The notes: generated by a model from the sequence alone, not told the origin. 64,000 nt of DNA from an uncultured Hormoscilla sp. (GCA_963921275.4 OZ001293.3:3264001-3328000); one strand, 5' to 3'. Positions 1 through 64,000 are shown, counted from the first letter of the stretch. Program-made: numbers and translations.

Positions 1-338
1 TACTTCAGTGGAGAAAAAATCTCCTTGGGGAGTAATTTCGATTCCAGAGTGGATTCCGCACTGATTGTTATCAGGGATTTTATCGAGAACGATTCAGGAC
101 TGGCGGTTCCTAGTGATTTTACCGTGATCCAATTCTAGCCCCAACCCAATGGGGATAACCGCTTCAAAACCACTACCGGTCCTGGGCCTAGGCCCAGAAC
201 CGGTAGTCTGGCGGTGCGGTACTTCCCAGAGTCGGATTTTCGGGGTGCATCTATGGGACGTCAAGGACAAGATCGAGTCAATTTTGCAGGAGTTGGGGTC
301 AACCATTGTATCTTATCCTTGACACCCATCGATCCGGA

Positions 339-446
339 CCTTCGATGTGCGACGGGCGCACTACTCGTACTGCCCGGCTGTATCACTTGACAAGCATGAG
401 ATCATATCGTCTGCATGCTTGTCAAGTGATGCAGTTCGCACATTGA
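339..446. repeat. ~100-bp palindromic dispersed element, copy 1
   Basis: Hairpin ATCACTTGACAAGCATG...CATGCTTGTCAAGTGAT. Near-identical inverted copy at 18833-18929. Overlaps the last codons of the WD40 gene. Confidence 0.85.
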
Positions 447-2737
447 TGCCAAATCTTGATCGTCATATCCTGGGCACCACTCACCAAGGTTTGACCATCG
501 GAACTAAAAGCAATTGTTCTGACTCCCCCTGTATGTCCTGATAATGTCTCTACTATTTTCCCTGTCTCTAAATTCCAAATCTTGATCTTCTCGTCGCTAC
601 TGCCACTCGCTAAGAGTTTACCATCCGGACTAATGGCGATCGCATATACTTTCCCTGCATGTCCGCTGAGAGTCTGGACTAATCCACTGGTAGCGGGATT
701 CCAGATTTTAATGGTATTATCGCTACAACCGCCTACTAGCATTTGCCCGTCCGCAGTGATGGCAACGGCGTAAACCGTGACTGCTGGTTCCAAATTACAC
801 AGGGGTTTATCGCTGTTGACATGCCACAGCTGGAGAATGCCCTTTTCCTTCTCGGGATTTCCTCCCCCAACCGCTAGCATCTGTCCGTCGGCACTGAAGG
901 CCAGGGCATAAATCTCCTGTTCCACACAGTAGCTGGTACGTATTAATTCTCCGGTGGCAAAATTCCACAGCTGTACTGAACCATTTAGAGCTACTGGATC
1001 TGCACCCCCACTGGCCATCTTCTGGCCATCGGGACCGATCGCTACTACCGTTGTCCAATCTCCCGTTTCTAAGGTCCCAACCCTTTCTCCTGTTTCTAAA
1101 TTCCAAATCTCTATCTCTCCTGTGGCACCCACTACTGTCTGGCCATCCGGACTGAGGGCGATCGCGCTTACGGATATTTCTGCTGCATCTAGCTTCAGGG
1201 TTTGCTGCAATTGTCCCGTACTGACATCCCAAACCCCGATCGCCTCATAATCACCGCTAACAATTGTCTGGCCATCCGGACTGAGGGCGATACTCCTGAC
1301 TACACTTGCGCTTCCCGTCAGAGTACGGATGCATTTCCACTCCCTATTTTCATCTGAAGATATTGGAGTTGCGAGTGCGACTGCTGGCCCTTCCTCTTCT
1401 CTAATCTCTTCATCATCAAAGAAATCATCATCATCTTCCAATTCTATTTCTGGGGTTGACTTGCTTGGTTTTCTCCTGTCAATCCCCTGGAGCCTATTTT
1501 CCAGCCATTTTTCCGCCTTATTATATAAGCTGCTACTCTCAGGCGTTTTGCTTGCAGGAGTCTTTGCTAGTAAACTTGACAGAGATAACTGCAAGGCATC
1601 ATACTGATTTTTCAAATTCTCCATCTGCGATCGCAGCCATTCCGACTCTTTTGCCCTTTCACTCTCCCCTCGCCCACGGGATTCCCAGGCAGCATACTGA
1701 TTTTTCAACTGGGATATTTCTGCTATGATTGGCTCCAGATTATGGATTTCCCTCGCCTCGCGCTGTTTTAAATCTCGATCAATTTTGTTGACTTTTTTAC
1801 CAAGTTCTGCGATCGCACTCTCAAACCTTTCTGGGGTAACAGCTGATGAGGGGAGGGGCAAATTCTCTAGATGCTGAGTAATATTGACAATGTTCTTCAG
1901 CAGACTGGCCGATTCTACTGACAGCTGGGCGATATTCTCTCCCATCTCATCCAGTTGGCTAGATGTTGTCTGTAAACTCTCGATCTGAAAGTCAGCGAAA
2001 CGAGTTTGCATCTCTTTCTGGAGGGCGGTAATTCTTTCTACAAGCTGACTGAGATCGCTTTCTGTAGAATTGCTGCTGGAACTGGTTACATTCTCTAGCT
2101 GATGCTTGACAGTCTCCAGGGATGACTGTAACCGATTGTATTGCGATCGCAGCTGTTCGTAATCCTTGCGCATCGCCTCCAGATGCATCGATTCTGCGGT
2201 AATCATTTCTGTAATTATCCGGGTTAACCTACTTTCGGCAGAGTCGATCTTTTCAGTTACGGGCAAATTCTCCAGGCGTTGGAGGATATTAGCGAGAGAT
2301 TCCAGCAAGTAGCTAGATTGGTTGCGCAGTTGTCCGATATCTTCTTGAATCTGATTAATATCAATCGCCTCTAACCCATCCATGCGATCTTGCAATCTTT
2401 TTTGGCTAGTGGTGATTTCAGCTGACAGTTCTTCGATCGATTCTTCTATTCTATTAAAAGCTAAATCAGCGGCCATTGCTAAAATTGAGGAGCGGAGAGC
2501 CTCAATATCTTCTGATAGTTGCTGAGTTACCAGAGAAGTTTCAGCTGTATGGCTTTGGTCGTATTGCTGCTCTAACTTTTGCCGATTTAACAGATTCAGC
2601 AATAGTGCGAGAGACACCGGTGCTGCTACATAGGCGACATGTTCTAATATTACAGCTAAACCTGCACCTACAGCTGAGCCAATAATCGATATATATTCAG
2701 CAACTTCTAGCCACTTGCGGTTATTTTCCATTGTCAT
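422..2737 (-). CDS. WD40-repeat protein with N-terminal hydrophobic segment and long coiled-coil region
   Basis: 771-aa ORF. C-terminal WD40 repeats (LSGHAGKVYAIAISPDGKLLASGSSDEKIKIW), heptad-rich middle and an acidic linker. Confidence 0.9.
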   Translation of the reverse strand: MTMENNRKWLEVAEYISIIGSAVGAGLAVILEHVAYVAAPVSLALLLNLLNRQKLEQQYDQSHTAETSLVTQQLSEDIEALRSSILAMAADLAFNRIEESIEELSAEITTSQKRLQDRMDGLEAIDINQIQEDIGQLRNQSSYLLESLANILQRLENLPVTEKIDSAESRLTRIITEMITAESMHLEAMRKDYEQLRSQYNRLQSSLETVKHQLENVTSSSSNSTESDLSQLVERITALQKEMQTRFADFQIESLQTTSSQLDEMGENIAQLSVESASLLKNIVNITQHLENLPLPSSAVTPERFESAIAELGKKVNKIDRDLKQREAREIHNLEPIIAEISQLKNQYAAWESRGRGESERAKESEWLRSQMENLKNQYDALQLSLSSLLAKTPASKTPESSSLYNKAEKWLENRLQGIDRRKPSKSTPEIELEDDDDFFDDEEIREEEGPAVALATPISSDENREWKCIRTLTGSASVVRSIALSPDGQTIVSGDYEAIGVWDVSTGQLQQTLKLDAAEISVSAIALSPDGQTVVGATGEIEIWNLETGERVGTLETGDWTTVVAIGPDGQKMASGGADPVALNGSVQLWNFATGELIRTSYCVEQEIYALAFSADGQMLAVGGGNPEKEKGILQLWHVNSDKPLCNLEPAVTVYAVAITADGQMLVGGCSDNTIKIWNPATSGLVQTLSGHAGKVYAIAISPDGKLLASGSSDEKIKIWNLETGKIVETLSGHTGGVRTIAFSSDGQTLVSGAQDMTIKIWHQCANCIT

Positions 2738-2752
2738 TGTTATTTGTTAGTT

Positions 2753-2836
2753 GCGTAGGACGGGCGTCTCGCCTGTCCGATCGCGGCAGCGCCGCGCCAG
2801 CCGTAGGTTGCGTAAGACGGGCGTCTCGCCTGACCA
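2753..2836. repeat. REP-like GTAG palindromes (two copies)
   Basis: GTAGGACGGGCGTCTCGCCTGTCC and GTAAGACGGGCGTCTCGCCTGACC between genes. Confidence 0.55.
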
Positions 2837-2839
2837 CTT

Positions 2840-4252
2840 TTACATTGCCAAAATCAGCCGTGCAATATTAAAATAAATTAGCACCCCCAACACATCAACG
2901 GCTGTCGTAATAAACGGTGCTGACATCAGCGCCGGATCTAACCTCAGGTAACGAAACAAAAAGGGCAGACTGGAACCGGCAACAGACGCCAGTAGGGAAA
3001 TTGCCATCAGAGAACTTCCTACCGCGAGGGCAACAGAGAGATTCCCATCCAGCCAATAGGCCCAGATTGTCACGAGTGTACCTAGTGTAGCGCCAAGTAA
3101 GGCTCCCGCGATCGCCTCTCGCCCAATCACCTGGACTACGCCCAGGGAGCGAATCTCATCGGTATTCAACCCGCGAATTACCACCGTCGAGGACTGAGCG
3201 CCCACATTTCCACCCGTGCCAGTCAGCAAGGGGATAAAGGCCGCCAACACTGCCAAGCGAGTCAGCAGATCCTCTTGGGACTTGATAATTGAGCCAGTCA
3301 CTGTATTGGTCAGCAGCAAAATCAACAGCCACATCACCCGTCGGCGGGCTACCGTGAGTAAATTTGTCTGAAAATAGTTATCACCGTCCGACTGCACCCC
3401 GCTGAGAGCATAAATATCTTCGGTAGCTTCCTGTTCGATAATGTCAATCACGTCATCGACGGTGATAATCCCTACCAGACGCTGTTCTCTGTCGGTGACT
3501 GGCACTGCCAGAAAATCATAGCGCTGAATCAGTCGCGCCACTTCTTCCTGGTCCGTGTCAGTATGGACAAATACCGGGTCGCGGGTCATGATCTCGCCAA
3601 TTCGACTCTCGGGCCCTGAAGTGACTAAATCCCGCAAAGACAGAGTCCCCGTCAGGCGTCGCGCCGTGTCGGTGATGTAGAGGTAATAGATGGTTTCGCT
3701 GACGTGGGATAAACTGCGAATGCGATCTAGGGTTTCGCTGACGGTAAAGTTTTCTTTGAGCGAGATATACTCTGGAGTCATAATCCGTCCAGCCGTATCC
3801 GATTCGTATCCCAACAGCAGGTTGGTCGCTTGGCGTTCTTGTGGACTCAGTTGGGCCAGTAAACGCTTAACGACTTTGGCGGGTAACTCGTCAAATAGCC
3901 GCGCCCGGTCATCTGGCGACATTTTCTCGACAATATCGATCACTTCCTGACGCTGAAATTTTTCCAGCAGGGTCTGCTGGACTGTCGAGTCGAGATTTTC
4001 ATATACTTCGATCGCCTCTGCTTTCGAGAGCAAGCGGAAGGCGATCGCTTGCTGGGTTTCGGGCAATCCTTCGATCATCTCGGCAATATCAGCCGGTTGC
4101 ACTGGTTTGAGGATCGCCTTAGCGCCCTGGAAGTCTGCGACTTCCAGCAGCGCTTGCAACTGCGATCGGACTAACTCGCACAGTTCGTGGCGCGAGATCG
4201 TCTGGAGGGAAGAAGTAGTGTTCTGTGTCAAGTTAAACCCTCCTAGTTCCAT
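2840..4252 (-). CDS. mgtE: Magnesium transporter MgtE
   Basis: 470 aa. N-domain, CBS pair (TAGRIMTPEY...GIITVDDV) and transmembrane motifs GGNVGAQ and DPALMSAPFITTAVD. Confidence 0.95.
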   Translation of the reverse strand: MELGGFNLTQNTTSSLQTISRHELCELVRSQLQALLEVADFQGAKAILKPVQPADIAEMIEGLPETQQAIAFRLLSKAEAIEVYENLDSTVQQTLLEKFQRQEVIDIVEKMSPDDRARLFDELPAKVVKRLLAQLSPQERQATNLLLGYESDTAGRIMTPEYISLKENFTVSETLDRIRSLSHVSETIYYLYITDTARRLTGTLSLRDLVTSGPESRIGEIMTRDPVFVHTDTDQEEVARLIQRYDFLAVPVTDREQRLVGIITVDDVIDIIEQEATEDIYALSGVQSDGDNYFQTNLLTVARRRVMWLLILLLTNTVTGSIIKSQEDLLTRLAVLAAFIPLLTGTGGNVGAQSSTVVIRGLNTDEIRSLGVVQVIGREAIAGALLGATLGTLVTIWAYWLDGNLSVALAVGSSLMAISLLASVAGSSLPFLFRYLRLDPALMSAPFITTAVDVLGVLIYFNIARLILAM

Positions 4253-4423
4253 CTATATTATCTGCTGCCCTTTAGTCTAAGATGTCGATCGCCGCTACGC
4301 AACGTTTGCAGTTAGACACACTTGACGGCTTATCCCGTTTGTAGTAAGCGCAAAGAGCGCTTATCTTTGGGTAACTTGCCTAGTTGCCGATCGCGTAGCG
4401 TGCGCGCAGCGCAATCATTATTT

Positions 4424-5047
4424 TTACCAAACTGTATCTAATCTAAAATTCCGGGTATTTTTCAAGAGCAAGTTTTTCTCTTCTTTGATTAAATCCCCAT
4501 TACATCTGACTGGCAGACGCTCCTGGTAAGCTTTCCTCGCTATCTTATAGTCTGAAGAGGTTAGGTAAATCTCGATCTGACGTAGCTTACTAATAACAAC
4601 TCCGATTATCGTAACTATCCCGGTTGCTTCTCTCACTTCTATCACCATTCCTTGAATCTCGATATCGATCGCCTTGGTGAGCAAATCACTTAAAATCTCT
4701 AGCTGCGGCTGCGCTAATTCGCTTTTCTACTTTTTCCAGGGTGGCGATCGCCTCTTGGATACGCGCTGCATAATCTGCCAAATCTAATTGCGGTGTCTGG
4801 AGCGTGCCGATGGCGCTACGCATGGCTGCTGCCACGCTGCGCGATGTGGGGCACTGTTTGCAGCCTGGTCCTTCAGGACAAGAGCCCGGTGTCTGGAGCG
4901 TACCGATCGCGTAGCGTGCGCGCAGCGCATGTCCTTCAGGACAAGAGTACGCTCCAGACACCGGAGCGGAAGATGCCGGACGAGGCAGCAGAATTTCCCA
5001 CGAGTTTTCCGCTCCCGTGTCGATTCTCTAAATCGCTCCCTTATCAT
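4424..5047 (-). pseudogene. Fragmented hypothetical protein disrupted by small repeat insertions
   Basis: Short pieces in several frames. 4795-4965 is made of inserted hairpin repeats (GTCCTTCAGGACAAGAG x2, GATCGCGTAGCGTGCGCGCAGCGC). Confidence 0.55.
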
Positions 5048-5053
5048 TATATA

Positions 5054-5217
5054 ACCTAAGTTGCTACCTATAGAACCTCAACTCCTTGCAAAGCGCCAAA
5101 ATCAGCCAAAATCAGCCAAAATTACCTTGTGATTTACCCCAAAACAGCATTTTGGCGAATAAATTTACCAAAATGGCTGTCTGGGAGGTCGCAATTTTTA
5201 TAGGTAGCAACTTGAGT
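5054..5217. mobile_element. MITE with IS982-type ends
   Basis: TIRs ACCTAAGTTGCTACCTATA / TATAGGTAGCAACTTGAGT with a 6-bp direct repeat TATATA on both sides. TIRs are nearly identical to those of the IS at 48144 and 56738. Confidence 0.85.
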
Positions 5218-5479
5218 TATATACTCTGCCCTTTTCCTGCCAACCTTGTGCAAGCAAATGTGCAGCTATTTCCTGGAAGTCTATGGCCTTAAGAACTTCG
5301 CTATCTCTAACTATCACTTTCATGGGTTACCTCCTTGGCTAATGTACTCTATCATTTCATTAACTGATTCTACTGTAAACTGATTACTGCGGGGTAAAAC
5401 AACTGTCACAGTTTGTTTATTTTCCGTACCTGGTCGATCCCGTAGCGATATCCGGTGCTAAGACCAACTATAAGCCTGC

Positions 5480-6011
5480 TGTTGTCAAAGTTTCTTACCT
5501 CAACCTCAACCTCAACCTCGACCTCGACCTCGACTTCAACCTCAACCTCAACCTCGACCTCAAGCTCTACCTCGACATCGACTTCTACCTAAAACAGCAG
5601 TTTCCCGATCGCGAAGACCGTAACAACCGAGACACCAAATATAAATCGGAAGAAGTGCTACGTCAACTAGAACAGCAGCTTCCCGATCGCGAAGACCGTA
5701 ACAACAACTGGTGGCGAGAAAATGGTTCTGCATGGATTGAGCAATTAAGAGCTATAATGATTAAATACTGCGGTCATGACTGGCAGCTTAACGATAAGCA
5801 GAAAGAATCACTGAATAAGTATCACTATGCCAATAAGTTGCTGCTAGATTGCCTCAATAGCGATTCGGATTTCAGTAGAGAGATTGAAGATACTTTGTTT
5901 CTGCCTATTTCTGATATTCGGGAACGGCAGAGACTGCCCATCACAGAGCGATCGCCCATTCTAAAGATTCTGTGGCGAGGACTGATAAGCAGCATTAGCA
6001 AAAATAATTAA
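5480..6011 (+). pseudogene. C-terminal remnant of a NACHT-type NTPase
   Basis: WWRENGSAWIEQLRAIMIK...GHDWQL...YHYANKLLLDCLNSD...EIEDTLFLP resembles cyanobacterial NACHT C-termini. No N-terminal NTPase domain is present. Local duplication of AACAGCAG..CCCGATCGCGAAGACCGTAACAAC. Confidence 0.65.
5495..5590 (+). repeat. Hexamer tandem repeat (CTCRAC)n
   Basis: Run of ctcaac/ctcgac units, of the kind that encodes LDLDLNL tracts in NACHT-type proteins. Confidence 0.75.
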
Positions 6012-6128
6012 TCTAGCATCATTTTAGTATAATCAACAGCTAAAATAACAATATTTTTAGTCGATTTTAACCGACTTGAGCTATTAGCAGGGGGTTTGAA
6101 CCCCCTGCGGGGTAACTAGTAAGAGGAA

Positions 6129-7442
6129 ATGAGTTTAACTACGATCAATGCCTTGAGTTTATTTTCTGGCTGTGGCGGGTGCAGTCTCGGTCTCAAGCAA
6201 GCCGGATTTGCTGTTAAACTGGCAGTGGATATTGATGCCGACTCTTGCGAAACTTATGCTGTTAATCTGGGACGGGAAACTCTCTGGCCCGTCGATCGCG
6301 TAGCGTGCGCGCAGCGCATTCTTTCTCACGTTCAGCCAGCAGAATTGTTAGGCCGATCGGGCCTGGACCCCACCGTTCCGGAAAAATCGGAACTAGATAT
6401 AATAGTAGGCGGACCTCCTTGTCAAGGATTTAGTTCAGCCGGGAGCAAAGATTGGGCAGACCCCAGAAATATATTATTGAAAAAGTTCGTGAAAATTGTC
6501 ACCAGTTTGCAGCCCACATGGTTTATCATAGAAAATGTCGAGGGTTTGCTCACCGCTAAAGAGGGCTTCTTTACGATCGAGGCGATCGCCAGATTCCTAG
6601 AGGCAGGTTATTGGGTGAAAGCGAAAAAAGTCTACATGGAACAGTACGGCTTACCGCAAAAGCGCAAGCGGGTATTTGTGGTCGGCAACTTGGAACAATG
6701 TCAGTTTGAATTTCCCCCAATAACCTACTACAACTCAAATCAACTGTCACTGTTCGATTTTTCGCGCAGCGATCTGCACCCTCAGCTATCCATCCTCGAC
6801 GCCATTGGGGACTTGCCAGCAGCTTCCGAATCGGGTATAGTAGTTTATGATCGATCGGGCTACGGTCCACTTCGCCGCCAAGACGGTAAACCAGTGCTGC
6901 ACCATCAACTCAAACAAGTGAATAGTCTCACCCAAGAGAGAATTAATTTGCTCGCCCCCGGTGCCACCATGAAAGATTTGCCAAAACATCTGCAACATGC
7001 CAGTTTTAACAGACGTGCTACCAGAAGAGTTATGGATGGCACCCCCACGGAAAAGCGCGGGGGCGCACCGAATGGCTTAAAGCGCTTATTGGCAAAGGAA
7101 CCCTCCCTCACTATCACCTCTGCTTCTCCTAGGGAATTTGTCCACCCGATCGAGAATCGACTGCTAACATTGAGAGAATGCGCCCGCCTTCAATCTTTTC
7201 CCGACTGGTACGAATTTCAGGGATCCTGGAGTTCAATTGCCACTCAAATAGGCAATGCAATTCCCCCAATGTTTATGAACTTACTAGCTACATATATTGG
7301 GGCGATCGCCACTTGGGAGGCAAAGAGAAATTCCCCAGGACGTTGGTTAGGAATTGATGCCACCAAATCTCGCAGCAAGAGTCCCAAATTAGCTAAAATG
7401 CTGGCCGAACTAGATCGCAAAACCTACAACTATGTTAGATAA
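6129..7442 (+). CDS. DNA (cytosine-5) methyltransferase
   Basis: Motifs LFSGCGG, GGPPCQGFS, ENVEG, QKRKR, RLQSFP and GNAIPP. Carries two small in-frame insertions. Confidence 0.92.
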   Translation: MSLTTINALSLFSGCGGCSLGLKQAGFAVKLAVDIDADSCETYAVNLGRETLWPVDRVACAQRILSHVQPAELLGRSGLDPTVPEKSELDIIVGGPPCQGFSSAGSKDWADPRNILLKKFVKIVTSLQPTWFIIENVEGLLTAKEGFFTIEAIARFLEAGYWVKAKKVYMEQYGLPQKRKRVFVVGNLEQCQFEFPPITYYNSNQLSLFDFSRSDLHPQLSILDAIGDLPAASESGIVVYDRSGYGPLRRQDGKPVLHHQLKQVNSLTQERINLLAPGATMKDLPKHLQHASFNRRATRRVMDGTPTEKRGGAPNGLKRLLAKEPSLTITSASPREFVHPIENRLLTLRECARLQSFPDWYEFQGSWSSIATQIGNAIPPMFMNLLATYIGAIATWEAKRNSPGRWLGIDATKSRSKSPKLAKMLAELDRKTYNYVR

Positions 7443-8404
7443 AGAAACTCGTCAGTTAATTAACAAAGCCCGAACTCTAGGCGGCACGGGACTTTCTGTA
7501 TTTCTTGAAGATGACGAACTTTTACGAATCTGTGCCGTTGCTGCTATAGATTTAGACCGACAGCAGTTAGTCAACAATATTACGATGAGTGCAAATCTAG
7601 CAAATGGTTACTACGGGACACCTCTAGAATGGTTCGGGCAGCCAGTTTCCCCAAAAGTCAACTTCGAGGAGACATTTTTAATTCTCAAGCAGGCTATAGA
7701 AGACTTTCCGACCTACTTCAAGGTATTATGCGAACTGCATAAGTGTCGCTGAAATTATAACTAATATTGAAATATCAATCCATTCCGGAAATGGAACAGA
7801 TTGTCCCTCGCCGTTTGCTAGAATTCGGGTTGCGCCCTTCTGAAACACTGGCCTCTTGGTTAGTATGGGGAAAATGGCTTTATGACATCGATGATGGGTC
7901 TGCTCAAGAATCTGGTTACCTGCTTGAACCTATCTTGGCAGCGGCGATCGGTGGCGTTCCCTTTGCTGCTGCCAAGTCTCCCGTAATGCGGACAATTAAT
8001 CTACAAAAAGGACGGCAAGTAGACTGCCTTGATGGTAAACTAGCTTATGAGTTTAAGATGCGGGTTACGTCGCCGCTAGTGATCAGGGGAGATTCCAGGA
8101 GGAACTTGATTTCGCCCGTGATTGGTACGAGTCAGGTTATTCTCCCGTTCTGCTTGTTTTAGACTCTACGCCATCTTCCCGATTGGATGATATAATGGCA
8201 GGGTATTCCCGATATGGTGGTGGCGCTTACATGGGAAATGATGCCTGGAATCACATTAATGATCGTGCTGGAAAGGTGATGGGTAAGTTCGTTCAGAAAT
8301 ATGTGAGAACTCCTCTTCTTGAAGTGGACAGCACCTATACAAGTCTGCAAACGATTAGCCTGGTTAACTTGGGGACAACAATTAGAGTTCAGATGGGCGA
8401 TTGA
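7432..8404 (+). pseudogene. Putative cognate restriction endonuclease, inactivated
   Basis: Overlaps the MTase stop. Broken into three pieces by stops (~7750-7760) and a frameshift (~8070). VDCLDGKLAYEFK fits a PD-(D/E)XK core. Confidence 0.6.
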
Positions 8405-8616
8405 TGCTTCGACATATCCCGGGATCTACCCTCGATGTGCGATGCGCATCGGGAGTAATAACCGGTGGACAAAGGGCCATAGGACCGGTTTGTCGGGGCG
8501 GGGGCCCTACCGACTCCCAGGACCTTTTTATCCTGCCGCCTGGACGGGCTTCAGCTATATATAATGAAAGGCTGTCAATGAACTATAGCAAACGTAACAT
8601 ACGAGCGAAAACCACC

Positions 8617-10419
8617 ATGCGAACTCATTACTGCGGCGAACTGCGCGCAAACCACGTTGGCGAAACTGTCACCCTCTGCGGTTGGGTGGACCGTCGCCGC
8701 GATCATGGTGGCGTGATTTTTCTCGATCTGCGCGATCGCTCCGGTGTTGTCCAAATTGTCAGCGATCCGGAACGGACGCCGGACTCCTACCTCTTGGCAG
8801 ATCGCCTGCGCAGCGAATATGTCGTGCAGATCTCGGGTCGGGTAACCCACCGTCCCGAGGAGTCTCTCAACCCCAAACTGCCTACCGGGGAAGTGGAAAT
8901 CTATGCCGACCGGATCGAACTGCTGAATGGGGTTAACAAGCAGATGCCTTTTCAAGTGGCCGCTGCGGAGGCGGAGTCCGTGCGAGAAGACCTGCGCTTG
9001 AAATATCGGTATTTGGACTTGCGGCGCGATCGCATGACGCGGAATCTCCAGTTGCGCCACGCCGTAGTCAAAGCGATCCGCCGCTACCTGGAAGACGAAC
9101 AAAATTTCATAGAAATCGAAACCCCGATCCTGACCAAGTCTACCCCAGAAGGGGCGCGGGACTATCTGGTCCCCAGTCGCGTTAATCCCAGCGAGTGGTA
9201 TGCTTTGCCCCAATCACCCCAGATATTCAAGCAGTTGCTAATGGTATCGGGGTTCGATCGCTATTACCAGATCGCCCGTTGCTTCCGGGATGAAGACTTG
9301 CGGGCCGACAGACAACCGGAGTTCACCCAGTTGGATATGGAAATGAGCTTTATGTCCCAAGAAGATATCCTCCAGTTGAATGAAGGGTTAGTCTGTCATA
9401 TCTTCAAGACCATTAAAGGGATAGAATTACCCCGTCCTTTCCCCCGCATGACCTATGCGGAAGCAATGGCCCGTTACGGATCCGATAAGCCCGATACTCG
9501 CTTTGGTTTGGAACTGGCCGACGTCTCTGACGCGGTCAAAGATTGCGGGTTTAAGGTCTTTTCAGGGGCGATCGCCTCCAGTGGGATAGTAAAAATCCTG
9601 CCCATTCCCGGCGGGGACAAAGCTATCTCCAACGTGCGGATCAAACCCGGTGGGGACTTGTTCAAGGAAGCTAGCGAAGCAGGTGCCAAAGGTTTAGCCT
9701 ACATCCGGGTGCGGGAAGGGGGCAAGCTGGACACCATTGGCGCCATTAAAGATAATCTCAGCTCCGAACAAAAAGAGGAAATTGTCAAGCGATCAGGGGC
9801 AGAACCAGGACATTTGCTATTATTTGCCGCCGATGCCGCCGATGTGGTCAACAAAACTCTGGATCGACTGCGGTTGGCGATCAGCAAAGAATTAGGGTTA
9901 ATAGATGAAAGCAAGATAGACCTGCTGTGGGTAACGGAATTCCCGATGTTTGAATGGAATGCCGACGAGAAGCGGTTAGAAGCATTACATCACCCCTTTA
10001 CGGCCCCCCATCCCGATTTTTCCGGAACGGTGGACCTAGAGGACTTGAAAACAGCCAGAGCCTGCGCCTACGATTTAGTGTATAATGGCATGGAGATAGG
10101 CGGCGGCAGTTTGCGGATATACCAGCGGGAAATCCAGGAAAGAGTCTTTGACGCGATCGGCTTATCCACGGAAGAAGCCTATAGCAAATTCGGCTTTTTG
10201 CTAGAAGCCTTTGAATATGGGACGCCGCCCCACGGAGGGATAGCCTACGGTTTAGACCGGATGGTAATGTTATTAGCAGGAGAAGAGTCAATTCGGGATG
10301 TAATTGCTTTTCCCAAAACCCAGCAGGCGCGGTGTTTGTTAACAGACGCCCCGGCGGGAGTGGATAAGAAACAATTGAAAGAATTGCACGTAGCTTCTAC
10401 TTATAAACCCAAGAGTTAG
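8617..10419 (+). CDS. aspS: Aspartate--tRNA ligase
   Basis: MRTHYCG start, [48 protein letters not shown]. Confidence 0.97.
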
Positions 10420-10422
10420 TCA

Positions 10423-11146
10423 ATGACAAATCTGGATAATTTGACTATCCATAGTTTCCGGAGACTGCAAGAGATCGACTTGCAGTCCTTGGGGCAAATA
10501 AACCTGTTTGTTGGAGTCAACAACTCCGGCAAAAGCAGCGTAGGCGATATCAACATACTGTCGTCCCTTAGACTCCCTAGCATGGCTAAATACCGCATCG
10601 AGAAATTAAGTCATCTCGCAAACCCCAGTTGGAAGCCCTCAAGTGGCTGTTTCCCCAGAATAGCACAGTCGGGGAATTCTATCAGGGAGAAATCCAGATC
10701 TCAGGGGATGGTAAATTTAGGGTAAGGGAGTTGATGATTTAGAAACAGCCATTCATACCTGAGTACTTAAACCTGCATTATCGTGGCTAGTTCAAGCCTG
10801 TCAGCAGATGGACGTACAGCTATTTGCAACAACTCACAGTTTGGAAACCGTAGACGAACTATTGGACGCTTCTGAAGCAATAGCAGATTTAGTTCTCTAT
10901 CGGTTATATCCAGGGCAAGCGCAAGAAAAATTTTGCATGTGGTATGGACCCACGAAAATTGCGAGTGGACTGTGCCCTATTCGCACTTCTTGAAGGCAAT
11001 CATTCTCATGATAGTTGATAATAGATGCCCCAAGCATGATTCTGGCGCTTACCCTGCGGTTATATTCACGGGAGTCGCGGACGAAATTGATCCGAAACGA
11101 TTGGAAACGGCTGTGGGAAGATGTAGGTATGGAGGTGCGCTGGTGA
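10423..11146 (+). pseudogene. ABC/AAA ATPase, unit 1 (deleted and frameshifted)
   Basis: Retains GVNNSGKS, QLFATTHS and the MEVRW end. The middle is deleted relative to 11294-12454. Confidence 0.85.
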
Positions 11147-11291
11147 GGTATGCTATTAGAGTGGAATTGTTTGCTGGCATTGGCGGGTTGCGATCTAGCA
11201 TGGCATCTGCTAACATAGAATGGGCGAATGATATCAGTTAACTTGGCTGTCGAGTTTATGAAAGTAATTTTTGTCAAGGGGCGATCGTCTT
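11143..11291 (+). pseudogene. Start of the TOPRIM gene fused to a 5' fragment of the C5 methyltransferase
   Basis: GTGAGGTATGCTATT is followed directly by VELFAGIGG-coding DNA homologous to 16150-16291. Confidence 0.8.
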
Positions 11292-11293
11292 CA

Positions 11294-12454
11294 ATGAAAA
11301 ATCTGGAAAATTTAACTATCCATAGTTTCCGGGGGCTGCCAGAGATCTGCTTGGAGTCCTTGGGGCAAATAAACCTGTTTGTCGGAGTCAACAACTCCGG
11401 CAAAACCAGCGTGTTAGAGGCGATATCAACATACTGTCGCCCATTAGACCCGCTAGCATGGCTAAATACGGCATGGCGTCGAGAGATCAAGTCATCTCGC
11501 AAACCCCAGTTGGAAGCCCTCAAGTGGCTGTTTCCCCAGAATGGTACAGTCGGGGAGTTTTATCAGGGAGAAACCCATATCTCTGGGGATGGCAAATTTA
11601 CGGTGAGGGAGTCCCGATCGATCTATCAAGAGTTTGAAGAAATTTGGGCAGATCCCGATCGCAGCATTGGTCGGGCGTTCCCATCAGCGGGGAATTTAGC
11701 TTACGACATCGAGGAGGTAAATTTAGGTCCTGCTACTGTTGTGCGGGGTGCAGAAGTACAGTTGAAAGCTACAATAGAGAAAGAAGAAAAGTTGCCCGAT
11801 CTGGAAATATCGGAAAGCTTCGTAATATGGGAGAATAGGAGTTTCGTCAAGCGGCGCCAACCTGGGACTGGGGAAGGAAAATCAGAGATTATGCTGTCGG
11901 TTGATGCGGTGACACCATTTGCTCACGCGATCGAACAGTTACAAGTAGAATTGCTATCAGAAGCGACTTTAGCGGGATTCAAGCCAGAAGTCATCAAATT
12001 ACTCCAGGTAATGGATAAAGAAATCGATGACTTACAAATATTATCGCATCGCGGGGATAGTCCGAGGCTCTATGTTAGCCACAAACAGACAGGAATGGGG
12101 CCATTAAGTGCTTGCGGAGAGGGAGTTTGTCGTCTGCTGTCCATCGCCTTAACTTTGGCCAAAGTGCGAGGAGGAGTTCTACTGATTGATGATTTAGAAA
12201 CTGCGATTCATACTGAAGTGCTCAAACCCTCATTTTCCTGGCTGGTTCAATGGTGTCAGCAGATGGACGTGCAGCTATTTGCAACAACTCACAGCTTGGA
12301 AACCGTTGACGAACTCTTGAGTGCTTCTAAGATAGCACCAGATTTGGTGCTATATCGATTATATCCACGGGAGTCGCGGACTAAATGGCTGAGAATAGAT
12401 CGCGATCGACTGCAACGAGTGCGGCAAGATTTGGGTATGGAGGTGCGCTGGTGA
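11294..12454 (+). CDS. ABC-type (AAA_15/AAA_21-like) ATPase, unit 2
   Basis: Walker A GVNNSGKT, signature-like LSACGEG, Walker B LLIDDLE, H-loop ATTHS. 386 aa from ATG 11294. Confidence 0.88.
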   Translation: MKNLENLTIHSFRGLPEICLESLGQINLFVGVNNSGKTSVLEAISTYCRPLDPLAWLNTAWRREIKSSRKPQLEALKWLFPQNGTVGEFYQGETHISGDGKFTVRESRSIYQEFEEIWADPDRSIGRAFPSAGNLAYDIEEVNLGPATVVRGAEVQLKATIEKEEKLPDLEISESFVIWENRSFVKRRQPGTGEGKSEIMLSVDAVTPFAHAIEQLQVELLSEATLAGFKPEVIKLLQVMDKEIDDLQILSHRGDSPRLYVSHKQTGMGPLSACGEGVCRLLSIALTLAKVRGGVLLIDDLETAIHTEVLKPSFSWLVQWCQQMDVQLFATTHSLETVDELLSASKIAPDLVLYRLYPRESRTKWLRIDRDRLQRVRQDLGMEVRW

Positions 12455-13227
12455 GGTATGCTATCATTGGGGTTGAGGGACCGCAAGACCAAGCATTTGT
12501 TGGCAAGGTACTCAAGCAGCTACTGGGTTTCAAAGATTTTAGAAAGGAGTTGGGAGGATTAGAGGATAATTTGGACAAGTTCTGGCGCAAGTTTAAACCA
12601 AATTATCCCAAAGACGGAAATTTGTACAAGCGTCTGGATATGCCATCGATCCTGTATAATGATTCAGTTTCGGTGGCCATATATCCAGGAGAGGGGAGTA
12701 ACTTAGTGAATAGTTTGGATGAGTTTATCCGAAATAATCCTCCTTATCAAGAAGAACTGATGGCATTTGGGATTGTAGCAGATGCCGATCGGAAAGCGCC
12801 AGATGCGGTTGTGAAACCCTACTGTAATTGCTTTCGCAGCTATTTCCCTAATTTTCCTGACCTTGCTGGGGTGGTCGATACCAGCGTTCCTCGCACGGGA
12901 ATATACGTGTTCCCCGATAATGTTAACCCGGGAGTGTTGGATACTTTGCTATGTCTTTGTGGAGAAGTTGCTTATCCCGAGTACCTGGAAAGGGCCCAAG
13001 AGTATCTTGACAAGTTCTCGCCAGAGGAGAGAAAATCTCTGAAGTGGAAACCGTTCGATCGGGAAAAGGCCCTAGTTGCTACCGTGGTCAGCGTGCTGAA
13101 ACCGGGGAAAACCAATACCGTGAGTATAGCAGATAATAATTGGGTGAGTGGGCAAACGGAAACTGAGGTGACGGCGCTAGCTAATTTCAGAGATTTTTTG
13201 AGGGAACTTGTGAGTGTGGATGGATGA
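12451..13227 (+). CDS. TOPRIM-motif protein (DUF3226-like), unit 2
   Basis: GTGA overlap with the ATPase stop. Motifs IIGVEGPQD and GIVADAD. 258 aa. Confidence 0.75.
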   Translation: MRYAIIGVEGPQDQAFVGKVLKQLLGFKDFRKELGGLEDNLDKFWRKFKPNYPKDGNLYKRLDMPSILYNDSVSVAIYPGEGSNLVNSLDEFIRNNPPYQEELMAFGIVADADRKAPDAVVKPYCNCFRSYFPNFPDLAGVVDTSVPRTGIYVFPDNVNPGVLDTLLCLCGEVAYPEYLERAQEYLDKFSPEERKSLKWKPFDREKALVATVVSVLKPGKTNTVSIADNNWVSGQTETEVTALANFRDFLRELVSVDG

Positions 13228-13375
13228 AAAAGGATAAACTAAAAGCTGTGGAATTGTTTGCTGGTATTGGCGGGTTTCGCCTATGGCATCTGCTAACATA
13301 GAATGGGCGAATGATATCAGGACACTTTGCTGTCAAGTTGATGAAAGTAATTTTGGGAAAGGGGCGATCGTCTTA
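13224..13375 (+). pseudogene. 5' fragment of C5 methyltransferase (duplication junction)
   Basis: MKKDKLKAVELFAGIGGFRL copy of 16133-16291, ending at GGCGATCGTCTTA. Confidence 0.85.
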
Positions 13376-13376
13376 A

Positions 13377-15367
13377 ATGAAAAATCTGGAAAATTTAACT
13401 ATCCATAGTTTCCGGGGGCTGCCAGAGATCTGCTTGGAGTCCTTGGGGCAAATAAACCTGTTTGTGGGAGTCAACAACTCCGGCAAAACCAGCGTGTTAG
13501 AGGCGATATCAACTTACTGTCGTCCTTTGGATGGGGTCGAGCCGGGAATCGCTTCCCGACCCTCCCTTGAGGAACCGGACTTGCGATTTTCACCGCATCC
13601 GGCTACTGGGTACTAGGCCCTTTTCATAGGTAGACTTAATAGGAATTACTTCCGTTAGCCCTTGCCGCCTGTCTTTTCTTCCCTTTCCTGGTTTAGCGAG
13701 TGGTTGTTCTGATAACCGTTAGTATCACCATTTTCAAGTCAGTTTTACCAGTTATCCATACCTTATCCTCCACTTGCGTTTCGGATTAGTTCCGTGGCTT
13801 TTTAGGATTACTCATTCCAGCAGCTTCCTAGTATCACCGACCCACGTCAGCGCTGGCTACCCAGCATCATCTACATTACTGTAGATGTTATCCCAGGAAT
13901 TACCCCGGGCATTCGCTTCTTGGGCCATCCCTCCCCCCGTGGCTTGCGCTTAACATCTAACTTGTCCTGATGGACAGCACACGAGAGGTTACTTCGTTCC
14001 CTAACAACATTTCGCGATACCTTTAGGTCCACACTATACCCCGGGAGCTATTTGAGTACTATATTAGCCAGAGTCTAAAACTAATACTAGCTACCATTTC
14101 CTTTTTAGGCCAGCGCATATAGCCTTATTTCGCTGGTTCCTTATAACGAGGCTTGCACATGTTTGCCTGCTCTAACCTTGGATATCTTTCCTAGCGGCGT
14201 CACCGGCTTAGGCTGCCAGTTATCCTACATTTGAGTCCTCGCTTAGCACCACGATGATGTCGCTTCGTAGCACCGAGGACCGGTGTCACCCCCGTCCCCC
14301 GTACCTGGGGGGAGGGGAATTTAACCCCCATGCGGTCAGAGTTCCCGGCTAATGAAACCGGGCTAGCGTTCCGTGTTTGACCACGTTAGGCTAGAACGAA
14401 TCGCACAGACCCCCTAGGGTGGCTAAATACGGCATGGCGTCGAGAGATAAAGTCATCTCGCAAACCCCAGTTGGAAGCCCTCAAGTGGCTGTTTCCTCAG
14501 AATAGTACAGTCCCCGTCGGGGAGTTTTATCAGGGAGAAACCCATATCTCAGGGAATGGCAGATTTCCGGTGAGGAAGTCGAAAGCGATCTACCGAGAGT
14601 TTGAAGGAACAAAGCCATACCCTGATAAAATTGAGGATGACATTGAATACGAGGAAACGCAAACTGTTAGAGGTGCAGAATTAGAGCTAAACGTTGTCCA
14701 ACTCAGTTCAGATTATTTGCCATATAAGCATGAGGAATTATCGACAAATTTTCAAATTTGGGAAAATGAGCGTTTTGTTAATCGTGGCAGGCGCTCAAAA
14801 ATAGAGCTGCCAGTCGAGACAGTCACTCCAGTTTCTCACCGCATTGAGAAGTTACAAATGGAATCGTTATCAAAAGCGACTTTCCATGAGTTAAAGCAAG
14901 ATATCATCAAATTACTCCAAGTAATGGACGAGGGAATTATCGACTTAGATGTTCTATACGATACTGGAGGTACTCCGAGACTTTATCTCAAGCACAAACA
15001 GATAGGGCGATCGCCGTTAAGTGCTTTCGGTGATGGTGTCCGTTGTCTGCTGTACATCGCCTCAAGTTTGGTCAAAGTGCGAGGGGGAGTTCTGCTGATT
15101 GACGAACTAGAAACAGCCATTCATACTGAAGTGCTCAAACCCTCATTTTCGTGGCTAGTTCAATGGTGTCAGCAGATGGACGTGCAGCTATTTGCAACAA
15201 CTCACAGCTTAGAAACCGTTGACGAACTCTTGAGTGCTTCTAAGATAGCACCAGATTTGGTGCTATATCGATTATATCCACGGGAGTCGGAGACTAAATT
15301 GCTCAGAATAGATCGCGATCGACTGCAACGGCTGCGGCAAGATGTGGGTATGGAGGTGCGCTGGTGA
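13377..15367 (+). pseudogene. ABC-type ATPase, unit 3, interrupted by an antisense group II intron
   Basis: 13377-13528 joined to 14407-15367 gives an open 370-aa ATPase colinear with unit 2. The intron is on the opposite strand. Confidence 0.85.
13529..14406 (-). mobile_element. ORF-less group II intron A (878 nt)
   Basis: Minus strand starts GTGCGATTCG. Domain V AGCCGGATGCGGTGAAAATCGCAAGTCCGGTT; domain VI ends CTCGACCCCATCC. No RT ORF. Confidence 0.92.
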
Positions 15368-16143
15368 GGTATGCTATCATTGGGGTTGAGGGACCGCAAG
15401 ACCAAGCATTTGTTGGCAAGGTACTCAAGCAGCTACTGGGTTTCAAAGATTTTAGAAAGGAGTTGAGAGGATTAGAGGATAATTTGGACAAGTTCTGGCG
15501 CAAGTTTAAACCCAACTATCCCAAAGACGGAGATTTGTACAAGCGTCTAGACATGCCATCGATCCTGTATAATGATTCTGTTTCGGTGGCAATCTACGCA
15601 GGAGAGGGGAGTAACTTAGTGACTAATTTGGAGAGCATTATCTCCGCTCATACTCCCTATCAAAAAAAACTGATGGCATTTGGGATTGTAGCAGATGCCG
15701 ATCGCAAAGCGCCAGATGCGGTTGTGGAACCCTACTGTAATTGCTTTCGCAACTACTTTCCTAATTTTCCAGATCGGGCTGGGGCGATCGATACCAGCGT
15801 TCCTCGGACGGGAATTTACGTGTTCCCCGATAATGTTAAACCGGGAGTGTTGGAGACTTTGCTATGTCTTTGTGGGGAAGTTGCTTATCCCGATTACCTG
15901 GAAAGGGCCTAAGAGTATCTTGAGAAGTTATCGCCAGAGGAGAGAAAATCTCTGAAGTGGAAACCGTTCGATCGGGAAAAGGCTTTAGTTGCTACTGTGG
16001 TCAGCGTGTTGAAACCGGGGAAAACCAATACCGCGAGTATAGCAGATAATAATTGGGTGAGTGGGCAAACGGAAACTGAGGTGACGGCGCTAGCTAATTT
16101 CAGAGAGTTTTTGAGAGAACTTGTGAGTTTTGATGAAGGATAA
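15364..16143 (+). pseudogene. TOPRIM-motif protein (DUF3226-like), unit 3, single premature stop
   Basis: Colinear with 12451-13227 except CAA>TAA at 15910-15912. The frame continues to TAA at 16141-16143. Confidence 0.85.
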
Positions 16144-17284
16144 ACTAAAAGCTGTGGAATTGTTTGCTGGGATTGGCGGGTTTCGCCTGGGCATGGCAGC
16201 TGCTAACATAGAAACGGTATGGGCGAACGATCTCAGTACAGTTTGCTGTCGAGTTTATGAAAGTAATTTTGGTCAAGAGGCGATCGTCTTAGGGGATATT
16301 AGCAAAATCAATCCTGAAGAGATCCCCGAACACGACATTTTGACAGCGGGTTTTCCTTGCCAACCCTTCAGTCCGGCGGGTAAGAAACAAGGGGTGCGAG
16401 ATCTACGCGGAACGCTTTTCCAGCGCATTGTGGAAATTCTCCAGGTCAAACAACCGCAATATTTTTTGCTCGAAAATGTGAAAAGAATTCTGACAATGGA
16501 AAAGGGTCATCACTTCCGAGTAATTTTATCGGCATTGGTGGAGTTAAACTACGCGATCGAATGGCGGATCGTTAATCCGATAATATTGGGAATTCCCCAA
16601 AGTAGAGAAAGAGTTTTTATTATGGGAACGAAATGCGATCGGTTGAGTCCAATACCCGACTTAGAAAGATTATCAGTATTTTTGACCGATAATGATGGGG
16701 ATAGTTTAGGAAATTGGGAAAATGGTCTGTTGCCAATTAGGGAGGTAAGCAGTAAGAACTATAACTGGGGTATTGCTTACAATAATCAGATGTATACTCA
16801 GCAGTTACCACCATTGCCTGACATCAAACCCAGAAAGAAACTGAAGGATATTCTCCAATATGATTCCGAACTCGGTACCCAGTTTGATTTTACTGCGGAC
16901 ACGATCGATCGCATCAAGCAGAGTCAAGCAGTAAATCGCTATTGCAATGGGGTGGAAATATTATATAATCAGAAAGGAGGGGCGCGTTTGGGATATACTA
17001 TATTTGGGATTAACGGTGTGGCATCGACCTTAACGGCATCAACATCAAGGCATTACGAACGGTATCGGGTAGGCGATCGCTTTCGCCGGTTAACGCATGT
17101 CGAGTATGCCCGTTTAATGGGATTTCCTGATGACTGGTGCCGGGTGGCGAGAGTCTACGATCGATATGCCTTATTTGGGAATGCGGTAGTGCCAGCTTGT
17201 GTAGAGTGGATCTGCAAAAGAATTGGCCAGCAAAATTTTGAATTAAAGCATCCACAATGGCAACAACTGACTTTAGCAATTTAA
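16133..17284 (+). CDS. DNA (cytosine-5) methyltransferase of a type II R-M system
   Basis: Motifs LFAGIGG, AGFPCQPFS, LLENV, QSRERVF, RLMGFP and GNAVVP. Confidence 0.93.
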   Translation: MKDKLKAVELFAGIGGFRLGMAAANIETVWANDLSTVCCRVYESNFGQEAIVLGDISKINPEEIPEHDILTAGFPCQPFSPAGKKQGVRDLRGTLFQRIVEILQVKQPQYFLLENVKRILTMEKGHHFRVILSALVELNYAIEWRIVNPIILGIPQSRERVFIMGTKCDRLSPIPDLERLSVFLTDNDGDSLGNWENGLLPIREVSSKNYNWGIAYNNQMYTQQLPPLPDIKPRKKLKDILQYDSELGTQFDFTADTIDRIKQSQAVNRYCNGVEILYNQKGGARLGYTIFGINGVASTLTASTSRHYERYRVGDRFRRLTHVEYARLMGFPDDWCRVARVYDRYALFGNAVVPACVEWICKRIGQQNFELKHPQWQQLTLAI

Positions 17285-17302
17285 AATAGAGAGTCGCAGA
17301 AG

Positions 17303-18797
<1,495 letters not shown>

Positions 18798-18832
18798 CGC
18801 TATGGCGCAAAGGAGTTGCCAAAAATCCGCAG

Positions 18833-18929
18833 TCGATGTGCGACCTGTATCACTTGACAAGCATGCAGACGATATTATCTCATGCTTGTCAAGTGATACA
18901 GCCGGGCAGTACGAGTAGGACATCGAAGG
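18833..18929. repeat. ~100-bp palindromic dispersed element, copy 2 (inverted)
   Basis: Reverse complement of 339-446. Lies between the convergent REase and PIWI-RE genes. Confidence 0.85.
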
Positions 18930-19142
18930 CGATCTCATCTTTGAGTTTACCACTCAGTTGAGGCGGGTTTGACATCACCGATATAAACAAATAAAGTTGC
19001 ATGTTTACGGGAGAATATTTGACATAACGGGTAGTGGAGGGTGGGCACCGCCCACCCTACGTTCGATATAATCTTTCCCAACCCACAGCAGCTTCACGCA
19101 GGTGGGAGGGACCGCATAGTATTGTTCCGGTTGTAGAATCAA

Positions 19143-21815
19143 TTACTCATCCTCTATCTCCTCATTCTCCATTAACAAGACATACTCCTCAATTTGCTTT
19201 GCCAAGTGAAGAGGTAAGGGAAGTTTGAGTGCTTCGTCATATTGGAGTGCAATATGTCGCAGTTTATGTGTCAGCGCTGCCCAGGGAAATACCTCATCTC
19301 TAGGTTGAAGACAGGCAACAGTTATTTCAAATAAACCAGGATTCCAGTAATATTTATGAGGTGATTTATTCTCTCCTGCTTTCGATTGATTAGGGCTGAG
19401 ATCCCTAAACTTCTTCGACTTTTGGTAAGTGCTAGCAAACACTCGATCGCCCATTTGAAAAACGCCCTCGGCAAACCCCTGTTGATTCCGATCCGGTTTT
19501 TGGGCATACCACTCTGGTGTTTCGTTACTCTGACTATCGCGAAGGCGCAAGATCCGAAGTCCTTTCAGGCGATTAATGTTGAGTGACCTTCCGTTGTTGC
19601 CAAAAGCCACAGTTTCGGTTGATATCTGTCCGTTGTTCAGCCAGGACCAAGTGCTTCGCAGGTTCTGAGCATGGCAGAGCAAGAGAGTGTCTCCCAGTGG
19701 CAAAACGTCACCCTTCAGTTTCTGCTCGATGAAGGACATAGCTTGTCCTTTACGATCGACTCCTTCTCGGGCAATTTTCAGCAGCGCCTCTCGATAAGGC
19801 AGCCAACTATCAAAACCAGGCGCGATCGCCTTTATTTCCGTGGTGTCCGATGCCATGTAAACCATCACTGGCACTCGCTGAGTAGTGCCATCTGCACTGG
19901 TTGGCGCATTCTGTTTAATTAACCACAAACCAACGTAGTTGAGCCGTTCTGGCAATTTGAGCTGCTTAGTATTTTTCTTTCTATCTTCTGTAAGAACTAT
20001 CTTTGGAGGCCCGACCTGTACTCCCATCTGACGCAGAAGATCGAGGAATCCAGTGATGGAACTATGGGACAGATTGGGATTATCAACGCTCATAAATTGC
20101 GTTATGCGTCCGGCGATGGCAAATCCCCGCCTGAGAGCGTTGTAGGGATCGCGATCGCTCTTAAAATTCTCCTTGCCTGCGATTTCGATCAAGGCTACAG
20201 TTACAGATGATGCTTGGGGAACTTTTTCTGCTATTTCTTTACCGCGCTGAATAATTGCCTGTTGTCGTCTGTCCCTTCTATTTCCCATATCGGAGTTAAG
20301 TTGCAACTCATCACCAAGAGCACCCAATGGCTGCGCCTGTATATTCAGGGTAAATTCCAGGTCGGGAAATTTGTAGGGAAATGAGGCGGATGCTGGAATT
20401 CCCAGACAATGACTGACAGATTTTATCAAAGTATCGCGTGTTGTCTCCCGTTGATACCAGATTTCTATTGTTAGGCGGCGATCGCTGACTGCTTCACTTA
20501 TGCTGACTGCTTCACTTATAGCGCCGCTAAGGACAGATTGAGTTTGTTGCAGCGTCTCCATCTTGGCTTCTGCTAGTTCTTCACCATCTTTTGCAGGTCT
20601 CGGCAACTCTGGAGATTGCGGGATAGAAGCAACATGAAACTTAACCCTCTGAGGCATTTCTACGAATTCCCACTCTGGTGCTATCAGGTTTGCTATCTGT
20701 TCGGCAAGCAGGCGACGGTCTGCTGGTGAAAAACCGGCATCAACCCGATGATCGGGTTTTATGCCATTTCGGAAAACCACCGCTTCGTTAGGACTGCCAT
20801 TCAGGTTTAGTGCTGAGGTCGGATATGCCACGATCTCCTCGGGAGTAGGAAAGGGCTGTTGAAGGTTCAACCTGTCTAATAAGGGTACTAAATTGCTGCC
20901 CCAATTTAGGCGGTACTGCGACTTATTTTGTTGCTGTTCCGATGCTGACAAGCGCTTCCATCCGATCGGCGCTACTTGAAAACTGTTTGAATTGTGCAGT
21001 TCCTCAAGCCAAGGAACTTTAGTGAGTAGATAAACACTGGTTTCTTCGCCACCAGGAATACTACTTTTTGGCTGACTAACCCAGCGCCGCAGACTCAGGT
21101 CGCAGTGGAGTACCGGGAAACTTTGGAAAGGCACTGTCTGAAGAGTAAAAGTAATCACAACAGACCAGTACCAACTGCTACGCTTGTCAGCATAATCGAG
21201 TGGCGGCCAAGAGACCAGTTCAGCCCCCTTGCTGCCAATAGGCAGCGGTGCGCGTCGAAAGCGGAGAAGATCCGAACCAAATTCAATCGATATGTTGTCT
21301 TGACTCAACTTGGCTGCCAAAACGTGGGGCAGCAAGATAAAGTTATTATTGCCTCTCAGTTCTGCCGTGCCGTTAGCTGCTGTCGTCCAGGTCCCTACAT
21401 TCACTGTCGTTGCTTCCCACTGCAAATCCTCTTTTGGCAGCTTTTTCAGCAAAGCGGTAATTTGCTTCTCAGAAGCCTTCCCATCAAATTGCGTTCTTAC
21501 CCAAGCATTGAAAATTAAATACAGCGCCTGTATATTGATAGGCATTGCACTGTACAGCCAAGGTTGCACCTTACTTTTAGCGGCGTTAGGAGTAATGTAG
21601 ATCAGGTCTGGCACCAGTGCCCGGAGGGCTTTGTTCAGCGAACTTATCGGCACGTTAGTTTTATCTACGGGACGGCGCGTAATCTCTGCCTGTAAATTCC
21701 TTAGCTCTGATTTCCATTTTTCAGGAAACTTGAGAATCTGAAAAGTCTGCGGTTTCAGAGGTTTGCCCTCTGGCAGACGAAAGGAAAGAGTCCGTAATTG
21801 GTCATAGATCGGCAT
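19143..21815 (-). CDS. pPIWI-RE protein (X, MID and RNase H-like PIWI domains)
   Basis: 890 aa. Motifs AELVSWPP, TLQTVPF, LRRW, AQNLRSTW, LRILRLR...ETPEW and the terminal LPLPLHLA. Lies downstream of a helicase and a nuclease. Confidence 0.88.
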   Translation of the reverse strand: MPIYDQLRTLSFRLPEGKPLKPQTFQILKFPEKWKSELRNLQAEITRRPVDKTNVPISSLNKALRALVPDLIYITPNAAKSKVQPWLYSAMPINIQALYLIFNAWVRTQFDGKASEKQITALLKKLPKEDLQWEATTVNVGTWTTAANGTAELRGNNNFILLPHVLAAKLSQDNISIEFGSDLLRFRRAPLPIGSKGAELVSWPPLDYADKRSSWYWSVVITFTLQTVPFQSFPVLHCDLSLRRWVSQPKSSIPGGEETSVYLLTKVPWLEELHNSNSFQVAPIGWKRLSASEQQQNKSQYRLNWGSNLVPLLDRLNLQQPFPTPEEIVAYPTSALNLNGSPNEAVVFRNGIKPDHRVDAGFSPADRRLLAEQIANLIAPEWEFVEMPQRVKFHVASIPQSPELPRPAKDGEELAEAKMETLQQTQSVLSGAISEAVSISEAVSDRRLTIEIWYQRETTRDTLIKSVSHCLGIPASASFPYKFPDLEFTLNIQAQPLGALGDELQLNSDMGNRRDRRQQAIIQRGKEIAEKVPQASSVTVALIEIAGKENFKSDRDPYNALRRGFAIAGRITQFMSVDNPNLSHSSITGFLDLLRQMGVQVGPPKIVLTEDRKKNTKQLKLPERLNYVGLWLIKQNAPTSADGTTQRVPVMVYMASDTTEIKAIAPGFDSWLPYREALLKIAREGVDRKGQAMSFIEQKLKGDVLPLGDTLLLCHAQNLRSTWSWLNNGQISTETVAFGNNGRSLNINRLKGLRILRLRDSQSNETPEWYAQKPDRNQQGFAEGVFQMGDRVFASTYQKSKKFRDLSPNQSKAGENKSPHKYYWNPGLFEITVACLQPRDEVFPWAALTHKLRHIALQYDEALKLPLPLHLAKQIEEYVLLMENEEIEDE

Positions 21816-24800
21816 TTATGCCTCCTATCTTTTCAATAGCTGTATAAAATGGTCCATAGAGTGCCTGCACCAGTTCCCGTTCTCGGGGCGCGATTTCCCT
21901 CTCAGAATCGGTGGCAAAATAAGGACGCAACACTTCTTTGATGCTGACTAACAGACTGGTTATTGGTTCGTCGCCTATATCGTCATTGAATGCAGTGCGC
22001 CGAGCAAAAGCAGCATCGCAGAAAAAGACTTCCGCTTGACAGCCACCCCTTATCAGACGCCAGATCGCCTGCCAGATGGAAACCAACTGATTCCATGTTA
22101 CAGCTTCTCGATCGTTTTCGCGCAGACTGCTGTAAATCATTGGCAAACTCATGAGATGACGCCAGCGAACGTAAGCCTCTTTACGGAATGTATTCCCAAC
22201 TCGATCGAGTGTTAGCAAACCATCCTGCTGTATATCCTGGGTAGTGCTAGTGCTAATATCGCTCTGTTGGGATACAGCACATTGAGCGGTCAGCCATTCG
22301 GTGTCGGCGTAATGTTCGATCGCCCAACGATTGATAGAATGAAGGGCATAGCTGATATCATCGGGACGGGGATGGGGACGCACGAGAAAATAAGCCGCGC
22401 CAATGGCAGCTTTATCCTCATCATTGAGAATATTATGTCCGCGCTCGATCGCCATCAAGGGTGCAATCAAAATCCAAGCACCCGTCTTGTCAAACTGATG
22501 TACGAGTCCCCGTTGTATCCCTCGCTCTCCAGTTCCCCCCTTACTCCATTGCGTACCAAACTCATCATCATCGCGAACCAGACGCAGAACTTGTCCGCGC
22601 CACTCAGATCGAATGTTTTCCAGATGTGTTTGGGCCAGTTTCGCCTGATCGTAACTACCTACAAGCAATAGAATGCGCTGACGCCCAACTTCTAGTTCAT
22701 CTCGTTTTCGCTCTAGTCTACTCGGACCGCCTAAACCGCCTGGTTTTGCCAATTGATTGAGCAGTTCTTTGAGTGCCCCTTCTCGGTCGTGGCTGCCAGA
22801 AACAGTAATTGGTTTGTTCTCTCGATCGTAAAATGGACTGAATTCAAAGTAGCTTTCTTGAATTGCCTGTAATTCTTCCTCGGGCGATCGCAGCACTCCC
22901 GCCACTGGTACCTGTACGTGATATCCCGGTGCTTTTCCTGCCCAACTTGTTCCTGAAAGCAACAAGACTGATGGTCCGGCAATGCCATCGCTGGCAAATA
23001 GTTCGTGCAGGTGCAGTAAGAACCAGCGTCCCACACCCATGCACTTGAAAAACCGCAAATCTCCCGGTCCGCTGTCGCTGGAACTGACATATTGGAAAGC
23101 TAGCACGTTACCCATCGGAGCCACGGGAATCACTCCTTCATAGTCTCTGGGCGGACTGTAGAATAACATCGAACTTTGCTCTTGTAACTTCAGAGGCTCT
23201 TCCACATGTTTCCAGTCCCGCAACATCCGGTAAAGTCGGTTTTGCAGCACTGCCACTAAGAGGGCAAATGGAGTTTGCACTATAGCATGTTCTCGTCGTT
23301 CTTCTGTCAAGGTGACATCAGGCTCTTTATTCTCATCGATCCATTCACCCAGGCGCAGGCGCAGCAGATCATCATCTATAACCGCGATCGCGAGCCGAGT
23401 CAGTTCGCACAGAGGGTTGTTGCTGCGATCGCCGAGGGGATCTCCGATGTAATTATTAAATTCTTCCATCAGTCGGCGATAGCCTTGATGCTTGTCGCGT
23501 GTCTTCTCGCGAGCGCCAGAAAGAGCGATCGCCAACTTGTCTAGAATTAGCCAGTCTGTAAAGTATTCTCTCCGATCGATCCACTCCCTGAGCGCTGGTT
23601 GTGGTTGACTCAGGATGAGGGCATAGATGCGACTCGTTGCCGTCTGCACCATGTCATGGGCTTTGCACCAGCGATCGACATCCGGATCGACCAATTGTCC
23701 GCGTCCCCCTTGATTTAGCTGCTGCACCACTGGTTGCTGAACTTGACTAAACCATCCATCCCCTTTCTGACCGAATAGCTTTTCCCCGGGACTGAACAAA
23801 CTGTCGAGTTGCACTTGCACTTGGTCGGCTTCATCAACAATGACCAAGTCGCTGCGACGATACACTAACTCGGAAAAACGAATGCTTTCCTGGTTTATTT
23901 GTGGCGCGACGCGACTGTAAACTAAGCTAGCTGGCGTAGCAATCCAAATTTTGGCATCCACTAAGTCCCGCTGTACCTGATGAAACGGGCAAGCACTATA
24001 GAGAGGACAAGCATAGGTTTTACTTGTATCTGGTTGTTCTTGTTCTTCATCATCTGATTCACTGGTGGGAGAGAGTGCCAGACAAGGCTGTTTGCCCGTT
24101 AAGAAAGGTTTTGCCACATCCCGACGCAGTTCGCTTAAAGGACAAGCGGTACTCAGCCACCGGAAACCGACGTGTTCTTGATTGAATTTTTCTAAGGGAT
24201 GTTCGGCATTCCAGGCACGGTGCAAGCGGTTAGTATGGCGATCGCGGTTGGATGCACCCAACATGGGAGCAACGGAGATCCCTAAGCGATCGAATAGTCG
24301 AGCGCGGTTCAGGGCCGAGATCACGTCTCCGACGACGATCGTTACGTGGAGTTCCTGTTTAGCAGCCCAAACTGCCAAGATATCCATTAAAGTTGATTTC
24401 CCTGAAGACACCATCCCGATCAGGTGCATCAACCCATTAAATGTTAGCTTCTCAGCACGAGTGAGGGTGTCATCGGAACCAAACAGGTCTAGGCGTACCC
24501 TGGATAGACGTTCTTTCCAGTTACCGTCAGACTGAGTATCCATCCACCGAGCAGTCTCCAGCAAATCTTCCCAAGTAACAGTAATTGTCTGTCTTTGATT
24601 AATCCCCGTCAAGTCGTGACCAGACGGTGGCGGAAATACCAACTCCTCAGCCAGATCGACAGTGACTCGATATTTGCCATCGCTACACTCGTACTTACCA
24701 GCAGTAGCCCATTTAACCGAGTTTTTCCGATGGGGTAGAGGTTCTTCAAGAGTCTTCCCGTGGATGGGGTCGAGCCGGGAATCGCTTCCCGACCCTCCCT

Positions 24801-26032
24801 TGAGGAACCGGACTTGCGATTTTCACCGCATCCGGCTACTGGGTACTAGGCCCTTTTCATAGGTAGACTTAATAGGAATTACTTCCGTTAGCCCTTGCCG
24901 CCTGTCTTTTCTTCCCTTTCCTGGTTTAGCGAGTGGTTGTTCTGATAACCGTTAGTATCACCATTTTCAAGTCAGTTTTACCAGTTATCCATACCTTATC
25001 CTCCACTTGCGTTTCGGATTAGTTCCGTGGCTTTTTAGGATTACTCATTCCAGCAGCTTCCTAGTATCACCGACCCACGTCAGCGCTGGCTACCCAGCAT
25101 CATCTACATTACTGTAGATGTTATCCCAGGAATTACCCCGGGCATTCGCTTCTTGGGCCATCCCTCCCCCCGTGGCTTGCGCTTAACATCTAACTTGTCC
25201 TGATGGACAGCACACGAGAGGTTACTTCGTTCCCTAACAACATTTCGCGATACCTTTAGGTCCACACTATACCCCGGGAGCTATTTGAGTACTATATTAG
25301 CCAGAGTCTAAAACTAATACTAGCTACCATTTCCTTTTTAGGCCAGCGCATATAGCCTTATTTCGCTGGTTCCTTATAACGAGGCTTGCACATGTTTGCC
25401 TGCTCTAACCTTGGATATCTTTCCTAGCGGCGTCACCGGCTTAGGCTGCCAGTTATCCTACATTTGAGTCCTCGCTTAGCACCACGATGATGTCGCTTCG
25501 TAGCACCGAGGACCGGTGTCACCCCCGTACCTGGGGGGAGGGGAATTTAACCCCCATGCGGTCAGAGTTCCCGGCTAATGAAACCGGGCTAGCGTTCCGT
25601 GTTTGACCACGTTAGGCTAGAACGAATCGCACCGACTCGATCGCGGTTAGAACAAATGCTGACTTCCCGGGACGAAAACGGTTCTAGGTTCTCGTCTACA
25701 TTGAAACCTCGCAGAATCTCGTCTACTTGGCGATAGCGCTGCAACGATCGCTCCCAATTGTATTTGCTTCTAAATTGGGTGAGAATATGGCGGGCATTAC
25801 CTAGCATCCGATGTTGTTTTTCACTCCAGTTTGCTGCTGACGCCACGGGAAACGGATAGCCCGTCAGCAACACCCATAGGGCAATGGCCGGGGCATCCGA
25901 GTCCAACTGAGACAAGAGATAAAGCCCCAACTCAATATCACAAAATGTGGAAAAATTCAAATCCGTTGCTGTTTGCTTCAGGCGATCGCGTATTGCTTTC
26001 AGTTTCTCTCGCCATTTACTTGTATCGCGCAT
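21802..26032 (-). CDS. DinG-like SF2 helicase of the pPIWI-RE operon, split by a sense group II intron; exons 26032-25633 and 24761-21802
   Basis: Spliced ORF is 3360 nt / 1119 aa. Walker A GMVSSGKST, VDEAD, LLLSGTS, ERGHNI, and Cys motifs (TACPL, QPC, ACPLYSACP). Confidence 0.85.
24762..25632 (-). mobile_element. ORF-less group II intron A' (871 nt)
   Basis: Appears identical by eye to 13529-14406 except for a 7-nt duplication in that copy. Confidence 0.93.
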
Positions 26033-26281
26033 TTACTTCTTTCTCCCTAGAACGTCGGTACTGATAACCGGGTTTCTGCGAATGGTTCTAACCCAAGCAA
26101 TACTATCTTGCATTTCTAGGCGATCGCGCCACATCCCTACAAACGCTGAATTTTCTAAATTTAACGGTTTTGGTGCTTGTTCGTAGCGTTCCTTGAGAGT
26201 AGCCACAAAATCTAAAACCCGTTGTCGATCTGTTTCAGAAAGGGTGATAAAGTCACTTGTTAAGCGTTCAATATCAAGCAT
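26033..26281 (-). CDS. Small DUF2281-like protein (antitoxin-like)
   Basis: 82 aa: LSETDRQRVLDFVATLK...FVGMWRDR...DSIAWVR. Its stop abuts the helicase ATG (TAAATG). Confidence 0.55.
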   Translation of the reverse strand: MLDIERLTSDFITLSETDRQRVLDFVATLKERYEQAPKPLNLENSAFVGMWRDRLEMQDSIAWVRTIRRNPVISTDVLGRKK

Positions 26282-26450
26282 AAATTTCTCCTTTTTTATG
26301 AAAATTGGGTTCTGACTAACCGCCAAAATCTGCACGACACTCACATGGGATTGGTCGCCATCGCCTGTAGTAACCTTTGAAAACATACTATTTCAGTAAA
26401 CAAACTTTTACTACTCAATTCCAGAAGTCCCGAAGTTTCTAGCTTCTACT

Positions 26451-26950
26451 TTACGGACGATCTAGCTTGCGTTTTACATCTTCAATTAACTCCTTCTCAA
26501 ACTTGGCCTTAATCTGCTTGGGAAGCCCTGTATGGTTGCAAAATGCTCGTTTATAATCGGAACGTTGTTGCTGGCGATCGTCTGGGAAGACGAAGTAACC
26601 TTGCTTCCAAGGTGGGTCGCTGGGAATCAGCGGATCTTGCTGCTTAACTTTCCGTGCCAACAAGAAAGGATCTTTCCAATCTTTAACATCGATCGCCCAT
26701 GCCTCGCCGTCTGGGAAAACAATTCGCAGATCGTAGCTGTCAAAATTAGGCCATAGTTCCACTTGCAGTTCCAACTTTTCCAGTTTATCAGCCAATCGGA
26801 GTTCGGCGCGACCGGGTGCCGCTACAAACCGCCGTGGTCCTCGCTTCAACCAAAGCACTCCCTCTTTTTGGGGAACCTGACGCCACTGGCAATTAGATGT
26901 AAAGTCAACTCGTCGAACGATAGCGCTGGTTCATTGTAGCTAGCAGTCAT
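26451..26950 (-). pseudogene. pPIWI-RE-associated PD-(D/E)XK nuclease, N-terminally truncated
   Basis: PGRAELRL, LWPNFDSYDLRIVFPDGEAWAIDVKDW. The frame closes about 25 codons upstream and no N-terminal domain is recognisable. Confidence 0.78.
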
Positions 26951-27256
26951 TCCACCTCCCGGTATTTATGCAGAATCCACGTACATCTACTATAGCTCGA
27001 CTTGAATAAAAAGTCAACTCTCAATTTCTTCTACCCCAGGACTTACACTCGCTCCCTGTGTCTCGCAGGGAACGAAACATCCCGAGGCTCTGCTCGTGTC
27101 CAGAGACACCCACCCTAATAGGGTGGGTGCTCTCGGACACGACCTCCAGAAATGAAAAATTTGCTCTGCCGACAGGATCTTATCGTGATTGAAGAGGCCA
27201 TTGATAGCCCGCTTCTAACCATGCTGGTCGATCCACGGAGGGTAGTTCAGGCCACG

Positions 27257-27290
27257 AGGGGTTAGGGGTTAGGGGTTAGGGGTTAGGGGT
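27257..27290 (+). repeat. (TTAGGGG)4 heptamer tandem repeat
   Basis: AGGGGTT units read directly from the sequence. Confidence 0.85.
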
Positions 27291-27369
27291 ATTGAGTAAG
27301 CTTGCAAAAAAAAATACTTTATGTGAAAAAAAATTGACTTATTTTTGGCAAAAATAAGCTTAATGTCAA

Positions 27370-27543
27370 AAATAATAAACTTATTTTAGCCAAAAATAAA
27401 TTTATTAAAAACAATAATAAACTTATTTTTTAACAAAATAAGTTTATTATAATTAATAATAAACTTATTTTCGGTCGTAATAAACTTATTTTCGGTCGTA
27501 ATAAACTTATTTTCGGTCGTAATCGACTTATTATCTGTCAACA
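27370..27543. repeat. AT-rich array of 21-bp repeats (AATAAACTTATTTTCGGTCGT x3 plus degenerate copies)
   Basis: Perfect units at 27458-27478, 27479-27499 and 27500-27520. A degenerate fourth unit ends in ...TGTCAACA. Confidence 0.85.
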
Positions 27544-27787
27544 CCCCCAACACCCAACTTGCCTTGGCCAGAGTTGCGACATGCTATGTGGGGTTGTTCT
27601 GCAATAGTTTAACCATTTACTCGATTTTCTCTCCTGGGGCTTGGGGCCTTGGGTTTCGGGCTTAGGGCTTAGGGCCTAACCTAGCCTTGCTCGCCTTTCA
27701 CTACCTTAACCCATTTTCCTTCTGACTGTGAAGTGTTCTACCGAAAAATTTTTTGGGCTTTTTCAACATTACCACTATACTGCACAA

Positions 27788-28482
27788 ACTATAACGTTTG
27801 TCAAGTACCCCTGCTCCAGCTTTTTTGATGCCGAAAATCAAGCTTTTCGGTCGAATCGAAAGGGAATAGCTTGAGTATTGTTGCTCAGTCAAAAGACTAG
27901 ATTAGCGGTCGATGTCTGGTTTGCCGCCTGGTCTCCTGGGTAGTGCGAATAGCGCTCCCAGGAGACACGGCCTGTGTGCCGTAAGCGCTGCGCTGGGGGC
28001 GCAGCCATGTCCCCTGGGACAAGAGCACAACAGGAGATATCGAAACCGAACCCAAACCACCGGTACTCGCTCGCATTTGGTCGAGGCTTCGGGTATCCAC
28101 GAATCCTACAAGTCTGTAAACCTTTGCCTAGTCACCGGTGGACAGAAAAATCGCATTTTAGAGAAGCTTCAGGTATCCACAAATCCTACAAGTCTGTAAA
28201 CCTTTGCCTACTTACCTTCGCTGTATCCTGGGAGCTTGATGTCCCCCGGACGCACGGCGAAACCCGGGGGACATCATACTCGCACTACCCAGGATACAGC
28301 GGTGGTGTCTCTGGACACGAGTGGTTCGTTGTCTCGGATGCAGGGCATCGCCTCATAAGTAGATCGGGCTGGAGGAGCGTTACAATAGCCACAAGAGCGA
28401 TAAAATAAACCGCAACCCTTAGGCCCCCACTACTTACGGCGTCAAAAAAGCTGGAGCAGGGGTACTTGACAAACGTTATAGT
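27788..28482. mobile_element. Non-autonomous element with 46-bp terminal inverted repeats
   Basis: 27788-27833 vs 28437-28482 match 45/46 as an inverted repeat. Internal ~46-bp direct repeat (28085, 28165). No transposase. Confidence 0.75.
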
Positions 28483-28582
28483 GGTAATAATATGTCATGG
28501 CGAGGTCTATTTCCTGTTTATCCAGGGTGTGATCGCTACCGGAGACTCCTTTAATACTTGCAGTTTCTGACATACTGAATTC

Positions 28583-29785
28583 TCAATTTAGTGGTAAGTC
28601 GTCGAACAGGCGCATAAACTTGCGATCGATATAATCTTTCCAAACCCACAGCAGCTTCGAGGGACCGCAACCCCAGTTCCCCCGAGAGGCGATCGCCCGT
28701 CCATCACCGGTGCCAATCAAACTCAAAATCTCCTGCTGAGGTCGATAGGGTTGTAGAGGTTTGGACAGCAACATCTGCTGCAAATTCTCAAACAATGGTT
28801 TTCCCTGACGGACTGCAAATACTCCCGCTTTCGGACGCTGATAATTCTTCATCGTGGCAATGTCCCCAGCGGCAAATACCTGCCCGTAAGAGACCGATTG
28901 CAGGGTATCTTCTACGAGGATAAAACCTGACGAGTCCGTTGTCAACCCCGATTCCCCCAACCAACTGGGTGCTGATGCTTGCGTTACCCAAAAAATGCGA
29001 TCGCACTCAACGGTCAAACCCGACTCGCACCGCACCCGTCCGGACTTGACTTCCGGGGTCTTCCGCGTGCTCTTGTCCTGAAGGACTCGGCCAGACACCG
29101 CGCAAACATTTTCCTGTAAGTGCAGTTGGATACCGCGCTGGAGCAGAATTTTCTCCAGGCGTTGGCGCACCCAGAGATTGTGAGAATTCATCAATTCCCT
29201 GCCCCGATGGAATAAATGAATCTTCACATTTTCTCTGCCGATAACTTTTCTCAGGCGTTGTTGCATTGTCAGCGCTAGTTCTACACCCCCGGCGCCACCA
29301 CCAACAATAGCAATAATTATGGGTTTTGTTCCTTCTGTGGTAACCTCAGATAGCAGTTGATTCCAAGCTTGCAAAAATTGCGGTACGGGTTTGGCGGCAA
29401 TAGCGTAGCGTGTATCTGCTGCACCAGGTACGGATATTTTTGCTGGCGTGCTGCCAATGTCAATGGATAATAAGTCAAAGGTTACTGCTGGGCGATCGGC
29501 ACAGAGGACCCGATGATTTTCTAAGTCTAAACCAATTGCCCGATCGATATAGATCTGGGCTTGAGCAAACTGACAAAGATGTGGCAAGTCAATGTGACAT
29601 TCATCGAAATTATAAAAGCCTGCCACGTGACCCGGAAGCATGCCAGAATAGGGGGTATGGGAACGGTCCGTTATCAGGGTGAGGTGTACCCCTGGTAATG
29701 GGTTGAGGCCAAAGAGGCGCAGGGCGATCGCGTGAGAGTGACCGCCACCAATTAGCACTAAATTCTTAGGGATAGATTGTTTCAT
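28583..29785 (-). CDS. FAD-dependent oxidoreductase (resembles the N-terminal domain of fused SelD proteins)
   Basis: LVLIGGGHSH, YSGMLPG, VGGGAGGVE, FAAGD, PKAGVFAVRQG, WKDYIDRKFM. The start could be at 29839. Confidence 0.85.
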   Translation of the reverse strand: MKQSIPKNLVLIGGGHSHAIALRLFGLNPLPGVHLTLITDRSHTPYSGMLPGHVAGFYNFDECHIDLPHLCQFAQAQIYIDRAIGLDLENHRVLCADRPAVTFDLLSIDIGSTPAKISVPGAADTRYAIAAKPVPQFLQAWNQLLSEVTTEGTKPIIIAIVGGGAGGVELALTMQQRLRKVIGRENVKIHLFHRGRELMNSHNLWVRQRLEKILLQRGIQLHLQENVCAVSGRVLQDKSTRKTPEVKSGRVRCESGLTVECDRIFWVTQASAPSWLGESGLTTDSSGFILVEDTLQSVSYGQVFAAGDIATMKNYQRPKAGVFAVRQGKPLFENLQQMLLSKPLQPYRPQQEILSLIGTGDGRAIASRGNWGCGPSKLLWVWKDYIDRKFMRLFDDLPLN

Positions 29786-29945
29786 AGATCGCTGGCACTG
29801 GTTCAGTTTGATTCCCTTGAGAGTAGACCACAATTTCATTTGCTACGGCAGTAGGAATCACTATAGTCCCTACCATCTTTTGTAGCAAAGATAGATGACC
29901 AATCTTGGCAAAAGCAATCAAAGGAGTGGTATTACTGATCTTCAC
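29766..29945 (-). pseudogene. Truncated DUF3368-like PIN-domain protein
   Basis: SNTTPLIAFAKIGHLSLL...IVIPTAVANEI, only 59 codons. Overlaps the end of the UPF0175 gene. Confidence 0.7.
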
Positions 29946-30228
29946 CTATGTCGCCTCGCAAATGAGCAATTCCCCTTAATTCTACCTCTAGTTCCGATTC
30001 ATCATAATCGAAAATCCCTATCCCTTTACTGGCTAAAATTTCCATAAATTCCAGGCGGTTAATTCCGGCCAATTCTGCCGCTTTTCCGAGAGATAGTTTT
30101 TTTTCTTGAAAATAAGCGATCGCTGCCAGCAGTTCGATCTGATGTTTTAACTCAGCGCTGTCTATTTTTAAGGCTGCCAGTAGATTAAGAGGAACTTCAA
30201 AAGTAATGGTTTCTGTCTTCATAGCCAA
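29932..30228 (-). CDS. UPF0175 family protein
   Basis: 98 aa with AIAYFQEKKLSLGKAAELAGINRLEFMEIL. Confidence 0.8.
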   Translation of the reverse strand: MAMKTETITFEVPLNLLAALKIDSAELKHQIELLAAIAYFQEKKLSLGKAAELAGINRLEFMEILASKGIGIFDYDESELEVELRGIAHLRGDIGEDQ

Positions 30229-30419
30229 TCCCTGCTATCATCTAACAATCTTATCACACTTTCTCACCTATTGTCAACGATCGCCCCTGAGGGGAATCTC
30301 GATCGCCAGTCACCTCGGGCGCATCTCACTTTTGTAATCTAGCCCGCGCAGGCGGGCTTTGTTCGCGTAGCCGGGCCCTTTAGGGTTCGGGCGGCTAAGC
30401 AAATATGAGATGCACCCGT

Positions 30420-30792
30420 CACTTCCTCACCAAAAGCGACTATTTCTGCTTCAGCACCAGCAAAGTAATATCATCATATACTTTTTGCGCTCCCATATGC
30501 CGCCGTCCGACCGCTTCGATAAGACCATCTGTTGCAATTTTTGAGTCATCTCTAGTTCCGCACTCATGCGCATATTTTCCGCTTTGAGTCTCTCATTTAG
30601 TTTCGTAATTTTCTGGTTCGCTGCGGCCAATTGGGCCGTGGGATTGGCCACATTTTGTTCCAGAGTCTGGTAGAACTGGGCATAATCGCGATCGTTTTCA
30701 TCTATTTTCCCTTCTACTGCAATCCCCGGTCCCTTGACAGGTATGATCTGATAGGATATCATACTTGTCAAGGGACACAGAATAGTAATCAT
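30420..30792 (-). pseudogene. SpoIIE/PP2C-type phosphatase remnant
   Basis: LKAENMRMSAELE..KLQQMVL joined by a deletion to a terminal KVYDDITLLVLKQ in another frame. Confidence 0.65.
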
Positions 30793-31018
30793 ATTTTGCT
30801 CATCTCTTCTTCACCGTTGAACAGGATATCTACCTTGGCAGCAGTCCGACTCTCTCTACTTTACCAATAAATATCTCATTATTAGTTACCCAAATGTTAA
30901 ATTATATTAATTTCTCTATTAAGTTTTATTATCTCTACAGGCGATCGCCTTGCAGCAACCGGAGCATGTCAAGTTTTAGAATTGCTAATTGAGAATTGCT
31001 AATTGAGAATATCTCTAA

Positions 31019-32490
31019 CTACGAACTACGAACCGCGCAGGCGGAGTTTGCAGCCTGGTTGCGAGGAACGAAGCAATCTCGAACTACTCCCCTCCGAGAG
31101 GAATGGAGATCGCAACTCTGTACCAACAGGGAGGAGCTACACTTAAGTTTACCACCATATTTATCCTCGACAATCTGCCGAGAGATAGACAACCCCAACC
31201 CCGTCCCCTTGCCTGGGGGTTTAGTAGTGAACAAATGCTCGAATACGCTTGCTTGCACTGACTCTGACATGTCCGGACCATTATTTTTAATCCTGATCGC
31301 CAGATATTGACTGCCATTGTCGCAATTTCCGTGCTAATAGTAATCTGATTGGGTTCAGCCTTAATTTGCTCGTAACTCCGTCCCTGATCATACTCATCCA
31401 GGGCATCAATGGCATTCTTCATCAGATTCATAAACACTTGTCCGAGATAGCATGGGACTTCTGGCAACTCACCATAGTTTTTGACGATCTGAATTGACGG
31501 GCGGTTTTGGTTAGCTTTCAGGCGATGGCTTAAAATCATCAGGGTGCTGTCAATGCCGTAGCTGTGTCTCCCCTTTTGTGCGGCTATGATGTCCCCCGGG
31601 TTTCGACGATGCCTGAGGGGTTGCCTGCGTTGCATCCCGATTTTTCCGGAACGGTAGGCATCGAAGTGCGTCCGGGGGACGCAGTGGATGTTAAACTTTA
31701 CCTTGCTAACAGTATCAGCACGGGAGAAGGTTCCCATGCAGTGGCTAATTTGAGTAATGCGGTTTGTCCCTGCTTGCATGGATTCTATCATTTCTGGCAA
31801 ATCTTTGACTAGGTACTCTAAGTCAATAGCTTCCATCTCCTCCGATATTTCGGCCACGGGATGGGGATAATGTTTTTGGTAGAGATCGATCGGGTTGATT
31901 AAATCTTGGACACACTCGCGGGCATGACTGATATTGCCAGCGATGGAGCTGACTGAGTTGTTGATTTCGTGGGCAACCCCTGCGGCTAATTGACCAACTG
32001 TTGCCATCTTTTCATTTTGGACAAGCTGAAGTTGCATTTCTTGGAGTTGTTGCAGAGATTGTTTTAGCTGCTGTAGTTTTGTGACTGCCGATCGAGTTGG
32101 ACGTTCTCTAAGGAGATGGCAGCTTGAGCGCAGAGGATCTGCAAAACTTCCACCCGATCGCCTGTAAAGGCCCCAGTTACCAGATTGTTTTCCAGGTACA
32201 GGATCCCGATCACCTTACCTTGACGAATAATCGGACTACATTCGATGTCCCCCAGAGGGGACGCTTTCGGTGTCCCCCGGGAGCGCACTTTCCCAGGCAG
32301 AGCCGTGGGAACGAGGAGGCTGTGGGGGACACCGAACTCGCACTACCCCAGAGACATCCAGTACAGATTTGAGTTGATGCTCTATGATGTAGGGGTCACC
32401 CGCCCAGGTAGTCTCTTTGCTAGCATCCTTGACAACTACAGTTTTCCCCTCCGCATCAAGTCTCCAGGCTGGCCTCAAGGGAAGCAACGG
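31019..32490 (-). pseudogene. GAF + histidine kinase remnant
   Basis: GILYLENNL...QAAISLEN, GQLAAGVAHEINN, FTTKPPGKGTGLGL. Frameshifts and inserted hairpin elements. Confidence 0.8.
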
Positions 32491-32703
32491 AAACCTCTTT
32501 ACCGTCGTCTATTTGTTAAAAAAGGGAAAATTTTTAATACTTCTTGAAAAAATTAGTTAAATCAGACAACTTTTTCGCTGTACTCCCGAATCGACCTTAT
32601 TACCTTCTCAGTACCGGTACCTGAGTAAATTGCTCAAGGATATTATCAAAAAACAGTAGCTCAATATAGTAAGAGAGAATTAAGAGGAACTAGAGATTGA
32701 ACT

Positions 32704-33660
32704 ATGCCATTGCCAACAACTATGTCACCACCACCATTCCTAGGGGCGGAGGTGGCAGCTACCTATGATAACGCGCGTGTCGTCATCTTACCAATTCCCT
32801 TCGAGGCGACGACAACCTACCGTCGTGGCTGTGAAAACGGTCCTGATGCTATCCTAGAAGCGTCCCAGCAAGTAGAATACTACGATGAGGAGCTGGACTG
32901 GGAAATCTGCTTTGATGTAGGAATTCACACAATGACAGCTATTGCTGACACCCGCCAGGGGAAAATATCCTCAGATAAAATGTTGCAAGTCACCCAAGAG
33001 ACTGTGTTCAAGCTAATTAATGATGGCAAATTTGTCATCGGACTGGGTGGCGAACATAGTATTACTACGGGTATAGTCCAAGCATACTGCCAGGCCTATC
33101 GGGACGAACCCTTTACAGTAATTCAAATTGACGCTCACGGGGATTTGCGCTATGAATATGGCGGCTCGTTGCACAATCATGCTTGCGTCATGCGCCGGAT
33201 AGTGGAGATGGGATTGCCCACCCTACAAATTGGCATTCGGAGCATCTGCAAAGAAGAGGCGGATTTGATTAAGTCCCAAAAACTGCCAGCGATCTGGGCG
33301 CGGGAAATTGTCACGCAACCAGATTGGATGGCAAGAGCCTTTCAGGCCATACCCACCCAACGAGTATTCTTGACAATCGATTTAGATGGCATCGATCCTA
33401 CCCTCATCCCTGGGGTGGGAACGCCGGAACCAGGGGGTTTGAACTGGTACTCCCTGACTAGCTTCCTGCGGCGCTGTTGTCAGTCCAAGAGAGTGATTGG
33501 CTGTGACATAATGGAACTGGCTCCCGTGGTAGACTCGGTAGTGTCCCAGTTCACAGCTGCCAAATTACTGTATAAACTCATAGGGTATAATGTTGGCGGT
33601 CGGCTGGCCGAGGAATTAAAATCAAAAAATGTCTCCAGTGGGGAGCGGGCAATTTTGTAG
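32704..33660 (+). CDS. speB: Agmatinase
   Basis: GGEHS, DAHGD, DLDGIDP and GTPEPGG motifs of the arginase family. Confidence 0.92.
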   Translation: MPLPTTMSPPPFLGAEVAATYDNARVVILPIPFEATTTYRRGCENGPDAILEASQQVEYYDEELDWEICFDVGIHTMTAIADTRQGKISSDKMLQVTQETVFKLINDGKFVIGLGGEHSITTGIVQAYCQAYRDEPFTVIQIDAHGDLRYEYGGSLHNHACVMRRIVEMGLPTLQIGIRSICKEEADLIKSQKLPAIWAREIVTQPDWMARAFQAIPTQRVFLTIDLDGIDPTLIPGVGTPEPGGLNWYSLTSFLRRCCQSKRVIGCDIMELAPVVDSVVSQFTAAKLLYKLIGYNVGGRLAEELKSKNVSSGERAIL

Positions 33661-33672
33661 GAAGGAAGGGAA

Positions 33673-34227
33673 ATGAGCGTAATGAATTTGGCGGGTACTC
33701 CCATTGGCAGCTATGCACCAGATTTTGAGGTGCCCGGGGTAGATGATGAAGTTCACCACCTAGCTCGCTATCTGGAAAAATATCAAGTGATAGCTGTCAT
33801 ATTTATTAGCAATAACTGCCTCTACGTGCAGCCTTATCTGGAAAGGCTAAAACAACTCCAGACAGAATTTGCCGACATGGGGGTAACTCTGATCGGGATA
33901 AATGCCAATGATGGGACCCAAGACCGGGCAGAAAGCTTGGAGATGATGAAAGTCTTTGCTACCTCCAGCGGACTGAACTTTCCTTATCTGCGAGACGTGA
34001 CTCAGGATGTGGCTCGCAGCTTCGGGGCGGACAAGACGCCAGAGGCTTTTCTGCTAGACCATCAGGGAATACTGCGCTATCGGGGGCTGATTGACGATCG
34101 TCCAGCAGATGCAGCCGCAGTGCATGTGCCTTACTTACGTCAGGCGATCGGCCAGGTACTTCAGGGAGAACCAGTCACTATAGCCTCTACAGATCCAGTG
34201 GGCAGCTCGATTAAATGGCGCCACTAA
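33673..34227 (+). CDS. Thioredoxin-like (AhpC/TSA, redoxin) protein
   Basis: APDF, NNCLYV, NFPYLRD..Q.VA..FGA..TPE.FL, YRGLIDD. Confidence 0.85.
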   Translation: MSVMNLAGTPIGSYAPDFEVPGVDDEVHHLARYLEKYQVIAVIFISNNCLYVQPYLERLKQLQTEFADMGVTLIGINANDGTQDRAESLEMMKVFATSSGLNFPYLRDVTQDVARSFGADKTPEAFLLDHQGILRYRGLIDDRPADAAAVHVPYLRQAIGQVLQGEPVTIASTDPVGSSIKWRH

Positions 34228-34387
34228 AGAATTATAAATGAAGCTTGACAAATTAGCAATCAGGATCTGTAATAATCGGTGGGCCGTGTCTCCTGGATAG
34301 TGCTTAAGCGATGTCTTCTGGGTAGTGCGATTAGCGCTCCCAGAAGACATCGAACTCCCAGGAGACACGGGAGGTTCCTTGAGTTAA

Positions 34388-35131
<744 letters not shown>

Positions 35132-35146
35132 AAAAAAATCCACCCC

Positions 35147-35282
35147 CGATGTGCGAGGGGTAGTGCGAAACGATGTCTCCGCCGTGTCTCCTGGGTAGTG
35201 CGAGTAGCGCTCCCAGGAGACACGGCCCGAGTAGTGCGAATAGCGCAAAGCGTGGAGACATCGATCTCCCCTCGCACATCGG
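35147..35282. repeat. Nested hairpin elements with CGATGT...ACATCG termini
   Basis: CCGATGTGCGAGGGG...[CGATGTCTCC...GGAGACATCG]...CCCCTCGCACATCGG. Related clusters at 27909, 32242, 34283, 35985, 42541, 54250, 58496, 59278 and 61874. Confidence 0.8.
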
Positions 35283-35345
35283 AGTACTATAAATGTGATT
35301 AGAAATGGCTGAAAATATCTCAATAGGGTAGATAGTGAGGTTAGC

Positions 35346-35894
35346 ATGGACTTAGATGAAGCTGAAATTATGATGGATAGCGCAGTTGAGGTGACTCAAC
35401 GGGCTTTTAATACCATTCGCACAGGTCGGGCTAATGCCAGCCTACTGGACAAGGTGATGGTAGATTACTACGACACCCCAACGCCTCTCAAGTCTCTGGC
35501 GATCGTTAGTGCGCCAGATGCCAGTACGCTCTTGATTCAACCCTATGATAAGGGGATTTTAAATCTGATTGAAAAAGCAATTTCTCTGTCAGATGTGGGT
35601 CTGACGTCGAATAATGATGGGAAGGTAATTCGACTGAATATTCCGCCCCTGACGAGCGATCGGCGCAAGGAATTTGTCAAACTCGCCGCTAAGTACGCCG
35701 AAGAAGGCAAGGTCTCGATTCGGAACAACCGCAGGGAGGCGGTAGAGTCTGTCCGCAAACAAGAAAAAAAAAGTGAGATTTCTGAAGACGAAGAGCGGGA
35801 CAAGCTAGATAAAATTCAAAAGCTTACTAACAAGTATATCGCCGAAATTGATGAATTACTGGCCAAAAAAGAAAAAGAAATTACTACAGTTTGA
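35346..35894 (+). CDS. frr: Ribosome recycling factor
   Basis: [27 protein letters not shown]. Follows pyrH. Confidence 0.97.
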
Positions 35895-36266
35895 TGGCGA
35901 TTCCCTTCGCATCAGTTAAATATTCAGCTGTTACAGTCAGCTAACAGCTGATAGGAACTGACAGTCCAAAGGAGTGAGCGGTATCCCCCGGGTAGTGCGG
36001 TTACGATGTCTCCGGAGTAGTGCAAATACGATGTCTCCTGGGTAGTGCGTAAGGCGCGAGGTTTCTCCTGGGTAGTGCGGTTAGCGCTCCCAGGAGAAAC
36101 CTCGCCCCAGGAGACATCGAGCTCTCCGGAGACATAGAGCTCCCGGGGGATACCGGAGAGTGCAGGGGTGAGAGGATGTAGGGGGGATTATCCTGCCCAG
36201 AGGCTAAGCGATCGAACCCCACTCTCGAAAAACCGACAAGGCCCGATAAAACACTGATCATAGGGG

Positions 36267-36446
36267 TCAGGCGGACGATCTGACAGTAGCAGGATCGGCA
36301 GGACGGACAACATAGGCAAGGTGCATCGGATAGCCCCAAGCAGCATAAATTGCATCAACACATCTGATTGCGGTTTCTCGCTTCTTGAAAGAGCGCAGCA
36401 CTTGCTGATTTCCGTTAGCGTAGAGAATGCGAACTTGCCAATTCAT
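36267..36446 (-). CDS. Small hypothetical protein (59 aa), below the ORF-track cutoff
   Basis: MNWQVRILYANGNQQVLRSFKKRETAIRCVDAIYAAWGYPMHLAYVVRP..., ATG to TGA. Looks protein-like. Confidence 0.55.
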   Translation of the reverse strand: MNWQVRILYANGNQQVLRSFKKRETAIRCVDAIYAAWGYPMHLAYVVRPADPATVRSSA

Positions 36447-36607
36447 AGTAGCACGATGGATTAAACCTGATGATTGACCATTATAACGCTATTCTGTCAA
36501 ACTGGGGGTCGCGATCGTCTGAAACCATTATTCTCTGGGCGTTTGCGCCCCCAAGCTATTTTACGAACGTTTCTATCAGAACCCAGAAGCTCAAATCTAG
36601 ATATTCT

Positions 36608-38983
36608 GTGCGATTCTTTAGTGTAAAACGACTTGACACAAGTTAAGAGTGGAACCAATAGCTAGGTATCATTAGCCTAGACAACTTACAGATGATGGTG
36701 GTGAAAGTCCACCTCTCCAGGTGCAGGAGTGACAGCACTTTCCCTAGGGTAGCGATGGCATCAATCCGTAAAGCGGGAATGAAAGGCGCCCTAACTGGTA
36801 GCCCACACCGGTTATCGTCGAGCAATTAGTCACGATGAGCGCAAGCAAAGATTTACAGCGTCGTTACAGACAACCAGTGTAATAAGGCTGACACACTGGC
36901 CCAAAAGGGAAAGGATATAAGTCACTGGCGGGTATTAGACCGACCAGTAAGCACCGACAATAAACCCGGCGAACGGAATCCATCTAAAACTACGACCAAT
37001 CATCTGTAGGAACGAAGTAAACCAGGTATGTACTCTCTACCACCGGTCGATAGGTAGAGCAGCCACCAAAGGCGCAACATCTGCTCTCATCAGGCAGGTC
37101 ATACTTGGGAAAGATTTCGTGGAGAAGCAAACGACCACCGGTAATAGGTGGTATACGCTGACGCCCTCACGGTAATGTCAAAAGTAAAGTTGTAAGTAGC
37201 AGTGAAAACGTCATAAGCACGATGGACACATCTTGCTTATGAATGGAAAGATACCCCCTGGCGAAAGCTGGAGAGGATAGTCTTTAAGTTGCTTCTGAGA
37301 ATTTACAGAGCGGCACAACGTGATGATAAGCGGACAGTTCGCAGAGAGGTTACTGGTAAAATCCCGGGCTGCCAAAAGTCTAGCGGTACGACAGATAACA
37401 CAAGATAACCAGGGAAAGAAAACTGCCGGTGTGGACGGTGTGAAATCATTGACCCCAAAGCAGAGGATGGAATTGGTAGGACAAATAGAAATCTCAAACA
37501 GGGCAAAACCTGCACGACGAGTGTGGATACCAAAGCCAGGGAGAGATGAAAAGCGTCCATTGGGAATACCGACGATGTACGACCGTGCGACACAGGGGTT
37601 ACTTAAAATTGCGTTAGAACCTGAATGGGAAGCGTATATGGAAGGTAACAGCTACGGATTCAGACCGGGGAGAGGATGCCACGATGCAATCGGAGCAATA
37701 TTCAATAGCATCAGACTAAGACCCAAATGGGTACTAGATGCTGACATTGCGAAATGCTTCGATAAAATTGACCACCAAGCGCTGATAAAAAAACTAAATA
37801 CGACATCACCAAATCCGTAAACAAATACGGGCATGGCTAAAAGCCGGGGTGATAGACAAGAAAGAGTGGTATGCAACCAACGAGGGTACACCCCAAGGGG
37901 GAGTCATATCCCCATTATTGGCGAACATAGCTCTACACGGGTTAGAAGAAGCTGTAATGGACCTGGCAAAAACACAAAGAGAAAAAAGCAAACTGACGGT
38001 AGTTAGGTATGCCGATGACTTTGTGGTAATGCATGACGATAGAGAAAAAATAGAAGAAGCGCAGACGGTCATAGCAAAGTGGCTAGAAAGAATTGGGCTA
38101 GAGCTTAAGCCGGAGAAGACCCAAATAGCTCATACGCTATACGGCGAAAACCCAGGATTTGACTTCTTAGGATTCAACGTGAGACAATATGAGGTAAGTA
38201 AAAACAGAAGTGGTAAAAATTCAAATGGAAAAGCTCTAGGTTTCAAAACCCTCATCAAACCCAGTAAAAAATCCATAGGTAAGCATAAAGAAAGGTTAGC
38301 GCAAGTAGTAACCAGCCATAGTGCAGCCCCACAAGCTGCCCTGATAAGCAAACTCAACCCGGTAATACGAGGATGGGCGAACTACTTCAGGACTGGAGTA
38401 AGCAAAGAAGTTTACTCTGATATGGACCACTACCTATGGGGACTCCTATGGAAATGGGCAAAAAGAAGACACCCTAATAAGTCAAAACACTGGATAGCCA
38501 GGAAATACTGGTCAGTTGGCCAAGGACAATGGCGATTCCGGTGCGGGGCAGAAGGGGAAGTTGAGCTATATCGATACGCAAGTGTAGAGATAGTAAGACA
38601 CGTAAAAGTACAAGGAACAGCAAGCCCATACGACGGGAACCTCACGTACTGGAGCACGAGACTAGGCAAGAACCCAGAACTAAGTAATCGGGTAGCAAAG
38701 CTACTGAAAAAGCAGAAGGGTAAATGTCAATACTGCGGATTAACATTTATGGACAGCGACAGATGGGAAGTAGACCACATCGAACCACTCTCATTAGGTG
38801 GCAGGGACCGGTGGGATAACCTACAAATGTTACACAAACATTGCCACGATATAAAGACTGCCAACGATAGTAGTAGCCGTACCCGTGACAAGGGTGGCAT
38901 TACTGAGGAGCTGGATGAGGTGAAAAGCAGATCGTCCGGTTTTGAAGACGAGCCGGGGTGGTGACACCCTGACTTAGTTTAAT
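36608..38983 (+). mobile_element. RT-encoding group II intron (chloroplast-like type)
   Basis: Starts GTGCGATTC. Domain V GAGCTGGATGAGGTGAAA...GTCCGGTTT; ends TAGTTTAAT. Confidence 0.9.
37230..38964 (+). pseudogene. ltrA: Group II intron reverse transcriptase/maturase with HNH domain, two frameshifts
   Basis: KTAGVDG, RPLGIPT, SYGFRPGR, GTPQGGVISPLLANI, YADD, HNH (EVDH...NLQMLHKHCH). Frame breaks near 37347 and 37812. Confidence 0.9.
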
Positions 38984-39201
38984 GAGGATTTCAGAGCTTG
39001 GCTAGAGCGTCGGTCAAGTAGAAACGATTGACAAAATTGCTATCTCAATGCATCTGGAGACGTCAGTAGCGAGTTGTTATCTTGTCCTCAGACTGAAATC
39101 CTTATCCTGTGAGGGGTACGGCGTCCCAAACCTGCACCAGTTATGAAAAAAGTGGTCATATGTCCAATCCACATTCCACACTTCACTTTGTAACATATCT
39201 A

Positions 39202-40074
39202 GGGTGTGTCATCAATCAAATTGCTTGACAGAAATAGATGGATACGGTATGGAGTCCTTATCCAGCAATAACAATCAAGAGGGCATGATATGAGACGCTA
39301 TGGCTTGCGAGACGACCAGTGGGAACGGATCGAACACCTTTTACCTGGTAAAGAGGGTGACCCAGGCGCTACAGCCAAGAACAATAGATTATTCGTGTTC
39401 TGCCGTGTTATATCGATATCGTGCTGGCATTCCCTGGCGGGATTTACCGGAGTGTTTTGGGGATTTTCGGGTTGTTCATACCCGCCATACCCGTTGGTCT
39501 GAAAAGGGAGTTTGGAAGCAGGTATTCGATGTCTTGGCCTCAGACGCCGATAACGAATACGCCGCGATTGATGCCACCATCCTGCGTGCCCATCAACGAG
39601 CGTGCGGGTGCAAAAAAAAACACCCTCAGATACGTGCGAAACCCAAGCCATAGGCCGTAGTAAAGGGGGACTATCGACAAAGATTCATGCCACTTGCGAT
39701 TGCCCAAGGCAATCCCACAGGATTTCATCTTACCCCTGGCCAAGCCCACGACGGGAAAGGCGCTGACGTGCTATTGGATAAAATCGGTGAGATTGGCGCG
39801 CTGCTTGCAGATAAAGCCTATGATGCGGAACAACGTGTGCTCGAGCGCCTGAAAGAGGCGGATTGGATGGCTGTCATTCCTCCAAAAAGTAACCGCACAG
39901 AACACAGAGAATACGATGAAGAAATGTACAAGTGGCGGCATCTAATTGAAAATCTATTCCAAAAACTCAAGCAATACAGGGCTCTGGCGACACGCTACGA
40001 TAAAACGGCTCGCAATTTCTTGGGTGCCATCTACCTCGCGGCAGCTGTAATATGGCTTAATTGATGACACGCCC
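39202..40074 (+). mobile_element. IS5-family element, transposase in several frames
   Basis: TIRs GGGTGTGTCATCAAT / ATTGATGACACGCCC with TA flanks. Motifs [33 protein letters not shown]. Confidence 0.88.
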
Positions 40075-40623
40075 TAGTCATAGGCCAAACCTCCCAAATA
40101 CTGCACTGTTAATATCTGGTAGTACGTAAATTATGGGAATTTTGGTAAAGAGCAAGGTAGAAAATTTATCCAGATCCCGAGAGATGTTGGCAAAGCTACC
40201 CCAATCAAGCAATATTTACGCAATACAGTCGTGGGGAAAGTAGGGTACAAAGAGTGAGTTTGACAGCCATTATCTGGAAAATACCCTTCCGACCTTATTG
40301 GCCGCGAGGCTCCACACTCACTACGGAATGAACACAACTGAATACGGACGTGCTATAATCAAATCAATGTAGTAAGTAGTTGTGCAAAATGATTTTTCTA
40401 TTTGTGGAAAAGCGCGAACGGGCAGGGTGGGCGCTCAAGCCATATCTCATAAGGCTTTCAGGGATTTAACTTCATGGCTGCGCTCCCGTAGGGATACGGA
40501 AATTGACGGCTAGGAAAAATATAAAAATAATTTTGCCTATGTACTTATACTGGATAGTGCCAAGTTCTATGGCTGCGCCACCCATGGCTGCACGCTACGC
40601 GATATGCGATTGGATAACTGCTC

Positions 40624-41534
40624 GTGCGATTCGTTCGTAAATGACCCGCAACAGGTCATGAGCGACCGGTTACATCAACCGGGAACTTTGATGTTCATGG
40701 GGGTTAAATTCCTCCCGCCCAGATGCAGGGTTGACACCGGTCGGAGGTGCTGCGGAGCGATATCACCGTGGTGCTGAGCGAGGACTCAAATGTAGGATAG
40801 CTGGTAGCCTAAATCGGTGACTCCGCTAGGAAAGATATCCAAGGTTAGAACAAGCGAACGTATAAAAACCTCGTTAACCAAAACCAGCGGAATAAGGCTA
40901 TATACGCTGGCCCCAAAAGGGGAAGCAGTCAGGGCTAGCTTTGGGCAGTGGCTAGTCATGTATCCGAAAGACTGTCGGGGAATAGTACGGACCTAAAGAT
41001 ATCGTGAAATGACATCAAGGAACGAAGTAACCTCTCGTGTGCTGTCTGGTCTCGACCGGCTAGACAAGTTAGATATTAAGCGCAAGCCACGGGAGGAGGG
41101 ATGTCCCAAAAAGCAAATGCCCAGGGTAATGCCTGGGATAACGCCCGGAGCAATCCCGGTGATGTCCACAAGGACACTGACGTGGGACGGATATACCAGG
41201 ATGCTGTTCAGATTAGTAACTCCACATATATTATGAGCCCGATTTGGACCCCTCGGGGACTGATGGAGGTATGAGTGAAGGTGTAGGTGAAACAGGGTGA
41301 CTGCCGTCGGACGGCGATATAAACTAGGCGAGAGACCACAGGTTCCTTGACAACCGCTCGCTGACCTGCACATAGAAGGAGCCAACAAGTAGACAGTAAG
41401 GGCCTACGGTGGGTAACCCCTATAAAGCCTATCCATGACAAGGACCTGGTAACCAGTAGCCGTGTGCGGTGAAAGTCGCAAGCACGGTTTCGCTCTTGGA
41501 GGGTTGGGGAGCGATTCCCAGCTCGACCCCGACC
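40624..41534 (+). mobile_element. ORF-less group II intron C (911 nt)
   Basis: Starts GTGCGATTCG. Domain V AGCCGTGTGCGGTGAAAGTCGCAAGCACGGTT; ends CTCGACCCCGACC. The flanks join in frame (DWITAQAWKRVW...) in a gene remnant ending at 41674. Confidence 0.9.
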
Positions 41535-41749
41535 AAGCATGGAAGCGGGTTTGGGCCCGCGAGACCGACGATGAGATAATAAAGGGACTCCGTCCGGCTG
41601 TAAGCGACTCCCTGCAAGAGTTTCAGCTAGAGGAAGAGGTAGTATTCCCATTCGGATTTCTCACTCTTCAGTAGTATAACAAATGACGTTATTAGAGGTT
41701 TTGCTTATGGGTCCATGGCTGCGCCACCCATGGCTGCGCCACGCTACGC

Positions 41750-43130
41750 GATAGGCGATGGGCGAACGGAATTGGAATCCGCCGGTTGAACTGTCACCAG
41801 ATGAATCAGAAATTATCGCGAGCATCTACTAAAGCAAAACTCTATGGCTGCGCCACGCTACGCGATCGCATTTCTCGGCCTAAACCGTCATGAATTATTC
41901 TCAGATGAACTTCAATTAGAATTAGCTGAAATCTTTAACGACAGCACCCTAGGCAAATGTCCAGTCCCCCGGGCACAACTAGCTTTAGCTTTGATATTAC
42001 AAATACGGGAGGATGATGAAGTAATTGAAGTCTTGGTGATGGCACCGTTCCGGAAAAATCGGCTCCGGGCAATTGGTACATTGTAAAAACCTCCTTTTAG
42101 TAAAGGGACTTTTGTCAAGTTTCGACAAAAAATCATTGATTTTGGACTAGACTGACGTTTAATGGAGGGAAGGGTAAAGATTGCTAAAGAAAAACGAGGC
42201 TTGGGTTCAGGAAAATTGCGGGCGGCTATGGCTGCGCCCCCCGTAGCGCGGCCCAGCCATGGGCCACGCTATTGGATTCTTTGCCTTTGTGGGGAGCAGG
42301 CAAAGTAGAGGATACATAGAATTGGCGCCCCCCGGAGCGTAGCGTGGCCCAGCCATGGGCAGCGCTATGCTATCTGATCCGAGGAAGCCAGTGCTGAAAA
42401 CCCTGGAAATCGGAGAACAGCATTATTGAGCAAGACGTGACAGTTAACACATCAGGCAAACCTGTCCTCAAAAAAGGAGTTACGCCAAATCGGCGGATTT
42501 CTATAGAAGATCCAGAAATGGGTCATGGACGTAAAAGCCTTCGATATCTCTGCTCCTTGCTCTTGTCCCAGGGGACATGGCTGCGCTCCCGCAAGGGATA
42601 CGGCACACAGGAGACATCGTAGTCAACTCGGGAGATGGCTACAAACGTCATGTTTTGACAGATTTAGATTTAGGAGTAATTCGAGCTGTCAGGATAACTG
42701 CTGCCAATGAAGCAGAAGCGATAGTAGTGGAGTCGCTCGATAGCGACTTAAAATCGCAAAACCAAGAGATGGTAGAGTTACATATCGATGGCGCTTATTT
42801 GAGTAGTAGATGCGTTAATGAAGGAAAATTGATAAATATTTTGCCAAGCTTGGCCTGTAAGAAATGTGAAGGATTTTGACAAAACGGCTTTGGTACTTGA
42901 CGGGAATAATTTTTCTATCTTATGTCCTAATCAAATAACTCTTCCATTTTCTCCAGGTAAAGTTGTGAAGTTTCCCTTGTGCTGTCTGCCCCTTACAGGC
43001 TCCCTGCACGACTAGCAAAAACCGTCCCAGTGTTTCTATCCATCCGGATGAGACAATATTGCCAGGAATTGCGAGAGCTATGGCTGCGCCCCCCGGAGCG
43101 TAGCGTGGCCCAGCCATGGGCAGCGCGATC
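41750..43130 (+). pseudogene. IS1182-like transposase remnant
   Basis: RHELFSDE...QLALALILQ, RRISIEDPEM.HGRKS, DGYKRHVL. Many stops and mini-insertions. Confidence 0.7.
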
Positions 43131-43439
43131 AGATGACATCATCTGGACGAGCCAAACTACGCTCGTCTAACCGCTGTCGAACATTCTCTTGCTCATGTAG
43201 GATAAAGGCAGTTGAAATCAAGCCCGCTATATTGTCAGGCGAAAAAATTTGTTTGACCTTCGTCCGGTAGCGGTTGTTCATAATCTTCATGTCATTGCCA
43301 GAATACCTGAATTGAGCGAAAACCAGCAGCTCCCATCCCCCAGCGTAGCGTGCAGCCATGCCCTGACGCGATCTAATATCCCCTAACGCCAACTTGCGTG
43401 ATACTTGTTGATTCAGGTAGTGATAAACATGTAGTGATG

Positions 43440-44080
43440 GCACAACTAACCCGACAAGCATTTGTTGTAATCATGCACAAAATACCAAATCGCGTGATTT
43501 TCTTCTTAGAGAATGATAATGTTTTCCGAACCAAGCGACTAATTCTTGGCCTCGTTGTTTAACCTTTCAATATGATTAGTTTTTCCAGTTTCTTTACCTA
43601 CCGCAATAGTAACGCTTTTTCGGTATTGTTATATGCTTCCCAAAAAGTAAAAAAATGCGTCGATAAACAGGAGGTAAATATTTCCACAATTTTTTTGCTG
43701 ATTCACGGCTGATTCACGACTGCGATCGCCCAAATTCTACAATTTATCTTGTTTTTGTATCAAGTGCCAACGTTTGTTTTCTTTATTCCCAAGACCACAT
43801 TTCATCACATGTCAATTTTCCTTTGGGCTTGTCTGAAACCTTTATATCACGGCAGATTTTTTATTAACGTTTGTGAAACCTTTACTCGACGCTATTCTTT
43901 CAAGTAATAGATCATCTATATTCTTTTTCTTTTCGGACGATACCTGCTGTCGGGTTTTCAATTTATTGCCGATTTTTTACATATTTTTGCTTTTTATTAT
44001 GAGTACTATCATTTTTTACTGTTCGCTCACAATTACAATAAGGGCAATTGGGTCGCGACGATGATGATGTGTTCATAAGT
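43440..44080 (-). pseudogene. IS1-family transposase remnant
   Basis: Zn-finger start RPNCPYC...VKN...KQKY and 3' DNA encoding IER.N...RISRLVRKTLSFSK. Confidence 0.7.
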
Positions 44081-45119
44081 CTATACTCGCTTTTGACTAA
44101 TAACATAAGAGCATTTTTCTGATGAGCTATACATGAGAATATTTTATCATTGCTATCAATTTGGCTAAGATAAAGAGCTGTTATATCATTCCTAAGAAAA
44201 GTAAGGATTAATAGAGGGATGGAATGTTCTATCACTACATATTTATCACTACCGTTGATTCATAAACATGAGCACAATACTAGCCCTTGCTCTTATTCTT
44301 ATCCTACTATTTTCCGATCGCGCTGCGCTGGGGGCGCAGCCATGCATATCGTCCCCTAGCTATGGTGGCGCCACCTGCCAACTCCGCGCGGAATACTCCC
44401 ATAGCTAGATAGATGAAATTTATCTAATCCTTACGTGAGTCGAGCGCCGGGAAGTTGAGTCAACTTCCCGAGGCTTTGTGGTGGCTTTTTTTTATTTCTT
44501 TAGAGAAGACCGAAAAACACCGAAAAACAACCAATCCCTATTGAACTGAGCAGCTCACTTTGTAAATGTTGTACCAACGGGGTATAAATCATTTGTGATA
44601 ATTCCATCCTGTTGGCTTCGGTAAAAAACTATACAGGGTAATAATTTCAGTTGTTATAAAAATTCCCGTGCTAGTTGCTATATACATAAAAAGCTCCGTT
44701 TGTCAACTATTATTACTTGACCGACGCTCTAGCATGACGATTTTCCCTCACTGACAGAATAGCGATAATCCCTTGTAAAAGCTTTGCATTCAGTGCAACT
44801 AAGGAATTGGAACGTTCCGGCGCGATCCTCGGGAGCATGTCAGTTGTTAGTTGTCAGTTGTTAGTTGTTAGTTGCTAATAGTTAGTTGTTATTTGTTATA
44901 TTGTCATGTAACATGTCATTAATAGTGATAATATCAAATATTTATTTACCAACTTGACATGCTCCTGATCGCCTATAATAGTTGTACTCAGTCAAGGAAT
45001 GAGGACAAAAGCATCAGTAATTATCCGCCAAATAACCCGGAAGGGAAGCGAAAGATACGAAATTATACTCAAACAGCTGCCAGAGAATTGTTTTTACATA
45101 GGAGTCAAAACTCAGTATT

Positions 45120-46256
45120 ATGTATGATTGCATTATCGTCGGTGCTGGACCAGCCGGTGGAACAGCAGCCTATCATTTGGCAAAGCGGGGACGATCGGTA
45201 TTAATCCTGGAAAAAGAAACACTGCCTCGGTATAAACCCTGTAGCGGCGGGGTGTCACCCGCGATCGGCCAATGGTTTGAATTTGACTTTGAACCTGCGA
45301 TTTCCCTGAAAGTAGACCAAATTCGTTACACCTGGCAGATGTCCGATGCGGTAGAAGTGAGTCTAAGAGCAGAACCAATGTGGATGGTACAGCGAGACAA
45401 ATTCGACCATTTTCTGATCGAGCAAGCTCAGCAGCAGGGAGCCGAACTGCAAGACAATGCAGAAGTTACTGGCATCAAATTTTCCCATGACAGCTGGCAA
45501 GTCAGCACCAGCAAGGAACCAGTTGCGGTTGCTATGGGTGCGTATCTGATTGCCGCTGACGGTGCCAAAGGTCCAATGGCCAAATGGCTAGGCCTCTTCG
45601 GCGGTAAACAGCGTATGTCTGCTGTCTTGGAGGTAAAAGCACAGAACCTCCCAGACAGCCCCAAGATGCATTTTGAATTTGGGGGCAAAAAAATCAAAAA
45701 TGGTTTTATTTGGAATTTCCCCCATACAGGGGGCAACTCCATCAGCGTCGCTACCTTTGTCGGTGGCGAACCCAAAGACTTGCAGTCTGTTCTGACTGAA
45801 TACGCCCAGACAGCTGGTATCGATATTAGCAATAGTCAGCGGTACGAACACCCTCTGCTTTTGTGGGATGGCGATCGCCAGCTGCACGCCCAAAATGCAG
45901 TTGTAGCTGGGGAAGCGGCCAAGATCGTCGATCCCCTGATGGGTGAAGGCATTCGCCCCTCAATCTTTAGTGGCATGAAAGCAGCAGAGGCGATCGATCT
46001 CGCCCTGGCAGGTGACGGTAACGCCTTAGAGAAATACACTCAGGTAATGTCGGCAGAATGGGGAGCAGATCTGAAGATGGCCGGGCGCATAGCTGGGGCC
46101 TTTTACCGATTTCCTGGTGTCGGCTACAAAATAATCAAGCAACCCGTTGCTACCCAGGTGATGAGCAAAATCCTCTGCGGACAACTCAGTTACGCAGAGG
46201 TTGCAGGTACGGCGATCAAGCGTTTGAGCGGCAGTTTGATACCCGACAAAAAATAG
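45120..46256 (+). CDS. Geranylgeranyl reductase-family FAD oxidoreductase
   Basis: YDCIIVGAGPAG, PRYKPCSGG, IAADGA, GEAA..VDP..GEGIRP. Confidence 0.9.
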   Translation: MYDCIIVGAGPAGGTAAYHLAKRGRSVLILEKETLPRYKPCSGGVSPAIGQWFEFDFEPAISLKVDQIRYTWQMSDAVEVSLRAEPMWMVQRDKFDHFLIEQAQQQGAELQDNAEVTGIKFSHDSWQVSTSKEPVAVAMGAYLIAADGAKGPMAKWLGLFGGKQRMSAVLEVKAQNLPDSPKMHFEFGGKKIKNGFIWNFPHTGGNSISVATFVGGEPKDLQSVLTEYAQTAGIDISNSQRYEHPLLLWDGDRQLHAQNAVVAGEAAKIVDPLMGEGIRPSIFSGMKAAEAIDLALAGDGNALEKYTQVMSAEWGADLKMAGRIAGAFYRFPGVGYKIIKQPVATQVMSKILCGQLSYAEVAGTAIKRLSGSLIPDKK

Positions 46257-46659
46257 TCGTTCGTAGTCAGCACTCTTCGTGCTTTTCTCCGTTCGTAGTC
46301 AGCACGAAGAGTGCTTTTCTCTCGTGACCAGGGTCTCCCTGGTCACGCCTGGTTGAGGCTCTGCCTCCTGGCCAGGATCAGGTGAGCGAACTCATTCATG
46401 TGATGAAGGTCCGACCAATCATAAGAGGCAGAGCCTCGGACTTCCCATTCCCAGGGAGACCCTGGGAACGAGAATGGAGCTTGAGGATCTACCTCCTAGG
46501 GTCATATTTCTCACTCATAATAGTCAACTACGAGGCCAATCACAAGAGGCATAGCTTCGGACTTCCCATTCCCAGGGAGACCCTGGGAACGAGGGTAAGC
46601 GGTATCAGAAACCACCACCGTAGCGTTCCTCTGCCCAATGCTCTCCCCGCCGGTGATAA

Positions 46660-46933
46660 CCGTTGCGTTTCCAGAACATTTGGCACTTTTCCGTAGAGGT
46701 GGGGAACCACTAACCGCATCGGACCACCGTGGTCTGGGGGTAGCGGCATGGCCATGAAGTCAGACCAGCTGAAAGTTGCTTCTTTTGCTAGCCCCCAAAC
46801 CCTAAGTTGCCAGGTGTCGGTACTGACTTCCGGAGTCTCGCCGTAGGTTAACACGGGAAAACCCTGGGCTAGGTATCCGGAGGCACCCGCTCTCTCTGTT
46901 GAGCTTCTGGTTTACGGAAAAATTTTCCTAGCA
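46660..46933 (-). pseudogene. Sulfite oxidase-like molybdopterin oxidoreductase remnant
   Basis: FPVLTYGETP...W.LRVWG joined by a deletion to HGGPMRLVVPHLY. Confidence 0.7.
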
Positions 46934-46955
46934 TAATTCACCCTAGATTGAATTA

Positions 46956-47129
46956 CTAGTCCTCTTCTTCTTCCTCTTCAAATGGTGGATAGACAAAGCT
47001 AGAACGTCGAGTCAGAACGGACTTGCCCAGACTGAGAGCTTTTTGTGCTTGGAACGCTGCTTTCCGCTTCCAGACTGCTTTCCGCTGATTTCGCTTGGTT
47101 TTCGATGTTTTCTTTTTCGGGACTGCCAT
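46956..47129 (-). CDS. rpmF: 50S ribosomal protein L32
   Basis: [21 protein letters not shown]...ALSLGKSVL. Confidence 0.95.
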
Positions 47130-47344
47130 AACCGTGCACCATCGCAATTGTTGACAACCCTCCCATTATAAAGCCATTGCCTCCCAGCTGACTTGGCTGG
47201 ATACGTAATACTCGTGTTTTACCAATTTAAACCGCCTCAAGTAACGGCCAATCCTTGCTTGACTGGGGGTTTTTAATTTTTCGGTAGTTTGGAGATTTCA
47301 CTCCCTTGAGGGCAAGTGCCGAAAAATCATCCGAATATTAAGAT

Positions 47345-47509
47345 CTGGAGAGTGCGAAGTTCTCCGGAAAAACGACCTAGTATAAAAGCTGAAACCCTTG
47401 CTGGAAGTAGCTTACAGCCAGTAGTGGCCCGCTTATTACCCATGGTCGGTCGATCGGACCAAAACCCGCTTATGACAAGCCGTTATCCAAAGAACTTCGC
47501 ACTGTCCAG
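47345..47509. mobile_element. 165-bp MITE, copy 1
   Basis: TIRs CTGGAGAGTGCGAAGTTC / GAACTTCGCACTGTCCAG with 7-bp direct repeat TTAAGAT. Confidence 0.85.
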
Positions 47510-48130
47510 TTAAGATAATGGCTCTTTCGACCAGCAGTTGGTTGGGGTTTCCGATCCCAAGGCTCTGTGGCTATGGGCTCACAGACAGCAGCGATCGCAT
47601 GAGCGAGAAAACCAGCAAACATTGCACTAACAATCCGGCGCTTGATAGCATTTGCAGTCCTTGCTCTTGGCATCTCCATCATCGCCGTATCCTGAGGAAC
47701 AAAGAAATTGGTTTCCACAGGGGAACGATGACTGTAGGCCAGGCGGAATTCGGTAGTAGTCAACTCCCTAGCCACAGTTCCAATGAGCAGGCGATGGAGG
47801 ACGGTCATAGTCAGGATGGTCTACTCTGACCACATCAAGGATCGTCTGGGCAAAATCTTCTGCCGTGTTGATGATTCCACCGTCGAGATCGCACCTCTTT
47901 TTCTTCTTCAATGACAGTAACATCCTCGGGAGGCTCCCTCTCGACCCACTGCCCTAAGGGAGTACGACTCCATGCGAAGGGAGGTCGTCCCCGTTTTCCT
48001 TTCTCTTTGGGGACTGGGCACAACGCCATTTACAGTTTTTCGGCAATCTTCCAGCCGTCTTGCTCAGTGGCAGCAGCGAACTGTTTTTGAGTCGCTATGC
48101 CAGCATCGACCACTAGTACACCACACCGCA
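47510..48130 (-). pseudogene. Transposase fragment
   Basis: GKRGRPP, AYSHRSPVETNFF and PWDRKPQPTAGR suggest a decayed DDE transposase. Confidence 0.5.
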
Positions 48131-48143
48131 AATATATCTGATA

Positions 48144-49155
48144 ACTCAAGTTGCGACCTATAAAAATTGGATACAAAAAGCTATGATAAAGAGAATTATT
48201 TTCAACTCTAATCCCTTAGATGTAACAGCATGAATTGACTTGGGAAACAAATTGGTGATTCGACTAAAACAGGTTTCAACTTGTTTTCTTGTTACTTTTT
48301 GTATATATTCAAAACAAGAATATTCTTTTCTTTTTGAGTTCTTTTTTCGCAAAGGTTTTAACATTATACTTGACGACTCTTTTAGTAAATCCTCTAATTG
48401 ATAATCATTATAAGCTTTATCTCCATAAACTATTGAATTTGATGGTAAGTCAAAGCCAAAAGATTGCAAAACTTTAACATCATTATAACTACCAGGATCT
48501 AGATAAAATTCTATTGGCTTTACATTTTTGTTTACCAACATATGAACTCTTAATCCATAAAAATAACGTTTTTTACTGGCAATATACCCTCGATATTCTT
48601 CCTTGTTATAAATTTGGCATCTATCAATCCTAATATTATCACATACTGGCACCGGGAAACTATCAAGAATATATTCTTGACCCGGATTGAGCTCTTTAAA
48701 TGTTTGAGCTATAACTTGGAAGAAAAACATCCAAATTGGTTCCTCAATATTGTGTAATCGACGATTGAACCTACTTTTACTTAACAGATTTTTTATATAC
48801 TTGTGTTGGACCATAAATTGACAAGAGCGATCGTGGTGTCCTCCGAAAAAATATGCAGCAACTAATCCGACTATCATCGCTTCGGCATTGTTCATTTTTA
48901 CTTGTGGATCTTCTTTTATATTTAACGCTTTTAGTAGCTCGTCACAAAGAACAAAAATTGTTGTAATCATATCTTCCATCATCTACATCCCCCAGCAATT
49001 AACTATTATTTTAGTACATTATAACCTATAAACAGCCAACCCGCCGCATAGCACAAAAAAAATATAATTTTGTATCAAAAGCTACGAAATATCCCAAATA
49101 TCTGTAAAGTCTAAGTGGGTAATTCATATTTTTTTTAATAGGTCGCAACTTAGGT
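48144..49155 (-). mobile_element. IS982-family element with intact 274-aa transposase (48158-48982)
   Basis: TIRs ACTCAAGTTGCGACC / GGTCGCAACTTAGGT with 9-bp direct repeat TATCTGATA. Motifs LDSFPVPVC, YFYGLRVH, GDKAY, RKQVET. Confidence 0.92.
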
Positions 49156-49590
49156 TATCTGATAATAGAGCTAGTCATGGCTCCGAGAGCATCAGGATTG
49201 GCTGAAACCCTTGCAGGGCAATAATTTCAGCAGTGCTGCTTACCGCAATTTTAGTACAAATGTTGGCTAGTGTGTTATAACTACTCACTGTTCGCTTATT
49301 TTAAAATGAATTAGGAAAATTGATAAAAAAAGCTTTTTGGTACAAGTTATGCTATTGTAGAAGAAGAAAGCCCATTGCTCCTAAGCTGTCGCGCATTCAA
49401 ACTGCATATTGAAAAAATGGCCATGCTGGCGCTCAAAGCTTATTTAGACAGGGTTGCCACTATTTAACCCGATAGGCTTCTATGCAATGAGGATGCAGCT
49501 TGTTATTCAAGAGCAAGTAAATAGTGTTATGCTAAAAGGACAAACTTTTGCTCGCTCCCAAAAACCTCTCCATCAAGTCAACTAAACTCT

Positions 49591-50433
49591 ATGAATATTG
49601 CTTCTGAATACACAATCAACCAAGAGAGGATAGACGATATGCTGTTAAAGCAATTAGAAAAAATGGGGGTTCAGAAACTGATAGATGAGTATTTTACCAC
49701 CCATGGTAACTGGCAAGGATTAAGTTTGGGATGGGGAGCAGTAGTGTGGTTAAGCCATATTATGTCTCAACAAGACCATCGTTTGAGTTATGTGCAACCC
49801 TGGGTAGGAAAACGATTGGAAACCTTAAAAGTATGTACGGGGCAGACCATAAGAGAGTTGGATTTTTCAGATGATAGATTAGAAGCCAGTTTAAGATACT
49901 TAAGTCAGGATAAGAATTGGTCAGAGTTCGAGTGCGGGGTGGTAATTTGGTACAAGTCTATGACATTAGTTTAGAAAAGGTACGATTAGATAGCACTACG
50001 GCAAGCAGTTATTGTGGGGTAAATGAAGAAGGATTATTTCAGTGGGGTGATAGCAAAGACTATCGTCCAGACTTAAGACAAGCAAAAATAATGCTGTCAA
50101 CATTAGATCCTATGGCAATGCCGATCGCCACAGAAGTAGTAGCAGGAAATAAAGCTGATGATCCCTTATACATACCCGCAGTCCATAGAGTCAAAGAAAC
50201 GCTCAATAAATCGGGTTTGCTGATGATTGGGGGATTGTCAAATGGCAGCATTACAGACAAGAGCCGAAATAGTCAGAGGAGGGGATTATTATTTGTGTCC
50301 ATTGAGTGCCAAACAAGTTAGTCAAGAAGAACTAAAAGAGTATGTTTTACCAGTATGGCAAGGAAAACAGCCCACCACTGATGTTGAATATGATTACGCT
50401 GATGGTAAAAGAGAAATAGTTGCCGTCGGCTAT
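49591..50433 (+). pseudogene. IS1634-like transposase remnant
   Basis: HGNWQGLSLG, DFSDDRL, RLDSTT, SKDYRPDLRQ, GNKADDPLY. Frameshifted and truncated by the next IS. Confidence 0.8.
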
Positions 50434-51630
50434 GGGTGCATCCCCTTCGCTAAGTACAAATACTGAGATTTCAGAGAGAGGCTTTGAGGATAATCTATAA
50501 AAGTACTCCTCATCCTGGTAGAAGTCATGAACCCAGAAATCCAAGCCCAAATTGAAGCCCATGCTCAAGCCCGGAAGCGGCCCGACTCCATGAGCAAGCT
50601 TTGGCTACCGTACCGGAGCAACTCACCACTCTTGAAGGAATCGAAGCCACGGTCCGCTCACTTGTTCTCCAATATGTCAGCCCTGAAATCGCCCTTTTTT
50701 GATCGCCAAGGAGAGCGGGACAAGCGCAGGACACTTTAGCACCGTCAAGAGCATTGTAGGGGAACCGAAGCTCACCAGTCAGCAAGCACAGTATTTTGAG
50801 GTCAAAGCCTATAGTCAGTGGAGTCCTTACCTAAAGAAATGTTGCCTAGAGTTGAGTGGGAACTCATCTGATGAACAATCGGCAAGGCAAATCAAGTTAC
50901 TGACGGGGATGAAAGTCGAATCGAGGAACACAGCAGCGACTGGTGCAGCGTGATGAATTTCCCGAAGGGCAAGCGTCACACCCCGTGCAGGCATTAACTG
51001 TGGATGGAGGGAAAGTGCGGTTACGGACCGAACTGGGAGAACCCTGCCAGTGGCGAGACTACAAAGCCGTGAACTTGGATGGGGAGTGGGTAGGGGCATA
51101 TTTCCGAGATCGCGAAGGACTGGTGGACTTTGTCAACCAACAAGCGCTTCTTTGTACCAGTTTTCACCCTAGGAGATGGTCACTCTGGGCATTGGGAATA
51201 TCCTGGGGAAAATCTCTAACCGAGTAGAAATACTCGATTGGTATCACTTAATGGAGAACTTAGAGAAAGTCGGCGGCTCCCAGCAGCGATTGGACCGGGT
51301 GAAGGAACTCCTGTGGAAAGGCCAGGTGAAGGAAGCCTTGAGAAAGTTTGAAGATTGGGAGCATGAGCGGGTAGACAGGTTGAAGGGCTATGTGGAGAAG
51401 CATCAGCATCGCATCGTCAACTACGGGTACTATCAGGCTGAGAAGATTCCCATAGGATCAGGGCAAGTCGAATCAACAGTAGGCCGAGGGGCAAGGGTGA
51501 AGTTATCTGGAGCACAGTGGAAGGAGGAGAATGTCCCCCAGGTGTTACGACATCGTTGTGCTTGCTTGAACGGAGTCTTTACAGCACTCACTATGAGTAA
51601 TAATACTTACCTAACTACTGGGATGCACCC
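50434..51630 (+). mobile_element. ISKra4-like element, frameshifted transposase
   Basis: TIRs GGGTGCATCCC / GGGATGCACCC flanked by TAT. Motifs VDGGKVRLRT, EILDWYHL, IGSGQVES. Confidence 0.82.
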
Positions 51631-51844
51631 TATCGTTAACTATGACCTTTATCAATTCTTGGGCATTCCGATTGGCTCTGGGGAGGTAGAGTCTGTAGTC
51701 AAGCGTATTGGTTCTCGTCTCAAGCTCTCTGGGGCTCAATGGCTTCGGACGTCAGTTAAACAAATGCTTCCCTTACGCTATGCTTATCTTAATGGCGCTT
51801 TTTCTCTGAGTACAACTACTTAGTGCAAAACTGGGATACTCCCC
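51631..51844 (+). pseudogene. 3' fragment of a second ISKra4-like element
   Basis: IVNY...IGSGEVESVVKRIG.RLKLSGAQW, ending GGGATACTCCCC. Confidence 0.7.
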
Positions 51845-52085
51845 ATGTAGAATTATTAGAAGGTCAGATTGTAGAAATGAGTCCTCAAGGTCCACTCCAT
51901 GCAGGCACTACCCAACGCGCCTCTGATTATATCAAAGCTCAATTAATTGAACAAGCTCATGTCCGGACGCCGTTGCCCGTTACTTTGTCAACTTCTGAAC
52001 CGGAACCAGACGTGGCCGTAGTTCTGATCGATCGGGGTGCCTATGGCGACCATCATCCCACTCCAGAGGAAATATTTCTCCTTAC
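51845..52085 (+). pseudogene. Uma2-family endonuclease fragment
   Basis: VELLEGQIVEMSP.GP.H...SEPEPDVAV...HPTPEEIFL, truncated at both ends. Confidence 0.75.
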
Positions 52086-52350
52086 AATACTCCGGACAAA
52101 ATTAGGAGGCTATGGCCCCGTAGGCAAGCAGGTTCTGGTAGTTCCTTCGATATCTCCCGGTGCTGCCGAAACGTGGGAGCGCGGTTGAGCACTACCCACG
52201 TTTCGGCAGCGCGCTAAAAGCACAACTGGTGGGGAGACATCTTTGTGAGATTTAATCTTTCCTCCACTGTTGACTATGTCTCGGCTGCGTTCGGAGACTC
52301 TAGAGGGGGAAGACACCTGGTCTAGAGCACCTTGGGTTATCTCTCTTGGT

Positions 52351-53267
52351 GGTCGGGGTCGAGCTGGGAATCACTCCCCAACCCTCCAAGAGCGGAACCT
52401 AAAGAGCGACTTTCACCGCACACGGCTACTGGTTAGTAAGCTGTTGTCATCAGTAGGTTTACTCACGGTTATCCCCGTTGTCCCTTACCCTTTGAAATTT
52501 TACCCCTTATGGTCAATCCTATTGGACCGCTTAAGTACTTAGCTCCGGAAGGTTCGCGGAGGATAGTCCAGCAAACCATACTCGCCGCTCTTTACTAACA
52601 TCTTCCCCATTCTGCTTTCCGCTTTTCGTAGGGGCTCTGAACTTTACCTGGCTAAGATTTGAATCCAACATTCCTACTATTCGGGGTTTCTCACTAGTTT
52701 TGCGACATTAGGGCTACTTTCCCCAAGGGTGTCTTACCATATCCGTCCTACGTCTGCATATCCACAGGCATTATCCTGGGCATTAGCTTCTTAGGACATC
52801 CTTCCTCTTCGTGGCTTGCGCTTTACATCTAACTTGTCCAAATGGGGACAGCTCACGAGAGGTTACTTCGTTCCCTAGTATCATTTCACGATGCTTTTAG
52901 GTTCCTACTTTACCCCGAGAGTTCTTTGAGTACGTTATTAGCCAGTGGACACAGCTCATACTAACTACCATTTCCCTTTTGGGCCAGCGCCTAAGCCTTA
53001 TTCCGCTGGTTTAGGTTTACGAGGCTTACATAGGTTCGCTTGTTCCAACCATTAGCATCTTTCCTAGCGGCGTCACCGGCTTAGGCTGCCAGTTATCCTA
53101 CATTTAAGTCCTCGCTCTGCACCACGGCGATGTGGCTCCGTAGCACTGAGGACCGGTGTCACCCCCGCACCTAGGGGAGGGGAATTGAACCCCCATGATT
53201 ACCAGAGTTCCTAGTTTCCTAGGCTAGCGTTCCGCGTTTGACCACGTTAGGCTAGAACGAATCGCAC
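52351..53267 (-). mobile_element. ORF-less group II intron D (917 nt)
   Basis: Minus strand starts GTGCGATTCGTTCTAGCC. Domain V AGCCGTGTGCGGTGAAAGTCGC...; ends CTCGACCCCGACC. Confidence 0.9.
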
Positions 53268-53798
53268 GTCCACGTATCTAACCTAGCAAGAGAGTTGGGC
53301 AAGTGGCAACCCCTGTTAATAATTCTTTACATTCTCTCGGGAACAAGCTACAAAGGCCCCCTGCTGACCACCGGTGATGCTTGGAGCCGTGAGGGACTGT
53401 GGCGGTTCTAGGAGGCCGATCCGGACGGTGGGTCGGTCTCAGTGCCGCCGCCGTGCCCGGACGCGACATTCGGATCACGGCTATAGAGATATTTCGATTC
53501 ATCTAAGTACCTTAAATACCATGCCGAAGTTCGATAATAAAAAGCCCGGTTTTTCCGAGAAACCGGGCTTTTTATTAGCACATATCCAACCAGATCGCCC
53601 GCTATCCCTGTACGCAAGCATATCTTTCCCGCGCTAGCCAACCGGTTAGAAAAAGAGTCTCCAATGCCCGATCTCCTGCCAGCAATCAACCGGCGATTTT
53701 CACTTAGTATTGGCCCCCGAATGAGGGCCGTCCAGTTTACAGCATAAAGTTGAGAGTAATGAACATCATCAGTTCCTCAGGATCGGAGGTATACTTAA

Positions 53799-54820
53799 GA
53801 GGGTGTTTGGAAAGTAGTAAAAAGCACTCTGTATGTCAAGAAGGCTTCCTGGGTTTATACTGAAATATGAAAACTAAAAACAGCAATCCAGAAAGCCATG
53901 ACTCTAGGCTATACCACTGAAGGAACCCAACTACAATGGGAGTTGTGATAATCTCTCAAGAACTGGCATCTAGCACCGGGCGACCTCGTACTGTAGATCT
54001 CATGAGCGTGGTCCAAGCAATTCTCGGGAGTTTTGGTGACGGGCTGCCCTTGGCGGTTGCTGCCCAATAACTATCCGCCGTTACGAGCTGTCTACTACTA
54101 CTTTCGGCAAGGTCGCTGGTTGGAGGGAACGTGGAAAGGTATCCACGCTCCGGAATGTGCAATGGGTACCTGTAGTTGAAGATCGTCAGCCTACACCTCC
54201 TGCCGGTAGTCTCGATTCACAAACAGCTGCCAAGGCGGTGATGGTTCATCGATGTCTCCTGTGTGCCGTATGTCCCCTGGGACAAGAGCAAGGAGCAGAG
54301 ACATCGAAAAGATGTTGGCTATGACGGGGGCAAAAAGATCTACTGGGCGCAAAGGCTTTACTCTGGTCGATACATTAGGGTTATTGATGGTGGTGAAGGT
54401 TGTTGCCTAAGGGTGTACCCTTACGCGCAGCGTAGCGTAGCGTGTAGCCATGGGCGAGGGGGCGGCAAGTTGTCCTCAATTCTGTACAGGAAGAGCGTCA
54501 AGGTTTCCCGAGACTGGTTCGCATCTGGGTCGAGCAAGGTTTTTCGGGGGCGGACTTTCTTCTCGGGGTCATGGATACCTTCCACCCTTATCTGGACGTG
54601 GTCCAAGGACCAGTGGGAGTCAAAGGATTTACCCTGCTGCCTTGGCGGTGTCCAGCCCTCGCGCACTTACTCCTGGCTACATTGGTGCTGTCGTCTCAAC
54701 ATGGATTATGAACCCGATCCTGCTTCATCAGAATCCTTTATCTACATAGCCATGATTCGACTTATGCTACGCCGACTAGCATAAAACATTTCTTACCTCT
54801 ACGTGTTTCCAAACGTCCTC
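53799..54820 (+). mobile_element. IS5-family (IS1031-like) remnant
   Basis: TIRs GAGGGTGTTTGGAAA / TTTCCAAACGTCCTC with TAA flanks. Motifs GYDGGKK and IYIAMIRLMLRRLA. Confidence 0.78.
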
Positions 54821-54999
54821 TAACTTCCAGCCAATCACTGGCTTGCGCAAATCCCAGGCCCTCCCAAACATAAATCACGTTCATTACTGCTTTTGGTAAG
54901 CCCGCAATGGTGATTTTTACAGAGTGTTTCTCGGTAACTACTCACAGCAAAAAGTAGAGCTTGTTGAAAAAGAAGTGAATCACAAGCTCAATAAAGTGT

Positions 55000-56720
55000 T
55001 AGGTAGATGGCAATCCCGATGGACCGCGACCAGAAAAAAGTAGGGCTTGAAGAAATTAAGTATAGATTACAAGCCCTGGAAAAATTAAGTAGATTGCAAT
55101 CCCGGCGAACTAGGACCAGCTAAAGACAACAGTTCACACAAACTGGCGATCGCCGATGCTCCTTGCAACCCCATAGTTTCTAAGAAGCTAAACATTTGAG
55201 CTACTAACGAGCGCTCCCCAATCGCTTCTAGCTCCACCGCTAACTTTACGATGCACCACTACTGGACGCAAAGCTCGTTCGGCATCATTATTGTCGGGTT
55301 TAACATCTGGTTGAGATAAAAATGTGAACCACTCATCCCAATGACGTCTAAGTCGTGAGGCAAGCCTTTGGGCATCGGCTGGCCATCCGGCAGATGGAGG
55401 GCGAGCCAAAATTGCTTGTAGTTGGGCTTCTACAGTTTGACGTTTTTGTTGGAGTTGTGCAAGAGTCAATAAACCAGCGAGATAATCCCATTGGCGCTTT
55501 TATAGCTGTCCATAAAACTTGCTTGATCTTTTGTGCAAAATCAACATTGGCGGCAAAACGACTGGTTAATAGAGCTTCCAAGTGTCGTTCCAGATGGGCT
55601 AAACATTTTTGTTTCCCTGCTGCTGACTGTGGACCATAGGCGCTAAAACAATCACTAGTCAGAATCCCGTCAAAGTTTTCTCCGAGTAACCGCTTAAGTT
55701 CCGCGCTACCGCGGGTTGGAGCCAAAAGCAGAACGCATACTTTATCACTGGTAGCCACCCATAGCCAATACTTAATCCCATCAATGCAATAAGTGGTCTC
55801 GTCCACACACCGCTGGTTTGTGTTGCACATAAGCTAGCCACTGTTGATAACTTGGCTCCAAACTTTCTGTAAACCACCGGTGCATCTTCGCCAAACTGCC
55901 TTGAGAAATTGGTACACCCAAGACGTGTTCTACAAAATACTCTTGTTTTCGCCATGCCAAGTTACCACCGTACCCAAGCCAGCCAACAACACTACTAAGC
56001 CGACCACCATAACTAAATCCTTCTTTGATGCCCCAAGGTAAGGGAGCATATCCAGACCACCCGCAAGACTGGCAAAGACATGGGACTTCGTTGATATTCT
56101 CGGATTTCAACGGGCTGCTCTATCAGTTCTGCTACTTGTTGAACTTTCTGCGGACCACCTGCCACAAGTTCGACGTCATCTCCGCAAGCGGGGCATGGGT
56201 GAGGCCTAAGCTGTTCTATGCGATCGGGCACTCCAAATCCCGGAGCGCGTCTTACCACAATGATTATATTTGGGACCACGCTTTTTACCTTTTTTGCGCC
56301 TGCTTTTGTCCGACGGTTTTTTGGCGTTGCACATTTTGGGGATGATACTCTTTTTGCACATAACTGAAAGTCGCTTGTAGTCTAGGTTTAAAACTATTGC
56401 AACTATGTCTATCATCCCGTCCGAAGTGCAACGCCGGTTTTTTAATAATGTCTTGTGAGGGGGGGACGGAACTGTTGACAGACGAGAAATTTTTCAGTTT
56501 GTGCAGCTGGTCCTTGAGTTCTGCGTTTTCTTCGTTGAGAGCATCAAGTTCCCTTTGTTGCTTCTCTATTAGCTCTTGCTGTTGTTTGAGGAGTTGCTGC
56601 TGCTTCAAGAGCCACTCGACCAGTAGCACATAGTTCGCCATTTGGTCTGGTTCGACGGCGAATGTCAGTGGCTCGGTCTGTGATGCCAGTGGCCCGGTCT
56701 GTGATGCAGCAGTATATGTT
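55000..56720 (-). pseudogene. IS66-family transposase remnant
   Basis: SSVNSSVPPSQD, VDET, SDCFSAY, QKCLAHL, PDNNDAERALR...RKVSGG. Frameshifted. Confidence 0.85.
56323..56435. mobile_element. 113-bp MITE, copy 1 (inside IS66)
   Basis: TIRs GGCGTTGCAC / GTGCAACGCC with 8-bp direct repeat GGTTTTTT. Confidence 0.85.
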
Positions 56721-56737
56721 ATACAAATTAGTATACA

Positions 56738-57749
56738 ACTCAAGTTGCGACCTATAAAAATTGGATACAAAAAGCTATGATAAAGAGAATTATTTTCAAC
56801 TCTAATCCCTTAGATGTAACAGCATGAATTGACTTGGGAAACAAATTGGTGATTCGACTAAAACAGGTTTCAACTTGTTTTCTTGTTACTTTTTGTATAT
56901 ATTCAAAACAAGAATATTCTTTTCTTTTTGAGTTCTTTTTTCGCAAAGGTTTTAACATTATACTTGACGACTCTTTTAGTAAATCCTCTAATTGATAATC
57001 ATTATAAGCTTTATCTCCATAAACTATTGAATTTGATGGTAAGTCAAAGCCAAAAGATTGCAAAACTTTAACATCATTATAACTACCAGGATCTAGATAA
57101 AATTCTATTGGCTTTCCATTTTTGTTTACCAACATATGAACTCTTAATCCATAAAAATAACGTTTTTTACTGGCAATATACTCTCGATATTCTTCCTTGT
57201 TATAAATTTGGCATCTATCAATCCTAATATTATCACATACTGGCACCGGGAAACTATCAAGAATATATTCTTGACCCGGATTGAGCTCTTTAAATGTTTG
57301 AGCTATAACTTGGAAGAAAAACATCCAAATTGGTTCCTCAATATTGTGTAATCGACGATTGAACCTACTTTTACTTAACAGATTTTTTATATACTTGTGT
57401 TGGACCATAAATTGACAAGAGCGATCGTGGTGTCCTCCGAAAAAATATGCAGCAACTAATCCGACTGTCATCACTTCGGCATTGTTCATTTTTACTTGTG
57501 AATCTTCTTTTATATTTAACGCTTTTAGTAGCTCGTCACAAAGAACAAAAATTGTTGTAATCATATCTTCCATCATCTACATCCCCCAGCAATTAACTAT
57601 TATTTTAGTACATTATAACCTATAAACAGCCAACCCGCCGTCTAGCACAAAAAAAATATAATTTTGTATCAAAAGCTACGAAATATCCCAAATATCTGTA
57701 AAGTCTAAGTGGGTAATTCATATTTTTTTTAATAGGTCGCAACTTAGGT
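56738..57749 (-). mobile_element. IS982-family element, second copy, intact transposase (56752-57576)
   Basis: Near-identical to 48144-49155. 6-bp direct repeat TATACA. Confidence 0.92.
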
Positions 57750-57814
57750 TATACACCTTACAAGAGGGAAAATAAGTCACGGTTGTGTGCCGCACCCGGT
57801 GAGTTGTGCAATAA

Positions 57815-57978
57815 CTGGAGAGTGCGAAGTTCTCCTAAAACAAGACATACTCTAAAAGCTGAAACCCTTGTAGGGAGAGGCTTACAGCCCGTAGTAGCCC
57901 GCAGATTGCCTCTCCGAGGTCCATCGGGCTGAAACCTGCTGATGACAAGAAGTTACATTAGAACTTCGCACTGTCCAG
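57815..57978. mobile_element. 164-bp MITE, copy 2
   Basis: Same TIRs as 47345-47509. 8-bp direct repeat TGCAATAA. Confidence 0.85.
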
Positions 57979-59429
57979 TGCAATAACATTTTTAGCTAAA
58001 ATCCACACTCCCGCTCAGGGTTGCGCCAGCGCAATGGTTGCGCGTGGGATGCCCACAGTCTCGTGGGAGGTGTTTTCCCCAGGGATAAAAACAGAAATGC
58101 TCACCTTGCAAGCTAGGCATTTTCAATAAGCTGTCTCTATTGCAGTGAGCAGTTACGTTTCTCGCGGTTTATTGATGGTTTTGTCTCCGACATTGGAGCT
58201 GCATATACTTTTAATTTTTAATCTTTAATATAAATTACTTAGATGAAAAAATAAATAGATTTTGCAAACAAATATTTGCCAACTGGATAGTGAAAAGTTA
58301 TAGTTGGAATGGCGCCGAGTAAAGTTAACAGACAATCCTCTCTGTTAAAGGCTTTGCTCCCCCTCGATGCTTTCTGGAGACGAATTTATTCATTCATTAG
58401 CCAGGTCAACATTTAGCTAAAATAGGTAGATATCGATCTTGAAGAGTTAGACGGACAATAAGTTGCTGTGGGGTAGCCATGTAAGGGAAGGGTTTCGATG
58501 TCTCTGCTCCTTGCTCTTGTCCCAGGGGACTCGGCACACAGGAGACATCGCGGAACCAACGGGGAAAACCTCGCGCCTCTATCTACTGACATTTCTCAAC
58601 GAGCGCAATTGTAAGATTCCCAAAGGGCGTTAAGGTTAACAAAACGCTCCATAGCAACAATCTTACGCTTGACAAGTGGACGCTCTTTTTCAGGGAACTG
58701 GTCAAGGATAAGATTTTTAGGCTACCTAGAGCATCGGAAAGCGTACAACTTCTTTATGGCTGCGCCCCGGAGCGTAGCGTGGCGCAGCCATGGGCAGCGC
58801 TATGGGTAAAATCATGAGGGGTCCAGGGAGGTCCTTACAGGGGTATGTTTTTTAGATTTTGGTTTGTTTGAGGGGGTGAGGGGGTGAGGGGGTGAGGGGG
58901 TGAAGGGGTATAAAAGGTAAATCAACATGGCTCTATAATAGACAATTATCACCAAAGGCCAGCTCCCACTCCCCCACTCTCCCACTCTCCCCCTCAGTTG
59001 GATCTGGTAAAAATTCAAAACATACCCTTGAAAGAGAGGGAGGTCCAGGGAGAGGGGGAGGCGAGAAGATGTTGATTTTTCGTGTTCTGCATAGATGGAG
59101 AGAAAATGTCGGCGTATTATTAATGGACCGACGCTCTAGTAGTGTAAGACTTTTCATCCAGAACCGATAGCTGAAACCCCATAACAAGGTTTGGGAGAGT
59201 ACGAAAAGTCACCTCAAGAAAGAACCGCCATCCGCTTCAATAATTTCGGACCCGGATAGAGTGATATCTGTTGACATTCGATGTGCTCGGGGCGCCCATG
59301 GCTGCGCCACGCTACGGGATAGTCGCACGCTCTTCGAGCACATCGAAGAATCATTTGCTTGCCACAAGGTAGTACAGTCAATACAAACCTTACCTGATGT
59401 TTTGGACTTCGATAATGTAAGTCACGCTC

Positions 59430-60654
59430 TGGACGGAATGGGTGGTATGAAGCGTGCGATCGCCTGGGGCAGTTACCAGTTTTCATATCAGATGTGGCGA
59501 GGGCTTGGGAGCAAGCAGATAGGGATTTTGAGTCCAGTCCCAGTCGGGCGATCGGTTTACAATGTCGCTATGCACTGATAATGAGTTCTCTCAATACTTT
59601 GGCGGCTAGTATCCCTGCTGGGCGTTGCACATTTTGGGGATGATGCCATTGTTTGCACATAACTGAAAGTGGCTTATAGTCTACGTTTAAGACTTATGCA
59701 AAGAGACCCATCATCCCGTCCGAAGTGCAACGCCCCCTGCTGAACTAATGGCAGCGTTGGTGGATAAAGGGGTGTGGACGCCAGCTCAAGGACTAGCCTA
59801 TGCGCGGCAAGTTCAACATCCGGGCGATCGGGCAAAAGCTTTGGGAGAATTAGCAGGTCACTTACCAAAAATCCTATTATCAGAAGCACTTGATATTGCC
59901 AGAGCGATTTCGGATGAGTCTCCCCGAGCAGAAGCCCTCAATGCTCTAGCAGCCCACTTGCCAGAAAATCTCTTACAAGAAGCCCTCGATACTACTCGGG
60001 CGATTCCAGATAAGGAGACTGCTCGGGGAATTCCAGATAAGGAGAACCGAGCAGAAGCCCTCATAGCTCTAGCAGCCCGCTTACCAGAAATTGTACCCAT
60101 TGCACTCGATACTGCTCGGGCGATTCAATCTGAGTATCGCCGAGCAGAAGCCCTCGGTGATCTAGCAGCCCACTTACCAGAAAATCTCTTACCCATTGCA
60201 CTCGATACTGCGCTTGGCGATACTGCGCTTGGCGATTTCATATGGCCGAGCAAAAGCCCTCAGTGGTCTAGCAACCCACTTCCCAGAACTCATACCAGAA
60301 GCACTCGATACTGCGCTTAATGATTCAATCTGAGTTTGGGTAAATGATTGTTCTCAGTGCTCTAGCAGTCCACTTACCAGAAAATTTATTACCCATTGCA
60401 CTCGATACTGCTCGGGAGATTCAAGAACCATATTACCGATCGGACGCCTTTAGCGGAATAGCGTGGGAACTAAAACGTTTGCCCGTTAATTTCTTTCTCT
60501 GGAAAGATATGCTCCATACTTTAGCCTGCCGCGATCTCGACTTTTTTTGTCAGACCTGGTTGAGTTAGTCCCTGTTACGATCGAGCTGGGCGGTGTGAAG
60601 TCTCTCCCAGAAATAGCCCGTGCCATTGTTGATGTGGGGCGGCAGTGGCCCTGA
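59430..60654 (+). pseudogene. C-terminal helical-repeat remnant of an NB-ARC/NTPase-type protein
   Basis: GLQCRYALIMSSLNTLA..IPAELMAALV..GVWTPAQGLAY plus RAEAL.ALA.HLPE repeats. Broken by a MITE and frameshifts. Confidence 0.65.
59621..59734. mobile_element. 114-bp MITE, copy 2
   Basis: Homologous to 56323-56435. 8-bp direct repeat CCCTGCTG. Confidence 0.85.
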
Positions 60655-60956
60655 AGGAACCGCCCCTTTGACAGTCGGCGCGATCGCCTGTGGGGGATGG
60701 GTGCGATATCGGGGGCCTCCGGGTGCGATCGGGGCACAGCGTCAGCGTGTCTGTTACATTGGCAATAGGAAGCAAAGAGCGAGCGATGCCGTGCCCCGGC
60801 GCAACCCGAAGATGTCAGATGTGACTGCTTTGTGCCCCGGCGCCATGGGAAAGTGACCGTGAGGCGATCGGGGAATTATTAATTATTATCAACAATTACC
60901 CCGATCGCCCCCAAATAAGGTAAAATTAAAATAGCGCTCAATCTAGGAGAGATATC

Positions 60957-61742
60957 ATGAGTACACAAGCAGTGATAACCAAGACAGACTGCTGGGAGCC
61001 AGATGTTAGTAATCTAGTCACAGAGGATGACACGGACAATTTGTGCTCGGAAAAACAACAACGCCTCTTGGCAAACTCAATTTACAGTTCACCCCCAAGG
61101 CAGAAATTTTTAGCAGCAGCAAATGTCGGTCGATTCCATACATTGAAAGAACCAGCGATCGTGCCAGATGTATTATTAAGTTTGGATATAACGGTTCCGC
61201 AAGATTAGTGGAACAAGCCAAACGGTTCTTACATGGTGTGGAACTATGGAAAACCGCCAGAAGTGGTAATTGAAATTGTCTCGAACAAGAAGGGCGAAGA
61301 ACTGGGAGAAAAACTCAAGACTTATGCCAAAATAGGGGTAAAATACTACATAGTGTATGACCCCAGCCAGCAATTGGGAAAAAAAGTATTGCGAGTGCAT
61401 GAACTCAGGGAAAGGCGCTACGAGGAAACCAATAAAACTTGGCTCTTAGAAGTCGGGCTGGGCGTAACTCTCTGGTCAGGGGTGTTTGAAGGCAGGCATG
61501 ATGTATGGTTGCGTTGGTGCGATCGGGAGGGGAATGTTCTCCTGACAGGAGACGAACGTGCATCTCAAGAAAAACAACGTGCATCTCAAGAAAAACAACG
61601 TGCATCTCAAGCGGAACAACGTGTATCTCAAGCGGAACAACGTGCATCTCAAGCGGAACAACGTGCATCTCAAGCAGAACAACTTGCCAAAATACTGGCA
61701 GAAAAGTTGCAAGAGTTGGGTATCGATCCAGATACTCTCTAA
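60957..61742 (+). pseudogene. Uma2-family protein with premature stop and 21-nt coding repeats
   Basis: SEKQQRLL, IVPDVLLSL, TAG at 61206, GKPPEVVIEIVSN, (RASQAEQ)n at 61554-61685. Confidence 0.8.
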
Positions 61743-62113
61743 AGAGGTTCGCTTCAATTGCCCGATCGGGCAACTAATTAAGGTGTAGTCGTAGGTTGGG
61801 TTGACGAGAGGAAACCCAACCAGCGATGGTTACCCTCGTTACCAAGCTACCAGGGAACCCGGTTTCTCAGGGTTCGATATCTCTGCTCCTTGCTCTTGTC
61901 CCAGGGGACATGGCACACAGGAGACATCGCTGACTCGTTGGGACCAGAAACCGGGTTAAAATATCGGTTGGGGTGCCCAGATGGTCGCCCCAAACCCGAT
62001 TTCAAGCTTAGTTGGCGCGACCCGATCTCCTCCCGACGATGGTGGGCGGTGCCCACCCTACAACAGGTTAAGATGTGAATGTTGTTATAGTAAGCGATCG
62101 ACACAGAAAGGTC

Positions 62114-64000
62114 ATGTCTTCACCAGCGCCATACCTGAGCGGTAGCGAAATAAAAGCTAAGTTCCTGGAATTCTACCAGCAGCGAGCACATCAAATCCTC
62201 CCCAGCGCCTCCTTGGTGCCGGAAGACCCGACGGTGCTGCTCACCATCGCCGGGATGCTACAATTTAAGCCCATATTCCTGGGACAGCGCCCTGCGCCAG
62301 TGCCTCGGGCCACCACTTCCCAAAAATGTATCCGCACTAACGATATCGAAAATGTGGGTCGCACTGCTAGACACCACACTTTCTTTGAGATGCTGGGTAA
62401 CTTCAGCTTTGGAGATTACTTTAAGTCTGAGGCGATCGCCTGGGCCTGGGAGTTATCGACCCAACTGTTCGAGTTACCGCCCGATCGCCTAATAGTCAGC
62501 GTGTTCGAGTCCGACGACGAAGCATTTGCCATCTGGCAAGATAAAATAGGCATCCCAGCACATCGGATCCAACGGATGGGAGAAGAGGATAACTTCTGGG
62601 CCTCGGGTCCGACCGGTCCTTGCGGTCCCTGTTCGGAAATTTACTACGACTTTCACTCGGAACTGGGGGACGAGAACATCGACTTGGAGGATGACACCCG
62701 ATTCATCGAGTTCTATAACTTGGTGTTCATGCAGTACAACCGAGACAGCGAGGGGAACCTCACCCCCCTGGAGAAGCAAAACATCGACACGGGGATGGGG
62801 TTGGAGAGGATGGCCCAGATCCTGCAACAGGTCCCCAATAACTATGAAACGGACTTGATCTTCCCGATCGTGAAGACGGCAGCAGAGATTGCAGGCATTG
62901 ACTATAGTAAAAGTGACGCCAAGACGCAAGTTTCTCTGAAGGTGATCGGCGACCACGTCCGGGCCGTGGTGCATCTGATCGCTGATGGGGTCACCGCTTC
63001 TAATATCGGCAGGGGTTACGTGTTGCGCAGGTTAATTCGGCGGGTGGTGCGCCACGGACGGTTGCTGGGCATTACAGGGGAGTTTACTACTAAGGTCGCT
63101 GAAACGGCGATCGCCCTCTCGGAAGCTGTCTATCCGCAGGTGCGCCAGGGTGCAGATCGGGTGAAAGCAGAACTGCAACGGGAAGAGTTGCGGTTTCTGG
63201 AGACCCTGGAACGGGGGGAGAAGCTGCTAGCAGAGATTTTAGGGAAAAAGCCCCAACAGATTTCCGGAGTCGATGCCTTTATCCTCTACGATACCTATGG
63301 TTTCCCCTTGGAACTGACTCAGGAGATTGCCGAAGAACAGGGTTTGACGGTAGATACTGCCGGGTTCGAGTCGGAAATGGCGAAACAGCGCCAGCGTTCC
63401 CAAGACGCCCATGAAACTATTGACTTGACTGTACAAGGTTCTCTGGATAAGTTAGCCGAACAGATCGGCGGGACGGAGTTTCTGGGTTATAGTCAAGTAG
63501 GCGCGGACGGGCGAGTGGAAGCGATCCTGGTAAATGGCGTATCCGTAGAAAAGGCCCAGGCCGGAGAGGATGTGCAGGTGCTGCTATCCCAAACTCCATT
63601 CTATGCCGAATCCGGGGGACAAATAGGCGATCGGGGATACCTGTCGGGGGATGAAGTTCTCATCAGCATATCGGACGTGCAAAAAGAATCGCATTTCTTC
63701 GTGCATGTGGGACAGATAGAACGAGGAACCCTAAAAGTGGGCGATCGGGTGACGGCCCAGATCGATCGGGCCTGTCGCCGCCGGGCCCAAGCAAATCATA
63801 CTGCAACCCACCTATTACAAGCAGCCTTGAGGAAAATTGTCGATGGAGCGATCTCCCAGGCCGGTTCCCTGGTAGACTTCGATCGATTGCGGTTTGACTT
63901 CAACTGCGGGCGTCCTGTTACCCCCGAGGAATTACAACATATAGAAGACCAGATTAACAGTTGGATCGCCGAGGGTCACGAGGCGGAAATCGCCGTGATG
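62114..64000 (+). CDS. alaS: Alanine--tRNA ligase (runs off the window)
   Basis: ATG 62114: [18 protein letters not shown]...[18 protein letters not shown]...[19 protein letters not shown]...NHTATHLL. Absent from the ORF track because there is no stop in the window. Confidence 0.96.

Follow-up and report, generated by a model that had tools for sequence, protein, structure and literature searches.

The closest described counterparts of the introns analysed here are TeI3 and TeI4 of Thermosynechococcus elongatus. There, ORF-less TeI3 introns form families defined by EBS1, EBS2 and EBS3 and are mobilised in trans by the IEPs of TeI4, the ORF-containing introns (Mohr, Ghanem & Lambowitz 2010, PMC2882425). 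In TeI3c, IBS1 lies at exon positions -1 to -6 and IBS2 at -8 to -13, and EBS3 and IBS3 form a U-A pair (PMC3706431). EBS-diverged ORF-less families that depend on IEPs supplied in trans (PMC2882425) are the basis of thermotargetrons (PMC3706431).

We analysed a 64,000-nucleotide stretch of DNA, termed the window, in which five ORF-less introns lie within ~40 kb of a cyanobacterial genome. Like TeI3 of the CL/IIB1 pair TeI3/TeI4, these are ORF-less IIB introns of a cyanobacterium in families that differ in EBS1, EBS2 and EBS3 and sit at matching sites. Further likenesses (PMC2882425) are that some insertions match their sites poorly and look ectopic, that the genome also has related introns with an ORF, and that nested introns occur in relatives. 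The IBS layout also resembles that of TeI3c, with -1 to -6, about -8/-9 to -13, and +1 with a U-A pair (PMC3706431). The overall picture matches that of TeI3/TeI4 of Thermosynechococcus, a type of mobile RNA element already described in cyanobacteria.

There are also differences. The window sub-lineages are 78-84% identical to each other, compared with 85-100% in TeI3/TeI4 (PMC2882425), and mobilisation in trans, which is described for TeI3/TeI4, is putative for the window family. TeI3 lost its ORF by deletion in DIVb, leaving N- and C-terminal remnants, whereas tblastn found no remnants in the window family, whose DIV has no similarity to that of the co-resident RT lineage. Thus, either the ORF loss is older than in TeI3 or the parent lineage lies outside the sample. 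The exon positions WAA at -16 to -14, recognised by the TeI3c/4c IEP (PMC3706431), are not conserved in the five window sites. As in the window, protein-coding genes of Trichodesmium, a filamentous cyanobacterium, are split by ORF-less introns, and trans-encoded maturases are thought to be needed for splicing. Of the 17 Trichodesmium introns for which splicing in vivo is documented, 10 have no ORF, whereas splicing of the window introns is predicted. Finally, targetrons and the thermotargetron TeI3c-4c resemble the window sub-lineages in that EBS1, EBS2 and EBS3 are changed on a constant scaffold, but they are engineered and use a defined IEP in cis or in trans, whereas the window family is natural (PMC3706431). 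An earlier note on this DNA had spoken of a natural retargetable element. This is overstated, since such families are known in T. elongatus (PMC2882425) and as thermotargetrons (PMC3706431), and our findings leave the current understanding of group II introns unchanged.

Five ORF-less introns belong to one family

The earlier note had listed five ORF-less group II introns, here termed A, A', B, C and D, and a profile search confirmed each of them in position and strand:

13529..14406 (-): intron A, 878 nt, antisense within a PDC-M38A-type ATPase gene
17787..18621 (+): intron B, 835 nt, sense, within a type II restriction endonuclease (REase) gene
24762..25632 (-): intron A', 871 nt, sense, within the gene of PprDinG, a pPIWI-RE helicase
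40624..41534 (+): intron C, 911 nt, with an ORF open across the junction (51+46 aa)
52351..53267 (-): intron D, 917 nt, decayed; the 3' strand of DV is broken, and an A at EBS3 faces an A at IBS3

A profile built from these introns recovers exactly the five and one more distant match within the window, at 36604-37020(+). All five have the 5' end GTGCGATTCGTTC in common, with GUGCGA (group II consensus GUGYG) at their 5' terminus, and share domain I blocks; the mean column identity is 76%. Domains V and VI had also been described as common to all five, but D is decayed and has a broken DV. The Rfam model RF00029 (Intron_gpII, DV/DVI; gathering score 40 bits) is passed by four of the five introns (B, 46.6; C, 45.0; A and A', 44.4 bits each). 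D is not matched by it even at E<=1, owing to mutations in the 3' strand of DV, and the MFE fold of D lacks a DV hairpin. When the whole window was subjected to cmscan at E<=1, only DV/DVI-type families were found and no Rfam group II D1-D4 model matched. The DVI 3' strand reads CUCG-A-CCCC followed by 4 nt, so that the A falls 8 nt from the 3' junction (expected 7-8); from the Rfam consensus alignment this bulged A is the predicted branch point.

For A', B and C, a reading frame runs on through the junction, which backs the intron boundaries; for A' and B, matches to protein profiles also continue from one exon into the next. The first base of the 3' exon is A at all five sites, as originally reported. 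The absence of an RT was likewise borne out: the five introns have longest ORFs of 23-75 aa, and when 11 intron RT proteins of >450 aa served as tblastn queries, none of them matched at E<=1, and thus no ORF or RT remnant was seen. The five elements are therefore ORF-less subgroup IIB group II introns of a single family with four sub-lineages, A/A', B, C and D, which are about 78-84% identical to each other.

EBS1, EBS2 and EBS3 covary with the exons

The 3' half of domain I has a covarying hairpin with a terminal loop of 9 nt, of which 6-7 nt make up EBS1 and pair with exon positions -1 to -6(-7). EBS2, 5 nt directly 5' of the conserved AACCAGCG hairpin (AACCAG), pairs with -9 to -13. The third nucleotide downstream of the closing CGGGG helix, ~35 nt 3' of EBS1, is by itself EBS3 and pairs with the first base of the 3' exon (+1). 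In the five introns they are found at the following positions:

14071..14076 (-): EBS1 of A, AGACUC; EBS2 14139-14143; EBS3 14036
25304..25309 (-): EBS1 of A', AGACUC; EBS2 25372-25376; EBS3 25269
18108..18113 (+): EBS1 of B, UGCACU; EBS2 18041-18045, UCUAG, paired 5/5; EBS3 18148
40943..40948 (+): EBS1 of C, GGGCAG, to which a U adds a 7th pair; EBS2 40877-40881; EBS3 40983
52945..52950 (-): EBS1 of D, GUCCAC; EBS2 53012-53016; EBS3 52910 = A, mismatched

The pairings between the loop and the upstream exon are as the earlier note had written them. All positions pair in A (6/6), C (7/7) and D (6/6); D has Watson-Crick pairs throughout, and A and C have one G.U each. In A' and B, 5/6 positions pair, the exceptions being A.G at -1 in A' and A.C at -4 in B, which also has one G.U.

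The assignment of the variable loop to EBS1, on which the original claim depended, was upheld in 58 related copies and in the alignment of a 16-copy subfamily, both of which gave EBS-IBS covariation. An unbiased column-by-exon scan of the 58 copies singles out this terminal loop for -1 to -6 (z 3.7-4.8). A perfect 6-mer is present in 35/58 copies, compared with 16.6% in the null of a 50-nt scan, and 0/2000 permutations reach the observed mean. In the subfamily alignment 89.6% of the EBS1 cells are paired, with double changes at all 6 pairs, as are 82.5% of the EBS2 cells; slid registers give 31-48% and 0/500 shuffles match. The stem of the EBS1 hairpin is 99% paired and shows compensatory changes. 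For EBS2, the 58 copies have a mean of 3.88/5 paired positions versus 2.02 in the null, a perfect match in 23/58 versus 1.2%, and 0/2000 permutations that reach this value. In 21/25 copies the EBS3 column forms a Watson-Crick pair with +1 (z 5.5), the runners-up being the next column for +1 (z 2.8) and, overall, a column for +2 (3.0). All five window introns have a U directly 5' of EBS1, as do copies with C, G or T at +1. Since this U is invariant and does not track +1, and EBS3 lies away from the EBS1 loop, the layout is that of subgroup IIB, not IIA.

The claim that each intron matches its own target stands for the overall fit (EBS1+EBS2+EBS3), which is 11, 8, 11, 10 and 10 of 12 for A, A', B, C and D, compared with 2-7 of 12 at the sites of other lineages. 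It falls short for A', which has EBS2 2/5 and the mismatch at -1, and for D with its EBS3 mismatch and broken DV. The data support the view that targeting relies mostly on RNA pairing, now with EBS2 and EBS3 in addition to EBS1.

A and A' are a recent copy pair

The sites of A and A' involve the following features:

13379..15367 (+): PDC-M38A-like ATPase gene, disrupted by antisense A
11426..11475 (-): empty site in an intact PDC-M38A paralog, junction 11445/11446, IBS1 GGGUCU, +1 A
10550..10599 (-): empty site in a PDC-M38A fragment, junction 10569/10570, IBS1 GAGUCU, +1 A
21802..26032 (-): PprDinG gene (Z domain + helicase) of a pPIWI-RE operon, host of A'; exon 1 26032-25633, exon 2 24761-21802

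A and A' are identical in 871/871 aligned bases, the sole difference being a 7-nt tandem duplication in A, and this identity points to a recent copying event in the A lineage. The family had been called recently active, which is supported for the A lineage. Excising A restores an ORF of 370 aa on the + strand. The uninterrupted PDC-M38A paralog aligns up to both junctions of A, the ends of which are defined by the empty paralogous sites. At both of these sites IBS1 is equal to or better than that at A, and GAGUCU is the perfect Watson-Crick complement of the EBS1 of A.

At the A' junction the ORF is open (133 + at least 200 aa). The PADLOC PprDinG profile is covered from 11-95 by exon 1 and from 109-924 by exon 2, and Pfam pPIWI_RE_Z matches across the junction with positions 4-110 and 116-167. 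A and A' had been described as near-identical introns at unrelated sites. The genes are indeed unrelated, but a short motif is common to both sites: they have G(G/A)GUC at -6 to -2, A at +1, and 7/10 identical positions at +1 to +10. Together with the poor EBS fit given above, A' looks like an ectopic insertion.

Host context of B, C and D

B lies in codon phase 1 of its host gene, which comes after a C5 methyltransferase gene:

17303..18797 (+): type II REase gene, host of B; exon 1 17303-17786, exon 2 18622-18797

The ORF is open across the B junction, and the PADLOC profile REase_II PDLC03454 is matched from 1-161 by exon 1 and from 163-217 by exon 2. The flanks of C and D gave no recognisable gene or family match to protein-family profiles, and at the D junction there is no ORF across on either strand. 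The EBS3 mismatch and the broken DV indicate that D is a relic.

A sixth intron carries a decayed RT gene

The span covered by the earlier note also holds an RT-bearing intron that the note does not mention:

36608..38983 (+): sixth group II intron, 2376 nt, with an RT-maturase-HNH pseudogene and a mutated DV

Its Pfam domains are RVT_N, RVT_1, GIIM and HNH, and its RT is split into four frame pieces by three frameshifts relative to an intact homolog of 596 aa. It has a full-length megablast match to Hormoscilla loci at about 75% identity, and the EBS fit to its own flanks is poor (3/5 and 5/6, off-loop). We infer that the sixth intron, like D, is a dead relic. Its pseudogene is the only RT gene in the window, which holds no intact one. 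By blastn, the RT-type introns resemble the ORF-less family in the domain I core and in DV but nowhere else, and there is no similarity in DIV; in domain I the mean column identity of the family and the window RT intron is 71%. The closest PDB match of the window RT is chain C of 6me0 (E 6.6e-62), an entry titled 'Maturase reverse transcriptase', which we take to be the T. elongatus T.el4h RNP, a CL/IIB1 intron. This is an indirect lead towards the chloroplast-like (CL) class. Related introns of Hormoscilla MAGs have intact RT ORFs of 595-618 aa. By analogy, the ORF-less family would be mobilised in trans by an IEP made elsewhere.

Relatives in Hormoscilla

ORF-less relatives with the same RNA scaffold are found in the Hormoscilla sp. 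MAGs GUM202, GM7CHS1pb and SP12CHS1. Among the matches listed, all 26 profile matches of at least 250 bits are in Hormoscilla loci, and no insertion site common to Hormoscilla and window copies was seen. The Hormoscilla copies are 75-90% identical to those of the window, have their EBS at the same positions and covary with their own exons. Many copies occur at different sites, nested insertions included. In one MAG three related copies (L086-L088) lie within about 3 kb, so the earlier argument from a high intron density in the window is overstated. A literature search turned up no mention of group II introns for Hormoscilla.

Mobility and its alternatives

We consider it likely that the five introns form one ORF-less IIB family of four sub-lineages which addresses each site through three RNA pairings and spreads non-autonomously by means of an RT/maturase acting in trans. 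The EBS1, EBS2 and EBS3 pairings would then be used for splicing from RNA as well as for reverse splicing into DNA, and spread as a non-autonomous retroelement would proceed by reverse splicing followed by target-primed reverse transcription. As with TeI3 of Thermosynechococcus, the RT/maturase would be the product of an intron at another place in the genome. Of the five introns, A, A', B and C are probably still able to splice. Several observations speak against such spread, namely the missing intact RT in the window, the empty paralogous sites, the poor fit of A' and the decay of D. In addition, the RT-bearing lineage is unlike the ORF-less family, whereas the 85-100% identity noted above for TeI3/TeI4 is much closer.

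The same missing RT, and empty sites with perfect or equal IBS1, would also be expected if the introns only spliced and no longer moved, EBS-IBS pairing being kept by selection for splicing and the A/A' pair being due to a DNA-level event such as gene conversion. B and A' do reside in genes where splicing would matter. We nevertheless regard this as unlikely. A is antisense to its host, so that selection for splicing can neither explain its insertion nor uphold its 11/12 match. Moreover, A and A' agree at all of 871 nt, compared with 78-84% identity in the other pairs, and conversion requires that both sites were already occupied by the same lineage. Finally, the Hormoscilla copies occupy many different sites, including nested ones.

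It is even less probable that an extinct intron burst has left all copies as inert relics, which today neither splice nor move. The state of D, the dead RT intron and the location of C and D in no recognisable gene would fit such a scenario. However, A, A', B and C score above the Rfam DV/DVI threshold and have a fully paired EBS1 hairpin stem, there are no substitutions between A and A', and the REase and PprDinG frames are intact on either side of their introns. We give almost no credence to the idea that the loop is not EBS1 and its complementarity a coincidence: the earlier note rested on five copies, and 6-nt matches with G.U are easily found by eye (16.6% in the null), but coincidental pairing is rejected by the permutations, the shuffles, the slid registers and the unbiased scan, which picks the EBS1 loop alone for -1 to -6.

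On the reading that the family spreads through a trans-acting RT/maturase, the window offers a well-resolved natural example of group II intron retargeting, in which four sub-lineages with one scaffold differ in EBS1, EBS2 and EBS3 and the identical A/A' pair marks recent movement. The window also contains two empty paralogous targets. The family seems to be without a close RT-bearing parent and can be used to ask how far IEP specificity can be relaxed. A bolder proposal, to which we assign a low probability, is that the ORF-less scaffold is an old, self-sustaining, non-coding SINE-like lineage of Hormoscilla and the window organism which, without a close RT-bearing parent, borrows a distantly related IEP of relaxed specificity, so that expression of the REase and the pPIWI-RE helicase would be conditional on that maturase. 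If so, immunity would be subject to a switch at the level of splicing. Of the five copies, three are located in genes of defence (those of the type II REase, PprDinG and PDC-M38A), where mobile introns interrupt or inactivate genes of immunity.

Five ORF-less group II introns on one scaffold

The five elements that the earlier note had described as group II introns lacking an ORF are indeed of that kind. They are, together with their domain V/VI (DV/DVI) matches to the Rfam model RF00029:

13529-14406, minus strand: intron A; DV/DVI at 13531-13607, minus strand, 44.4 bits
24762-25632, minus strand: intron A'; DV/DVI at 24764-24840, minus strand, 44.4 bits
17787-18621, plus strand: intron B; DV/DVI at 18543-18620, plus strand, 46.6 bits
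40624-41534, plus strand: intron C; DV/DVI at 41455-41521, plus strand, 45.0 bits
52351-53267, minus strand: intron D; no RF00029 match even at E<=1

Their identity follows from several lines of evidence. At their 3' ends, four of the introns match RF00029 above its gathering score of 40 bits. A profile built from the five introns and searched against the window recovers exactly those five and one weaker match, 36604-37020 on the plus strand. The longest internal ORFs are only 23-75 aa long, and tblastn searches of the five introns with 11 intron reverse transcriptase (RT) proteins returned nothing at E<=1. Moreover, in an end-to-end alignment the 5' end, GTGCGATTCGTTC, is invariant and mean column identity is 76%. 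The Rfam domain I-IV models gave no match in the window (E<=1).

Guide nucleotides covary with the exons

Relatives were gathered by scanning contigs with an 18-nt conserved block, which yielded at least 91 stretches, at least 80 of them with flanks. Among the matches listed, 47 of 91 loci belong to three Hormoscilla MAGs and the others mostly to other filamentous cyanobacteria; 14 listed loci without a profile match are chance matches in other phyla. The listed loci and the window together provide 62 intron 5' ends, or 58 once four exact duplicates (overlapping or identical loci) are removed. This set comprises the six introns of the window, one of them RT-bearing, and ORF-less and RT-bearing relatives.

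We compared each alignment column with each exon position from -1 to -20, using exon shuffles as the reference. Two tracts emerged from this unbiased scan, and none beyond them was prominent. The columns directly 5' of AACCAG covary with exon positions -9 to -13 (z 5.2-7.1), which identifies them as EBS2, and the variable loop covaries with positions -1 to -6 (z 3.7-4.8), as expected for EBS1. The best EBS1 matches in the 58 copies concentrate at a single loop position. In a 16-copy subfamily, both-sided changes are seen in all 17 pairs. The insertion sites are unrelated sequences, and the covariation therefore reflects independent insertions rather than shared exon ancestry. Thus, the assignment of the loop to EBS1 in the earlier note holds, and the pairing across the relatives' copies lies far above the permuted and slid controls.

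Pairing between intron guides (EBS) and exon targets (IBS); the introns compared are kin, and the shuffle nulls ignore that kinship
EBS1 perfect 6-mer, 58 copies: observed 35/58; null 16.6%
EBS1 permutations reaching the observed mean: 0/2000
EBS2 mean pairs of 5 in fixed register, 58 copies: observed 3.88; null 2.02
EBS2 perfect copies: observed 23/58; null 1.2%
EBS2 permutations reaching the observed mean: 0/2000
IBS1-EBS1 cells paired, 16-copy subfamily: 89.6%
IBS2-EBS2 cells paired, 16-copy subfamily: 82.5%
Hairpin stem cells paired, 16-copy subfamily: 99%
All 17 pairs together, 16-copy subfamily: 90.8% paired; slid controls 31-48%
Shuffles reaching the observed value, 16-copy subfamily: 0/500

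In the consensus fold of 14 copies (RNAalifold), an 8-bp hairpin has EBS1 in its 9-nt terminal loop, EBS2 is at the junction directly 5' of a CCAGCG/CGCUGG hairpin, and a CCUCG/CGGGG helix encloses both. The third nucleotide past the closing CGGGG helix is the EBS3 column. Among 25 full-length copies, in which the +1 base is A in 14, C in five, G in four and T in two, this column is Watson-Crick complementary to +1 in 21, plus one G.U (z 5.5); the runner-up columns reach z 2.8 for +1 and z 3.0 overall (a +2 column). The U directly 5' of EBS1, in contrast, is constant irrespective of the +1 base, which together with the EBS3 column indicates a IIB layout. A IIA-type delta-delta' interaction was considered and rejected, EBS3 taking its place: each of the five window introns has a +1 A with which this U could pair, but the U is also retained in relatives that have C, G or T at +1. 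An EBS2 picked by eye, GGUUA/GGCUA near intron position 230 (against UAGCC/UAACC at varying distances), was dropped when the scan gave the fixed register 5' of AACCAG.

Fit of each copy to its own site

Pairs formed by each window intron with its flanking exons
A: EBS1 6/6; EBS2 4/5; EBS3 1/1
A': EBS1 5/6 (A.G at -1); EBS2 2/5; EBS3 1/1
B: EBS1 5/6 (A.C at -4); EBS2 5/5; EBS3 1/1
C: EBS1 6/6 plus a seventh pair; EBS2 3/5 (four contiguous pairs with a one-nt shift); EBS3 1/1
D: EBS1 6/6; EBS2 4/5; EBS3 0/1

On a scale of 12, own sites score 11 (A), 8 (A'), 11 (B), 10 (C) and 10 (D), and the sites of other lineages 2-7. The claim that each loop matches its own target thus goes somewhat too far: the fit is poor for EBS2 and position -1 of A' and absent for EBS3 of D. 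D also has five changes in the 3' strand of DV and forms no DV hairpin on folding, and we read this intron as a probably dead copy.

Between A and A', 871 of 871 aligned positions agree, the sole difference being a 7-nt tandem duplication in A; all other pairs of introns are 77.6-83.6% identical. The duplicated unit, ACGGGGG, lies in domain I at intron positions 105-111 (window 14296-14302, minus strand). Near-identity had been noted before, along with unrelated sites; the sites, however, have in common G(G/A)GUC at -6 to -2, the +1 A, and seven of ten bases at +1 to +10. Such a pattern would be expected if retrotransposition had reached a look-alike site. A' is the likelier ectopic copy, because it fits its site less well than A.

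Host genes

When the intron is taken out at the coordinates given in the earlier note, an ORF runs through the junction for A' (133 plus at least 200 aa), B (167 plus 58) and C (51 plus 46). For B and A' the junction is fixed to the residue by protein profiles. The PADLOC type II REase profile PDLC03454 is matched at its positions 1-161 by exon 1 and 163-217 by exon 2 of the B host, the split codon accounting for position 162, so that B splits the endonuclease gene of a restriction-modification pair. In the A' host, PprDinG matches 11-95 in exon 1 and 109-924 in exon 2, and Pfam pPIWI_RE_Z is split 4-110 and 116-167; A' splits the helicase gene of a pPIWI-RE operon.

10423-15912, plus strand: PDC-M38 candidate defence pair (AAA_15/21 ATPase and DUF3226) in tandem paralogs, 88-92% identical
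16130-17284: methyltransferase gene paired with the B-split endonuclease
19143-26858, minus strand: pPIWI-RE operon (prokaryotic Argonaute-like), which besides the PprDinG gene split by A' has an unnamed 117-aa ORF
19143-21815, minus strand: PprPIWI of this operon
26451-26858, minus strand: PprRE-type REase of this operon

Intron A is antisense to its host. Without it, a 370-aa P-loop ATPase ORF matching PDC-M38A is restored on the opposite strand, and splicing of A cannot rescue this gene. The host gene aligns as far as both junctions of A with its uninterrupted paralog, 11228-12454, and with a gene fragment at 10423-10725. The empty sites in these two PDC-M38A paralogs carry as IBS1 GGGUCU, the same as A, in one and GAGUCU, the perfect Watson-Crick complement of the EBS1 of A, in the other. 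Besides the N-terminal fragment, the tandem contains two pairs: one intact (11228-13227), the other with the ATPase disrupted by A and a short DUF3226 ORF (182 aa).

Intron C lies within a short unnamed ORF or is intergenic, and no ORF encloses D on either strand. Defence genes thus hold three of the five window copies. A general preference for such genes was dropped: for the 17 Hormoscilla ORF-less copies among the matches listed, 11 have an open stretch of at least 50 aa at the 5' junction, and a Pfam search of these 5' flanks gave a defence-related family in 0/11 and one weak HEAT match. The defence association is therefore not general.

A sixth intron and the source of the RT

An RT-bearing intron at 36608-38983, plus strand, falls inside the span covered by the earlier note, which does not mention it. 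It aligns over its full length, at ~75% identity, with Hormoscilla introns whose 595-618-aa ORFs are intact. Its own ORF has RVT_N, RVT_1, GIIM and HNH domains; the nearest solved relative of its RT is PDB 6me0 chain C (E 6.6e-62), which we take to be the T. elongatus T.el4h RNP. This intron is probably dead: three breaks, near 37347, 37812 and 38924, divide the ORF into four frame pieces when it is compared with an intact 596-aa homolog, the EBS sites fit the flanks poorly and DV carries mutations.

No intact RT driver for the ORF-less family was found within the 64-kb window. The likeness of the sixth intron's RNA to this family is confined to the domain I core and DV, and neither ORF remnants nor DIV similarity to RT-type introns was found in the five introns. 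By sequence, the family did not arise by a recent deletion from the RT lineage seen here. Mobilisation in trans would thus be the best reading by analogy only.

A locus of Microseira wollei (L044:827-5580) contains an RT-size intron of 2486 nt with a 583-aa ORF, which begins directly after the DVI of another intron. Its DVI end is of the ORF-less type. This intron may be an RT-bearing relative of the scaffold, but against the ORF-less profile its domain I has a low score (54-69 bits).

Comparison with known introns

Published accounts describe closely similar systems. T. elongatus has 28 introns, 17 of them ORF-less, and its 25 intact introns form six families by EBS1/2/3 sequence; they sit mostly at well-matched sites and at a few poor ones, include twintrons and are mobilised in trans by the IEPs of related introns (Mohr et al., 2010, PMC2882425). 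TeI3c is reported to have the same layout as the window family (IBS1 at -1 to -6, IBS2 at -8 to -13, IBS3 at +1 with a U-A pair; PMC3706431). Bacterial ORF-less introns are described as rare and nearly always found beside related IEP-encoding introns in the same genome (Zimmerly and Semper, 2015, PMC4424553). In Trichodesmium, ORF-less introns account for 10 of the 17 whose splicing in vivo is documented (PMC4649490), and group II introns are reported to number more than 100 in some cyanobacterial genomes (Miura et al., 2022, PMC8919778). Targeting by RNA pairing through the EBS1 loop stands; the natural retargetable element that the earlier note saw in this family corresponds to the textbook picture of the class. 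The window family differs in having older sub-lineages, no recognisable parent and a defence-gene location for three of its five copies; these differences are of degree.

All 26 scaffold matches of at least 250 bits among the matches listed are in Hormoscilla loci; our literature search found no mention of group II introns in this genus. Three related ORF-less copies (L086, L087 and L088; contig RFFC02000040.1, 28150-30753) lie ~1 kb apart in one Hormoscilla MAG. Dense local clusters are therefore not unique to the window, which tempers the earlier note's point on density. The 5' exons of these three copies are nearly identical, and a further locus, L085, is ~3 kb upstream. Hormoscilla MAGs also contain nested introns, in which introns home into introns: in L075, near locus position 337 on the minus strand, an ORF-less intron has a second one, in sense orientation, within its EBS1 hairpin, and in L007 (2012-3665) and L081 a host intron carries an antisense copy at this hairpin.

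Other features of the window

A CRISPR array suggested at 30340-30363, minus strand (Rfam CRISPR-DR28, 36.6 bits) was rejected: the GC-rich palindrome stands alone, and allowing up to three mismatches gives no further copy of it. The HIP1 palindrome (GCGATCGC), with 0.8 occurrences expected in the window, is present 43 times, which together with the 88-90% identity of the IS copies to Hormoscilla loci points to a cyanobacterium related to Hormoscilla. The six introns, 10.6% of the window by length, contain none of these by coordinates, where ~4-5 would be expected; the introns may be young in this genome, or the palindrome may be disfavoured in the ribozyme. Finally, an IS4/IS5-family element with a 274-aa DDE_Tnp_1_3 transposase is present in two copies (48143-49158 and 56737-57752), which are 99.3% identical to each other and 88-90% identical to elements in two Hormoscilla loci (L067 and L025).
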